From IMG/VR virus record IMGVR_UViG_3300046167_000733, positions 43,777 through 107,776 of that record: a stretch of 64,000 nucleotides of DNA. One strand, written 5' to 3'. Of the stretch, positions 1-64,000 are shown in pieces. A model generated the notes under the pieces. The model saw nothing but the letters and a program-made list of their open reading frames with translations, was not told the origin of the DNA and ran no database searches. The DNA is from a virus. Position 1 is the first letter of the stretch, and each line of letters begins with the position of its first letter. The translations under genes were made by a program, and so were the position numbers.

Positions 1-9076: not shown

Positions 9077-9834
9077 TGCCTACTTCATATTTCAAAAACT
9101 TTGCTACTATAGGTTACAGATTTGGTGACAATGAACTTCCTGTTGCCTTCAAACAACTTTCTCAATATGTTTCTGTATTAGAAGAAACATTTAATAATGC
9201 TACTTTGTTTAATAAGTATACAGTAATCGCAGGAGAAAGACCTGACACATTATCGTTTAAACTCTATGGAACAACAGACCACTATTGGACATTCTTTCTT
9301 ATGAACGAACATCTCCGTGAGTCGGGTTGGGCAATACCGTCTTATGATTTACTTGATGAAGCAAAGTCTCGTTATCCTTATAGAACTGTAACAACAAACA
9401 CAGATGTCTCTGCAAACTTTCCAGTAGGTCAAGTCGTGACAGGAGCATCAAGTGGCACAACAGGAACTATCATTCGTAAGATACCTGATTTAGGACAACT
9501 TGTGATTGATACAGGCGCAGAACCTAATACCGACAAATTTAGTTCTACTGAAAACATAACCTATCAAGATACTGATGGTAATATACAATCTGCAGTTCTC
9601 ATTGCAGAGTCCGAACAATATAATTCTGTTCATCACTATGAAGATGCTGATGGAGTTTATCAAGACTTAACATTATTTGATTTTGGAACAGTAGGTGCAT
9701 CTTTAACGCCTGTTACATATAGAGATAGAATTGAATCACGAAACGATGAGTTGAAAGAGATTGTTGTTATCAAACCAAGTGCTATTGATGGAGTATCCCT
9801 TCAATTCAAAGAACTTATGAAACAAAGATTATAA
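9076..9834 (+). CDS. 53: baseplate wedge protein gp53
   Basis: YFKNF, GERPDTLSFKLYG..DHYWTFFLMN (LysM-like) and HHYED motifs. Confidence 0.9.
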   Translation: MPTSYFKNFATIGYRFGDNELPVAFKQLSQYVSVLEETFNNATLFNKYTVIAGERPDTLSFKLYGTTDHYWTFFLMNEHLRESGWAIPSYDLLDEAKSRYPYRTVTTNTDVSANFPVGQVVTGASSGTTGTIIRKIPDLGQLVIDTGAEPNTDKFSSTENITYQDTDGNIQSAVLIAESEQYNSVHHYEDADGVYQDLTLFDFGTVGASLTPVTYRDRIESRNDELKEIVVIKPSAIDGVSLQFKELMKQRL

Positions 9835-9840
9835 TATATA

Positions 9841-11276
9841 ATGCAAAATAATAATCAAAAGGCACAATATACAATAACATCTGCTGTCATTCACGCGGAT
9901 AGGTTTACTATTACGGGTAGTAAAAGTGAAACGAGACTTATAGACTTTGAGGTTTTTAGTAATTTAGTAGAACTTGTTATCTATGAATCTCTTGACAAAT
10001 TATATCTTACAGGGCAAGTTTCTATTTTAGACAAACAAGGAATTTTTTCAACTATACAATTTCAAGGAACCGAAAAAATAACCTTTGCGATTAGTACTGC
10101 AGATGTAAATGATACTCCAATTATATTCAATAAAACTTTTATAATGAGTGAGATTATAAGTCAAACTAAACATAAATCGGGAAAGTCAAGTCTTTTTGTA
10201 TTCAACCTTATAGACGAGCATGGTTTTCTTGGTCGTGTTTCTAAGATAAGTAAATCCTATAACGGAAGTCTTGAAACAATTATAAAAAGAATTTTACAAA
10301 ACGAGTTAGGAAGGACAGTTGATATTGCCTATACAGGTGCTAAGAGTGGTGATGAAGAGTTTAGTATTCAAGGAGATATCACATGTATCATTCCAAATAT
10401 GACTCCAATCACTGCTATAAATTGGTTGTGTAATAGAATAACAACAGATAATGGCACTCCTTACTTTGCGTATTCAACACTTAATTTACCCAATCAAAAG
10501 GGCGAGAGTGACGAATCACAATTAGATGATGAAGATAAAGAAAAAGGGTAATCTTATCAGAATTGGTAACTTAGATACTATGTTGACTCAAGAGGCATTC
10601 AATAATATACCGTTTGTATACAACCCCAACTCAAGAAGTGGTTTACAGGTCAAGTGTTATTGAACAACTCTTTAAAATTAAAAACATAAGTTTTGATAGA
10701 ACATCGAACACATTGAAATTATTAGAACTTGGGGCAGTTTCATCAGAATACTCAAACACAAATTTAGGAACAGGTGAAGTATTCACAACAAAACATGTGT
10801 TGAGTGACCAACTTAGAAATCTATCAAGTAATTCTATCATAGGCAAGAATGAAGAAACCACACAGAATGTTTTTGATGAAGAATTATTATTGAAAGGTTC
10901 TAGGGTTGAGACATACTCTGCAAAAAATTATCATACCATTACCTCTACAGGAACATATGGTAATTTGAAAAGTTATCATGACGAGACAGACGAGAATAAA
11001 TTTAAAGTAAAAATCTCTTCAACCGCAATTAAAAATGTTCTTCATAAAAATAGTATAACTATTGTTGTAGAAGGGGCATCACTTGCTATTGGTAGAGTTA
11101 CTGTTGGAGACATTATAAATATTGTTGTTGTAAGTGATAATGTGGATGACGAAGGTAGGGGTGTACCTGATATGAAAAATTCAGGAAAACATTTAATATA
11201 CGACCTCAAGCATACCTTTTCAGGTGAGATACATAATGCTACATTAACCCTTTGTAAATTGGAGTCTATTCAGTAA
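9841..11276 (+). CDS. baseplate hub protein (gp27-like), split by probable indel errors near 10547 and 10620-10650
   Basis: IYESLDKLYLTGQVSILD at the N-terminus and VGDIINI...SGKHLIYDLKHTF at the C-terminus; lies between gp53 and gp5; the gap still reads as coding (GNLIRIGNLDTMLTQEAFN). Confidence 0.65.
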
Positions 11277-12088
11277 TGTTAGAATATTATGGTGATAGCA
11301 CTCGTTGGTTCATAGCAACAGTTGTAAACTCAACTCCCCCTGCAGGGTATGAAGGGCGAGTAAAGATACGCATACACGGATTGCATAGTTCATCTACACA
11401 AGATATTCCAGAAGACCATCTACCTTGGGCACAATGTGTTCTCCCCACAACAGAAGGTGGAGTATCGGGTATCGGTAAGATACCTCGTGTGTTACCTAGT
11501 GCATTAGTGTTCGGAATGTTTATGGACGGAAAAAGTTCACAGACACCTATTGTTTTGGGTTCACTTCCTAAAATAGAAAGTCCTTCTGAAATACAAAAAC
11601 TTACAAAACAAAGTAGTGTTGAACAAGGTGCGGTTCTTGCAAGTACATTAGATATAAAGAATGCAGTACTTGATGTTCCTGATGCAACAATCAAAAACAA
11701 CAGGATTGAGTTTTGTTTACAGTTTTTTCTTAACTTAGGATACAGTTATATTCAAGCAAAAGGTATTACCGAAAATCTTTCACAAAAAGGAATGGTTTCA
11801 GGATTTAGGGGAGAAGATGAAAGTGGTCGGTTTGGTGTTGCAGAATGGTCAGGAGAAAGATTTAAAAATCTAAAAGCATTCTCTGAATATTTTAAACGAT
11901 TTACAACACAACTTGAATTTATTGCATTTGAACTAAACGGAACACAAAGGTCTGCCAACATTCGTTTATTACAGACAGATAGGTATAGTGGAGAAAAGGG
12001 TTCCTTAAATATATTTGCTAAATACTACTTGAAATTAGATTTGCTTCAATTAGAACAACTTGAAAGCAAAGGAGATTATAGTGAGTAA
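11276..12088 (+). CDS. 5: gp5 N-terminal OB-fold fused to a degenerate phage tail lysozyme (lysozyme-2-like) domain
   Basis: WFIATVV...GRVKIRIHGLH...LPWAQ...VFGMFMDG...QTPIVLGSLP (gp5 OB), followed by FGVAEWSGERF...TQLEFIAFEL. Confidence 0.8.
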   Translation: MLEYYGDSTRWFIATVVNSTPPAGYEGRVKIRIHGLHSSSTQDIPEDHLPWAQCVLPTTEGGVSGIGKIPRVLPSALVFGMFMDGKSSQTPIVLGSLPKIESPSEIQKLTKQSSVEQGAVLASTLDIKNAVLDVPDATIKNNRIEFCLQFFLNLGYSYIQAKGITENLSQKGMVSGFRGEDESGRFGVAEWSGERFKNLKAFSEYFKRFTTQLEFIAFELNGTQRSANIRLLQTDRYSGEKGSLNIFAKYYLKLDLLQLEQLESKGDYSE

Positions 12089-14498
12089 AATAATCAATAG
12101 TTTAAATACTGAACTAAAAAGAAAGTCTGATAAACTTGCTCAAAGAACTTTGATGCCTAAAGTTAAAAAGATTAAAAATCTTGATGGCGCAATTAGATAT
12201 GCGTCAGGATTAGATGAGATTCAAGTTAATACTAATTTCAATGTTCCTACTTTTGGTGGTGCAAACAGATTAATAGGAACTCAACTTGATAGATTAAATA
12301 TTCAAACACAATCTATAATAGGAAATAACACAGACGGAGAAGTTTTTGGTGGATTTGCTAAGTCAATTGGTAATACAGGTGGTGAAGTAGGTCTTGTTAA
12401 GTTTGTGAGTACTGCAGGGTTAGATAATGTTGTTACTCCAAACTTTAAAGTATATGCTTCTGGCGCACCACAAGCAATTAGTATAGCAAGTAAAGACATA
12501 GAGAAAAAGATAAATGCTCAAAAAGTAGAAATAAATACTTTTCTTGATAGTCTACCTCAAGTGCTTGGAAGACCTTCAGGTGGTTTCCTTGGTTCCATTC
12601 TCAAAGTTGCAGGTATAGCAGGAGGTTTAAATGGTTTGTTACAACAGATATCTCCTCTTGCAAATATATCAAATCAATTAAATAATATCAAAGACCAAGT
12701 TTTAGACCAAACAGGAATAAGCGGTTTTCTTGACCAAGTTAATGGTCTGGCAGATAATGTAACAAACTATGTTAATACTTCTCTAGATGCAGTTTCAACT
12801 TCTCTTGGAGAAGCAATCGGTAATCCTTTATCAGAATTAGATAATGCTTTAAGTATTAATATTGGAGAAGAAACTTTTAGCACTAACCTTGGTGGATTCG
12901 CGAACGATTTATTAGAAAGTGTTACTGGAGACCTTCGTTCTCGTACAAACAATTTTATTTCAGGAGCAATACCTGATGTTGAAATAGGAGGATTAGTTAG
13001 TGGTATTGTAAGTGATGATATTACGGAAAGAGTATCTTCCATTGGTAGGATAACTCAATATGACAATGTAGTAAGAGAAAACCTTACTTTATTTGAACCT
13101 TGGAGTGCTGTTGAAAATGCTTCATCTCCAAGGGATGCAATTTTTCAGATAGAAACGAACGGTAAGAAGAACGGAGCAAGTGCGGCAAATATTTCTTATG
13201 TGCAAGGTTTATATGCATCAATAATATCAAAGACCGAAAATAACACTTTCAACGCAGGACTATCTTCTGTTATTGCTATAGGTTCAAGTCCTTTACTTTC
13301 TGTCAATCCATTACCCCTTTCAAAGAAGTTTACATATGTTTCGTCCATAGAAGAACTTGAACTAGAGATATCAAGTAGACTTGTAGTAAGTGCCGCAAGA
13401 GATGTAAGTAGTGTTGTTATTCATGCAACCGAAACATTCACAAATAAGAATATAGGTGCAGAAGAAATAGATGCAATACAGAAAAAACTAGGTGAAGATG
13501 AAGTAGGTTATCACTATGTGATTAGAAGAGACGGCAGACTTCAACGCGGAAGACCTGTTGAGAAAGAAGGAAGTCATTGTCCCACAGGCAACTATGATAA
13601 AACTTCTATAGGTATTGTAATGGTAGGGGGTATTAATCGTGCCTCTACAGAACAGTCCTTTGAAACCTCTAGTGCTTCATTTACACGCGCACAATATAAC
13701 ACATTAGAACAATTCCTTCAAGTGTTTTATAATAACTTTTCTGGTGGAGAAGTATTTGGTCATAGTGATATTGAAACAGATGAACTAGACCCTTACTTTG
13801 ATGTGAGTGAATATATACTATCGTTATTTGGTAAAATAAATTCTTCATCATTAGGTGTTCCTGAAATTGAAGGTGATTTTGAACCTACTGCTCCTGAAGG
13901 TATAACTGAAGAAACAGGAACAAATGCTCCAACAACTCGTGTTCAAGTTACTCCCGAAGAATTAAATGTTGCTCCAGACGAAGTTCCAAAGGATGTTGAA
14001 GTTGTGGTTGATAATGAATCTACGTTTAAAGTTATATATGAACCACAAAAGAAAAACTTCAATTTACCTGTTGACCCTGATGCTTTATTAGATGATATAC
14101 CAGAAAAGTTACAGAAACTTGCGAATTATATGAAAAGAGATATAAGAGTTACAAGTGGATATCGTGACGAAGAACATAATAGAAGGGCAGGTGGCGCAAA
14201 GTTCTCTCCACATTTATCACGAAAGGCAGTAGATATAAGTAGAAGTGATAGGGCACCAACAGTAGGAGGATGGAGATACACATCGTCCTTGATGAGTGAT
14301 GCCCAAGTTGCTGATTTAGTGCAAAAAGCATCCGAGTTGGGATTTAAAGGTATTGGAATATATGATGGTTATTTGCATCTTGATACTAGGTCAGGAAAAA
14401 AATGTTGGGCAACATCCAAAATATTGAGAGTTTCTTCTATTCCAAGATTTGCACAGATAGCAACAGTTCTAAGAAATAATGATTGGGATAATGTATGA
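12081..14498 (+). CDS. virion-associated peptidoglycan hydrolase: amidase_2 (T7 lysozyme-like) plus peptidase M15
   Basis: Amidase motifs VVIHAT, GYHYVIRRDG, SIGIVMVGG, GHSD..DP. M15 motifs TSGYR..HNRRAGGAKFSPH..KAVDI and GIGIY..YLHLDTR. Confidence 0.85.
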   Translation: MSKIINSLNTELKRKSDKLAQRTLMPKVKKIKNLDGAIRYASGLDEIQVNTNFNVPTFGGANRLIGTQLDRLNIQTQSIIGNNTDGEVFGGFAKSIGNTGGEVGLVKFVSTAGLDNVVTPNFKVYASGAPQAISIASKDIEKKINAQKVEINTFLDSLPQVLGRPSGGFLGSILKVAGIAGGLNGLLQQISPLANISNQLNNIKDQVLDQTGISGFLDQVNGLADNVTNYVNTSLDAVSTSLGEAIGNPLSELDNALSINIGEETFSTNLGGFANDLLESVTGDLRSRTNNFISGAIPDVEIGGLVSGIVSDDITERVSSIGRITQYDNVVRENLTLFEPWSAVENASSPRDAIFQIETNGKKNGASAANISYVQGLYASIISKTENNTFNAGLSSVIAIGSSPLLSVNPLPLSKKFTYVSSIEELELEISSRLVVSAARDVSSVVIHATETFTNKNIGAEEIDAIQKKLGEDEVGYHYVIRRDGRLQRGRPVEKEGSHCPTGNYDKTSIGIVMVGGINRASTEQSFETSSASFTRAQYNTLEQFLQVFYNNFSGGEVFGHSDIETDELDPYFDVSEYILSLFGKINSSSLGVPEIEGDFEPTAPEGITEETGTNAPTTRVQVTPEELNVAPDEVPKDVEVVVDNESTFKVIYEPQKKNFNLPVDPDALLDDIPEKLQKLANYMKRDIRVTSGYRDEEHNRRAGGAKFSPHLSRKAVDISRSDRAPTVGGWRYTSSLMSDAQVADLVQKASELGFKGIGIYDGYLHLDTRSGKKCWATSKILRVSSIPRFAQIATVLRNNDWDNV

Positions 14499-16183
14499 CA
14501 ACTAAAAATGACAATTATAAAGCAAGAACAGAGAAAGAAGGTTTAGGTCTTGGTTCTGAACTATCTGTCGGTGTCCCTGATAATGGAATGCAGAATGCTT
14601 CGGGCGATTATCCTAAGAGAGAATATAATTTTGGTTCTTCGGTTAACAAAGCAACAGTTGGAACCAAGGTAAACAAACTCTATACAGGTGGTGGTGAGAT
14701 TGGTGTTCCATTGAACATACCAGAACAGATGCCTTCTCAGTATCCATTCAATCAAGTAGATGAAACTCCAAGTGGACATGTCATTGAGATGGACGATACT
14801 CCAGGAGGAGAAAGAGTTCTTATTAAACATCGTAAAGGTTCGGGCGTAGAGTTACGCGCAGACGGTACGGTTGTAATATCTGCATTGAATAATAAGGTTG
14901 AGGTGACAGGGGGAGACCAAACTGTTATTATTGAAGGTCATGGTAATCTTGTGTATAACGGAAACCTTAATCTCAAAGTAAGTGGTGACTATAATGTTGA
15001 GGTTGGCGGTAACTATAATGTAGATGTTGCAGGTTATTCTCAAAAGACAATCGGAAGTTTCTATTCCAAAGCGGTTATAGGAGATGTCGCGCAAAAATAT
15101 ATGGGAACTAAAACAGAAAAGATTCTAGGTAATAGTCTCACTCTTAGATTAGGTGACGATGACTATGTTGTTAAAGGAACAAGGAATGATGTTACTGATG
15201 GTAATCATGAAATTTCATCTGGTGAAAACTTACTCATTTCTGGAGAAAAAACTGCAGAGATGATAAGTAGAAAAACTTCTATTACAGGGTCAGATAGAAT
15301 AAATGTTCAAGGGTCAGAAGGTATAATTGGTGGTGCGTTCGTTAGGTTTACAGGACAAACTTACTCAGGTGCACTCAAGAAAAGAGTTTACGGTGGTGGA
15401 GATAATTATGTTACAGGAGGAACACCAAGTGTTGATTCAGATGGTAGTGGAAACATATCAATCTCTGGCATTGACAGTGGTTCTTCAGGTGTTTTATCTT
15501 CAAGTGATTCTGATGGTGCAGGTAATCTTGCAACAACATATTCTTCAGGAGATGACTTTGCTTCAAGTTCGGATTATGAAACTGCTATATTTCACGGAAG
15601 TCTTCACGGTGTTGCAAAGAAAGCACAAATGGCAGACAATGCAAATAAATCTATTATGGCAACAGTATCAATGAATGCGGTTTCTTTAAATCCATTATTT
15701 GCAATTGGTGGTTTGAAAGCATTACCAAAAAGTTCTTTATTATCCAACTTCAACTTAGAAGCAGAAGATGTTCTTCATACAACTGTTGAACCCGACAATA
15801 TTGCTAAAGTTGCACTAGGTAAAATACCTCAAAATAATGAAACAAGCGCACATCTAAAAATTCAACCCATACAAGCAGTAAGTATTGACCCTGATGACTA
15901 TGTACGAGACCTTAGTTATGGTAAAGAACATTACAATCAGACATTCTTAAAAACACCTAGAACTGCAGAAATAAGAAGTGCGTTCAGAAATAAAGAGACA
16001 AGAGAGGATGGTATTTTAGGTGCTACTCTTGTTGCGGAAGGACTGTTAAATCGGAACTATAATTCTAAGGTTCCAAGTGCGAAATTAAGTGGAAGGGTTG
16101 TTGGTAAAGAAGCAAGTTCAAAATATGGTTATACACCGATAGGTAATTCTATAGAGAATAGAGGAAAAAGGTTTAGAAAATGA
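14495..16183 (+). CDS. 5: gp5 C-terminal part (beta-helix needle)
   Basis: SQYPFNQVDETPSGHVIEMDDTPGGERVLIKH..G and repeats of V.GDYNVEVGGNYN. Confidence 0.85.
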   Translation: MTTKNDNYKARTEKEGLGLGSELSVGVPDNGMQNASGDYPKREYNFGSSVNKATVGTKVNKLYTGGGEIGVPLNIPEQMPSQYPFNQVDETPSGHVIEMDDTPGGERVLIKHRKGSGVELRADGTVVISALNNKVEVTGGDQTVIIEGHGNLVYNGNLNLKVSGDYNVEVGGNYNVDVAGYSQKTIGSFYSKAVIGDVAQKYMGTKTEKILGNSLTLRLGDDDYVVKGTRNDVTDGNHEISSGENLLISGEKTAEMISRKTSITGSDRINVQGSEGIIGGAFVRFTGQTYSGALKKRVYGGGDNYVTGGTPSVDSDGSGNISISGIDSGSSGVLSSSDSDGAGNLATTYSSGDDFASSSDYETAIFHGSLHGVAKKAQMADNANKSIMATVSMNAVSLNPLFAIGGLKALPKSSLLSNFNLEAEDVLHTTVEPDNIAKVALGKIPQNNETSAHLKIQPIQAVSIDPDDYVRDLSYGKEHYNQTFLKTPRTAEIRSAFRNKETREDGILGATLVAEGLLNRNYNSKVPSAKLSGRVVGKEASSKYGYTPIGNSIENRGKRFRK

Positions 16184-16782
16184 ATGTACTCCCTGACCCA
16201 AAATATAATCCTGACTTACACGGTTTTGTAACTTCGAAAACAAGACTTGAACGTGGGATAACTATGGCAAAATTCTTAGGTGCATATGGAGACAAAACAT
16301 CTTTGAATCATATAACAAATGAATCTGTACGCAAACGGATTGCTCGTAACCTAACTTTACATGCAAGAGCAATAAATATGGTGAACGGTAATACCAATAG
16401 ATTTAATGATGTAAGAATTATTGTAAGTGAAGGAATCTATAATAGACAAGCACTCTCAGATTTTGGTAGTTATGCGATGATAGAAAAAGCATTTGGAGAA
16501 CTTGTATATTATCAAGTCATAGATACTGATGGTAAGATTGACTTTGAGAAAACATTTGATGTTGCAGAGTATTGGAAAGACCATATAAAATTTAGGGAAC
16601 TTGTATTAGATTATGATGAGTATAATACAGACGGAAGTTTAACAGCACAGATTGGATTGACAATGCCAATTGTTCCAACCTCATATGATATCATTGATTC
16701 TGAGTTTAAACAAAACATAAATACAGTGTTTAATAATAATATTTTTACTAAAAACGAACTTACTGAAATAATTCCAAGATAA
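16180..16782 (+). CDS. hub-associated protein, possibly an inactive M15-peptidase homologue
   Basis: IIVSEGIY and FDVAEYWKDHIKFRELVLDY resemble phage M15 folds, but the Zn ligands are missing. Confidence 0.5.
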   Translation: MNVLPDPKYNPDLHGFVTSKTRLERGITMAKFLGAYGDKTSLNHITNESVRKRIARNLTLHARAINMVNGNTNRFNDVRIIVSEGIYNRQALSDFGSYAMIEKAFGELVYYQVIDTDGKIDFEKTFDVAEYWKDHIKFRELVLDYDEYNTDGSLTAQIGLTMPIVPTSYDIIDSEFKQNINTVFNNNIFTKNELTEIIPR

Positions 16783-16796
16783 ACCAATTAAAAACA

Positions 16797-16804
16797 TATA
16801 AATA
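16797..16804 (+). promoter_or_regulatory. late promoter TATAAATA
   Basis: Exact consensus just upstream of the gp25 ATG. Confidence 0.7.
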
Positions 16805-16809
16805 GAACT

Positions 16810-17259
16810 ATGACAAGAAGAGCATACTCACAAGAAGACGCAAACTTAGGAACTAACTCAGTTCCTATAGCACGAAAGCGTGAATATAAGGATATAGACC
16901 TGACACTCGCGGTCAAACCAACGAGTGGTGATATCTATAAGAAACTTGATGCGGCGGCAGTTAAGCAATCAGTAAAAAATCTTATCATGACGAACCAACT
17001 TGAAAAACCATTTAAACCTAGATTTGGTGCTAATATAAGAAATTTACTTTTTGAATTGATTGATAATAATTCAGATGCATTAGTTAAGAAAAGACTTTTT
17101 TCTGCAATAACAAGGTCTGAACCAAGAGTAAGAGTATTAGATATCCGAGTATCCTATACTGATAACTATAGCAATACTTTGGATACAACAATAACATTTA
17201 AAGTTTTGAACTCACCAGAGGTGTTTCAAATAACTACAAATCTCGCAAGGTTAAGATAA
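16810..17259 (+). CDS. 25: baseplate wedge subunit gp25
   Basis: YKDIDL, AAVKQSVKNLIMTN..EKPFKPRFGANIRNLLFE and EPRV motifs. Confidence 0.93.
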   Translation: MTRRAYSQEDANLGTNSVPIARKREYKDIDLTLAVKPTSGDIYKKLDAAAVKQSVKNLIMTNQLEKPFKPRFGANIRNLLFELIDNNSDALVKKRLFSAITRSEPRVRVLDIRVSYTDNYSNTLDTTITFKVLNSPEVFQITTNLARLR

Positions 17260-17260
17260 A

Positions 17261-19087
17261 ATGGCAACAACAATAAATTCAACAGACTTAGATTTTGATT
17301 CAATAAAAAATAATCTTAAGACTTCTCTTCAAAATTCTGGAGAGTTCAATGATTATAACTTTGAAGCATCGGGTCTGTCAAGTATATTAGATGTACTTGC
17401 ATACAACACACACTATAATGGTCTTATCGCAAACTTTGCATTAAACGAATCCTTCTTGAGTACTGCACAACTTAGAAGTTCTGTACTTTCTCTTGCAGAA
17501 GGTATCGGATATGTTCCGAGTTCAAGAACTTCACCTCAAGCACTCGTAAACCTATCATTAAATTTGAGTGGAGTATCAGGTAGACCTTCAACCATTCAAA
17601 TAAACGATGGGTTTAAATTTAATTCAAGTGTTGATGAGATAAACTATGTGTTTCAAACACGAGAAGATTTAACTGCAACTGATGATGGTAATGGAATATA
17701 TTCTTTCAAAGATGTATCAGGAAGTGCTGATATAAAAATACTTGAAGGTACACTAAGAACTAAAACTTTCCTTGCATTGAAATCATTAGACAATCCTATA
17801 TATGTCATACCCGATAAGAACCTAGACATATCAACTACTATAGTGAGGGTTTTTGAATCACCGTCCTCTTCTTCCTTTGTTACATATGGTAACTTACAGA
17901 ACGCAAGAACAATAAACGAAAACTCTACATTGTATATATTAAGAGAAGCACCAAATGGTTTTTATGAATTATCTTTTGGTAATGGTGTTACATTAGGTAA
18001 AGCACCTTCTGTTGGTAGTAAGATAGAAGTAGAATATCTTTCTAGTGCAGGAACACTTGCAAATACTGCAAAGATATTCTCACCACAAAACTCAATAACA
18101 ATAAACTCTGTGAACTATCCTGTAACGACATCTACTGTATCAAATGCTATTGGTGGTAATGCAAAAGAAACTATAGAGAGTATTCGTAAAAATGCCCCAT
18201 TCCAATATGCATCACAGAACAGAATGGTAACTGCAAGTGACTATGCTTCATTGATACTTAAGAACTATTCTACTTTCATAAGTGATATACAATCCTTTGG
18301 TGGAGAAGATGCTCTTGAACCAGAATATGGTACAGTATTTGTTTCAATACTTTTCAATGATGATGTTGATGCCGCAACGCAACAAAATATAAAAGACGAG
18401 ATACTACAATTATCAGACGAGTTGTCGGTAGCATCATTCAGTACTAAGTTTGAAGACCCTATCACAACATTCGTTGAAGCGCAAACATTCTTTCAATTCA
18501 ATGATAACCTTACTACACTCGCAAGAAACACAATACAGAATGATGTAAATAGTGTTATCACAACTTACTTTACAAACAACACAGGTAAGTTTAATCAGTC
18601 ATTCAGAAGGTCAAATTTATTATCATTAGTAGATGCTACAAGTTCTGCAGTATTATCTTCAAGACAAGATGTAAAATTACAAAGAAGGTTTACACCAACT
18701 TTGACTGCAGTACAAGACCATAAGTTAAGATATGCCGCACCCCTTGCAACACCCGATGATATTCACTACAGAGTTACAAGTGACCAATTTACTTTTGGTG
18801 GTAATGCATGTATATTGAGAAACAAATTAAACACAAACAAACTAGAAGTGTTTGATACGGCACAAAATGTTGTTGTAGTAGATAATGTTGGAGATTACTC
18901 TGGAGACACTATCAATATAATAGGTCTAAGAGTTGATGCAATATTAGGTGGAAATGGTTTCGTTAAATTAAGTGCAACTCCTGCAAACCAGAGTGCTATT
19001 GCTCCACTAAGACAAGATGTTATTAGACTTGACGGAGATAAGTCATTCACTTCAATCGTTGATGTAGCAGATGGGGTTATTAGTTAA
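17261..19087 (+). CDS. 6: baseplate wedge subunit gp6
   Basis: LDFDSIKNNLK, DYNFEASGLSSILDVLAYNTHY, NESFLSTAQLRSSV and QNRMVTASDY motifs. Confidence 0.95.
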   Translation: MATTINSTDLDFDSIKNNLKTSLQNSGEFNDYNFEASGLSSILDVLAYNTHYNGLIANFALNESFLSTAQLRSSVLSLAEGIGYVPSSRTSPQALVNLSLNLSGVSGRPSTIQINDGFKFNSSVDEINYVFQTREDLTATDDGNGIYSFKDVSGSADIKILEGTLRTKTFLALKSLDNPIYVIPDKNLDISTTIVRVFESPSSSSFVTYGNLQNARTINENSTLYILREAPNGFYELSFGNGVTLGKAPSVGSKIEVEYLSSAGTLANTAKIFSPQNSITINSVNYPVTTSTVSNAIGGNAKETIESIRKNAPFQYASQNRMVTASDYASLILKNYSTFISDIQSFGGEDALEPEYGTVFVSILFNDDVDAATQQNIKDEILQLSDELSVASFSTKFEDPITTFVEAQTFFQFNDNLTTLARNTIQNDVNSVITTYFTNNTGKFNQSFRRSNLLSLVDATSSAVLSSRQDVKLQRRFTPTLTAVQDHKLRYAAPLATPDDIHYRVTSDQFTFGGNACILRNKLNTNKLEVFDTAQNVVVVDNVGDYSGDTINIIGLRVDAILGGNGFVKLSATPANQSAIAPLRQDVIRLDGDKSFTSIVDVADGVIS

Positions 19088-20067
19088 TGCCTCACAATAA
19101 CGATAATACTCTCAAGGATTTAAACCGACGTAACCTTGCGTTCGGTAAGTATTCTGTAAAGGAAATTCTTCCAGAATTTTTCCGTACAGAGTATCCTAAA
19201 CTAATTACATTACTTGATGAGTATTATCATTTTGAGAAGTCAGGTGATTCTCCTTCTAAACTTGTCGATGAACTCTTTCTCAGTAGAGATATAACACAGA
19301 ATGACCTTGACTTACTTACCTTTATTGAAGATGAGTTATTGTTAGGTCAGTCTTTCTTTGAGGGTTTCCAAGATAAACGCGCGGCATCAAAATACTCTAA
19401 TGTATTGTTTAGGTCAAAAGGCACAAAGTATTCTATACAACAATTCTTCAGAACATTCTTTGGTATAGACCCCGATATTGTATATACAAAGACTCAAGTA
19501 TTCAATGTAGGTGATGATATTGGTGCTGAGAGTCAGAAGTTTATTACTGACAACAAGTTGTATCAGAAACACGCAATACTTATCAGGTCAGAACTTGAGC
19601 AGAATACATGGAAAGATGCTTACAAACTCTTTGTTCACCCTGCAGGAACATTCTTAGGTTCAGAGATACAAATAGTCAGTAGTGTTGTTGATACAGTTAT
19701 TGCTCCAAATGTTATTATCCAAGAACCCGCACCAATCGCGGTATCAAGTGTTGCTAATCTATCACCACTCGCGTTTATTGACCACACATCACTTGTAAAT
19801 GATTTCAATACTGACTCTTCAGGAATACTCAGTAGGATAAGACCAGAACTTGCTAATCCAAGTGAGTTCTCAACGTTCACATTACAAGAGATAAATAATC
19901 AGTATGGAAGTTTGCGTGAAGCACAGATTGCATCATCACCAACCTTTGATGATTCAGACCAAGACTTCTCAAACAACTTCTCATTCGAAACACTAGACCA
20001 AGGAAGACATGTATTTTATAGTTCAGACTCTGACCAATATTTATTAAATCTTGGACATCTCGGTTAA
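19087..20067 (+). CDS. short gp7-like baseplate wedge protein
   Basis: LPEFFRTEYPKLITLLDEYY, FRSKGTKYSIQQFFR and KLFVHPAG motifs; follows gp6. Confidence 0.75.
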   Translation: MPHNNDNTLKDLNRRNLAFGKYSVKEILPEFFRTEYPKLITLLDEYYHFEKSGDSPSKLVDELFLSRDITQNDLDLLTFIEDELLLGQSFFEGFQDKRAASKYSNVLFRSKGTKYSIQQFFRTFFGIDPDIVYTKTQVFNVGDDIGAESQKFITDNKLYQKHAILIRSELEQNTWKDAYKLFVHPAGTFLGSEIQIVSSVVDTVIAPNVIIQEPAPIAVSSVANLSPLAFIDHTSLVNDFNTDSSGILSRIRPELANPSEFSTFTLQEINNQYGSLREAQIASSPTFDDSDQDFSNNFSFETLDQGRHVFYSSDSDQYLLNLGHLG

Positions 20068-20074
20068 AAAAGTA

Positions 20075-20082
20075 TATAAATA
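20075..20082 (+). promoter_or_regulatory. late promoter TATAAATA
   Basis: Exact consensus upstream of the RBS and ATG at 20107. Confidence 0.7.
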
Positions 20083-20106
20083 GAATAAAGAATTAGGATA
20101 ATATAA

Positions 20107-21132
20107 ATGGCAAAACAAACATTAAATAAGGGAAGTTCTGCGAACGACGGTACAGGTGATACACTTCGTGCAGGTGCGCAAAAGATTAATGAGAACTTCA
20201 CTGAACTCTATGGTATATTAGGAGGTAACTCTCTTAACTCAGGTATCTCTTTTGATGCAACCACAAAGGGTCTCATCTTTGAAGGTTCTTCTGCCGATGA
20301 CCACGAGACATTTCTTGTTCCTACAAACGCAACTGCAGATAGAACGATTACTCTTCCAAACCTTACAGGAACAGTATCTCTTATTACGGCAACAGAAACA
20401 CTCACAAACAAAACACTTACGACTCCTACATTAACTAATCCTATATTAAGTCCTACTGCAACTACTGCGGGTAAGATAGAATTCTTAGAAGGTACAAACA
20501 ACGGAACAAACAAGGCAACTCTGATTGGACCTGCTTCAACTGCAGACGTAACCATAACCCTACCCGCGACAACAGATACATTAGTTGCTAGGACAACAAC
20601 AGATACACTTACTAATAAGACACTTACGACCCCTGTGTTAACAGCACCCAAAGTTACAACAAGTATAAATGACGCGAATAATAATGAAATAATAGAGACC
20701 CCTGCAACAGGAAGTGCAGTAAATCATTTCAAACTTACAAATGCCGCAACAGGTAATAATGTTACATTAGAAGCAACAGGTTCAGATACTAATGTTGGAC
20801 TCAATGTTACGAGTAAGGGAACAGGACTTGTTACAGTAACAACAGGTGTTGCGTTTTCAGAAATAGTACAAACTGCAAATGGTGCGGTATCTCTTGTTAA
20901 GACCGTAACAGTATTCAATAAAGGTTCTGCTCTTGCCGCAACACTTGCAAACGGAACAGTTGTAGGACAACTAAAAATACTTACAAACAAAGGTGCAGGG
21001 GCGGCAACAACAACTCCTGCAAACTTTGGGGCGGGAACAACAATCGCAATAGCACAACACAAGACCGCAACATTATTGTGGGACGGAACTAACTGGCAAA
21101 TACAATCAACTTATGGTGGAACGGTAGCATAA
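20107..21132 (+). CDS. baseplate/fibre connector with gp9/gp10-type N-terminus
   Basis: MAKQTLNKGSSANDGTGDTLRAGAQKINENFTELY; TLTNKTLT repeats. Confidence 0.75.
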   Translation: MAKQTLNKGSSANDGTGDTLRAGAQKINENFTELYGILGGNSLNSGISFDATTKGLIFEGSSADDHETFLVPTNATADRTITLPNLTGTVSLITATETLTNKTLTTPTLTNPILSPTATTAGKIEFLEGTNNGTNKATLIGPASTADVTITLPATTDTLVARTTTDTLTNKTLTTPVLTAPKVTTSINDANNNEIIETPATGSAVNHFKLTNAATGNNVTLEATGSDTNVGLNVTSKGTGLVTVTTGVAFSEIVQTANGAVSLVKTVTVFNKGSALAATLANGTVVGQLKILTNKGAGAATTTPANFGAGTTIAIAQHKTATLLWDGTNWQIQSTYGGTVA

Positions 21133-21133
21133 A

Positions 21134-22492
21134 ATGGCAATAGTAACAAATAAATTAAAAAGAGAGATGGTTCAATTATTATTGAATAATTTTAATGACT
21201 CTGCATCTAATCATTACTTTATTGGTATTGGTAAATCAGATGAATGGAACTCAACTGACACTGCACCCACTGCAGAAAGTCAAGATGTTGAAGGAAGATT
21301 GTTTAGAAACTCACTTCAGTCTGTAAAGAAAGTTGCAGATATATCTTTTGTTGTTCCTCGTTACAATTGGAGTTCAGGAACAATATATTCACCATACAAC
21401 GACAAGCAAGTTGGATACCCAACACAATCTTATTATGTAATGAATGACAACAATCAAGTTTATGTTTGTATACAACAACCTAAAAATAACGAGGGTGTAG
21501 GACAACCTTCTACAGTACAACCTTCTGGTAATACGACAGGTACTACATTTATAACAGCAGATGATTATGCATGGAAGTTTTTATATTCTATCTCTGCATT
21601 AGATGCCTCTAAGTATATTGCCGCTAACTTTATACCTGTTAAGAAACAAATAGGTTCAGGAAGTCAGGCATCAGATACAGAACAACTTGCCGCCCAGAAT
21701 GCCGCAGTCTTTGGAGAGATAATAGGATATTCTGTTGAGTCTGGTGGAGCAGGATATGGTTCTACTCCGACATTGACCGTTGTTGGTAATGGTACTAAGG
21801 CAAAGGCAACTGCAACTATAAGTGGTGGTATTGTAACAAGAGTTGAAGTAGATGATAGTGCATCAACACTCACACTAGGTTCAGGATACACTAATGCTAT
21901 CGTCACACAAGCAGGTGGGTCACCCACTAAACCTGCAAAGATAAGACCTATATTTGCATCTAAAGGTGGTATGGGTTCAGACCCAAGACAAGACCTAAGA
22001 GCAAATGGTATTATGCTTGCAATAAAACCAGACGGAGCAGAAGGTAGTGGAGACTTTATAGTAGGAAACGATTTCCGTCAAGTAGGTCTATTAAGAAATG
22101 TAACTGCTGATAGTGACAATGGTACATTATTTACAGGTGCAACAGGACTTGCATTAGACCAATTACAGTTTGCTTCTGTATCAAGTGGGTTCACTGCAGA
22201 CAAAACTATAGTAGGTGGAACTTCAGGTGCAAAGGGACTTATAGATAAAGTAGACTCAACAAAAGTATGGTATCACCAGAATGATGATACAGGTTACACA
22301 AGTTTCGGTGCGACTGAAGCAGTAACTGAATTAGATGGTAATGGTGCAGGTGCACTTGATAGTGCGGGTGCATATCTTGTAAGTTCAGAGGTTTCAAGAA
22401 TCACTGGAGACTTATTATATATAGATAATAGGGCGGCAGTAACTCGTGCCGCAGACCAAAAAGAAGACATTAAAATAGTAATACAAATTTAG
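21134..22492 (+). CDS. 8: baseplate wedge subunit gp8
   Basis: FVVPRYNWSSG, YYVMN...VYVCI, DDYAWKFLYSI, DFRQVGL and GDLLYIDNR..VTRA.DQKEDIKIVIQ motifs. Confidence 0.92.
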   Translation: MAIVTNKLKREMVQLLLNNFNDSASNHYFIGIGKSDEWNSTDTAPTAESQDVEGRLFRNSLQSVKKVADISFVVPRYNWSSGTIYSPYNDKQVGYPTQSYYVMNDNNQVYVCIQQPKNNEGVGQPSTVQPSGNTTGTTFITADDYAWKFLYSISALDASKYIAANFIPVKKQIGSGSQASDTEQLAAQNAAVFGEIIGYSVESGGAGYGSTPTLTVVGNGTKAKATATISGGIVTRVEVDDSASTLTLGSGYTNAIVTQAGGSPTKPAKIRPIFASKGGMGSDPRQDLRANGIMLAIKPDGAEGSGDFIVGNDFRQVGLLRNVTADSDNGTLFTGATGLALDQLQFASVSSGFTADKTIVGGTSGAKGLIDKVDSTKVWYHQNDDTGYTSFGATEAVTELDGNGAGALDSAGAYLVSSEVSRITGDLLYIDNRAAVTRAADQKEDIKIVIQI

Positions 22493-22504
22493 GACAGTAA
22501 CCTC

Positions 22505-25500
22505 ATGACAAACACATTTACCTCAAATGTCTTTTCTTCTACTTATAAAGACGATTTCCTTGATAGTGATAACTATCATCGCATATTGTTTAATAGTGGT
22601 AGAGCGTTACAGGCACGAGAACTCACCCAAATGCAGACAATTATCCAAGAGGAGATTGCAAGGTTTGGTAGAAACATATTTAAAGATGGTGCGGCAGTAA
22701 ACCCAGGTGGTCCATCTATAATGAATGACTACGAGTTTGTTAAACTTAATACAGAAACAAACACATTACCCGTAGACACATCAACACTTGTAGGAACAGA
22801 ATTTACAGGTGCAAGTTCAACGGTTAAAGCAAGAGTTGTAGAGGTTGTTGCCTCAACAGGGTCAGACCCCGCAACACTTTATGTTCAGTATACAAATACT
22901 TCAGGTGGTGCAACAGGTGCAACCCCTGTTCGTTTCGTTGCAGGTGAAGTTGTTGGTAACGGAAGTATAAACCTTACAGTACAATCAACAAATACTGCAA
23001 GTAACCCTGCTATAGGTGTCGGTTGTAAAATTAACAATGCGGCAGGAGACTTCTTTGTAAGAGGACACTTTGTATTTGTAAAACCACAAGGACTTATACT
23101 TTCCAAATATTCAAATAATGTTACTAAGGTTGTTGGTTTCAAAATAACAGAAGACATTATAACTGCAACAGATGATAGTGCTTTATACGACAATCAGGGT
23201 GCAACACCTAATGTGACAAGTGCAGGTGCAGACAGATATCGTATCGCACTTGTTTTAACAACACAAGACTTAATCGCATCAGATGAGAACTTTGTATTCT
23301 ATTGTAAAGTAGTAGATGGAAAGATTGTTGACCAAGTATCAGGTACAGATGATTACAACAAAATAAATGACCTTCTTGCAGAAAGAACAAAAGAAGAATC
23401 AGGAAACTATATTGCTAATAGATTTAAGTCAAACTTAAAAGATAGTGCCTCAAGTCACATTCTTGGTATATCTGATGGTATTGCATATGTTAATGGTTAT
23501 CGTGCAGAAAACCCTGCTCCTATATCTTTAATAATACCAAAACCAAGAACAACTACTACAATCAATAACGATGTAGCACCTATTTCATATGGTTCATACT
23601 TTATATGTTCTACACTCAAGGGTAATTTAAATGTATCTGCATTTGCTTCTGTGAACTTATCCACACATGCAAGTAACCCAAGTGGTAGTGTTGTTGGTAC
23701 TGCAAAAGTAAGATATGTAGAAAAAGACGGAAGTAATCACAAAGTATATCTCTTTGATATCAAAATGAATAGTGGTATTAAATTGAGTAGTGTTAAGACA
23801 GTTGGTACAGGTTCTGCAGATGTTGGTATTATTGCTTTAGAAAATAGTAAAGCAGTTCTCAAAGAAGCAAATAAAACGAACCTTGTATATACGACTTCCA
23901 AAGCAAGACCTTCAAATATTACTGATGTATCTTTTGAGGTACAAAGAATTAAAACAGGGACATCATCGGGTACAGGTACACTTACAATAGGAGGACTTGG
24001 TACAGGTGAGACCTATACTAATACAGGTCAAGTGATTGCAACTGTTGATTCTTCAGGTGCTGTTGTTACTCCTTCAAGTATAACAGGTGGTTCTTCACTT
24101 GTGTTTGCAGGATTACCTACATCAAGTGCGATGACATTCTATACAAAAGTAAATAAATCAGCACCAAGTGTAAGACAAAAAACACTTAGTGCTACTTTAT
24201 TACATAGTGCAGTAATTGAGTCCGATGGGACAGGGGTAAGGTTCATAGACTTACACGCAACAGATTTACATAAAGTAAGTGCAGTATACGCCGCTGATAG
24301 TTCAGATTTATCTTCAAGATTTAGTATTGACAATGGTCAACGCGCAAGTCATTATGCAAATGCTCGTTTGGTTGTTCAAGACGGTGCAACTCCACCTTCA
24401 GGAGATGTGATTGTAAAGTATCAACACTTCACACATGGTGCAGGTGACTTCTTCTCAGTCAACTCTTATGATGGTCAAGTAGACTATGAGAATATTCCAA
24501 CTTACAATGTTAACTCAAGAACTTCAGTAAATCTCAGAGATGTTATTGACTTCCGTTCTTCAGTAGACTCTGCAGGAACATTCACAGGTTCAGGGGCGGC
24601 ATTAAACGAGATACCAACTAATGGCGACACTTTCCAAGGCGACATAACATACTACTTACCAAGAAAAGATAAAGTCGTTATTACAACACAGGGTATAGTT
24701 AAAAATATTCAAGGCGATGCAGGATTTCAATCACAAATACCTCCAACACCAGAAAACACTCTTGCATTATTTGAACTAGAGCATAATGCATATGGACTAC
24801 ATGATAGTGATACTGTTGTAAGACCTATTGAGGCAAAACGATTCACTATGAAAGATATCTCTAAGTTAGAAAAAAGAGTAGACAAACTTGAAGAAGTTAC
24901 TTCATTATCACTTCTAGAGGTTGACACGAATGCATTACTTGTATTAGACTCTGCAGGTAATCCTCGTAGTAAGTCAGGTTTCTTTGTGGACAACTTTAGA
25001 AATCGTGCATTTGTAGATACACAAAACTTAGAGTATCGTGCCGCGATTGACCCATCACTTGGGTTTATGTCGCCTCAACAAAACACCGATAATGTTACAC
25101 TAAGATATGACTCAGACTTATCTACTAACACTATACTTAAAGGTGATACAGTATATATCAACCATACTCATGTTTCTGCAATCGCACAAACTAAAGTTTC
25201 TGGTACAGAAAATGTAAACCCATTTGGTGTTATAACAGGAATGGGTAACATAACATTATCACCTACTTCAGATGAATGGCAAGATACATTCTTCCAACCA
25301 GAGAATGTAATCAATCAAACTGCCGAAGAAAACTTAGGAGACCTCAATCAGGGGTTGACCTTTGGTACTAATGGTAACTTTGATTGGTCATCAAATAACT
25401 TTGTTCCTGTAACTGGATTTGGTCCCACAGTAATGAATATGTTAAATGGTTGGAACGGCACTACAATGTGGAACAGTCTTGGTGTTTCTACATTTGGAAC

Positions 25501-27688
25501 AGTTAGAACTTTAAGTGGAAGACCCACAAACGCAAATCCTGTATTTGCTCAAAGTAATGTTTCAAGAGACCCCGATACACTAGGTCTTGGTGGTTTCTCA
25601 AATCGTATTGTTACAGGTAATAGAACAGTAAGAGAAATTATTGAGGACAGAGAAGTTTCTTTAACATTCATACCTTTCATTCGTTCACGAAAATTATTCT
25701 TCAAAGCAGAAGGTTTAAGACCTAGTACAAGATACTATCCATTCTTTGATGGTACTGCAGTAGATAATTTTGTGAGAGAAGAAACTTTTGCTAGGTTCTC
25801 AACATCTACAAGTGGTGGTGTTGAATATGGTAATGAGTTTAGAAATAATACTGCTCACCCACAGACATCTTCAACACTTGTATCAGATGTGAATGGTACT
25901 ATAGAAGGTTCATTCTTTATCCCCTGTCAAGACGGTGAAGACGGCATAAAGTTCCGTACGGGTACACGAGAGTTTAAACTCCTTGATATAAACAAAAATG
26001 ATGAGGCGGCGGCAACAGGTCGCGCTTCAATTAATTATGTAGCACAAGGTACATTATCAACTCGACAACAGACAGTAACATCAACTCGTATCACACAAAT
26101 ACGACCAAACATATCAGTACAACCAAGAGACCCTCTTGCGCAATCTTTCAGAGTTATAGACCCTGCAGGAATGTTTGTTACAAAAGTGGAATGTTTCTTT
26201 AGTACTAAGGATGCAAGTATTCCAATCGAAATGCAAATAAGACCTCTTGTGAATGGTGCGCCATCTTCAACAGAAATTCTTGGAAATGCTATTAAGTTCT
26301 TGAATCCATCATCTGTCAACTTACCTGCAGGACAAACTTCTGCAGAGGTACTTGCCGCACCAACAACATTTGAGTTTGATGAACCAATCTTCTTGAATCC
26401 TAATACAGAGTATGCTATTGTTCTTCTTGCAGAGTCAACAGACTATAATGCATATGTTGCAGAGACTTATGCCTTTGAACTTGGTTCAACAGAACTTCGT
26501 ATTAATCGTCAACCTGCTATGGGTTCACTCTTTAAGTCACAGAATGGTTCTACATGGGAACCAGACCAAACAAAAGACTTGATGTTTAGAATATACAAAG
26601 CATCATTCGATACTACAGGTGGTAGTGCTGTATTTGAGAATACAGATGTTCAAGAAGAACTCGTTGTGAATAATGGTTTATATGCGGATAGTGGAGATGC
26701 GACGATTGTTGCCCTTATACCAAATCATGGGTTCTCAGTAAACGATAAAGTTAATGTGTCGGGTCTTACTGCAGGAACACGATACAATGGTATATTAGGT
26801 TCATCTATAAATGGTGAAAACACGGTTACTCATGTAGATGGATTTGCAATTAAGTTTGAAGCAGATAGTGCCTCAACTTCTGCAGGTGCGTTTGGTGGTG
26901 CAGTTGTTAAGACTGACAAACAAGTTCAGTTTGATGGTGTCATACCTAATATCACTACTCTTATTCCCGACGATACAAGCGTATCATTTGGTGCGAAATT
27001 TACTACAGGTAAATCTCTTGCAGGTGGTGAAACAAAATATCAGAAAGATACCTCATACACAAATGATTTAAGTATCGGTGAAGAAAACTATTTTGTCAAA
27101 CCTAAGTTAATTGCTTCACCTACAGAAGAGACTGCAGAACTAGGTTCAGGTGTTCGTTCCACAACATGGAAAGTTGACTTGAGTACAACTCGTGCAGATG
27201 TATCACCTATCGTAGATGTTCAGAGAGTTTCTCTAACAACCCTCAGTAATATGATTGACAATCAAGTTGCAAGTTCACCAACTGCGGGTGAAGAAAATGT
27301 TCCATTGACCTATGTTGCAGAGACTACTGCTTTTGGTGGTTCTTCTCTTGCAAAACATATAACTTCAGTACAAGTATTAGAAGAAACTGCGGTTGGACTA
27401 AAAGTAATAGTTGGTGCATTAAGACCTAGTGGTTCAAACTTTGACTTATATTTCAGAACTGCAAACGATGGTGAAGATATACTTGAGAAAACTTGGACAC
27501 TTCAGACACAAGAACAATCTGTTCCTGCTGATAATAGAAACTTCCGTGAATATCGTTTCTTAATCGGTGGACAGGGTGGTGATGTTGCTGAGTTCACACA
27601 GTATCAATATAAGATTGTGATGCGTAGTAATAACTCTTCTGCGGTTCCATTATTCAGAGACTTCAGGTCTATTGCAATGGCAGTATAA
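22505..27688 (+). CDS. large virion structural protein (VrlC/DUF4815-like)
   Basis: YKDDF...YHRILF..GRALQARELTQMQTI, RFTMKDI..LEKRV..LEEVTSLSLLE, DPLAQSF and GSLFKSQNGSTW motifs. Confidence 0.85.
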   Translation: MTNTFTSNVFSSTYKDDFLDSDNYHRILFNSGRALQARELTQMQTIIQEEIARFGRNIFKDGAAVNPGGPSIMNDYEFVKLNTETNTLPVDTSTLVGTEFTGASSTVKARVVEVVASTGSDPATLYVQYTNTSGGATGATPVRFVAGEVVGNGSINLTVQSTNTASNPAIGVGCKINNAAGDFFVRGHFVFVKPQGLILSKYSNNVTKVVGFKITEDIITATDDSALYDNQGATPNVTSAGADRYRIALVLTTQDLIASDENFVFYCKVVDGKIVDQVSGTDDYNKINDLLAERTKEESGNYIANRFKSNLKDSASSHILGISDGIAYVNGYRAENPAPISLIIPKPRTTTTINNDVAPISYGSYFICSTLKGNLNVSAFASVNLSTHASNPSGSVVGTAKVRYVEKDGSNHKVYLFDIKMNSGIKLSSVKTVGTGSADVGIIALENSKAVLKEANKTNLVYTTSKARPSNITDVSFEVQRIKTGTSSGTGTLTIGGLGTGETYTNTGQVIATVDSSGAVVTPSSITGGSSLVFAGLPTSSAMTFYTKVNKSAPSVRQKTLSATLLHSAVIESDGTGVRFIDLHATDLHKVSAVYAADSSDLSSRFSIDNGQRASHYANARLVVQDGATPPSGDVIVKYQHFTHGAGDFFSVNSYDGQVDYENIPTYNVNSRTSVNLRDVIDFRSSVDSAGTFTGSGAALNEIPTNGDTFQGDITYYLPRKDKVVITTQGIVKNIQGDAGFQSQIPPTPENTLALFELEHNAYGLHDSDTVVRPIEAKRFTMKDISKLEKRVDKLEEVTSLSLLEVDTNALLVLDSAGNPRSKSGFFVDNFRNRAFVDTQNLEYRAAIDPSLGFMSPQQNTDNVTLRYDSDLSTNTILKGDTVYINHTHVSAIAQTKVSGTENVNPFGVITGMGNITLSPTSDEWQDTFFQPENVINQTAEENLGDLNQGLTFGTNGNFDWSSNNFVPVTGFGPTVMNMLNGWNGTTMWNSLGVSTFGTVRTLSGRPTNANPVFAQSNVSRDPDTLGLGGFSNRIVTGNRTVREIIEDREVSLTFIPFIRSRKLFFKAEGLRPSTRYYPFFDGTAVDNFVREETFARFSTSTSGGVEYGNEFRNNTAHPQTSSTLVSDVNGTIEGSFFIPCQDGEDGIKFRTGTREFKLLDINKNDEAAATGRASINYVAQGTLSTRQQTVTSTRITQIRPNISVQPRDPLAQSFRVIDPAGMFVTKVECFFSTKDASIPIEMQIRPLVNGAPSSTEILGNAIKFLNPSSVNLPAGQTSAEVLAAPTTFEFDEPIFLNPNTEYAIVLLAESTDYNAYVAETYAFELGSTELRINRQPAMGSLFKSQNGSTWEPDQTKDLMFRIYKASFDTTGGSAVFENTDVQEELVVNNGLYADSGDATIVALIPNHGFSVNDKVNVSGLTAGTRYNGILGSSINGENTVTHVDGFAIKFEADSASTSAGAFGGAVVKTDKQVQFDGVIPNITTLIPDDTSVSFGAKFTTGKSLAGGETKYQKDTSYTNDLSIGEENYFVKPKLIASPTEETAELGSGVRSTTWKVDLSTTRADVSPIVDVQRVSLTTLSNMIDNQVASSPTAGEENVPLTYVAETTAFGGSSLAKHITSVQVLEETAVGLKVIVGALRPSGSNFDLYFRTANDGEDILEKTWTLQTQEQSVPADNRNFREYRFLIGGQGGDVAEFTQYQYKIVMRSNNSSAVPLFRDFRSIAMAV

Positions 27689-27897
27689 TGAAACCCAATC
27701 TGATAATGGTAGAAAATGGTGTAGGACTTGCTCGTGATGTGAGAACAGGTGGGATTATAAACATAAATAAAGAAGAGATACGAACTGCTCGCGAGAGAAA
27801 GAAACGAAGAAAACAAAAGGAAAACGAGTTCGAACAACTCAAGACAGATGTCTCTGAGATGAAACAACTCTTAAACACTATAATAGAGAAACTATAA
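27688..27897 (+). CDS. small conserved structural-module protein
   Basis: LARDVRTGGIIN followed by a coiled coil; typical ORF after VrlC-like genes. Confidence 0.75.
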   Translation: MKPNLIMVENGVGLARDVRTGGIININKEEIRTARERKKRRKQKENEFEQLKTDVSEMKQLLNTIIEKL

Positions 27898-29633
27898 TGA
27901 CCGCTAAACCAACACAATTTGATATATCGTCTACCTTCTCTCAGTTGGTAACAGACTTCAATACAGTTTCACTCGACTTAGGTGGGACAGGTAGATTAAC
28001 CACAAATCAAGACTCAGATGCTGTTTCTGCTATCAATGAGTTAGAGGTTGCGATAAGAGGGACATCTAATAATCTTGCCGCAAGTGATATAACAACTACT
28101 GCAAAAAATCTTGTGGGTTCCGTAAATGAACTTGATGCCGAGTTAGGTACAATCACTGCAGGGGCAATGGGAACAACTGCATCAACTGTATCTGCCGCAG
28201 TTCTAGAACTTCATGGAGAAGTAACTACTGCGACTACTAATATTGCTACAATCAATACAAAACTTGGAACAGTATCTGCGGGTAACATGGGAACTTCTGC
28301 GAGTACAGTCGTTACTGCGATTGCAGAACTAGAAGCAGAGATTGATACTCTTAATACAAAAGTATCTCCTGCAACTTCGCTTACAACAACTGCCACAACT
28401 ACAGTAGGTGGTATTAATGAACTTGACGCAGAAATAGGTGCGGCATCTCTTGCAACATCTGCAACTACTGTCAAGGGTGCAATCAATGAACTTCACGGTG
28501 AGATTGGAACTGCTATAAGTGGAAACCATTTAACTGCAGGCAATATAGGTGCGTCATTAAATTCTCTTGCAACTAAAATAGGTAGTGTTACTGCAGGCAA
28601 TATGGGAACAACTGCTTCAACTGTTGTTACCGCTATAGCAGAACTAGAGGCAGAGATTGATGTAATCAATAGTCAGGGTGCGGGTCCAAGTAACACTGCA
28701 ATAGGTACACTTACTGACCTAACCACATCTACACAAGCAAATCTGGTTGCCGCAGTAAATGAAATAGAAGCAGTCTTCGACGCATCTACACACGAGATAT
28801 CTGCAGGAACAAACGCATTCGATGTTGTTTCAGGTGCATTCACAATAGACGCAAGTGGAACCATATCACTTGATGCCGCAACTACTGCGTTGACAGGAAA
28901 CTTGGATATGTCTACAGATACGGGTCGTTTACGACTAGGTGCAGGTAATGACTTATCAATCTTTCATGATGGTTCTAACTCATATATCCAAGACAATGGT
29001 ACAGGTGATTTAATACTAAGAGGTAGTAGCAATATAAAGTTACAATCTGCAGGAGGGACTACTCATGCTAACTTTAACTCTTCAGGAGCAGTAACTCTAA
29101 ATCATGCAGGTAACGAAAAGTTTATATCTAAATCTACAGGTGCGGGTATTACGGGTCAACTAGATTTATCTTCACACTTGGATATGCCAGATAATGCTAT
29201 CATTAAACTTGGTACAGGAGACGATTTACAAATCTATCACGATGCTTCTAACTCATACATAAAAGATGCGGGTACAGGGGGACTATATCTACGTACAAAC
29301 CTATTAAGTATACAAAGTGATGATGGATTAGAAACATACGCAACATTTACTGATAATGGTGCTGTTGATTTATACCATAACGCAAGTAAGCGGTTTGAAA
29401 CTACTGCCACTGGTATAGATGTGACAGGAGAACTGACTTTAGATACTGATGCCGTAATAAAGGGTGGTTCTTCTGCCGCAATAACCTTTGCTGGTGCGAA
29501 TGTCACTATGGGTGGAACTATAACACCAAGTGTTTCTCTTACCACAAGTGCATCGACAGTTGCCGCCGCAATAAATGAGTTGAAAGCAAGTATCCCTATA
29601 GTATATAATGCCGCAGGGTCTGCGTTGAACTAG
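27897..29633 (+). CDS. tail fibre / fibritin-like protein
   Basis: Repeats of TTA.T.V.AINEL and two LGTGDDLQIYHD-type fibre modules. Confidence 0.75.
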   Translation: MTAKPTQFDISSTFSQLVTDFNTVSLDLGGTGRLTTNQDSDAVSAINELEVAIRGTSNNLAASDITTTAKNLVGSVNELDAELGTITAGAMGTTASTVSAAVLELHGEVTTATTNIATINTKLGTVSAGNMGTSASTVVTAIAELEAEIDTLNTKVSPATSLTTTATTTVGGINELDAEIGAASLATSATTVKGAINELHGEIGTAISGNHLTAGNIGASLNSLATKIGSVTAGNMGTTASTVVTAIAELEAEIDVINSQGAGPSNTAIGTLTDLTTSTQANLVAAVNEIEAVFDASTHEISAGTNAFDVVSGAFTIDASGTISLDAATTALTGNLDMSTDTGRLRLGAGNDLSIFHDGSNSYIQDNGTGDLILRGSSNIKLQSAGGTTHANFNSSGAVTLNHAGNEKFISKSTGAGITGQLDLSSHLDMPDNAIIKLGTGDDLQIYHDASNSYIKDAGTGGLYLRTNLLSIQSDDGLETYATFTDNGAVDLYHNASKRFETTATGIDVTGELTLDTDAVIKGGSSAAITFAGANVTMGGTITPSVSLTTSASTVAAAINELKASIPIVYNAAGSALN

Positions 29634-29639
29634 GAGTAA

Positions 29640-30980
29640 TTGATGTCTCGATTACCATTAAAATATAAATCAGGAAATGATGTTCAGGAGATAACAACTG
29701 CTGAACACAACTACCTCGCATATCTTGCAGGGTTAGAGTTAGAAACCGTTTCAGGTACTTATAGTGAAGCAGTGCTTGGTTCTCTTGGTAAGACAAATCA
29801 ATCTAATGATTTGAATGTTGGTTCTTTTACTAATACAGAATACACAGGTTCCAATGGTGATGTAGGTGACCACGGAACTCTTACTATCACAACAACAACA
29901 ACTCCAATATATCAACAAGATGCCTCAGTTTCTATTCATGCTGATTTCCGCAATCCTTTGTATCAAAAACAAACGAGTGGACAACAGGAGATACAAGAGT
30001 TCAATGATACAGACCAACAAGATTTGGGGGAAACTCTTGCGGGTATCATATATACAAATGATTATCCAGGAACATTTAAATTAGGTTCATCTGCACCGAG
30101 TAGTGATTATAGTGTTGCAGTTGCAAATGTTATGACCGACACTCGTACAACAGGTGCTGATATTGTTTACAATATTTATCAAAGACACACAATGTCTGCC
30201 CCAACCGAGATTGATTTGATGGCAGTCGCAAGAGGTTCTTCTTCACCTTATAATGCAAGTTCAGGGACTTATAGAGGTCTCATAATAATGGCAGATAGTC
30301 ATAGGTCAAAAACTGCGAAGGGTTGTCTCGATAGACATCTTGCATCTATTACTAGTACTAATCTACCAATAGGTTCATATCTAATCAGAAGTTCTTCTCA
30401 GGGTGCACCTTCTGAAACAGGTACTTGGGTTGCAAAAGGAACTGCTATTGATACACGAAATGCAATCGCAGATGCTAACTACACTAATACATTTCAGGAT
30501 GGTGCTTTTACTAAGACTATCAATTCAAACTTCTCAGGAACATATACAGGTACATATACAGGAACAGGTACTGTAACATATAACAATATTAGTAGTTCAA
30601 ACAGATGGGAAAGAGTTTCCACTCAAACTCCTGCTATTGGAGATGGTGTTGAAGTTTATGTTGGTGGTTCACTCGTTGCGAGTAGTGTTAATGCAAACGC
30701 AACAACTATTACTGCAGGGAATGGTGTTGTTTATAATCGAGGAGATTTAGATAGTATTCAGAGTATAACAGGTTCAATCGGTAATAGAACAACTACAAGT
30801 TGGTATGAGTTTTCTGCAGTAACAAGTACGAACTATACAGGAACTTATACAGGATTCTATGGTGGAACTAAAACAACTACATCTACTCCTGCCGCATCTA
30901 CAGGTACATTTGTTGGTGACACTATTCAAAATACCACAGAAAATATCGAGACATACACTCTATATGTAAGGACTGCATAA
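29640..30980 (+). CDS. virion structural protein (fibre-associated)
   Basis: Thr/Ser/Gly-rich with YTGTYTG repeats, ending ETYTLYVRTA. Confidence 0.6.
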   Translation: MMSRLPLKYKSGNDVQEITTAEHNYLAYLAGLELETVSGTYSEAVLGSLGKTNQSNDLNVGSFTNTEYTGSNGDVGDHGTLTITTTTTPIYQQDASVSIHADFRNPLYQKQTSGQQEIQEFNDTDQQDLGETLAGIIYTNDYPGTFKLGSSAPSSDYSVAVANVMTDTRTTGADIVYNIYQRHTMSAPTEIDLMAVARGSSSPYNASSGTYRGLIIMADSHRSKTAKGCLDRHLASITSTNLPIGSYLIRSSSQGAPSETGTWVAKGTAIDTRNAIADANYTNTFQDGAFTKTINSNFSGTYTGTYTGTGTVTYNNISSSNRWERVSTQTPAIGDGVEVYVGGSLVASSVNANATTITAGNGVVYNRGDLDSIQSITGSIGNRTTTSWYEFSAVTSTNYTGTYTGFYGGTKTTTSTPAASTGTFVGDTIQNTTENIETYTLYVRTA

Positions 30981-31013
30981 AAAACATATAGATATACTTG
31001 ACTGTGGAGATAT

Positions 31014-31442
31014 ATGATGCAACGAACTTGGTTAGATAATGCCTTTTGGGAAACCCCCAAGAAACTCGTTCTAAATTGTATTAGCGAACATACCGACGAA
31101 GAAGGTAGGATTATTCGCAAGACAATGAAACTCAAAGAGAAACATCCCCAGTTCAAAGAGTGTATAGACTTCCTTGGAGAAGATGTTATTGAGGCATCCA
31201 CCGAGGAACGTAGGAAAAGAAAACTTCTTGAAAGAGAAATAGAACTCGAAAAAGAAAATGAACTTGGTAAGGCAAAGAAACTAGAAGTACTCTTCAAGTA
31301 TAAACTAGAGACTTTCGAAATCCCCGAAATAAAATCCGCAACAAATCGTAAACTCAAATCAAAACTTCGTAGGTCAAAGTCTATACCCGAAGTCAATCTC
31401 TATGCTATGATGATACTCCAAGAAAGTCTGAAAGATGAATAA
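31014..31442 (+). CDS. hypothetical protein (basic, helical; possibly a fibre-assembly factor)
   Basis: RBS GGAG; ends with LFKYKLETFEIPEIK...KSKLRRSKS; overlaps the glycosyltransferase start. Confidence 0.7.
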   Translation: MMQRTWLDNAFWETPKKLVLNCISEHTDEEGRIIRKTMKLKEKHPQFKECIDFLGEDVIEASTEERRKRKLLEREIELEKENELGKAKKLEVLFKYKLETFEIPEIKSATNRKLKSKLRRSKSIPEVNLYAMMILQESLKDE

Positions 31443-32178
31443 GGGATTTGTTGTTGTTGCATCAAGAAAAAACAACTTCTACATATATGCCATTAATCTC
31501 ATAGAGTCCATCAAGGACTTCTATCCCGAAGCACACGTCACTCTTGTTACGGAAGAAAGATTTATTGATGGACGAGAAGACATTGCTGACAATATTATAT
31601 TTTGTGATGACCACTATCGTGCAAAGTTATGGGGTATGGCAAACTCACCTTATGATGTAACAATGTATGTTGATGCAGATATGGAATGTGAACACGAAGA
31701 TATAATGACCGTATGGGACAACCTTAGCGAGAATGATATGGTATTTCATGAACTTACAGAAGAGAGGTCTAAGTATTATACGATAAGACATTTTGATATT
31801 GAGAATAAAGAGAAAGAGGGTTGGTTCAGTCTATGTGGTGGTGTGTGCCTGTATAGAAGTTCCAATCCTCTTGTCAAGGAGTTTATGAATGAGTGGTATG
31901 AGTTATATGATTTACAACACAGTAATCTATGGAGACCCGATTGTTTCACTAATGATGAGCAATGGAATGGACTAAAGAAGTTTGACCAGACTACGCTTTG
32001 GTATATGGTAAATACTATGGAAAAGTATAAAGACCTCAAGATAGGTTTCTTTCATGATGACATTCGTTGGAACTACTTTACACAATATCAGTATGAGAAC
32101 CTAAAATCAATTGAGAATAAACCTGTCATACTCAGACATTATTCAGGTTGTCTTGAAAAGGATAAGGCATTAGTGTGA
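31435..32178 (+). CDS. GT-A fold glycosyltransferase (GT8-like)
   Basis: KGFVVVAS...AINLIESIKDF, RAKLWGMANSPYDVTMYVDAD (DxD), GGVCLY, FDQTTLW, RWNYF and ILRHYS. Confidence 0.8.
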   Translation: MNKGFVVVASRKNNFYIYAINLIESIKDFYPEAHVTLVTEERFIDGREDIADNIIFCDDHYRAKLWGMANSPYDVTMYVDADMECEHEDIMTVWDNLSENDMVFHELTEERSKYYTIRHFDIENKEKEGWFSLCGGVCLYRSSNPLVKEFMNEWYELYDLQHSNLWRPDCFTNDEQWNGLKKFDQTTLWYMVNTMEKYKDLKIGFFHDDIRWNYFTQYQYENLKSIENKPVILRHYSGCLEKDKALV

Positions 32179-32828
32179 GAGATATACCTATAAATAATCC
32201 ATATGTCAAGGAGGCATTGAACAACTTCCTTTGGTATTACGAGAATAAAGAACTTGTTATAAAAACAATAAAGGTAGATGGAGAAGAAAATAAAAGAAAA
32301 GACTTTACATCAAAGGAATATTGTGATAAGATAGTTTCAATGGGTAGAAGTCATAATGGATATCCAGAAAGTATATACACATATCCTCTTAAAGAATCAA
32401 ATATAAAGGACAATACGCATGCGGCAGAACTCATTAAAAGATACAGTGATTACAATACAGAATTATGTTCTATTCTTTGCACTAAGAATAATGCTTTAGC
32501 AACAATGTATCCACCTAATGGTTTTATTGGGTGGCACAACAATGCTAACGCAAGTGCTTACAATCTTATATTCTCGTGGAGTGAAACAGGGGATGGTCTC
32601 TTTCAATATATAGATGGAGAGACAGGTGATAATATTATAATGAAAGATAAAAAGGGATGGCAATGTAAAGCAGGATACTTCGGTTCATATGAAGAACATC
32701 AAAGTAAACTTGTTTATCATTCTGCGGAAACTGATTGTTGGAGAATGACTATATCGTATATGTTCAATCGAACCGAGATGAGTTCTAATATACAAGAAGA
32801 GACCATAGAGGAGATAATGTATATCTAA
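32175..32828 (+). CDS. cupin / 2OG-Fe(II) dioxygenase-like protein
   Basis: YPPNGFIGWHNN...LIFSWS...G.FQY...VYHSA...RMTI is a double-stranded beta-helix pattern (HxN...H...R). Confidence 0.6.
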   Translation: MRDIPINNPYVKEALNNFLWYYENKELVIKTIKVDGEENKRKDFTSKEYCDKIVSMGRSHNGYPESIYTYPLKESNIKDNTHAAELIKRYSDYNTELCSILCTKNNALATMYPPNGFIGWHNNANASAYNLIFSWSETGDGLFQYIDGETGDNIIMKDKKGWQCKAGYFGSYEEHQSKLVYHSAETDCWRMTISYMFNRTEMSSNIQEETIEEIMYI

Positions 32829-32900
32829 CCCTCTCCAGTATTCTTAAAGTTTTACCTATATGTAGTACTACTTATACAAATGAAGATTTATAGAATTATT

Positions 32901-32973
32901 ATATGTATATCCAACCTTCCCTAAAGAGTACTTTAAGTATACCATACTTTTATATTTTTGTCAAGCATAAAAT
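32901..32973 (-). repeat. dispersed repeat copy A containing an antisense sigma70 promoter
   Basis: 51 bp identical to 60354-60404, then a 7-nt variable spacer, then 15 identical bp; TTGACA-17-TATACT on the minus strand. Confidence 0.9.
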
Positions 32974-33009
32974 ATATTTTATTTACTCTGATATAGGGTT
33001 TCAAAAACA

Positions 33010-33017
33010 TATAAATA
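33010..33017 (+). promoter_or_regulatory. late promoter TATAAATA
   Basis: Exact consensus upstream of 33050. Confidence 0.7.
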
Positions 33018-33049
33018 GATGTAATGATTAAACAAAACGGAATTAGAAA

Positions 33050-33418
33050 ATGGCACTAGTATCACACGAAGATATTGTAATAAACCAAGGCACAGATGTC
33101 GCGATAGAAATCCATCTCGTTCACGATAGTGGTAGTGTTTATAACTTAACAAACAGAACAGTTACCTCAAAAATGAAGAGAAGATATGCTGACTCAGCAG
33201 GAGACCCTGCTACAGTATCTTTCAACTCAGTTATTGCGACACCTCCAACAGATGGTATCGTAACACTATCCCTAACTAACGCAGTCACAGATGCCCTTGA
33301 AACAAGAGGTCGTTATGTGTATGATGTAGAACTTTCTTATCAGGATAGTGATAGTAATACAATCATAGAAAGAATTCTCCAAGGAGAAGTAGAAGTTTCA
33401 CCCTCAGTAACGAGATAG
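33050..33418 (+). CDS. fibre-attachment protein (BppU N-terminal-like)
   Basis: DIVINQGTD, GIVTLSLT...T.AL..GRYVYDVEL and RILQGEVEVSPSVT motifs. Confidence 0.75.
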   Translation: MALVSHEDIVINQGTDVAIEIHLVHDSGSVYNLTNRTVTSKMKRRYADSAGDPATVSFNSVIATPPTDGIVTLSLTNAVTDALETRGRYVYDVELSYQDSDSNTIIERILQGEVEVSPSVTR

Positions 33419-33424
33419 ATTAAT

Positions 33425-36400
33425 ATGCCTTCAGTTATATACCGAGACCCAAAGATTAAAATAAATGCTGTTGTCTATAAGGACACCACAGTTAGAGTAA
33501 AGAAACTTGTAGTAGGGACTCCTGTAAAAAGAGTTACTTCAGGTGCATTTAATATTGATAACCTTTCAGGAGTAAGTACTACAGGAAAAACAGCAGGTTC
33601 TATACTTGCATACAATGCTTCCGATACAAAATGGTCTACCACAAACTTTGCTACAGGTAATAACATTTCTATTACTTTTGATAGTGCCGCAAACACATTT
33701 ACCTTTGGTACGAATGCCGCATTAACGAATGTAACTTCACTTGACGCAACGACTACAAGTACAGTACGCGGTGTATTATCTGTAACAGATGCAGGAGGAG
33801 ATGGTTCTCTTGCGTACAATAATAGTACAGGTGTAGTAACATATACTGGACCAAGTGCAAGTGAAACACGCGCACATGTTTCTGCCGTTGATGGTGGAGG
33901 TGATGGGTCATTTACATACAACTCTGGAACAGGGGCATTCACTTATACTGGACCAAGTGCCGCAGAAGTTCGCGCACATATAACCGCAAACAAAGGTTTA
34001 AACATAAGTAGTGGTGAGTTGAATATTGACTCTGCTAATGTCAAGGGAATGTTCTCAGGGGGAACAGGGGTTACTTATAATAATGGAGTAATATCCATAG
34101 GTCAACCTGTAGCAACAAGTTCAGATGTTACCTTTAACGATGTTGTTATATCAGGTGACCTTACTGTATCAGGAACACAAACTACTGTCAATACCGAAAC
34201 ATTATTACTTGCAGATAATGTAATTGTTGTTAACTCAAATGCCACAGGTACTCCATCCGAGAATGGTGGTATTGAAGTTGAACGTGGTGACGCAACTAAT
34301 AAGACCTTGATATGGAACGAGGCAATCGACAAGTGGACAGTAGGTTCAGAAACATTCGTGGCAGGAACATTTGAAGGTAATCTTACAGGTAATGTAACAG
34401 GAACTGTATCAAGTATCTCAAACCATACCACCGCGAACTTAACAGAAAACACTAATCTTTATCATACTACTGCTCGTGCAAGAGGTGCGGTAAGTGCAAG
34501 TGGAGACTTATCTTACAACTCATCTACAGGTGTATTCTCTATTGATGTTGAAGACGCATATACTAAGGTAAACTTTGATAGTGACTTGAGTGCCGCAAAC
34601 ACAGGACAACTTCCAGAAGGTTCTAATCTTTATCATACTACCGCACGCGCACGAGGCGCAGTATCCGTAACGGACGCAGGGGGTGATGGTTCACTCTCAT
34701 ATAATAGTAGTACAGGTGTTATTACATATACAGGTGCAAGTGCGGCAGAGGTTCGTGCTCATTTTAGTGCGGGAGGAGACCTCTCTTATAACTCTTCAAC
34801 AGGACAGTTCTCGTTTGATGTTGAGAGTGTTTATACTAAGGCAAACTTTGATAGTGATTTAGGTATCGCAAATACAGGTCAACTTCCAGAAGGTAGTAAT
34901 CTATATTATACAAATGCGAGAGCAGATGCTAGAATAACAACTGCTTCAGTGACCGCTACAGGGGCGTTAATGGACAGTGAGTTGACTGATTTGGCAGGAG
35001 TCAAAGGTGTCACTATATCCACACTACAACCTAAACCATCTGAAGGTGCGTTTGCTAATGGAGATAAAACTAAACTTGATGCGATTGAATCAGGGGCAAC
35101 AGCAGACCAGACAGATGCAGAGATAAGAACTGCAGTAGAATCCGCAACAGATTCAAATGTATTTACAGACGCAGACCATAGTAAACTCAACGCAATAGAA
35201 GCATCCGCTACTGCTGACCAGACAGATGCTGAAATAAAAACTGCGTATGAGAATAACTCAGACACAAACGCATTTACAGATGCAGAGAAAACAAAACTTT
35301 CTAACATAGAAGCAAGTGCTGATGTTACCGATACTGCCAATGTAACCTCTGCGGGTGCGTTGATGGACTCCGAAGTTACTGACTTAGCAGGAGTTAAGGG
35401 AGTAACCATATCAACACTTCAGGTCAAACCAACAGAAGGTGCTTTTGCGGATGGAGATAAAACTAAACTAGACGGAATAGAAGCATCTGCGGATGTGACG
35501 GATACTGCTAATGTAACTTCAGCGGGTGCGTTGATGGACTCCGAACTAACAGATTTAGCAGGTGTTAAGGGTGTCACAATATCTACATTGCAACCTAAAC
35601 CCTCGGAAGGTGCGTTTGCTAATGGAGATAAAACTAAACTAGACGGGATAGAAGCAAGTGCAGATGTGACGGATACTGCTAATGTGACAGCGGCAGGGGC
35701 ATTAATGGACTCTGAGTTGACTGACCTAGCAGGGGTAAAAGGAGTTACAATTTCAACTCTCAAGTAAAACCCTCAGAAGGGGCGTTTGCTAACGGAGACA
35801 AGACTAAACTTGACGGTATTGAAGCATCAGCAGATGTCACGGATACTGCGAATGTAACTTCGGCAGGTGCGTTAATGGATAGTGAACTTACTTCTATTGC
35901 AGATGTAAAAGCACTAGACCAATCCGTTATATCAGGGGCAAGTCCAAACTTCACAACAACTAATATGAGTGATGCAACCAATAAAAGGTTCATGACAGAT
36001 GCTCAAGAAAGTAAGTTAGACGGAATAGAAGCAAGTGCGACTGCAGACCAAACCGATGCAGAAATCAGGGCGGCAGTAGAAGCGGCAACAGACTCGAATG
36101 TATTTACAGATGCTGACCATTCTAAACTCAATGCGATTGAGGCGAGTGCTGACGTTACAGATACTGCTAACGTTACTGCGGCAGGTGCTTTGATGGATAG
36201 TGAAGTAGATGCTGATATAAAAACATTATCACTTCCTGCTAACACAACAATATCTGCATTCGGTAAAACCTTAGTAGATGATGCTGATGCCGCTACCGCA
36301 AGAACAACATTAGGTATTGATGCTTCTGGAACAGATAATTCTACAAATGTTACTCTAGCAGGTTCACTTGATTATATAACTATATCAGGACAAGAAATAA

Positions 36401-39400
36401 CTAGAAATGCTATTAACTTGTCTACAGATGTAACAGGAACATTACCTATAAGCAATATGGCGGCAACAGCATTAACAACTGTTCAGACTGCCGCTAATGA
36501 ATCCGCACACTTAGCATTAACGGCACAAGAGGGTGACGTTGTAGTAAGGTCAGACCAAAATAAAACATATATGCATAATGGTGGTTCTGCAGGTACAATG
36601 AACGACTATACATTACTCGCAACTCCAACTGATGCCGTAACAAGTGTCAATGGTAATACTGGTGTTGTAACTGTAACAGAAAACGTTACCACAAACTTAA
36701 CAATCACGGGTACAGATGCCGCAAGAACTATAGTTTCTTCGGACGGTACAAATGCAGTAATCCCTGTTGCTACCGATAGTGTATCAGGGGTGATGTCTGC
36801 CGCAGACCATACTAAGTTAAGTGGAATAGAAACTAGTGCGGATGTTACCGACACTGCTAATGTAACCTCAGCAGGTGCGTTGATGGATAGTGAAGTCACT
36901 AACCTCGCACAAGTAAAAGCATTCGATGCTTCTGATTATGCGACTTCCGCGCAGGGTACAAAGGCAGACTCCGCATTACAAAATGTGGTAGAGGATAGTT
37001 CTCCTCAGTTGGGTGCTAACCTTGACTTGAATTCAAATGATATTACAGGTACAGGTAACATATCAACTACAGGTGACTTTACTCTTACAGATACAACAAG
37101 TGGAAGTGCCGCAGGACCAGAACTTACTTTACATAGAGACATAACAGGTGCAGACGCAAACTACCTTGGACAAATAAAGTTTACTGGTGATAACGATGCA
37201 GACCAAAGTAATGTTTTTGCTAAGATTACAGGTAAGATTAGTGATGCATCAGACGGAAGTGAAGATGGTCTTATTGAGTTTGCTCTTAAGAAAGCAGGAA
37301 GCAATAACATAGGTGCAAGACTTACAAGTACAGACTTGAAACTTATAAACGGAACAGGATTAGAAGTTGCAGGAAACATAACTGTAACAGGTACAGTAGA
37401 TGGTAGAGATGTCGCAACAGATGGTACTAAGTTAGATGGTGTTGAAGCATCAGCAGATGTAACCGACACTGCAAACGTTACTGCCGCAGGTGCGTTAATG
37501 GATAGTGAACTCACTGACCTTGCGGGTGTTAAGGGTGTCACAATATCTACTCTACAACCTAAACCCGTCAGAAGGTGCATTTCGCGAATGGCGATAAGAC
37601 CAAGTTAGATGGTATTGAAGCATCTGCCGATGTAACCGATACCGCAAATGTAACTGCGGCAGGAGCACTAATGGACTCCGAGTTAACAGACTTAGCAGGG
37701 TGTCAAAGGTGTTACGATTTCTACACTTCAGGTAAAACCATCGGAAGGTGCTTTCGCGGATGGTGACAAAACTAAGTTAGACGCAATAGAAGCATCTGCT
37801 GATGTAACCGATACTGCTAATGTTACTGCCGCAGGAGCATTGATGGACAGTGAGTTAACAGACTTAGCAGGAGTCAAAGGTGTCACGATATCTACCTTGC
37901 AACCTAAACCATCTGAAGGTGCTTTTGCTAATGGAGATAAGACTAAGTTAGATGGTATTGAAGCATCTGCGGATGTTACTGACACTGCCAATGTTACTTC
38001 AGCAGGAGCATTGATGGATTCAGAGTTAGCATCTATTGCTGATGTGAAAGCATTAGACCAATCTGTTGTATCTGGAGCAAGTCCTACATTCGGTACTGCA
38101 AATATGACCGATGCCTCTAACAAGAGGTTTATGACTGACGCACAAGAAACTAAACTTGATAGTGTTGAATCCTCTGCTACTGCAGACCAAACTGCCGCAG
38201 AAATACTTACTGCGATTAAGACAGTAGACGGAGCAAGTTCAGGGTTAGATGCTGACTTACTCGATGGAGTACAAGGTTCTTCATATCTTAGAAGTGATGC
38301 TAATGACACCTTTACAGGTAACTTAACTGTAGCAGGTAAAATTGGTCTTGGTGATGCAGATACTGTTGCAGACCACGAGTTACATATTCAAAGTGCTTCA
38401 CCAACCATAAGACTAGAAGATACAGACGGAAACCAAAGATTTGATATTACACAAAACGGTGGCACTACTAATGTTGATTATGAATCAGGTGTAATCTTTA
38501 AGAAAGCAGATGCTACAGAAATATTCAGAATTGATGGTGCGGGTATAGATGTAACGGGTATTATTACTGCTACAAGTCATATTGATGTGCCAGACAATTC
38601 ATATCTATTGATGGGTACAGGTGACGATTTACAACTCTATCACGATGGTAGTAACTCATATGTTAGAGATGTAGGAACAGGTGACCTTTACATTGATACT
38701 AACTCAGGAATACATCTGTATGCTAATGGCAGTGAAACTATGCTATATGCACAACCTAATGCGGGTGTTCAACTATTCTATGATAATGTCAAGAAAATTG
38801 AAACGGTATCTTCTGGGATAGAGGTATCAGGTACTCTTCAAGTTGAAGGTGCTACAGGCGAAACTATAAGACTACACAGAGATGACACTACAGTAACAGG
38901 TGGCAATTTAATAGGACAAATTGCATTTTCACACAACGACGATACTAATAGTGGTGATGGTGTACTTATAAAAGGTGTTGCTAATGGCGGTACAGGTAAT
39001 TCTACCTTACAAATCCATACAGGAACGCCAGGAAGTTTAACTGAAAAGATTAGAATTTCTGATAGTAAGGTTGAGAATAAAGTTGACCTAGAAGTAACAG
39101 GTGATGTAACTGCAACAGGTGCATTTAAAACAACAGCGGCGGGTACGGGTCAACAATTATTTAATGCAACTGTTGATTTAGGAACTAATACCAGAGGATT
39201 CTCACTGGTTAGTCCTGCTAGTGATAGCGGTAGTACGGCATTTAAATGGGAAACAGGAAACTCTATACTATGGGAACTTGACACTGCTGAAGCAAAATCA
39301 ATGTTCCTAAACTCAGCAGGTAACTTGGGTCTAGGTACTTACTCACAAAGTGTCAAACTTGATGTGAACGGTACTATAAAGTATACAGGTTTAAGGGGTA

Positions 39401-41785
39401 CAGGTTCTGTTACAGTAACCAATATACTTGACGAAGACAACATGGCAAGTAACAGTGCTACTGCATTGGCAACACAACAATCCATCAAAGGCATATGTAG
39501 ATGCTAATGCGGGTGGTGGTAGTTCTATGACGGATGCAGAAGTAAGGGCGGCAGTAGAAGCGGCAACAGACTCTAATGTATTCACGGACGCAGACCACTC
39601 TAAACTAAACGGAATAGAAGCAAGTGCTACCGCAGACCAAACTGCGGCACAAATACTTACTGCTATAAAAACAGTAGATGGTTCTGGTTCAGGATTAGAT
39701 GCGGATACAGTAGATGGAAAACATACAAGCGCATTACTTATCTCAGACTCTACTAGTAACTCAAATTTAAATACTGTTCAACAATCTGGGGTTTGGCGAC
39801 TCGGAGGAACTCTCACGAATGGTCCATCGGGTGCGGGTGGTTATGGTACATTGCTCGTTGCTAATAATGTAAGTGATACAGGTTTCCAGATGTATGTTGA
39901 TTTTAGTGGAAACGCAAATGCGTATATAAGAGGGGGTAATAGTTCTACATTCGGTGGTAGTGGGTCAAACACTTCTTGGGCGAAACTGTGGTCAGACCAA
40001 AATGACGGTTCGGGTTCAGGATTAGATGCGGATACAGTAGATGGTGTTCAAGGTTCTTCATTCCTCAGAAGTGACGCGAATGATACTGCAACAGGAATTG
40101 TTACTTTTAACGCTGATACAGTACACAGTCAGATAAGATTTACAGGAGTTGGTGGTAACTCTAATGTTAGTAATGACAGTTACGCTATTTATCAAGAAGC
40201 AGGCGCTTGGACATCACCATACCCAGACCTAGTTATTGGATACCACACAGGCATAAAGATTGGTGGTGCTACTGGTTATGGAGGAATTCGTTTCTACGAT
40301 AACAATCCCACTAGTGGTTCAATAATAGCGTCCATAGGAAATGGTGATAATCATTTCCGAGGTTACCATGAAGGATATTTAAGACATGGAGGTTCTACTG
40401 ATTACAAAATCTGGACACAGGGTAACGATGGTTCTGGTTCTGGATTAGACGCAGATACACTTGATGGAGTACAAGGTGCTTCATATCTTAGAAGTGATGC
40501 AAGTGATACCTTTACAGGTACGTTATCAGTAGTAGGTGCTATGTCAATAGAAAATTCTGGTGGTTATGGTAATATAGAGATTGGTGGTCCAAGTGGGGCA
40601 TATATTGACCTCAAGAAACCATACTCTGATGACTATGATTTGCGTATTATGTACGATGATACTGCCTCACTTAAAACACCAGGAAACTATGTATCTGTAA
40701 GTACTGCTTCTGGTTATGTTCATATTGGACCACAGAATACTTCTTACTCTCACTTCTCAACAGACAGAGCAAAGTTCTACTTCAATAAACAAATTAATGT
40801 TGATACAGGTATTATCACTTCACACAACGAAGACTTAAAACTACAAAGAGCAGGGTCTACTACCAACCAACTATTGATTGCTAGTGGTTCAGCAACGTTT
40901 GGTGTTGAACTTAATGCACCTTCTCTTAAGTTAACATCGGGAGGTGACGCATCACTCTCAAGTACGGCACATGTTCTTCAACTTGGTCCAACAAGTGGTA
41001 CAAATATGGCGCTTGATGGTAATGAAATCATGGCAAGAAATAATGGCGCGGCAAGTTCCTTAATATTTCAAAACGATGGTGGTAATATAAGTGCTTGTTC
41101 GGGTGGTGGAACCACAACGTTTGGTGGCAACTTAGTAATTCCAAATATAATATATCACGCAGGCGACACAAACACTTATCTGCAGTTCCAAACGGCAGAC
41201 CAATTTAGAGTTGTAACAGGTGGTGTTGAAAGACTTGAAGTTAATAACTCAGCAGTAACTGTAGCAGGTGTTTTAAGTGTTGGTGCCGCTATAGACTTAA
41301 TAGATAATAAAGTTCTAAGATTTGGTAGTAGTGATGATGTAGAGTTTTTCTTCAGTGGTTCACATATGTATACTGATTTAAATACAGGGGATTGGTATAT
41401 TAGAGACGGTACAACCAATAGATTCTTATTTAATGATAACGGAGATTTCCACGCTGACGCAAACATATTTGCGTATTCAACTTCGGTAGGTTCTGACAGA
41501 AAACTAAAAGATAATATAGAAGTTATAGAAAGTCCATTAGAAAAAATACAAAAACTAAACGGTGTTACTTTTAATTGGAAAAGAGATGGTGAAGCATCAG
41601 CAGGTGTTATTGCTCAAGATGTTCAAAAAGTTTTACCAAGTGCTGTAAAAGAGGTCAAGCAGTTAAGTAATGAGGGTGAAGATTCCACAAGACTTAATGT
41701 TGACTATAACCAAATAATAGGTTTGTTGGTTGAGTCAGTAAAAGAACTGAAAAAAGAAATCGAAGAACTGAAAAAAGGTAAATAA
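33425..41785 (+). CDS. giant tail fibre (about 2,780 aa reconstructed) with C-terminal intramolecular chaperone (peptidase S74-like); broken by indels near 35760, 37566-37586, 37700 and 39490
   Basis: ORFs at 33425, 35875, 37575, 37840 and 39428 continue the same repeats across each break; C-terminus SDRKLKDNIEVIESPLEKIQKLNGVTFNWK...GVIAQDV...VDYNQIIGLLVESVKEL. Confidence 0.85.
34960..35900 (+). repeat. tandem 171-bp (57-aa) coding repeats, block 1
   Basis: Unit DKTKLDGIEASADVTDTANVTSAGALMDSELTDLAGVKGVTISTLQPKPSEGAFANG; GGAGATAAAACTAAACT recurs 171 bp apart. Confidence 0.9.
37420..38200 (+). repeat. tandem 57-aa coding repeats, block 2
   Basis: Same unit, followed by the same SIADVKALDQSV...NKRFMTDAQE segment seen after block 1. 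Confidence 0.9.
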
Positions 41786-42363
41786 TGGCAGTTCCATCGT
41801 CAGGACAAATATCTTTAAATGACTTCCATGTTGAAGCAGGGGGTACATCAGGTTCTGCCTGTACTCTAAACGATGCAGATATTAGAGGATTGATTAGTAA
41901 AGGTTCTGGTGCGGCAATGAACTTCAACGAATGGTATGGGGCGAGTGGTTCAGTACATACTACTGCGTTCGTTTCAGTATATCAGGCATCGCAATACACC
42001 CCAAGTAGTGGATTTTTGGAGAGTGGTGGACAAGGTAGTATGACAGATAACACTATAGCATCATATGGTTCTGGTAATCAAACTACTATAAAAATAACTC
42101 AACTAAGAAACTATGCAGGAACATTAATATTTGGTTTAGAACCTTCTTCAGGAACTTATGATGCGGGTAATTCTGGTTGGACTACATTAAATGTTTACTA
42201 CGGTCAAACAGACGCAAGTGGAAGTGCAGATTTATCTATTGCCAGAACCTCTATGAATTACAATGGTAATAGTAGTGGTGCTACTTGGTCAATTAATGGT
42301 TCATATGCAACAGGTACTGTTTTTGGTGAAAGTAATACTAATAACTTCTTGGAACTCCTGTAA
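41785..42363 (+). CDS. fibre-tip-associated protein
   Basis: MAVPSSGQISLNDF...LNDADIRGL...MNFNEWYGAS N-terminus, typical after S74-bearing fibres. Confidence 0.65.
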   Translation: MAVPSSGQISLNDFHVEAGGTSGSACTLNDADIRGLISKGSGAAMNFNEWYGASGSVHTTAFVSVYQASQYTPSSGFLESGGQGSMTDNTIASYGSGNQTTIKITQLRNYAGTLIFGLEPSSGTYDAGNSGWTTLNVYYGQTDASGSADLSIARTSMNYNGNSSGATWSINGSYATGTVFGESNTNNFLELL

Positions 42364-43211
42364 TGACATTTACTTATTCACATATCACAAGAGACTCAAT
42401 ACTTATAACTACTATGACGGATTCTGATGGTAGATTGGTTGAAGTTCCTTCTAAGTTAAATGCCGACAATAGTGTTAACGAAACTCTTTCTAAGAAGTTG
42501 GCAGAAAGTATTTATTATCGAAACACTACGGTTCAAACACAAGTAAATCATATCGCTTCAATCAACGCAACTCAAGTAAAAGATACAACATACTTGAATG
42601 GTAGTGCGACAAGAACAGACTATGCGGTGGGGACTACTCAGGGTCAAGCAATCGTTGCGACATTAAACGATGACTTCTCAGGGGAAGTCTCTTCTTTTGA
42701 TAACAACACTATGAACCTTGTCGGAGAATATACTGCGCAGAGACCACCTTATAATGTAAACAACAATATCTCGTTCTATAACTTTGATGCTCCAACCGAT
42801 ACTATTAAGAATAGTTTTGGGGCAACCTATCAGGAATATAGAGATTGGTATGGATTGAAGTTTGATACTGTAACGAATGATGTACTCGCAAAGTTTGTGA
42901 TACCCGAAACAGAAATGAAGAGAGTTGATGTCGATACCTATAATGAGATAAACGCATTACTACCACCTCATAGTTATCAATTCTATGCCAGAATACACGA
43001 CAAGTCAAGTAATATAAATGAGAATGTAGATGTATATTTTCAGGCAGACCCTAGTGTCATGAAGTCTTGGTGTACCACAAACTCGTACACCTTTCCTTAT
43101 GATACAACTGACAATACGATTGAACCAAAGTTGTTTATATGGGGATGCGTCTACAATACAACATCGGAGACTATAACGCATGTCAAAGCATACGCAAGAA
43201 CAACAGTATAA
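42363..43211 (+). CDS. hypothetical protein
   Basis: 282-aa ORF translationally coupled to the previous gene. Confidence 0.7.
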   Translation: MTFTYSHITRDSILITTMTDSDGRLVEVPSKLNADNSVNETLSKKLAESIYYRNTTVQTQVNHIASINATQVKDTTYLNGSATRTDYAVGTTQGQAIVATLNDDFSGEVSSFDNNTMNLVGEYTAQRPPYNVNNNISFYNFDAPTDTIKNSFGATYQEYRDWYGLKFDTVTNDVLAKFVIPETEMKRVDVDTYNEINALLPPHSYQFYARIHDKSSNINENVDVYFQADPSVMKSWCTTNSYTFPYDTTDNTIEPKLFIWGCVYNTTSETITHVKAYARTTV

Positions 43212-43314
43212 TAAAGAGATATTTGAGGAAGTCGATAAGAAGTTCTGGGAAAAGAATGAAAAAGAAAACCGATATTCCGAAGGTATTTTTAGTATAAATA
43301 AGAGTAAAGAATAA
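43180..43314 (+). CDS. possible small ORF (44 aa, MSKHTQEQQYNKEIFEEVDKKFWEK...)
   Basis: GGAGA upstream; fills the intergenic gap; overlaps the end of the previous gene. Confidence 0.35.
   Translation: MSKHTQEQQYNKEIFEEVDKKFWEKNEKENRYSEGIFSINKSKE
43293..43300 (+). promoter_or_regulatory. late promoter TATAAATA
   Basis: Exact consensus upstream of 43326. Confidence 0.7.
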
Positions 43315-43325
43315 AGAGAAATAAA

Positions 43326-43586
43326 ATGGCAATAACAAAAACAAGTGTATTAAGTGAAGTGGTGGTAACACCCGCAATGGATTCATCTGCGGCAGATACC
43401 GCAAATGATAAACACCCTGTAATAGTAGTATCACATTTTGATACCTATACTGAAGATGGTGTAGAGGGTGTTGCGAAACACAGAAAAACAGAATTAAAGA
43501 AGTTTGTTGAGGATGGCGGTGCCGCTACTGATGTAAGTGGCGAGGATGCATTCGTTCAAACAATAGCAACTGCTATTTGGAGTTAA
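43326..43586 (+). CDS. small virion-module protein
   Basis: MAITKT...DVSGEDAFVQTIATAIWS, a type common next to marine phage fibre genes. Confidence 0.7.
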   Translation: MAITKTSVLSEVVVTPAMDSSAADTANDKHPVIVVSHFDTYTEDGVEGVAKHRKTELKKFVEDGGAATDVSGEDAFVQTIATAIWS

Positions 43587-43589
43587 GAA

Positions 43590-44366
43590 ATGGCGAAACC
43601 ACAGTCAAGGAACCAACTGATAGATTACTGCCTTCGTAGGTTAGGTCACCCTGTCATTGAAATTAATATTGATGACGAACAGATAGAAGACCGACTTGAC
43701 GATGCGTTACAGATGTTCATGGAATACAATAGTGAAGGTAGTTCAAGGATTGCTCAGTTTGTAGAGATAACTTCTACAATGATAAGTAACGGATACATAG
43801 ATTTAAATACGGCATTTGGTGGTGCATACAACGATAGAATACTTAGTGTCAATCGTGTATTTCCTATTAACAGTGCAACATCGTCTGTAAACTTCTTTGA
43901 TATAAAATATCAGATGAGATTGAATGACTTAACAGACTTACACACAGGTATCGGTGACCTTGCCTATCTAGAACAGATGGAACAGTATCTCTCTACAATT
44001 GATTTGAAACTCACAGGTCACCCTCAAGTAAACTTTAATCGTATTGATGCGAAACTCTATATCCAAGGCGACCTTGGTTCAGGGGGAGAACTCATTGCAG
44101 GAAATAAGATTATGGTAGAGATGTTTGTATCTACCGCAACTTCTCTTGCAAATGTATATAACAATATGTTTGTAAAAGAATATACGACTGCATTACTGAA
44201 ACTGCAGTGGGGTGAGAACCTTGTCAAGTTTGATGGTATCACATTGCCAGGTGGTGTTACACTAAACGGTAGACAGATTGTGGAAGACGCAAAACAAGAA
44301 ATAGAAATCATAAGACAAAGACTATATAACGAGTATGACACACCTGTAGATTTCTTCGTAGGATAG
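43590..44366 (+). CDS. 13: neck protein gp13
   Basis: LIDYCLRRLGHPVIEINID..QIED and QWGENLVKFDGITLPGGVTLNG motifs. Confidence 0.95.
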   Translation: MAKPQSRNQLIDYCLRRLGHPVIEINIDDEQIEDRLDDALQMFMEYNSEGSSRIAQFVEITSTMISNGYIDLNTAFGGAYNDRILSVNRVFPINSATSSVNFFDIKYQMRLNDLTDLHTGIGDLAYLEQMEQYLSTIDLKLTGHPQVNFNRIDAKLYIQGDLGSGGELIAGNKIMVEMFVSTATSLANVYNNMFVKEYTTALLKLQWGENLVKFDGITLPGGVTLNGRQIVEDAKQEIEIIRQRLYNEYDTPVDFFVG

Positions 44367-44369
44367 ACA

Positions 44370-45242
44370 ATGGCAACGAGTAAGTATTTCAAACACAATG
44401 TAAGGTCAGAACAGTCCCTCGTAGAAAGTCTAGTGATTGAATCACTTCAGTTCTATGGACAAGACCTATACTATCTACCAAGAGAGATAGTCAACAAGGA
44501 CAAAGTATTCCTTGATGATGTACCTTCACGATTTGGTGAAGCATACAAGATTGAGATGTATCTTGATGGTAATCAGTTTGAAGGAGAGGGTCAACTCTTC
44601 CAGAAGTTTGGTATTGAAATAAGAGATACTGCTACCTTTGTTGTTTCCATAAAGAGATGGAAAGAACTGATTGGTCGTAAACTCACAGAGAATAACTTCA
44701 GACCTCGCGAAGGTGACTTGATATATCTTCCGATGTCCAACTCTATATTTGAGATAATGAAGTGTAACAACTATGACCCATTCTTCCAACTTGGTCAACT
44801 CCCAACATACAAACTTACTTGTGAGTTGTTCGAGTACAACGACGAAGACTTCGATACCAACATTGCGAATATAGACAACATCGAAGCAGATGGTGCGTTC
44901 CAATATAAGTTGACATTCGGTGGGGACTCTGCCTCTGGTTTCATAATAGGTGAAACAGTAACACAAGCATTCAGTACATATTCTATGAAGGGTGAGATTA
45001 CTCGTTGGAGTGACTCTGACAATGTTATGCATGTTGCTCACGCAGGTTCAACAGACGGAACTTTCAAAGAGTTTGGTACGACTAAACTTGTGACAGGGGC
45101 AACAAGTAACAAGTCTGCAACACCTACTCTCGTTCAGGAACTACAGAAAATACAAAACGATGCGCAGAATAAAATCTTTGATGACTTTGAGTCAGACTTC
45201 TTAGACTTCTCAGAGAGTAACCCATTCGGAGATATGCAATAA
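44370..45242 (+). CDS. 14: neck protein gp14
   Basis: EQSLVESLVIESLQFYGQDLYYLPR, RPREGDLIYLP, PFFQLG and LDFSESNPFG motifs. Confidence 0.95.
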   Translation: MATSKYFKHNVRSEQSLVESLVIESLQFYGQDLYYLPREIVNKDKVFLDDVPSRFGEAYKIEMYLDGNQFEGEGQLFQKFGIEIRDTATFVVSIKRWKELIGRKLTENNFRPREGDLIYLPMSNSIFEIMKCNNYDPFFQLGQLPTYKLTCELFEYNDEDFDTNIANIDNIEADGAFQYKLTFGGDSASGFIIGETVTQAFSTYSMKGEITRWSDSDNVMHVAHAGSTDGTFKEFGTTKLVTGATSNKSATPTLVQELQKIQNDAQNKIFDDFESDFLDFSESNPFGDMQ

Positions 45243-46024
45243 TGTTTGGTGGTCATTTTTATCACAAGAGAGTTAGAACTGCGGTTTCCGTATTCGGTTC
45301 TCTGTTCAATAATATTAAGGTGATTAGAACCAATGCGTCTAATCAAGTTATATCTCAGGTAAAGGTTCCCCTGTCATATGCACCTAAAAGAAACTTCCTT
45401 GCTCGTATAGAAGATATGGCAAATGGAGAAGGTGCAGAACGTAAGGTCGCAATTAAGTTACCACGTATGTCATTCGAGATTACAAATATGGTATATGATG
45501 CAACTCGTCAGTTACCTAAGATGAATACATTGTCAACAGCAATCGCAAATAGTGTGGTGACAAGACAGAAACTCTATGCCGCGACACCTTATACAATATC
45601 TTTTCAGTTGAATGTATATGCAAAGAACCAAGATGATGCACTACAGATTGTAGAACAGATACTCCCTTACTTCACACCACAATATACTGTGACAGTAAAA
45701 CCCTTTACCGACATACCCACATTACTTGAAGATGTTCCTATCAGTCTCGGTAGTGTTGTGATGCAAGACAACTTTGAGGGTGCGTTGGGTGATAGAAGGA
45801 CAATCGTATATTCACTAGACTTTGATATGAAGATACTATTACATGGACCCCTGTCAGATGACGGACAGAAAATCATTCGTGATGTTCGTACAAACTATTT
45901 CTTACAGGGTGCAGACTCAGACGAATACCTACATACTACTAAGTTACTTCCTACACCTAATGGAGTGGGTGTGGACAGTGACTTTGGATTTACATTAACC
46001 TATATGGATAGCGATGGATTGTAA
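45242..46024 (+). CDS. 15: tail sheath stabiliser / terminator gp15
   Basis: FGSLFNNI, KVPLSYAPK, LPRMSFE and DALQIVEQILPYFTP motifs. Confidence 0.95.
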   Translation: MFGGHFYHKRVRTAVSVFGSLFNNIKVIRTNASNQVISQVKVPLSYAPKRNFLARIEDMANGEGAERKVAIKLPRMSFEITNMVYDATRQLPKMNTLSTAIANSVVTRQKLYAATPYTISFQLNVYAKNQDDALQIVEQILPYFTPQYTVTVKPFTDIPTLLEDVPISLGSVVMQDNFEGALGDRRTIVYSLDFDMKILLHGPLSDDGQKIIRDVRTNYFLQGADSDEYLHTTKLLPTPNGVGVDSDFGFTLTYMDSDGL

Positions 46025-46365
46025 TGAGTGAAGAAAAAACTATTAAAGCGGATTATGAATATTCGCGTGATACATATTATGAGTTGATAGAAAAAGGTCG
46101 GGAGTCATTAGACTTGATGATTGAAGTTGCGCGTGAGAGTGAACACCCTCGTGCCTTCGAAGTCCTATCAAATATGATAAAAGGTATCGCAGATGTAAAC
46201 GATAAGTTGATGGACTTGAATAAGAAGAACAAGGACATCAATAAAGAAGAGGTTGTTCAGGATGCCAAGACGGTAACTAATAATCTTTTTGTGGGAACAA
46301 CAACAGACCTACAGAGACTGATACAGAATGAAAGTAAAGTGATAGATGTTGAACCAGAGGAATGA
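46024..46365 (+). CDS. 16: terminase small subunit gp16
   Basis: DYEYSR...LIEKG...A.ESEHPRAFEV...NNLFVGTTTDLQ. Confidence 0.93.
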   Translation: MSEEKTIKADYEYSRDTYYELIEKGRESLDLMIEVARESEHPRAFEVLSNMIKGIADVNDKLMDLNKKNKDINKEEVVQDAKTVTNNLFVGTTTDLQRLIQNESKVIDVEPEE

Positions 46366-47940
46366 TACTTACCTCGGTAACATAAATGTTAAACGAGATG
46401 GTGTCCAACATAATTTTACAGAAGAAGAAGTAAAAGAATACGTCAGGTGTTCTAAAGACCCTGTTTACTTCTGTAAGAAATATCTTAAAGTAATATCCCT
46501 TGATGAAGGACTAGTCCCGTTTGACTTGTATCCATACCAAGAGAAGATGTTCGAACACTTCAATAATAATCGTTTCTCTATCGTACTTGCCTGTAGACAA
46601 AGTGGTAAGTCAATCAGTTCAGGTCGGATACATATTATGGTATGCTTGTTTTCATAGTGAGAAGACTATTGCGATACTTGCAAACAAAGGTGCGACTGCA
46701 AGAGAGATGTTGTCACGGGTCACACTTATGTTAGAGAACCTACCTTTCTTTCTTCAAACAGGATGTAAGGCACTCAACAAAGGTTCGATAGAGTTCAGTA
46801 ATAACTCTCGTATCATTGCGAGTGCGACCAGTGGTAGTTCTATTCGTGGTATGTCAGTGAACCTATTGTTCCTAGACGAATTTGCGTTTGTGGAAAGAGC
46901 AAACGAGTTCTACACTTCTACCTATCCTGTTGTATCTGCGGGTAAGGATACTAAGGTTATCATTACCTCTACCGCAAATGGTATTGGTAATACGTATCAT
47001 AAGATATGGGAAGGTGCGGTACAGAAAGACAAATGAGTTTATTCCGTTTACCGTAAACTGGCATGATGTTCCTGGACGAGATGAGGAATGGAAACGACAG
47101 ACAATCGCAAACACATCCAAACTTCAGTTTGACCAAGAGTTTGGTAACACCTTCTTTGGTACAGGTGATACTCTCATCAATGCCGAGACATTGTTGTCAT
47201 TCCGCGCAAAACCACCCGAACGATATGCCGAAGGTGGCGACCTATTGGTCTATAATGAACCTATCAATGGTCACGAATATATCATGACCGTTGATGTGGC
47301 GAAAGGAAGGGGTCAGGACTTTTCTACCTTTACGGTAATCGACATTAGCAAAAGACCTTTTTCACAGGTTGCTGTTTATCGCAATAATAATATATCTCCG
47401 TTTCTCTTCCCTACACTTATATATAAGTATGGTAAACTCTACAATGACGCATATGTAATCGTAGAATCAAATGACCAAGGTACAGTAGTTTGTAATGGTT
47501 TGTATCAGGATATGGAATACGACAACATTCATTTGGAGAGTGTTATCAAGGCAGACCGTATCGGGATTGAAATGAACCGTAAAGTAAAACGACTTGGGTG
47601 TACCGCAATCAAAGATATCCTTGAACATAATAAACTAGAGATTGTAGATGAACATACTATACTGGAGATATCCACATTCACCTCAAGGAAGAACTCATAT
47701 GCCGCGTCAGATGGCAACCACGATGACTTAATGATGAACCTCGTAATGTTTGGTTACTTTGTATCAACCCAATACTTCTCAGATATGACAGATATAAATC
47801 TAAAGGAGATGATGTTTGCAAATAGAATGAAGGTAATAGAAGATGATGTACCTGCTGTAGGGTTTATTGATGATGGACTTGATGATACGCCACAAGGAGA
47901 AAAACCCAACTCTATATGGCAAACTGTAGATGAATGGTAA
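46346..47940 (+). CDS. 17: terminase large subunit gp17 (two probable indel errors near 46620 and 47028)
   Basis: Walker A RQSGKS, LFLDEFAFV, IITSTANG, VDVAKGRGQDFS and HDDLMM are spread over three consecutive frames. Confidence 0.95.
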
Positions 47941-47961
47941 TAATCTATAATATATTGTTTG

Positions 47962-47969
47962 TATAAATA
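47962..47969 (+). promoter_or_regulatory. late promoter TATAAATA for gp18-gp19
   Basis: Exact consensus in the intergenic region. Confidence 0.75.
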
Positions 47970-48032
47970 GAAGTATTGAAACAAAAAACGTATTATGATA
48001 ACTTATAATTAGATAACTATAAAGGAAAAGTA

Positions 48033-49802
48033 ATGGCACTTTTTACACCCTCTGCTTCCCCTGCTGTAACAGTTAAAGAAATTGACCTAACGGGAACCGT
48101 CCCTAATGTTCAAACTTCAACTGGTGCAATAGTCGGGAATTTCGGATGGGGTCCAGTTGGCGAAGCAAAATTAGTCTCAGATGAGACAGGTCTTGTTACT
48201 GCATTCTCTGCACCCACAGACGATAACTCGGTAGATTTTCATTCTGCCGCATATTTCTTACGTTATTCCAACTCTTTGTTTGTTGTTCGTGAACAAGATA
48301 CAGATGCAAGGAATGCCGTAGCAAACCACAGTACATTAGGTACTCTCACAACTCAAGCACTAAACACTCTAGACGCATTTGAAAATGCAACGATTGATTC
48401 ATCGGATGGTGTTTTCCTTGCGAAATATCCAGGCGTATTAGGAAACTCATTAAAAGTTTCTATGATTGGTACTCACTCAGACAGTAGTACAAAAGCATTT
48501 GATGCATGGACATATAAGTCAAACTTTGACGCAAAACCTGCAACTTCATCTTTCGTATCTGCATTAGGCGGTAAGAATGACGAAGTACATATTGCGGTCA
48601 TCGACGAAGATGGTCTTATTTCAGGAACTGCTAACACAGTACTTGAAACATTCCCATTTGTATCAGTTGCAAAGAACGCAAAGAACTCAGAAGGTTCATC
48701 AATATACTTTAAAGATGTATTGAAGAATCAGTCTCAGTGGGTCTATGCAGGTGTTGGACATAGAATCGGTAGTGCATCTGTTGATTCATCAGACTTCATC
48801 GGTGCTCAATGGGGCAATAATGCCACAACAGGCGCAGAAGACTTTGCCGCATCATTCCCTGCAGAACTTGCACAATCTGATTGGTCACTTAAAGGTGGTG
48901 TTACATCTGCTTCATTAGGAACAGACGATATTCTTCGAGGATACGACAAGTTCGAAGACGCAGACAACATTGAAGTAGACTTCTTGATTGCTCCACAATC
49001 AGTATCAACATCAGATGCAACAACAGTTGTGAATGACCTTATCGCTTCTGCAGAAGCACGTAAAGATTGTGTTGCAGTAGCATCACCTTCACGTACTGCA
49101 GTTGTAACAACAGGTACAAATGCCGCAGTTCTCACATGTAACAACACATACACCAAGTCAACTTACTTCGTACAAGATAATAACTTCTTGAAAGTATATG
49201 ACAAGTATAACGATAAGTACATCAAGATACCTGCCGCTTCATCAACCGCAGGACTTATGGCGGCAACAGACTTAGTTGCGGCACGTTGGTTCTCACCTGC
49301 AGGTTCAAGACGTGGTAGATATCTCGGAATAACAGATATCGTTCTTTCTCCTACAAAGGCAGAGAGAGATGCGTTATACAAAGTAGGTATCAACCCAATA
49401 GCAAATATTCCTGCAGAAGGAGTTATGTTGTTTGGTGATAAAACAAATGCTTCAAGACCAACAGCATTCGATAGAATAAATGTTCGTAGGTTGTTTTTGG
49501 GTATAGAACGCGCAATAGGTGCGGCAGGAAGAAACTTAATGTTTGAATTCAATGACGAGTTTACTCGTGCAGAGTTCGTGAACATTGTAGAACCATTCCT
49601 ACGCGAGATTAAAGGTCGTCGTGGACTTACAGACTTTAAAGTCATATGCGATGCATCTAACAATCCTCCTAGTGTCGTTGAAGCAAACAAATTTGTTGCA
49701 AACATCTTCATCAAACCATCACACTCAATCAACTATGTAACACTTAACTTTGTTGCTGTTAGAACAGGTGTCGAGTTTGAAGAAGTCGTTGGTACGGTTT
49801 AA
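48033..49802 (+). CDS. 18: tail sheath protein gp18
   Basis: SPAVTVKEIDLT, WFSPAG..RG, FGDKT, FDRINVRRLF and FEFNDEFTR motifs. Confidence 0.97.
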   Translation: MALFTPSASPAVTVKEIDLTGTVPNVQTSTGAIVGNFGWGPVGEAKLVSDETGLVTAFSAPTDDNSVDFHSAAYFLRYSNSLFVVREQDTDARNAVANHSTLGTLTTQALNTLDAFENATIDSSDGVFLAKYPGVLGNSLKVSMIGTHSDSSTKAFDAWTYKSNFDAKPATSSFVSALGGKNDEVHIAVIDEDGLISGTANTVLETFPFVSVAKNAKNSEGSSIYFKDVLKNQSQWVYAGVGHRIGSASVDSSDFIGAQWGNNATTGAEDFAASFPAELAQSDWSLKGGVTSASLGTDDILRGYDKFEDADNIEVDFLIAPQSVSTSDATTVVNDLIASAEARKDCVAVASPSRTAVVTTGTNAAVLTCNNTYTKSTYFVQDNNFLKVYDKYNDKYIKIPAASSTAGLMAATDLVAARWFSPAGSRRGRYLGITDIVLSPTKAERDALYKVGINPIANIPAEGVMLFGDKTNASRPTAFDRINVRRLFLGIERAIGAAGRNLMFEFNDEFTRAEFVNIVEPFLREIKGRRGLTDFKVICDASNNPPSVVEANKFVANIFIKPSHSINYVTLNFVAVRTGVEFEEVVGTV

Positions 49803-49815
49803 GGAGATATAGACA

Positions 49816-50343
49816 ATGGCAATATTAGGCGTAGATGACTTTAAGTCCAAACTCAGAGGCGGGGGCGCACGTCCCAATCTCTTCAAAGCAACTGTTAACT
49901 TTCCTGCATATGCAGGTGGTGATGTAGAACTCACTTCCTTCTTATGTAAGTCTGCTCAACTCCCTGCTTCAACAATAGCGGCACTTGCTGTTCCATTTCG
50001 TGGTAGAACACTACAGATGGCAGGAGACAGGACATTCGAACCTTGGTCACCAACTATCATTAACGATACAGATTTCTCAATCCGTAACGCAATGGAAAGA
50101 TGGATGAACGGTATGAATGGACACTCTGCTAACACAGGTATCACAAACCCTGTTGATTATCAAGCAGACCTTATCGTTGAACAGTTAGATAAAGACGGTT
50201 CTACTTTGAAGACATACAACTTCAGAGGTTGTTTCCCAACAAGTGTATCAGCAATCGACCTTTCGTATGAAACGAATGACGCGATTGAAGAGTTTACTGT
50301 TGAATTCCAAATCCAGTATTGGGAATCAGGAACAACTTCTTAA
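49816..50343 (+). CDS. 19: tail tube protein gp19
   Basis: GGGARPNLF, PFRGR...AGDRTFEPW and IEEFTVEFQ motifs. Confidence 0.97.
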   Translation: MAILGVDDFKSKLRGGGARPNLFKATVNFPAYAGGDVELTSFLCKSAQLPASTIAALAVPFRGRTLQMAGDRTFEPWSPTIINDTDFSIRNAMERWMNGMNGHSANTGITNPVDYQADLIVEQLDKDGSTLKTYNFRGCFPTSVSAIDLSYETNDAIEEFTVEFQIQYWESGTTS

Positions 50344-50379
50344 TTAGTTATAGTTAATCTGATTATAAGTATATGAATA

Positions 50380-50402
50380 GGGACGGGGTTATTCCCCGTC
50401 TC
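50380..50402 (+). terminator. GC-rich hairpin after gp19 (terminator or processing stem)
   Basis: GACGGGG-TTATT-CCCCGTC with only a weak U tail. Confidence 0.5.
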
Positions 50403-50437
50403 TTATACCGAAGGGAACTTAGAAATAGGAAAATATA

Positions 50438-51958
50438 ATGGCAGACGACAATAGTATTTTAAGACTATTTGGATTTGAACTCAAAAGAGCAAAATCAAAT
50501 CTAGAAAATGACAAAGATAAGAAATTAGAAAAACTGCGTTCTGTAGTTGCACCTGTCGATGATGATGGTGCAGGTTACATAACCGCGTCTGGTTCACATT
50601 ACGGTCAATACATTGACATGGATGGTGGACAGGCAAAAGACAATCATCAGTTAGTGATGAAGTATAGGGGTGTAGCAACTCACCCAGAAGTAGATGCCGC
50701 GATAGAAGATATCGTGAACGAATCAATAGTAGGTAGTGAACTTGAGTCACCTGTATCACTAAACCTAGACAAAATAAAAGCACCCGATAAAATCAAGCAC
50801 GACATGCAGGAAGAGTTCACAAAGATATGTTCTATGTTAAAGTTCAATGATTTGGGACACGACATATTCCGTTCATTCTATGTAGATGGTCGAGCATATT
50901 TTCATTTAATCGCAGACGAAAAGAATTTAAAGTTAGGTATCCAAGAGATACGTCCTGTTGACTCATCAAAGATAAGAAAAGTAAAAGAAGTATCATATAA
51001 AAAAGATGTTGCTACAAATGCAAAAATCATTGATAAAGTAAATGAGTTTTATATATTCCAAGAACGTTCAGGTGGTACTCAGGGTGTAAGACTTTCGCCC
51101 GACTCAGTATCCTATGTGACATCAGGGTTACTTGACCCAAGTAAGAAACAGGTTGTGTCTTATTTACATAAAGCATTAAAACCGATTAACCAGTTAAGAA
51201 TGATGGAAGACAGTCTGGTTATTTATCGTCTCGCGCGTGCACCCGAAAGACGTATATTCTATATTGACGTGGGTAACATGCCACGTAATAAATCAGAAGC
51301 ATATATGAAAGACATAATGTCTCGTTATAGAAACAAGTTAGTCTATGATGCAAACACAGGTAATCTCAAAGATGACCGTAAGCATATGTCTATGCTAGAA
51401 GACTTCTGGTTACCAAGACGAGAAGGTGGTAGAGGTACAGAGATTACTACACTTCCAGGTGGAGAGAACCTCGGACAGATTGATGACATCGTATACTTCC
51501 AGAAGAGAATGTATAGGTCATTAAATGTTCCGTTAAGTAGACTAGAACAAGAGAGTCAGTTCTCCCTTGGTAGGTCTACAGAGATTAATCGTGATGAAGT
51601 CAAGTTCCAAAAGTTCATTGACAGATTGCGCAAAAGATTTTCAATGTTGTTCACAGGTATATTGAAGAAGCAACTTCTTCTTAAAAACCTTATAACAGAA
51701 CAAGATTGGGAAAGTTGGAAGAACGATATTCAAGTTGACTTCCAAAGAGATAACCATTTCACAGAACTAAAGAATGCAGAAGTATTACAAAACCGTATAA
51801 ATGTTCTTGACCAAGTGTCACAATATGTAGGTGAATACTTCTCTCGTGAATGGGTTATGAAGAATGTCATGATGATGAGTGATGACGATATTAACGAAAT
51901 GAAAGACCAAGTTGAAGGCGAAAACTCCGTCGAAGATTCAGAAGAAGATGAGGAATAA
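50438..51958 (+). CDS. 20: portal protein gp20
   Basis: SYLHKALKPINQLRMMEDSLVIYRLARAPERRIFYIDVGN and EDFWLPRREGGRGTEITTLPGG motifs. Confidence 0.98.
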   Translation: MADDNSILRLFGFELKRAKSNLENDKDKKLEKLRSVVAPVDDDGAGYITASGSHYGQYIDMDGGQAKDNHQLVMKYRGVATHPEVDAAIEDIVNESIVGSELESPVSLNLDKIKAPDKIKHDMQEEFTKICSMLKFNDLGHDIFRSFYVDGRAYFHLIADEKNLKLGIQEIRPVDSSKIRKVKEVSYKKDVATNAKIIDKVNEFYIFQERSGGTQGVRLSPDSVSYVTSGLLDPSKKQVVSYLHKALKPINQLRMMEDSLVIYRLARAPERRIFYIDVGNMPRNKSEAYMKDIMSRYRNKLVYDANTGNLKDDRKHMSMLEDFWLPRREGGRGTEITTLPGGENLGQIDDIVYFQKRMYRSLNVPLSRLEQESQFSLGRSTEINRDEVKFQKFIDRLRKRFSMLFTGILKKQLLLKNLITEQDWESWKNDIQVDFQRDNHFTELKNAEVLQNRINVLDQVSQYVGEYFSREWVMKNVMMMSDDDINEMKDQVEGENSVEDSEEDEE

Positions 51959-51962
51959 AAAA

Positions 51963-52175
51963 ATGAGTAATGAAGCATTAGCACAACTAATAGACCATAT
52001 AGGTGATGGTGAACTAAATAAGGCACAAGATATGTTTAGTTCTATATTACAGGACAAACAATCAAGTGCATTAGAGTCACAGAGAGTATCTGTTGCAGGA
52101 CAAATCTTTAATGGAGATGTTCCAGATGCCGATATGGAGATATCTGACGAAGAAATAGTCGCAGAAATAGAATAA
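51963..52175 (+). CDS. 67: prohead core protein (gp67-like)
   Basis: Small acidic ORF directly after the portal gene; synteny. Confidence 0.6.
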   Translation: MSNEALAQLIDHIGDGELNKAQDMFSSILQDKQSSALESQRVSVAGQIFNGDVPDADMEISDEEIVAEIE

Positions 52176-52203
52176 AATAGTTAATTTTATAAAAATAAAT
52201 TTG

Positions 52204-52211
52204 TATAAATA
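52204..52211 (+). promoter_or_regulatory. late promoter TATAAATA
   Basis: Exact consensus just before the ATG at 52217. Confidence 0.7.
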
Positions 52212-52216
52212 GAAGT

Positions 52217-52429
52217 ATGAAAACTTATAAAAACCTCATAACAGAACTTGCGGGTCGTAAACCAGAAGGAAAGGTTGTCTTCAAAAAGACAATCAATAAA
52301 ATCCCTGTACTTGTGACTCAAGGAAAAGATGGTTTTGTTGCGTATGTTGATGGTGACCACTTAGACCACTACGACAACTTAAATAACGCAAAGAAGGCAA
52401 TCGACAAAGTTATAAAGGAATTGACCTAA
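52217..52429 (+). CDS. small prohead-region protein (gp68 position)
   Basis: MKTYKNLITE N-terminus typical of T4-like capsid-targeted proteins; synteny. Confidence 0.55.
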   Translation: MKTYKNLITELAGRKPEGKVVFKKTINKIPVLVTQGKDGFVAYVDGDHLDHYDNLNNAKKAIDKVIKELT

Positions 52430-53091
52430 TGAAGTTAATTACAGAATTTACAGAGAACGAAACACTAAAGTGTCTCGTAGAGAAAAAAGAAGATGGCGAA
52501 AAGAAATACGTTATAGAAGGCGTTTTCGCACAAGCAGATAAAAAGAATAGAAACGGACGAGTTTATCCTAAACCGATTATGGAAAAGGCAGTAAACAAGT
52601 ACGTGGAAACCCAAGTTAGTAAGAAACGTGCGGTAGGGGAACTTAATCACCCCGAAGGACCAACTGTTAACTTGGATAAAGTTTCTCACCTAATCACCGA
52701 CCTCAAATTAGAGGGAGTTGATGTGGTAGGAAAGGCACAAATATTGGATACTCCAATGGGTAAGATTGTTAAAGGTCTGCTCGATGGTGGTGTACAACTA
52801 GGTGTGTCAACTCGTGGTATGGGTAGTCTTGAGAAAAAGGGTGACGCAATGGTCGTGAAAGACGACTTTATTCTTAGTACGGTTGACATCGTACAAGACC
52901 CATCAGCACCAGATGCTTTTGTTAATGGTATAATGGAAGGTGTTGATTGGATTTGGGATAACGGTGTCCTTAAACCTCAAGTAATTGAACAAATGGAGAT
53001 TGAAATTAAGAATGCTCCGAAGACTGTCTTATATGAGACAAGTGTTCGAGAGTTTAAGAATTTCCTCTCGTTACTAAAATCTAATATGTAA
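52429..53091 (+). CDS. 21: prohead protease gp21
   Basis: NRNGRVYP, GELNHP, GVSTRGMGS and DIVQDPSAPDAFV motifs. Confidence 0.97.
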   Translation: MKLITEFTENETLKCLVEKKEDGEKKYVIEGVFAQADKKNRNGRVYPKPIMEKAVNKYVETQVSKKRAVGELNHPEGPTVNLDKVSHLITDLKLEGVDVVGKAQILDTPMGKIVKGLLDGGVQLGVSTRGMGSLEKKGDAMVVKDDFILSTVDIVQDPSAPDAFVNGIMEGVDWIWDNGVLKPQVIEQMEIEIKNAPKTVLYETSVREFKNFLSLLKSNM

Positions 53092-53101
53092 AGGAGTCAT
53101 T

Positions 53102-54148
53102 ATGACTGAAAAACATGAAGACCTCGACGATGTAGTAACAGACGAAATCGTTGAACAAACTCTCGAAGAGATGGACGGTAAAGCACCTGCTCCTAAAGAA
53201 GACCCCGACGCAACTTCTCCCGAAGATGCCGTTGCTTCTGTGGATAAAGTAGAAAAAGATGCTCCTGCTCCTATCAAGAAAGTCCACCCGAAAACAAAAG
53301 CGGGTATGATTAGTGCAATGACTGACAAAATGCTTAAAATGACCAAAAAGGACATGGAAGAGATGTATGGCAGTTACAATACTGAATCAGTAGATATGGA
53401 AGATAGTGAAGTTGTTGTTGAAACAACTGTAGATACTTCTGCTGAGTTAGACGCACTAGTTGAGTCTGAAGCAACTCTTTCCGAAGAGTTTAAGCAAAAA
53501 ACCGCAATACTTTTTGAAAGTGCATTAAAATCTAAGTTGTCAGAAGAAGTTGACAGATTAGAAGCACAATACAAATCAGAGTTAGCAGAAGAAGTATCTT
53601 CAACTAAATCTGACCTTGTTGAAAAAGTGGACAACTACCTGAACTATGTAGTTGAAACTTGGATGGAAGACAACAAACTTGCAGTGCAGAATGGTCTGCG
53701 CACAGAGATTGCTGAAACTTTCATGGAGAAAATGAAAGACCTCTTCACAGAGTCTTACATTGATGTTCCAGAATCTAAAGTTGACCTAGTTGATGAACTT
53801 GCTGAGTCTGTAGATGAGTTGGAAACAAAACTCAATGAACAAACACAGAAAGTAATCGACACTACAGTAGAACTAGAAGGATACAAGAGAAACACGATTA
53901 TTCGTGAAGCATCTCGTGACCTTGCTGAAACTCAAGTTGAAAAACTTAAGTCACTCGTTGAAGACGTTGATTTTGGAAGTGAAGAAATCTTTGCTGAAAA
54001 AGTAAACACAATCAAAGAGTCATATTTCAGTAAAATAATCAAAGAAGAAGTAAGTCAAGACATTGCAGAAGACGCTGACCAAACGGTTGAAGTTTCTGAC
54101 ACGATGGGTTCTTACCTCTCCGCAATTCGTAAAACAGCATTAAAATAA
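53102..54148 (+). CDS. 22: prohead scaffold gp22
   Basis: LSEEFKQKTAILFESA and KVDNYLNYVVETWM.DN motifs; acidic coiled coil. Confidence 0.95.
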   Translation: MTEKHEDLDDVVTDEIVEQTLEEMDGKAPAPKEDPDATSPEDAVASVDKVEKDAPAPIKKVHPKTKAGMISAMTDKMLKMTKKDMEEMYGSYNTESVDMEDSEVVVETTVDTSAELDALVESEATLSEEFKQKTAILFESALKSKLSEEVDRLEAQYKSELAEEVSSTKSDLVEKVDNYLNYVVETWMEDNKLAVQNGLRTEIAETFMEKMKDLFTESYIDVPESKVDLVDELAESVDELETKLNEQTQKVIDTTVELEGYKRNTIIREASRDLAETQVEKLKSLVEDVDFGSEEIFAEKVNTIKESYFSKIIKEEVSQDIAEDADQTVEVSDTMGSYLSAIRKTALK

Positions 54149-54160
54149 GGAAGTATCACA

Positions 54161-55471
54161 ATGCAACAATCATACGACAGACTAATAGAAAAGTGGGCAC
54201 CAGTCCTAGACGAAGGCGTGGCAATCAAAGACCACCACAAACGTCAAGTTACTGCCGCTATTCTAGAAAACCAAGAGCGTGCTTTACAAGAAGAGCGTTC
54301 AGCACTTAGCGGATTCTTAACAGAGAATGCCGCCGCACCAGGAAACTCCACATCAGGCGTTTCAAACTTTGACCCAGTATTAATCTCATTAGTACGACGT
54401 TCAATGCCTAACCTAATCGCATACGACGTATGTGGTGTTCAACCAATGAACGGACCAACTGGTCTTATCTTTGCTATGAAAGCAAGATATGGTAAAGGCG
54501 CAACAGGTTCAAGAGAAGCACTATTCAACGAAGCAGAAACACGTTTCGGTGGTGATTCAGGTGGAACACATGACTCAGACAACGCATCTGGTTTCAATGG
54601 TATTGATTCAGAAGGCGCACGTCTAACTGCACTAGGTGCAGGTGGTATGCCAACTGCTGATGCTGAAGCATTAGGCGCAACAGGCGGTTCTGCTTTCAAC
54701 GAAATGGGTTTCACCATTGAGAAGCAAACTGTTACTGCTAAGTCCCGTGCATTAAAGGCAGAGTATTCATTAGAACTTGCTCAAGACCTTAAAGCAATCC
54801 ACGGTCTAGATGCTGAAACAGAGTTAGCAAACATATTGTCAACTGAAATCCTCGCTGAAATCAACCGCGAAGTTATCAGAACAATTAACTCACAAGCAAA
54901 AACTGGTGCACAACAGTCAAACGTAACTGCTAAAGGTATATTCAATATGTCTGCAGATACAGATGGACGTTGGAGTGCAGAGAAGTTCAAAGGTCTCGGA
55001 GTACACATCGACAGAGAAGCAAACGTTATTGCTAAAGAAACTCGTCGTGGTAAAGGTAACATCGTAATCTGTTCATCAGACGTTGCTACTGCTCTCGCCG
55101 CCGCAGGAACTCTTGACTATTCACCTGCTCTTGCATCAACCCTACAGGTAGATGACACAGGTAACACTTTTGCAGGTGTATTAAACGGACGTATCAAAGT
55201 ATACATAGACCCATATGCAAGCACAGACTACATCACTGTAGGTTATAAGGGTTCAAACCCATATGACTCAGGCGTATTCTATTGCCCATATGTACCGTTA
55301 CAAATGGTTAAAGCAGTGTCTGAAAATTCATTCGCTCCGAAAATCGGGTTCAAAACTCGTTACGGCATGGCGTCTAACCCATTCGTAGGTGCCGCACCTT
55401 CAGATGGTTTGGCAACAGTCAAAACTAACCAGTACTACAGAATCTCAAAAGTGACTAACATCCTTACATAG
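54161..55471 (+). CDS. 23: major capsid protein gp23
   Basis: LVRRSMPNLIAYDVCGVQPMNGPTGLIFAM, AKSRALKAEYSLELAQDLKAIHGLDAE and YCPYVPL motifs. Confidence 0.98.
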   Translation: MQQSYDRLIEKWAPVLDEGVAIKDHHKRQVTAAILENQERALQEERSALSGFLTENAAAPGNSTSGVSNFDPVLISLVRRSMPNLIAYDVCGVQPMNGPTGLIFAMKARYGKGATGSREALFNEAETRFGGDSGGTHDSDNASGFNGIDSEGARLTALGAGGMPTADAEALGATGGSAFNEMGFTIEKQTVTAKSRALKAEYSLELAQDLKAIHGLDAETELANILSTEILAEINREVIRTINSQAKTGAQQSNVTAKGIFNMSADTDGRWSAEKFKGLGVHIDREANVIAKETRRGKGNIVICSSDVATALAAAGTLDYSPALASTLQVDDTGNTFAGVLNGRIKVYIDPYASTDYITVGYKGSNPYDSGVFYCPYVPLQMVKAVSENSFAPKIGFKTRYGMASNPFVGAAPSDGLATVKTNQYYRISKVTNILT

Positions 55472-55515
55472 ATTACTGTTAAAAAAATGAGAGTTGGGTT
55501 AACCAACCAGTTTTT

Positions 55516-55542
55516 AGGGAGACTTCGGTCTCCCTTTTTTTT
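55516..55542 (+). terminator. rho-independent terminator with UUCG tetraloop
   Basis: AGGGAGAC-TTCG-GTCTCCCT plus a T run. Confidence 0.92.
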
Positions 55543-55567
55543 GTCTAAAAATAAATGAAAAAAAGTG

Positions 55568-55637
55568 AAAAAAGTACTTGACATTCTCTGTTTTATATGG
55601 TACTGTAAGACATAATAAGAAAGGAAATATTATGAAA
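55568..55637 (+). promoter_or_regulatory. early promoter-RBS cassette, copy 1
   Basis: A-tract, then TTGACA-17-TACTGT, then ACATAATA and AAGGAAA...TATTATG. Confidence 0.75.
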
Positions 55638-55928
55638 GTAAATAGAAAAGATATCGAGAACAGGAAAATGACAAGAGAGTTTTTTGATTATGTTCTTAGT
55701 TTCTATGGTAAAGGTGGTCTTTATGACTTCGGTGCCAAGTTAGATGATGTAATCACTGCAACGCAGATTTACCTCAACAAAATCTTGACGAATAAAAATA
55801 AGTTTTATACTTGGGGTGATGGCGATAGTCTTGACCGCGAAAGAGTTCGTGACATCTTGTTAGATGAAGACATCTTCGGTTACGAGTGGAAAACAAATGC
55901 TAAACTTCACTTAGACTTAACAAACTAA
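55632..55928 (+). CDS. hypothetical early protein
   Basis: ATG at 55632 after the RBS; FFDYVLSFYG...GDGDSLDRERVRDI. Confidence 0.75.
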   Translation: MKVNRKDIENRKMTREFFDYVLSFYGKGGLYDFGAKLDDVITATQIYLNKILTNKNKFYTWGDGDSLDRERVRDILLDEDIFGYEWKTNAKLHLDLTN

Positions 55929-56002
55929 AAAAGTGCTTGACATTCTCTGTCAAGTATGGTACGGTAACACATAATAGAGAAAAGGAAAAAAATATTATGA
56001 AA
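55927..56002 (+). promoter_or_regulatory. early promoter-RBS cassette, copy 2
   Basis: Near copy of 55568-55637, with TTGACA-17-TACGGT. Confidence 0.75.
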
Positions 56003-56220
56003 ACGAAACTTACGAATATGTAGAAGAACCTACACTTGAAGAACAGATTGAGGCATCAGTCAAAGAAGGAATAACTTTAGGACTTTTTAAAGACCTTTCT
56101 GATGACCCAACTTTCTTGAAGTTCAAGGCAACAGTTGATGAGATAGAAAATACCTCTAGAGACGAACGCATTGCGGACATCGAGGATTCTTATGAAGAGT
56201 TCTTGGCAGGAGGTGCGTAA
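55997..56220 (+). CDS. hypothetical acidic protein, probable 1-nt deletion near 56001
   Basis: Adding one A gives MKNETYEYVEEPTLEEQIEAS...EEFLAGGA*. Confidence 0.5.
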
Positions 56221-56222
56221 TA

Positions 56223-56435
56223 ATGGCATTAGTATTAGGATACACTAAAGAGAAAGAGTTCGTACAAGAATGTTTCAATACTCGTTTAGAGTTCGAAAAC
56301 AGATACCAAGAACTCGTGGAGAGATTTGGTGGACTTGACTTTGAGTTTCTAAAGGAATATGAAGTCAGTGGTTACAACTCAAAACTTATAAAAGACATGA
56401 ATACAGAAAGAAAAATCAGAAAGGAAAATGTATAA
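56223..56435 (+). CDS. hypothetical protein
   Basis: GGAGG RBS; 70 aa. Confidence 0.7.
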   Translation: MALVLGYTKEKEFVQECFNTRLEFENRYQELVERFGGLDFEFLKEYEVSGYNSKLIKDMNTERKIRKENV

Positions 56436-56629
56436 TGAAAGCATATGAAGTAAAACTAAAGTTGAACACAAGGAACGAGGATTGGAAACGATTTGCAACC
56501 GCAAAGGAAGCAGTCAAGTTTATCCTAGACGAGAGACACACCGAAGGGTTCACGGTCTCTGGACGTACCTATGATGAAAAGTTCGAAGAGTTAGAATGGA
56601 TTGAGAAAGGTCGCATTGTAAATGTGTGA
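56435..56629 (+). CDS. hypothetical protein
   Basis: Coupled ORF, 64 aa, with AAGGA RBS. Confidence 0.7.
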   Translation: MKAYEVKLKLNTRNEDWKRFATAKEAVKFILDERHTEGFTVSGRTYDEKFEELEWIEKGRIVNV

Positions 56630-56667
56630 CTTATTCTTGACCTATATAATTATAAATGGAGTTGATA

Positions 56668-56823
56668 ATGTTTGAGTTTTTTCTGGGATTAATGATTGGT
56701 GGTTTTGGAACCATATTGTTTGTTTTTATGACAAGTGTTGATATTGATTGTGGCGGGTATACTGCTATGACACCTGAAGAGGAAGATGAAGAGAGAGAAA
56801 TGTATCTCAGAGGTGAAGACTAA
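56668..56823 (+). CDS. small membrane protein
   Basis: GGAG RBS; hydrophobic N-terminus MFEFFLGLMIGGFGTILFVFM and an acidic tail. Confidence 0.6.
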   Translation: MFEFFLGLMIGGFGTILFVFMTSVDIDCGGYTAMTPEEEDEEREMYLRGED

Positions 56824-57179
56824 TGGGAACTAAGGCAGGAAAGATTTGGGGAAACACAGAACTGATACACGCAAATGGTGTATTAGAGTTTCATCGTATC
56901 AACTTCAAAAAGGGATACAAGTGTTCCGAACATTTACACAAACATAAATGGAATGGTTTCTTTGTTGAGAGTGGAACTATGATTGTTCGTGTATGGCAAG
57001 ACGGAGAACAGGATGGTCTTGTTGATGAAACAATACTAACTGCAGGAGACTTCTGTCAGGTAAAACCTGGAAAGATACATCAGTTTGAAGGTGTTCAAGA
57101 TGGTGTTGCGTTTGAACTCTACTGGGCAGAGTTTGCTCATGATGATATTGAAAGAAGAACTATAGGGACTTCTATTTAA
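56823..57179 (+). CDS. cupin protein (mannose-6-phosphate isomerase-like)
   Basis: KIWG.TE, CSEHLHKHKWNGFFVESG and L.AGDF..VKPGKIHQF motifs. Confidence 0.8.
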   Translation: MGTKAGKIWGNTELIHANGVLEFHRINFKKGYKCSEHLHKHKWNGFFVESGTMIVRVWQDGEQDGLVDETILTAGDFCQVKPGKIHQFEGVQDGVAFELYWAEFAHDDIERRTIGTSI

Positions 57180-57708
57180 TCTCGAACTCAGAGAAAGCAA
57201 AGGAAGCACTGAAAGTTAGATACGATGCATCACCTGATGTAGAGTTAAATGTTATTGCACCTAAGTCAGTAGGAATACAATCTCTATATGTTATTTGTCT
57301 TATTGAGTTATTGTGACTTGAAAGGATAGACAAGGTTATATCAGAATATGTTGGTATTGCGGTTCTTCTTTTTTCTGCAGATATTTGACCCACGTTCACA
57401 CCACGTTGCATCCAATCAAACATCTCTCTATAGGAAGTCATATTTTCGTCAAGGAGAATACTGAACTCGACAGAACCAAATGTTATTTTGTCACCAACCA
57501 AAGGAACAGAAGATAATCGTCTTACAGAAAGGGGAACAGAGTTAACTGCCATAGAAGGGTGAGATACCTCTTGAACAAAATACTCTAGATTGGGATATCG
57601 TGTTCTATCAATACTAATACGGAAACCCGTAGGTTGTAAGTAGTTCACATTAGATGTAAGTTCTACATCTTTCAATTGAGTTTTAAGTGTTGCAGTATTC
57701 TGTGGCAT
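57172..57708 (-). CDS. 3: tail completion / tube terminator gp3
   Basis: NYLQPTGF, EYFVQEVSHP, GDKITF, DENMTSYREMFDW and PTDLGAITF motifs; late promoter at 57733-57740 on the minus strand. Confidence 0.9.
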   Translation of the reverse strand: MPQNTATLKTQLKDVELTSNVNYLQPTGFRISIDRTRYPNLEYFVQEVSHPSMAVNSVPLSVRRLSSVPLVGDKITFGSVEFSILLDENMTSYREMFDWMQRGVNVGQISAEKRRTAIPTYSDITLSILSSHNNSIRQITYRDCIPTDLGAITFNSTSGDASYLTFSASFAFSEFEIK

Positions 57709-57791
57709 TTTAGTTCCTATATCTTCTACTTCTATTTATATAGAAAATACAGAGATAATTAAAATATATATAGTAACATAAGGAATATATT

Positions 57792-58241
57792 ATGATAAAT
57801 TTAGAATCCATATTGGCAGAGTGGAAAGAGGACTCCCTTATAAAGGAGGGTCAACTTGACAAGAATAGTATGGACACTCCCAAGATGCATGCCAAGTATC
57901 TTGAGTATCTATCCCTAACCAAACTACGATTGAAGAAGGCAGAGTTTTCTCAGAAGTCTCTGTTGAAAGATAAGTGGTTATGGTACAACGGGAAGATGGA
58001 CGAAGAGACTATGAGGTCAAAGAACTGGTCACCCGACCCGTTCAATGGACTCAAAGTATTGAAGGGTGACCTAGAGAAATACTACTACGATGCAGACCAA
58101 GAGATACAGGACAGCGAGATACGCATTCAGTATCTAAAAACTATTGTTGAAACCCTTGAGAGTATCATGAATAATCTCAACTGGAGACACACCACGATTG
58201 GTAACATCATCAAGATAAGACAACTTGAGGCAGGATACTAA
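57792..58241 (+). CDS. uvsY: recombination mediator UvsY
   Basis: EWKEDS.I, P.MHAKYL, WYNGK, PF...VLKGD and YYDAD motifs; upstream of uvsW. Confidence 0.92.
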   Translation: MINLESILAEWKEDSLIKEGQLDKNSMDTPKMHAKYLEYLSLTKLRLKKAEFSQKSLLKDKWLWYNGKMDEETMRSKNWSPDPFNGLKVLKGDLEKYYYDADQEIQDSEIRIQYLKTIVETLESIMNNLNWRHTTIGNIIKIRQLEAGY

Positions 58242-58429
58242 TGAGTGTTGAAAAGAACGCAAAGGCATTCGCAGAAGAAAGAGTTAACTTCCTTATAGAT
58301 AATAACTACATTGATAAAAATCGACGTGAAGAAGTATTCGAATCGTTAAGATATAAGTTTATAGAAGAAGATGCCAGAGACAAAGAATACATTGCCAAAC
58401 ACAATAACCGTAGGACTCAAGAATCATAG
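58241..58429 (+). CDS. hypothetical protein
   Basis: 62-aa ORF coupled to uvsY and overlapping the uvsW start. Confidence 0.5.
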   Translation: MSVEKNAKAFAEERVNFLIDNNYIDKNRREEVFESLRYKFIEEDARDKEYIAKHNNRRTQES

Positions 58430-59871
58430 TATGATGTTGGTTGATGCGGAGGCGCATCAGATACCAGAACTACGAGAATACTTTTCTTTCTTTGTACCCA
58501 ACTATAGATATGTCCCTGCCTACAAGAACAAAAAGTGGGATGGCAAAATCAAGTTATTCAATCAGGTCACGCGCGAACTCAATGTGGGTTTGTATGAACA
58601 CTTGCGTAAGTTTTGTAGTGACCGAATGTATCCCCTACGATTACAGGAGACCGACTATGGACATCCTGCTCAGAGAAATAAAGTAGACCACCAAACCCTT
58701 GTGAAGTTTCAAGAGAGTTTGAAGTTACCCTTTCCCCTACGCGATTATCAGTACGAAGCAGTGTCACACGGCATCGAGAAAAAACGCGCGATTTTATTAT
58801 CCCCTACAGGTTCGGGTAAATCCTTTATCTGTTATAATCTGATACAATGGTACATGGATAACTATGGCGACAAACAGATACTGATTGTTGTTCCTACAAC
58901 AAGTCTAGTCGAACAACTCTATAAAGACTTTGATGAGTATGGATTTGATGTAGAAGAGAATGTGCATCGTATCTATAGTGGTAAGGATAAGAATACCGAC
59001 AAACCTATTATCATATCAACGTGGCAATCTATTTACAAGTTTAGTCGAGAATGGTACGAGAACTTTGGTTGCGTAGTAGGTGATGAGGTACATCTCTTCA
59101 AGGCAAAGTCTCTTTCGGGTATTATGAATAAGTGTGTGAATGCTGAATATAGATTTGGTATGACAGGTACACTCGATGGAACCTGCAACAAATAAACTTG
59201 TGCTTGAAGGATTATTTGGTGTAACGAAAAGAGTGACGATGACCAGAGACCTACAGGAGAAAGGTACACTTGCAAAATTAGATATCTCCATTCTATTATT
59301 GAGGTATCATAATGATGTGTGCCACTGGATGAAGGGTAAGACCTATCAAGAGGAAATAGATTATATTGTCACGAATGAGAAACGCAATAGATTGATTACT
59401 AATCTAGCGGCAGACCAGAAAGGAAACTCACTGGTGTTATTTCAGTTCGTAGAAAAGCATGGTAAACCATTATTCGATATGATACGCGACAAGGTAGGCG
59501 AGAGACCCGTATATTACGTCTCAGGAGAGGTAGATGCAAAAGACAGGGAACAGATAAGGGGAATCGTAGAGAAACAAAAGAATGCTATCATTGTTGCGTC
59601 ACTCGGTACATTCTCTACAGGTATCAACATAAGGAACCTACATAATATTATATTTGCATCTCCAAGTAAGTCTCAAGTGAAAGTGTTGCAATCTATTGGT
59701 AGGGCATTACGAATGAGTGATGATGGTAGTGTTGCTAAACTCTATGACATTGCAGATGACTTTCATGTGAAATCTCATAAGAACTTTACACTGAAACATA
59801 GTGGTGAAAGAATTAAGATATATAGTAAGGAACAGTTCCCATATAACATATTTAAAGTGGACTTAAAGTAG
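58371..59871 (+). CDS. uvsW: DNA helicase UvsW (probable indel near 59185)
   Basis: WDGKIKLF, LRDYQ, SPTGSGKS, DEVH, GMTGTLDG, then FSTGINI and LQSIGRALR in the next frame. Confidence 0.95.
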
Positions 59872-59885
59872 GACTAAATAATATT

Positions 59886-60353
59886 ATGAGTAAAGAGTTA
59901 TACGAAACAAAACAATTTAAACTTACATCAGGTGAGGAAGTTATTGCTGAAGTTGTCCAATGGAATATGGATGACGAGACAGAGATAGTTGTCCGTAAGG
60001 CAATGAAACTTGTCATGGGTGAAACTGAAGGTGGTAGTTATAGATATTATTCCTTTCGACCTTGGATGGTATATCAAGAAAACTTACAGGACTTTATTAT
60101 ATTGAACGCGGCACATATTGTTGGTATTGCTCAACCTGTTGATTCTATATTGATACAATATGAAGAAGCACTTATTAGTATGCAAGAAATGTTTGAGAGT
60201 AGAGAAACCCAAGCAACCGTAACAGGTAATGGTGATGTGAATGAACTGACCCAGAAGTTAAGAGAACATTTAAAGGACATTGAAGAAGCAAATGATGATG
60301 AAGGAAACGACGACAATGTGCTTCCATTTATAGACCCAAAGACATTACATTAA
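59886..60353 (+). CDS. conserved Sm-like hypothetical protein between uvsW and gp55
   Basis: QFKLTSGEEVIAEV...FRPWM; synteny as in marine T4-like phages. Confidence 0.7.
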   Translation: MSKELYETKQFKLTSGEEVIAEVVQWNMDDETEIVVRKAMKLVMGETEGGSYRYYSFRPWMVYQENLQDFIILNAAHIVGIAQPVDSILIQYEEALISMQEMFESRETQATVTGNGDVNELTQKLREHLKDIEEANDDEGNDDNVLPFIDPKTLH

Positions 60354-60426
60354 ATATGTATATCCAACCTTCCCTAAAGAGTACTTTAAGTATACCATAC
60401 TTTTCAGAATATGTCAAGCATAAAAT
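60354..60426 (-). repeat. dispersed repeat copy B containing an antisense sigma70 promoter
   Basis: Matches 32901-32973; TTGACA (60417-60412), 17 nt, TATACT (60394-60389). Confidence 0.9.
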
Positions 60427-60442
60427 GAAAATAAATATTTGC

Positions 60443-60471
60443 TTGACTTCTGCACCCCGTTGTGATAGAAT
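60443..60471 (+). promoter_or_regulatory. sigma70 promoter for gp55
   Basis: TTGACT-17-TAGAAT with an extended TG. Confidence 0.7.
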
Positions 60472-60507
60472 AGTAGGTATAGAAATAAAACTATAACAGG
60501 AATTAAA

Positions 60508-61107
60508 ATGAATAAAGTGAAACCAAGAGATAGACCACACTACGTTAATAACGCGCAGTTCTCACAAGCAGTGGTTGACTATGTTACTATATTAAATGAA
60601 GCACGCGATAAAAAGGCAAACCGACTTCCAAAGGTTCCCGACTATATCGCATCCTGTTTCCTAAAAATATCTGAAGGTCTTTCCCATAAATCAAACTTCG
60701 TGAGATACACATATAGAGAAGAGATGGTAATGGACGCAGTGGAGAACTGCCTCAAGGCGATAGAGAACTACAACCTAGAAGCGGCAACACGAACAGGTAA
60801 ACCAAATGCGTTTGCTTACTTCACACAAATATCTTGGTATGCATTCCTACGCAGAATAGCAAAGGAAAAGAAACAACAAGATATCAAAATGAAATATATC
60901 AATCAATCTGGTATTGAGAACTTTCTTGATAATGAACTTGGTGATGCTCAGAGTGCCACAGTTGCACAAGCATTCGTTGACCAACTTCGTATTCGTATTG
61001 ATGAGGTAAAGGTCAAGGATAGTGAGTGGAAAGAGATTGTAAAGAAACAACGTAAAAGACGTACAGTCAAAGTTGATAGTGACCTATCGGGGTTTATAAG
61101 TGATTGA
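60508..61107 (+). CDS. 55: late sigma factor gp55
   Basis: HYVNN, YIASCFLKISEGLSHKSNFVRYTYREEMVMDAVENC and NAFAYFTQI..YAFLRRIAKEKKQ motifs. Confidence 0.97.
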   Translation: MNKVKPRDRPHYVNNAQFSQAVVDYVTILNEARDKKANRLPKVPDYIASCFLKISEGLSHKSNFVRYTYREEMVMDAVENCLKAIENYNLEAATRTGKPNAFAYFTQISWYAFLRRIAKEKKQQDIKMKYINQSGIENFLDNELGDAQSATVAQAFVDQLRIRIDEVKVKDSEWKEIVKKQRKRRTVKVDSDLSGFISD

Positions 61108-61282
61108 TAATTTTGTATATCACGGTAAGTCTTTGGACATTATGCATTGGAACTTACACAATCTCGGTGACGCTGAAACAAGACGAATACACAAAGACAA
61201 CGCAACCTATAATGAATGGATAGACATACAAAGAGAACTACTCGTAAGGGAGATTACGAATATGACCGAATATAATACTTGA
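61100..61282 (+). CDS. hypothetical protein
   Basis: 60-aa ORF overlapping the gp55 stop. Confidence 0.45.
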   Translation: MIDNFVYHGKSLDIMHWNLHNLGDAETRRIHKDNATYNEWIDIQRELLVREITNMTEYNT

Positions 61283-61307
61283 CTTATTGTGTCAAGTGTG
61301 ATATACT
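61279..61307 (+). promoter_or_regulatory. sigma70 promoter for gp47
   Basis: TTGACT-17-TATACT; closely resembles the promoter at 1281. Confidence 0.75.
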
Positions 61308-61332
61308 AAAGGTTATATAAGAAAGGCAAACT

Positions 61333-62391
61333 ATGAAAATCGCAATACTGAATGATACTCACGCGGGTATACGAAACTCTTCGGACATCTTTATGGATTA
61401 CCAAGAGAAGTTTTATCGAGATGTATTCTTCCCCTATCTAAGAGAAAATGGTATCACTCAGATACTTCACCTTGGCGACTACTATGATAATCGTAAGACC
61501 GTCAACTTCAAGGCACTGGGTCACAATCGTAAAATCTTCCTAGAGAAACTTCGTGAGTATGGTATCACGATGGATATCATTCCAGGAAATCACGATGTAT
61601 ACTACAAGAATACTAATGAGTTGAATGCTTTGAAGGAACTTCAAGGTCACTATATGAATGAAGTTAATCTTGTTATGGAACCAACAGTGTTGGACTATGA
61701 AGGATTGAAGATGGGACTTGTCCCTTGGATATGTAAAGAGAATGAAGAACAGTGTCTTGACTTTATTGCGAATTGTAAAGCAGACTTTATTGGTGCGCAT
61801 TTAGAACTACAAGGTTTTGATATGCAGAAAGGTATGCCTTGTCAAGATGGTATGTCTCCCAAACTCTTTGAGAGATTTGAGACTGTATTGTCGGGTCACT
61901 TCCATGCCAAGTCACATATGGGTAACATACATTATCTTGGGTCACAGATGGAGTTCTTCTGGAATGATTGTAATGATGACAAGTACTTCCACATTCTTGA
62001 TACGGAAACAAGAGAACTGACTGCTGTTCGTAACCCTGTCACAATCTATGAGAAGATATATTATGACCACGAGAAGTTAAACAAGTTTCAAGACCTATCA
62101 CATCTTGATGAGAAGTTTGTGAAGATTATTGTGGTGAACAAGGGTGATGCATATGAGTTCGAAAGATTTGTTGACAGGGTACAGGCACAAAAGATACACG
62201 AACTCAAGATACAAGAAGACTTCTCCGATTTCATTGGAGACAATGTAGATGACGCAAAGGTTTCTGTAGAGGATACTGAACAGATTGTATATGATTATAT
62301 TGATGCTGTCAATACTGACCTCGATAAGGGTAGGATAAAGAAAGAGATTTCTGATTTAATGAAAGAAGCACAGAGTATGGAAATAGTATAA
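61333..62391 (+). CDS. 47: recombination endonuclease gp47 (Mre11/SbcD-like)
   Basis: NDTHAG, HLGDYYD, GNHD and SGHFH phosphoesterase motifs. Confidence 0.96.
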   Translation: MKIAILNDTHAGIRNSSDIFMDYQEKFYRDVFFPYLRENGITQILHLGDYYDNRKTVNFKALGHNRKIFLEKLREYGITMDIIPGNHDVYYKNTNELNALKELQGHYMNEVNLVMEPTVLDYEGLKMGLVPWICKENEEQCLDFIANCKADFIGAHLELQGFDMQKGMPCQDGMSPKLFERFETVLSGHFHAKSHMGNIHYLGSQMEFFWNDCNDDKYFHILDTETRELTAVRNPVTIYEKIYYDHEKLNKFQDLSHLDEKFVKIIVVNKGDAYEFERFVDRVQAQKIHELKIQEDFSDFIGDNVDDAKVSVEDTEQIVYDYIDAVNTDLDKGRIKKEISDLMKEAQSMEIV

Positions 62392-62399
62392 CTTTGTGC

Positions 62400-62428
62400 T
62401 TGACTTATGTTATCCATTGTGATATAAT
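62400..62428 (+). promoter_or_regulatory. sigma70 promoter for gp46
   Basis: TTGACT-17-TATAAT with an extended TG. Confidence 0.75.
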
Positions 62429-62449
62429 GGATGTTGAAAAGGAAATTTT

Positions 62450-64000: not shown

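Follow-up and report, generated by a model that had tools for sequence, protein, structure and literature searches.

A D-S-[A/D/S/G] bias in the virion module

Several virion proteins of an uncultured marine T4-like phage share the tripeptide D-S-[A/D/S/G], which raises the question of whether it is a signal read by a phage-encoded enzyme and, if so, by which one. The window analyzed here is a stretch of 64,000 nucleotides (positions 43,777 to 107,776 of IMG/VR record IMGVR_UViG_3300046167_000733; contig G000), and all window features given below lie on the + strand. The initial annotation had read the motif as a modification sequon served by the genes at 31435-32828. Its starting observation was exact, since all 11 DS dipeptides of the VrlC-like protein are followed by A, D, S or G (a letter set picked post hoc, after inspection). 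Over the virion module, the same holds for 46 of 78 DS dipeptides (32.5% background, p = 1.4e-6), versus 1/18 in the non-virion ORFs of the window and 8/60 in those of the whole contig. When residues are shuffled inside blocks of 8-20 aa, 27±5 are expected (P≤0.0005), and 35 of 67 remain when the VrlC-like discovery protein is left out. As already cautioned, the total number of DS dipeptides in the window is not raised (78 observed versus 77.9 expected), and the genuine signal is the bias at position +2, for which DS is the strongest outlier among 118 common dipeptides. The excess is carried by DSD (18 versus 5.8 expected) and DSA (13 versus 6.6), with DSS and DSG close to their expected counts in this genome, and L, I, V and T are depleted (DSL 1 versus 5.6, DST 3 versus 7.8, DSV 3 versus 5.7).

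Chance, the choice of letters after looking, or Ser/Asp-rich local composition could be invoked here, given that some sites lie in a low-complexity insert of the gp5-like protein and in fibre repeats, and that [ADSG]-S-D is likewise enriched at the window level. The latter is only apparent and comes from the palindromic DSD; the reverse order shows no excess at conserved columns, with A, S or G before SD in 8 of 27 non-D cases. Repeat units common to the fibre genes hold 11 of the 14 DSE and 3 of the 3 ATDSN sites, which are therefore not independent. Given the block shuffles, the persistence outside the discovery protein and the replication, with the letter class fixed beforehand, in 200 related contigs, the complete relative G001 and an unrelated phage, we regard this explanation as practically negligible.

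Specificity at conserved positions

Across relatives, 20 virion families contribute 74 conserved DS columns, and in 60 of these columns D, A, S or G comes next (p~5e-18), namely D in 24, A in 20, S in 10 and G in 6. At these ~60 columns, spread over a dozen unrelated families, D and S are constant and the +2 residue changes solely among those four. The conserved columns of VrlC illustrate this, as +2 moves among A, G, D and S and avoids N, E, T and V; sporadic DS dipeptides take any residue. N and T are abundant in these proteins yet avoided at +2, and Asp is accepted. No such preference accompanies similar sequences: D-T-x has one of the four residues next in 15 of 43 conserved columns, which equals background, the bias is absent from E-S-x, N-S-x and S-D-x and from x-S-D without DSD at conserved columns, and the dipeptides D-G and D-A show no comparable bias. 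Since D-T, E-S, N-S and the reverse x-S-D are unbiased and the Ser codons of the motif are mixed (AGT, TCA, TCT), the motif is directional and protein-level. In the complete relative G001, DS[ADSG] accounts for 76/102 DS dipeptides of virion proteins versus 27/131 of non-virion ones, and the total DS count is raised (102 versus 76).

Outer virion proteins carry the tag

The carriers are the outer proteins: capsid, sheath, gp14/15, gp7/8-like, VrlC and fibres. The per-gene lists drawn up initially for the gp5-like, gp7-like and gp8-like proteins, ORF 33050, gp14/15-like, sheath and capsid were correct, apart from a few DSP, DST, DSN and DSE sites left unlisted. In the baseplate, the VrlC-like baseplate/fibre protein (22505..27688; 1727 aa, Pfam DUF4815, phrog_358) belongs to a family in which 1108 of 1279 DS dipeptides are of motif type (120 homologues), with ~12 conserved columns. 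The gp8-like wedge protein (21134..22492; phrog_438; DSA x3, DSD, DST) and the gp7-like outer baseplate protein (19087..20067; DSS, DSD x2, DSP) follow, with 439/507 and 197/261 in their families; the motif occupies 7/8 conserved DS columns of the former, and 3/3 columns of the latter have D, A or S at +2. The baseplate-fibre connector-like protein between them (20107..21132) has no DS in this genome, and its family is motif-bearing (174/231, four conserved columns). The gp5-like hub protein (14495..16183) has DSD, DSG and DSD within a Ser/Gly-rich insert; local low complexity probably contributes there, since the family (25/38) has zero conserved DS columns.

Fibre proteins behave similarly at the family level. 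A fibre-like structural protein with a single DSD (27897..29633) and a Ser/Thr-rich fibre-like protein (29640..30980), whose copy here is motif-free (DSH, DSI), belong to families with 134/146 and 182/316 DS[ADSG] and with seven and five conserved motif columns, respectively. The 122-aa protein at 33050..33418 (phrog_1084, L-shaped tail fibre assembly-like; DSG, DSA, DSD, DSN) comes from a family with 60/71 and four conserved columns. Four tail-fibre genes (33425-35767, 35875-37608, 37840-39507 and 39428-41785; span 33425..41785) mix DS[AD] sites with repeat-borne DSE and DSN; the family of the first counts 105/145.

In the neck, tail and head, the motif is found in the gp14-like (44370-45242; DSA, DSD) and gp15-like (45242-46024; DSD x3) neck/tail-terminator proteins, with 84/111 and two, and 150/166 and three conserved motif columns in their families. 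The tail sheath (48033..49802; phrog_23; DSS x3; family 282/326, four conserved columns) has its DSS sites aligned to T4 gp18 residues about 112, 146 and 318, which we take to be in outer domains I/II of the T4 structure. The major capsid protein (54161..55471; phrog_138) has DSG, DSD, DSE and DSG (family 65/90, four conserved columns). The tag is absent from portal, tube, scaffold and gp6/25, and these provide negative controls within the module: the gp6-like inner baseplate protein (17261..19087) is motif-free, with 20/132 in its family and a sole conserved DS column followed by K, M or R, and so are the internal parts at 49816..54148 (tail tube, portal, prohead protease, scaffold), with 1/25 for tube, 31/192 for portal and 1/55 for scaffold. 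The conserved DS sites of the portal family are DSV/DSI and DSL. Being ordered, protein-level and confined to the outer virion, the motif acts like a tag recognized by a trans-acting factor, a view supported by these data.

Distribution across phages and the turn preference

The motif belongs to the whole clade of this phage, far above chance. Among the relatives, G004 (121 kb) has it at 9/11 and 15/18 and L009 retains it, and G002 and G007 are weak-motif lineages. The outgroups are at background (T4 13/49, Syn9 22/61, HTVC008M 25/76) and have unrelated residues at the homologous loops. Phage C48C1 shows a partial motif (34/78, mostly from one repeat protein; VrlC 1/7, gp8-like 0/3). The unrelated 29.8-kb Phage DSL-LC06, in turn, has 24/39 in its virion proteins (p = 9e-5) versus 2/8 elsewhere, with DS ranking 1 of 165 dipeptides.

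The sites have a structural context that has to be considered. A hydrophobic residue precedes D and G or N often follows, as in strand-to-turn loops, and indels adjoin 75% of the motif sites versus 51% of all columns. It is therefore conceivable that the motif is unmodified and reflects a clade-specific structural or physico-chemical preference for hydrophobic-D-S-small-G/N in exposed beta-turns, for which the capping of Asx/ST turns, hydration or contacts with divalent cations in seawater could be the basis. Tight turns favour small +2 residues, several of these positions still have D-x-x-G-type loops in the outgroups, and the unraised DS count of the window agrees with this as well. Since hydrophobic-D-S-x-G/N is a classic pattern at strand-to-turn positions, structure likely contributes. 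However, a generic rule should extend to the homologues in T4, Syn9 and HTVC008M as well as to non-virion proteins of the phage itself, and it fails in both; the clade specificity of the motif thus contradicts a generic preference. N and T form turns readily, yet they are avoided, D-T, N-S, D-G and D-A are unbiased, and a single ordered tripeptide recurs at ~60 columns of a dozen unrelated folds. The same bias, furthermore, occurs in an unrelated phage with one small enzyme in common (see below). The sites do sit in turns, an outcome that the initial annotation had named as counting against a sequon, but we consider an unmodified turn motif unlikely as the full explanation, though the most serious competitor to a modified one.

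The fibre-gene cassette as a candidate modifier

The modifier proposed initially belongs to a conserved three-gene cassette, kept in synteny between fibre genes on the late strand in 21-22 relatives. Its first gene (31014..31442) encodes a charged 142-aa protein for which Pfam and PHROG searches returned no match. The second (31435..32178) is predicted to be a GT8-like glycosyltransferase of the GT-A fold (model pLDDT 78, pTM 0.81): the model has 161 PDB matches at E≤1e-3, the best being LgtC, the UGGT catalytic domain, glycogenin and GlyE, and a DxD motif (D80-A81-D82) is invariant in 18 homologues. Pfam and PHROG were empty for it at default thresholds, with sub-threshold GT2 Pfam matches in 9 of the 18 members. 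The third (32175..32828) encodes a double-stranded beta-helix (DSBH) protein resembling protein hydroxylases (model pLDDT 93; best PDB matches PHD2, NO66 and P. putida P4H, probability 0.97-1.0, though TM is only 0.30-0.38). Its invariant metal motif, H121-N122-N123...H182, departs from the H-x-D/E...H iron triad of 2OG-Fe(II) oxygenases, and because Asn replaces the expected carboxylate, oxygenase activity is uncertain.

A genuine late-strand cassette, syntenic in 21 relatives and encoding a GT-A enzyme beside a hydroxylase-like protein, could in principle be the source of a virion-wide modification of DS[ADSG]. Nevertheless, cassette and motif occur without each other among relatives. Cassette homologues are missing from G004, G005, G006 and G007, and from the syntenic place in L009, though the motif is strong there; conversely, the cassette is present in Phage C48C1 and in the G002 lineage (with 85% identity to the window copy), and the VrlC and gp8-like proteins of both show a weak motif or none. 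This double dissociation makes a virion-wide role very improbable, and the cassette more likely serves the adjacent fibre genes. Of the initial sequon proposal, the tag-like behaviour and the presence of phage glycan enzymes (two GT25 genes, the GT-A enzyme and a GT42/Maf-like candidate) are upheld, but the assignment to 31435-32828 is not.

The GNG protein and its operon

The GT42/Maf-like candidate, a 209-aa product that we call the GNG protein, is encoded 3.5-4.1 kb upstream of window base 1 (G000:39639-40265), as the last gene of an operon with a sulfotransferase, a methyltransferase and two GT25 glycosyltransferases. Its residues G9 N10 G11 recur unchanged in 27 close and 40 distant homologues, and the putative nucleotide-sugar loop reads GNGDS in this clade and GNGPS in the distant consensus. 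With a broad family profile, eight C. jejuni CstII/CstI chains came on top of the PDB matches (E 0.02-0.14), aligned over the GNGPS loop, and PF01973 reached at best E 9.8e-5 for one distant member and 0.012 for a close one, with no score attaining the 34.6-bit cut-off; the resemblance to GT42/Maf lies under every curated threshold. Longer forms are fused with GT8 or GT4 domains.

The gene was found in 12/12 clade records covering the region; the complete genomes of HTVC008M, T4 and Syn9 lack it. Among 50,697 phage records, the only match outside is Phage DSL-LC06 (tblastn E 2e-4), where the homologue is annotated as an alpha-2,3/8-sialyltransferase; as an unrelated phage with a GNG-type gene and the same bias, it counts as an independent replicate. 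Phage C48C1 has the gene despite its partial motif, and it is intact in the weak-motif G002 and G007, perhaps because the baseplate module was recently exchanged. Judged by gene content, the GNG protein appears a better correlate of the motif than the cassette, with a co-occurrence that spans few independent lineages.

Another reader might act instead: the GT25 pair as initiator, a non-glycan modification of Ser or Asp (phosphorylation, esterification, or sulfation by the Sulfotransfer_2 enzyme of the operon), or an assembly or decoration protein that docks on the tag. Protein (hydroxylysine) galactosyltransferases are members of the GT25 family, and the GT25 pair, the sulfotransferase and the methyltransferase are clade-specific and missing from C48C1 and HTVC008M, neither of which has the full motif. 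These enzymes thus suit C48C1 better than the GNG gene does. Against this, DSL-LC06 combines the motif with a GNG-type gene, and GT25 and sulfotransferase genes were not found there (its annotation lists other glycosyltransferases), weak-motif G002 retains both GT25 genes, and there were zero kinases among the scanned ORFs. Taken as a group, these options seem to us rather improbable.

Comparison with known systems and proposed role

Mycobacteriophages Che8, Corndog and Myrna are said to have glycosylated virions, as reportedly described by Freeman and colleagues in 2023. The modified sites concentrate in extensions at the C-termini of capsid and tail-tube proteins, and we know of no tripeptide sequon defined for them. 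Phage-encoded glycosyltransferases acting on the phage's own capsid and tail proteins (echoed in PMC11256854) would be the likeness to our case. The differences are that those are actinobacteriophage siphoviruses, whereas ours is an uncultured T4-like marine myovirus clade in which many outer proteins bear a defined tag and the candidate enzyme is of another type.

Bacteroidetes O-glycosylation acts on exported proteins, while the phage substrates are cytoplasmic virion proteins. Its sequon, cited initially as D-(S/T)-x, does start with Asp, but the actual requirement at +2 is a methyl-bearing residue, D-(S/T)-(A/I/L/V/M/T) (PMC8550257). Both are three-residue motifs with Asp first, found in many unrelated proteins by similar motif statistics, and in Bacteroidetes the residue after Asp is the one that is O-glycosylated (PMC8550257). 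Asp is fixed at 74/74 conserved phage DS columns, with E-S and N-S unbiased; unlike the Bacteroidetes sequon, the phage tag takes no Thr, L, I, V and T are depleted, and Asp is the top residue at +2.

The staphylococcal SdgB/SdgA enzymes O-glycosylate Asp-flanked Ser in Ser-Asp repeat adhesins. SdgB O-GlcNAcylates a minimal DSD peptide (PMC8561734), and DSD is the commonest tag form here. SdgB, however, is a GT-B (GT4) enzyme whose acceptors, secreted adhesins, contain long stretches of tandem SD repeats, whereas the phage tags are isolated tripeptides at separate folded-loop positions, with DSA almost matching DSD in frequency. None of the scanned ORFs looked SdgB-like.

In the cytoplasm, flagellin receives O-linked sugars on surface-exposed Ser/Thr from Maf enzymes, for which CMP-Kdo or CMP-Neu5Ac can serve as donor; Maf and GT42 enzymes (C. 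jejuni CstII/CstI) are soluble and cytoplasmic and transfer CMP-activated nonulosonate or Kdo sugars, and the substrate protein later forms an extracellular polymer (PMC11339370, PMC4065374). The GNG protein shares with them an N-terminal GNG(P/D)S loop and a G-x-D motif, at 1/3 to 1/2 of their size. Maf accepts Thr, whereas the phage tag is strictly D-S-[DASG] over a dozen virion proteins, with Thr excluded. To our knowledge, Maf enzymes have no known sequon.

The explanation that we favour, at somewhat less than an even chance in its full form, is that D-S-[D/A/S/G] serves as a short linear tag, lies in exposed strand-to-turn loops of outward-facing virion proteins and is glycosylated on Ser by a phage transferase. 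This soluble enzyme would read the tag in the cytoplasm, before or during assembly, and the best candidate reader may be the GNG protein, with its distant resemblance to GT42 sialyltransferases and Maf flagellin glycosyltransferases. The Ser would be modified, most likely by O-glycosylation, and the sulfotransferase, methyltransferase and two GT25 enzymes of the operon could extend or decorate the sugar. The tag is most likely a Ser attachment site for a phage-made sugar coat, probably not added by the cassette enzyme, and the particles of this clade would leave the cell wearing a coat of glycans.

Phage and virion gene module

The source contig (G000) measures 107,776 bp and is ~65% complete, with the window at G000:C1:43777-107776. 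The phage is a T4-like myovirus, and its nearest cultured phages, HTVC008M, Melnitz and Phage C48C1, are all distant. PHROG and Pfam hits place (by window start) a gp5-like hub at 14495, gp25-like and gp6-like wedge proteins at 16810 and 17261, a gp7-like protein at 19087, a connector-like protein at 20107, a gp8-like wedge protein at 21134 and a DUF4815/VrlC-like protein of 1727 aa at 22505, followed by fibre genes (27897-41785), gp13/14/15-like proteins (43590-46024) and the terminase, sheath, tube, portal, protease, scaffold and major capsid protein (46882-55471). A repeat unit of ~35 aa (…DVTDTANVT-x-AGALMDSE-[LV]-TDLAGVKGVTISTL), found in 11 copies, is common to the fibre genes 33425, 35875 and 37840, and a second unit (…ATDSNVFTDADHSKLN…) is present in 33425, 35875 and 39428 (window 33425-41785). 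ORFs 35875 and 37840 start with the second half of the fibre repeat, an arrangement suggestive of fibre segments being shuffled as modules.

Residue bias after Asp-Ser in virion proteins

The initial annotation proposed Asp-Ser followed by Ala, Asp, Ser or Gly (DS[ADSG]) as a modification sequon of the virion, starting from the VrlC-like protein, in which 11/11 DS are indeed of this form. It also cautioned that the total DS number was only modestly raised and that the real signal lay in the residue after Ser (+2). This caution is right: the 30 virion-module genes contain 78 DS versus 77.9 predicted from composition, and 46 of these 78 are DS[ADSG] (background 32.5%). In shuffles within blocks of 8, 12 or 20 aa, which preserve the local composition, 27±5 were expected, and at most 1 in 2000 shuffles reached 46. 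In the restriction of its next residue, DS is the most extreme among 118 common dipeptides, and its flanks (-6 to -1, +3 to +8) are close to background. In non-virion ORFs, 1/18 DS in the window, and 8/60 in the whole contig, are DS[ADSG]. As 11/14 DSE and 3/3 ATDSN sites fall in repeat units common to the fibre genes, they do not count as independent; the independent excess in this genome consists of DSD (18, with 5.8 expected) and DSA (13, with 6.6 expected), and DSL, DST, DSK and DSV are depleted. For the same reason, most DSE coming from one fibre repeat, DS[ADES] was rejected as the true class; E is the majority follower at 2/74 conserved columns.

Conservation, direction and level of the motif

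Among 120 VrlC-like homologues (47-93% identity), 1108/1279 DS are followed by one of the four residues (D 462, A 331, S 173, G 142), the other followers including T (28), N (26) and E (14). The alignment contains about a dozen conserved DS columns in which D and S do not change and the follower varies among A, G, D and S (e.g., A43 G42 D8 S6 in one column and S40 A32 D9 G5 in another), and any residue follows the sporadic DS present in 1-5 sequences only. For a broader view, 160 related viral contigs were fetched and their ORFs sorted into the families of the window. Across 20 virion families, D, A, S or G was the majority follower at 60/74 conserved DS columns (p about 5e-18); D-T-x (15/43), E-S-x, N-S-x, S-D-x and x-D-S came out unbiased in the same test. 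As for the reverse SD control, x-S-D is enriched solely via the palindromic DSD, with A, S or G preceding SD in 8/27 other columns. Serine codons at motif sites (AGT 19, TCA 13, TCT 11) are mixed as in overall usage, which rules out a DNA-level cause. The motif is conserved, directional and acts at the protein level. In the same conserved-column analysis, G-N-Y was the second most biased tripeptide, with Tyr after 20/55 GN columns (p 2e-13; loci L001-L080, 12 virion families), and may be a fibre/baseplate repeat signature.

The consensus surroundings are hydrophobic(-1)-D-S-[D/A/S/G]-[G/N](+3), and 75% of motif columns versus 51% of all columns are adjacent to indels, which places the motif sites in strand-to-turn loops. 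Exposure of the sites was judged from this indel proximity, from the distribution over outer versus inner proteins and from an alignment with T4 gp18, in which the sheath motif sites fall at about residues 112, 146 and 318, positions that we take, from the T4 structure, to belong to the outer domains I and II. The motif is carried by the gp7-like, connector-like, gp8-like and VrlC-like families, the fibre-like 27897 and 29640, ORF 33050, the fibres, the gp14-like and gp15-like proteins, the sheath and the major capsid protein. By family counts, it is missing from the gp6-like, gp25-like and gp13-like proteins, ORF 16180, the tube, protease, scaffold, terminase and the proteins of the glycosyltransferase cassette discussed below, as well as from the portal, whose conserved DS are DSV/DSI and DSL. 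Roughly, this presence/absence pattern corresponds to outward-facing versus internal parts. Two copies in this genome, 20107-21132 (no DS) and 29640-30980 (DSH and DSI), have no DS[ADSG] and belong to families that are motif-rich in relatives (174/231 and 182/316, respectively), so that the tag load differs gene by gene among close relatives.

Distribution within and outside the clade

In the complete 149-kb clade member G001, 76/102 DS of the virion proteins are DS[ADSG] (background 32%, p 1e-18), compared with 27/131 in its other ORFs. The corresponding values for the outgroup virion proteins are 13/49 in T4 (background 28%), 22/61 in Syn9 (31%) and 25/76 in HTVC008M (33%), and the outgroup loops at the VrlC motif columns contain unrelated residues (AED, EAK, DDT, DAQ, TDD and others). 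The motif is therefore clade-specific and not a generic turn rule. A purely structural habit of this one lineage would fit sites that are ordinary turn positions; set against the order, residue specificity and surface restriction of the tag, we regard it as unlikely. In the fibre-like proteins of HTVC008M, D-S-F accounts for 19/76 DS (L081, HTVC008M 30000-79999; genes at locus 7919-24906); this is a different, lineage-specific tripeptide and perhaps repeat-borne.

Within the clade, the rule persists from 38% to 79% VrlC identity, with a few weak lineages. In the weakest one (L029-L034, record G002), the conserved DS columns of six families read DGS, DAS, STD, EKD, KTG and others. Protein identity between G002 and our contig is 95-100% in the regions flanking the baseplate module and 37-70% inside it (G000:49053-74753, window 5277-30980; loci L188, L189 and L031), and this confined drop indicates a module exchange, the exchanged module of G002 being the one with few Asp-Ser tags.

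Outside the clade, the unrelated freshwater Phage DSL-LC06 (29.8-kb, with a tape-measure-type tail) was screened with the residue class set beforehand. Its virion proteins have 24/39 DS[ADSG] (background 31%, p 9e-5) versus 2/8 in its other proteins, and DS ranks first of 165 dipeptides for next-residue bias, compared with 144th of 260 in T4 and 48th of 246 in Syn9.

The cassette at 31435-32828

The initial annotation pointed to the genes at 31435-32828 as the candidate modifier. The ORF at 31435-32178 has a predicted GT-A glycosyltransferase fold with an invariant DAD motif, its closest structures being LgtC, the UGGT catalytic domain, glycogenin and GlyE. For the ORF at 32175-32828, a double-stranded beta-helix (DSBH) is predicted with high confidence, closest to the protein hydroxylases PHD2, NO66 and P4H. 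The metal motif of the latter reads H-x-N...H instead of H-x-D...H (H121-N122-N123 ... H182, invariant in 18 homologues), with Asn in the place of the iron-binding Asp/Glu of 2OG oxygenases; the protein may be an atypical oxygenase, or an inactive one. Neither profile nor sequence searches with the two proteins against PDB sequences gave a match. The DSBH protein is always paired with the GT-A enzyme ahead of the fibre genes. In 21 relatives and in Phage C48C1, both genes and ORF 31014 stand as a syntenic trio before ORF 33050 and the fibres.

The cassette and the motif separate in both directions. G004 (121 kb; motif 9/11 and 15/18), G005, G006 (17/19 and 41/51) and G007 yielded no cassette homologue, and at locus L009 (motif 9/11 and 17/21) it is not between its usual neighbours. 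Conversely, C48C1 has the cassette, yet its VrlC homologue shows 1/7 and its gp8-like protein 0/3, and the copy in G002, where the motif is weak, is 85% identical to that of the window. Modification of the DS[ADSG] sites by the cassette is thus highly improbable, and the cassette probably serves the neighbouring fibres.

An upstream glycan operon and a candidate reader

A glycan operon is located at G000:C1:32088-40265, 3.5-11.7 kb upstream of window base 1 (locus L085:8088-16268). It encodes a Sulfotransfer_2 protein, a Methyltransf_24 protein, a HAD hydrolase, an NTP_transferase, a 278-aa protein of no assigned family, two Glyco_transf_25 (GT25) enzymes, small ORFs and, closing the operon, a 209-aa protein (G000:39639-40265) with an invariant N-terminal G-N-G loop, hereafter the GNG protein. 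G000 and G001 have the whole block in common; C48C1 and HTVC008M lack it, apart from the GNG gene in C48C1. The middle trio (HAD, NTP-transferase and 278-aa protein) is variably present, and was rejected as the determinant, being missing in the weak-motif G002 but also in the strong-motif G004. Further upstream, at G000:C1:9354-12285 (L086:5354-8285), a 384-aa ORF resembling P-loop and GNAT acetyltransferase proteins lies beside a CTP_transf_3 protein (380 aa, E 3e-34), a cytidylyltransferase of the CMP-Kdo/CMP-nonulosonate synthetase type found only in G000 among the 11 records searched. The latter (G000:11146-12285) was discarded as a part of the system, since it is not in the complete relative G001.

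A search of 17 records with PF01973 gave one match, sub-threshold, to an ORF of the weak-motif record G007 that is the homologue of the GNG protein. The GNG gene is present in 12/12 clade records covering the region and in C48C1, and is lacking in HTVC008M, T4 and Syn9, whose genomes are complete. Among 50,697 phage records, its sole other match is a gene of Phage DSL-LC06 (E 2e-4), annotated by the depositors as alpha-2,3/8-sialyltransferase. With a broad family profile (202 representatives), the top PDB sequences were eight chains of C. jejuni CstII/CstI, with weak E values (0.02-0.14) and an alignment spanning the GNGPS loop. One distant member matches PF01973 at 9.8e-5, and fusions to GT8 or GT4 domains occur in longer relatives. 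When viral contigs were scanned twice with distant GNG homologues, no loci were returned. A relationship to GT42/Maf enzymes, below formal thresholds, is therefore plausible from these comparisons. The nucleotide-sugar loop of the clade reads G-N-G-D-S-A-G and itself holds D-S-A, the distant relatives having G-N-G-P-S.

Proposed reading of the tag

Ordered, residue-specific, restricted to surfaces and to the clade, and gained at ~60 loops of a dozen unrelated folds, the tag has the appearance expected of a sequon that a trans-acting enzyme recognizes. Its Ser may be O-glycosylated, with the GNG protein as the reader of the tag, a reading we favour while considering it somewhat short of probable. 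Several points weigh against it: C48C1 and the weak lineages retain the GNG gene, the sites have the turn character already mentioned, Thr is excluded, unlike in known Maf substrates, and the co-occurrence of gene and motif spans few independent lineages. The tag could instead be read by another enzyme or carry another modification, an alternative that we consider quite improbable. The GT25 pair, absent from C48C1 and HTVC008M, suits C48C1 better than the GNG gene does; it is present in every record covering the region, G002 included.

If the GNG protein is the reader, a GT42/Maf-like transferase of ~200 aa would recognize D-S-[D/A/S/G] in loops exposed on the capsid, sheath, neck, baseplate and fibre proteins, and attach a CMP-activated sugar of the Kdo or nonulosonate type, which the GT25 enzymes, the methyltransferase and the sulfotransferase would subsequently extend or decorate. 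Maf enzymes glycosylate exposed flagellin Ser/Thr in the cytoplasm before export and are able to use CMP-Kdo, a donor produced by all Gram-negative hosts (PMC11339370, PMC4065374). A minimal DSD peptide is glycosylated by SdgB (PMC8561734), and the Bacteroidetes sequon is D-(S/T)-(A/I/L/V/M/T) (PMC8550257). The latter is analogous in form to the phage tag but differs at both variable positions.

We tentatively propose, as a possibility rather than an expectation, that sequon-directed O-glycosylation provides the particles of an abundant, uncultured marine T4-like clade, and of at least one small phage unrelated to it, with a coat of the phages' own making, through a miniature GT42/Maf-like transferase, a CMP-sugar and finishing by GT25, methyltransferase and sulfotransferase enzymes. 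Virion glycosylation has been experimentally established in a few actinobacteriophages, and to our knowledge no recognition sequence has been defined for it in phages. If true, the tag would give phages their first defined sequon of virion glycosylation, the GNG-type protein would be the smallest known enzyme of its class, and the minimal pair of tag and enzyme could be a tool for protein glycoengineering. Even without modification, one ordered tripeptide at so many loop positions of unrelated structural proteins demands an explanation. Since the three residues can be read from sequence, glycan-coated phages would become predictable from metagenomes, which bears on how abundant ocean phages may shield or tune their surfaces with regard to adsorption, grazing, stickiness and stability.
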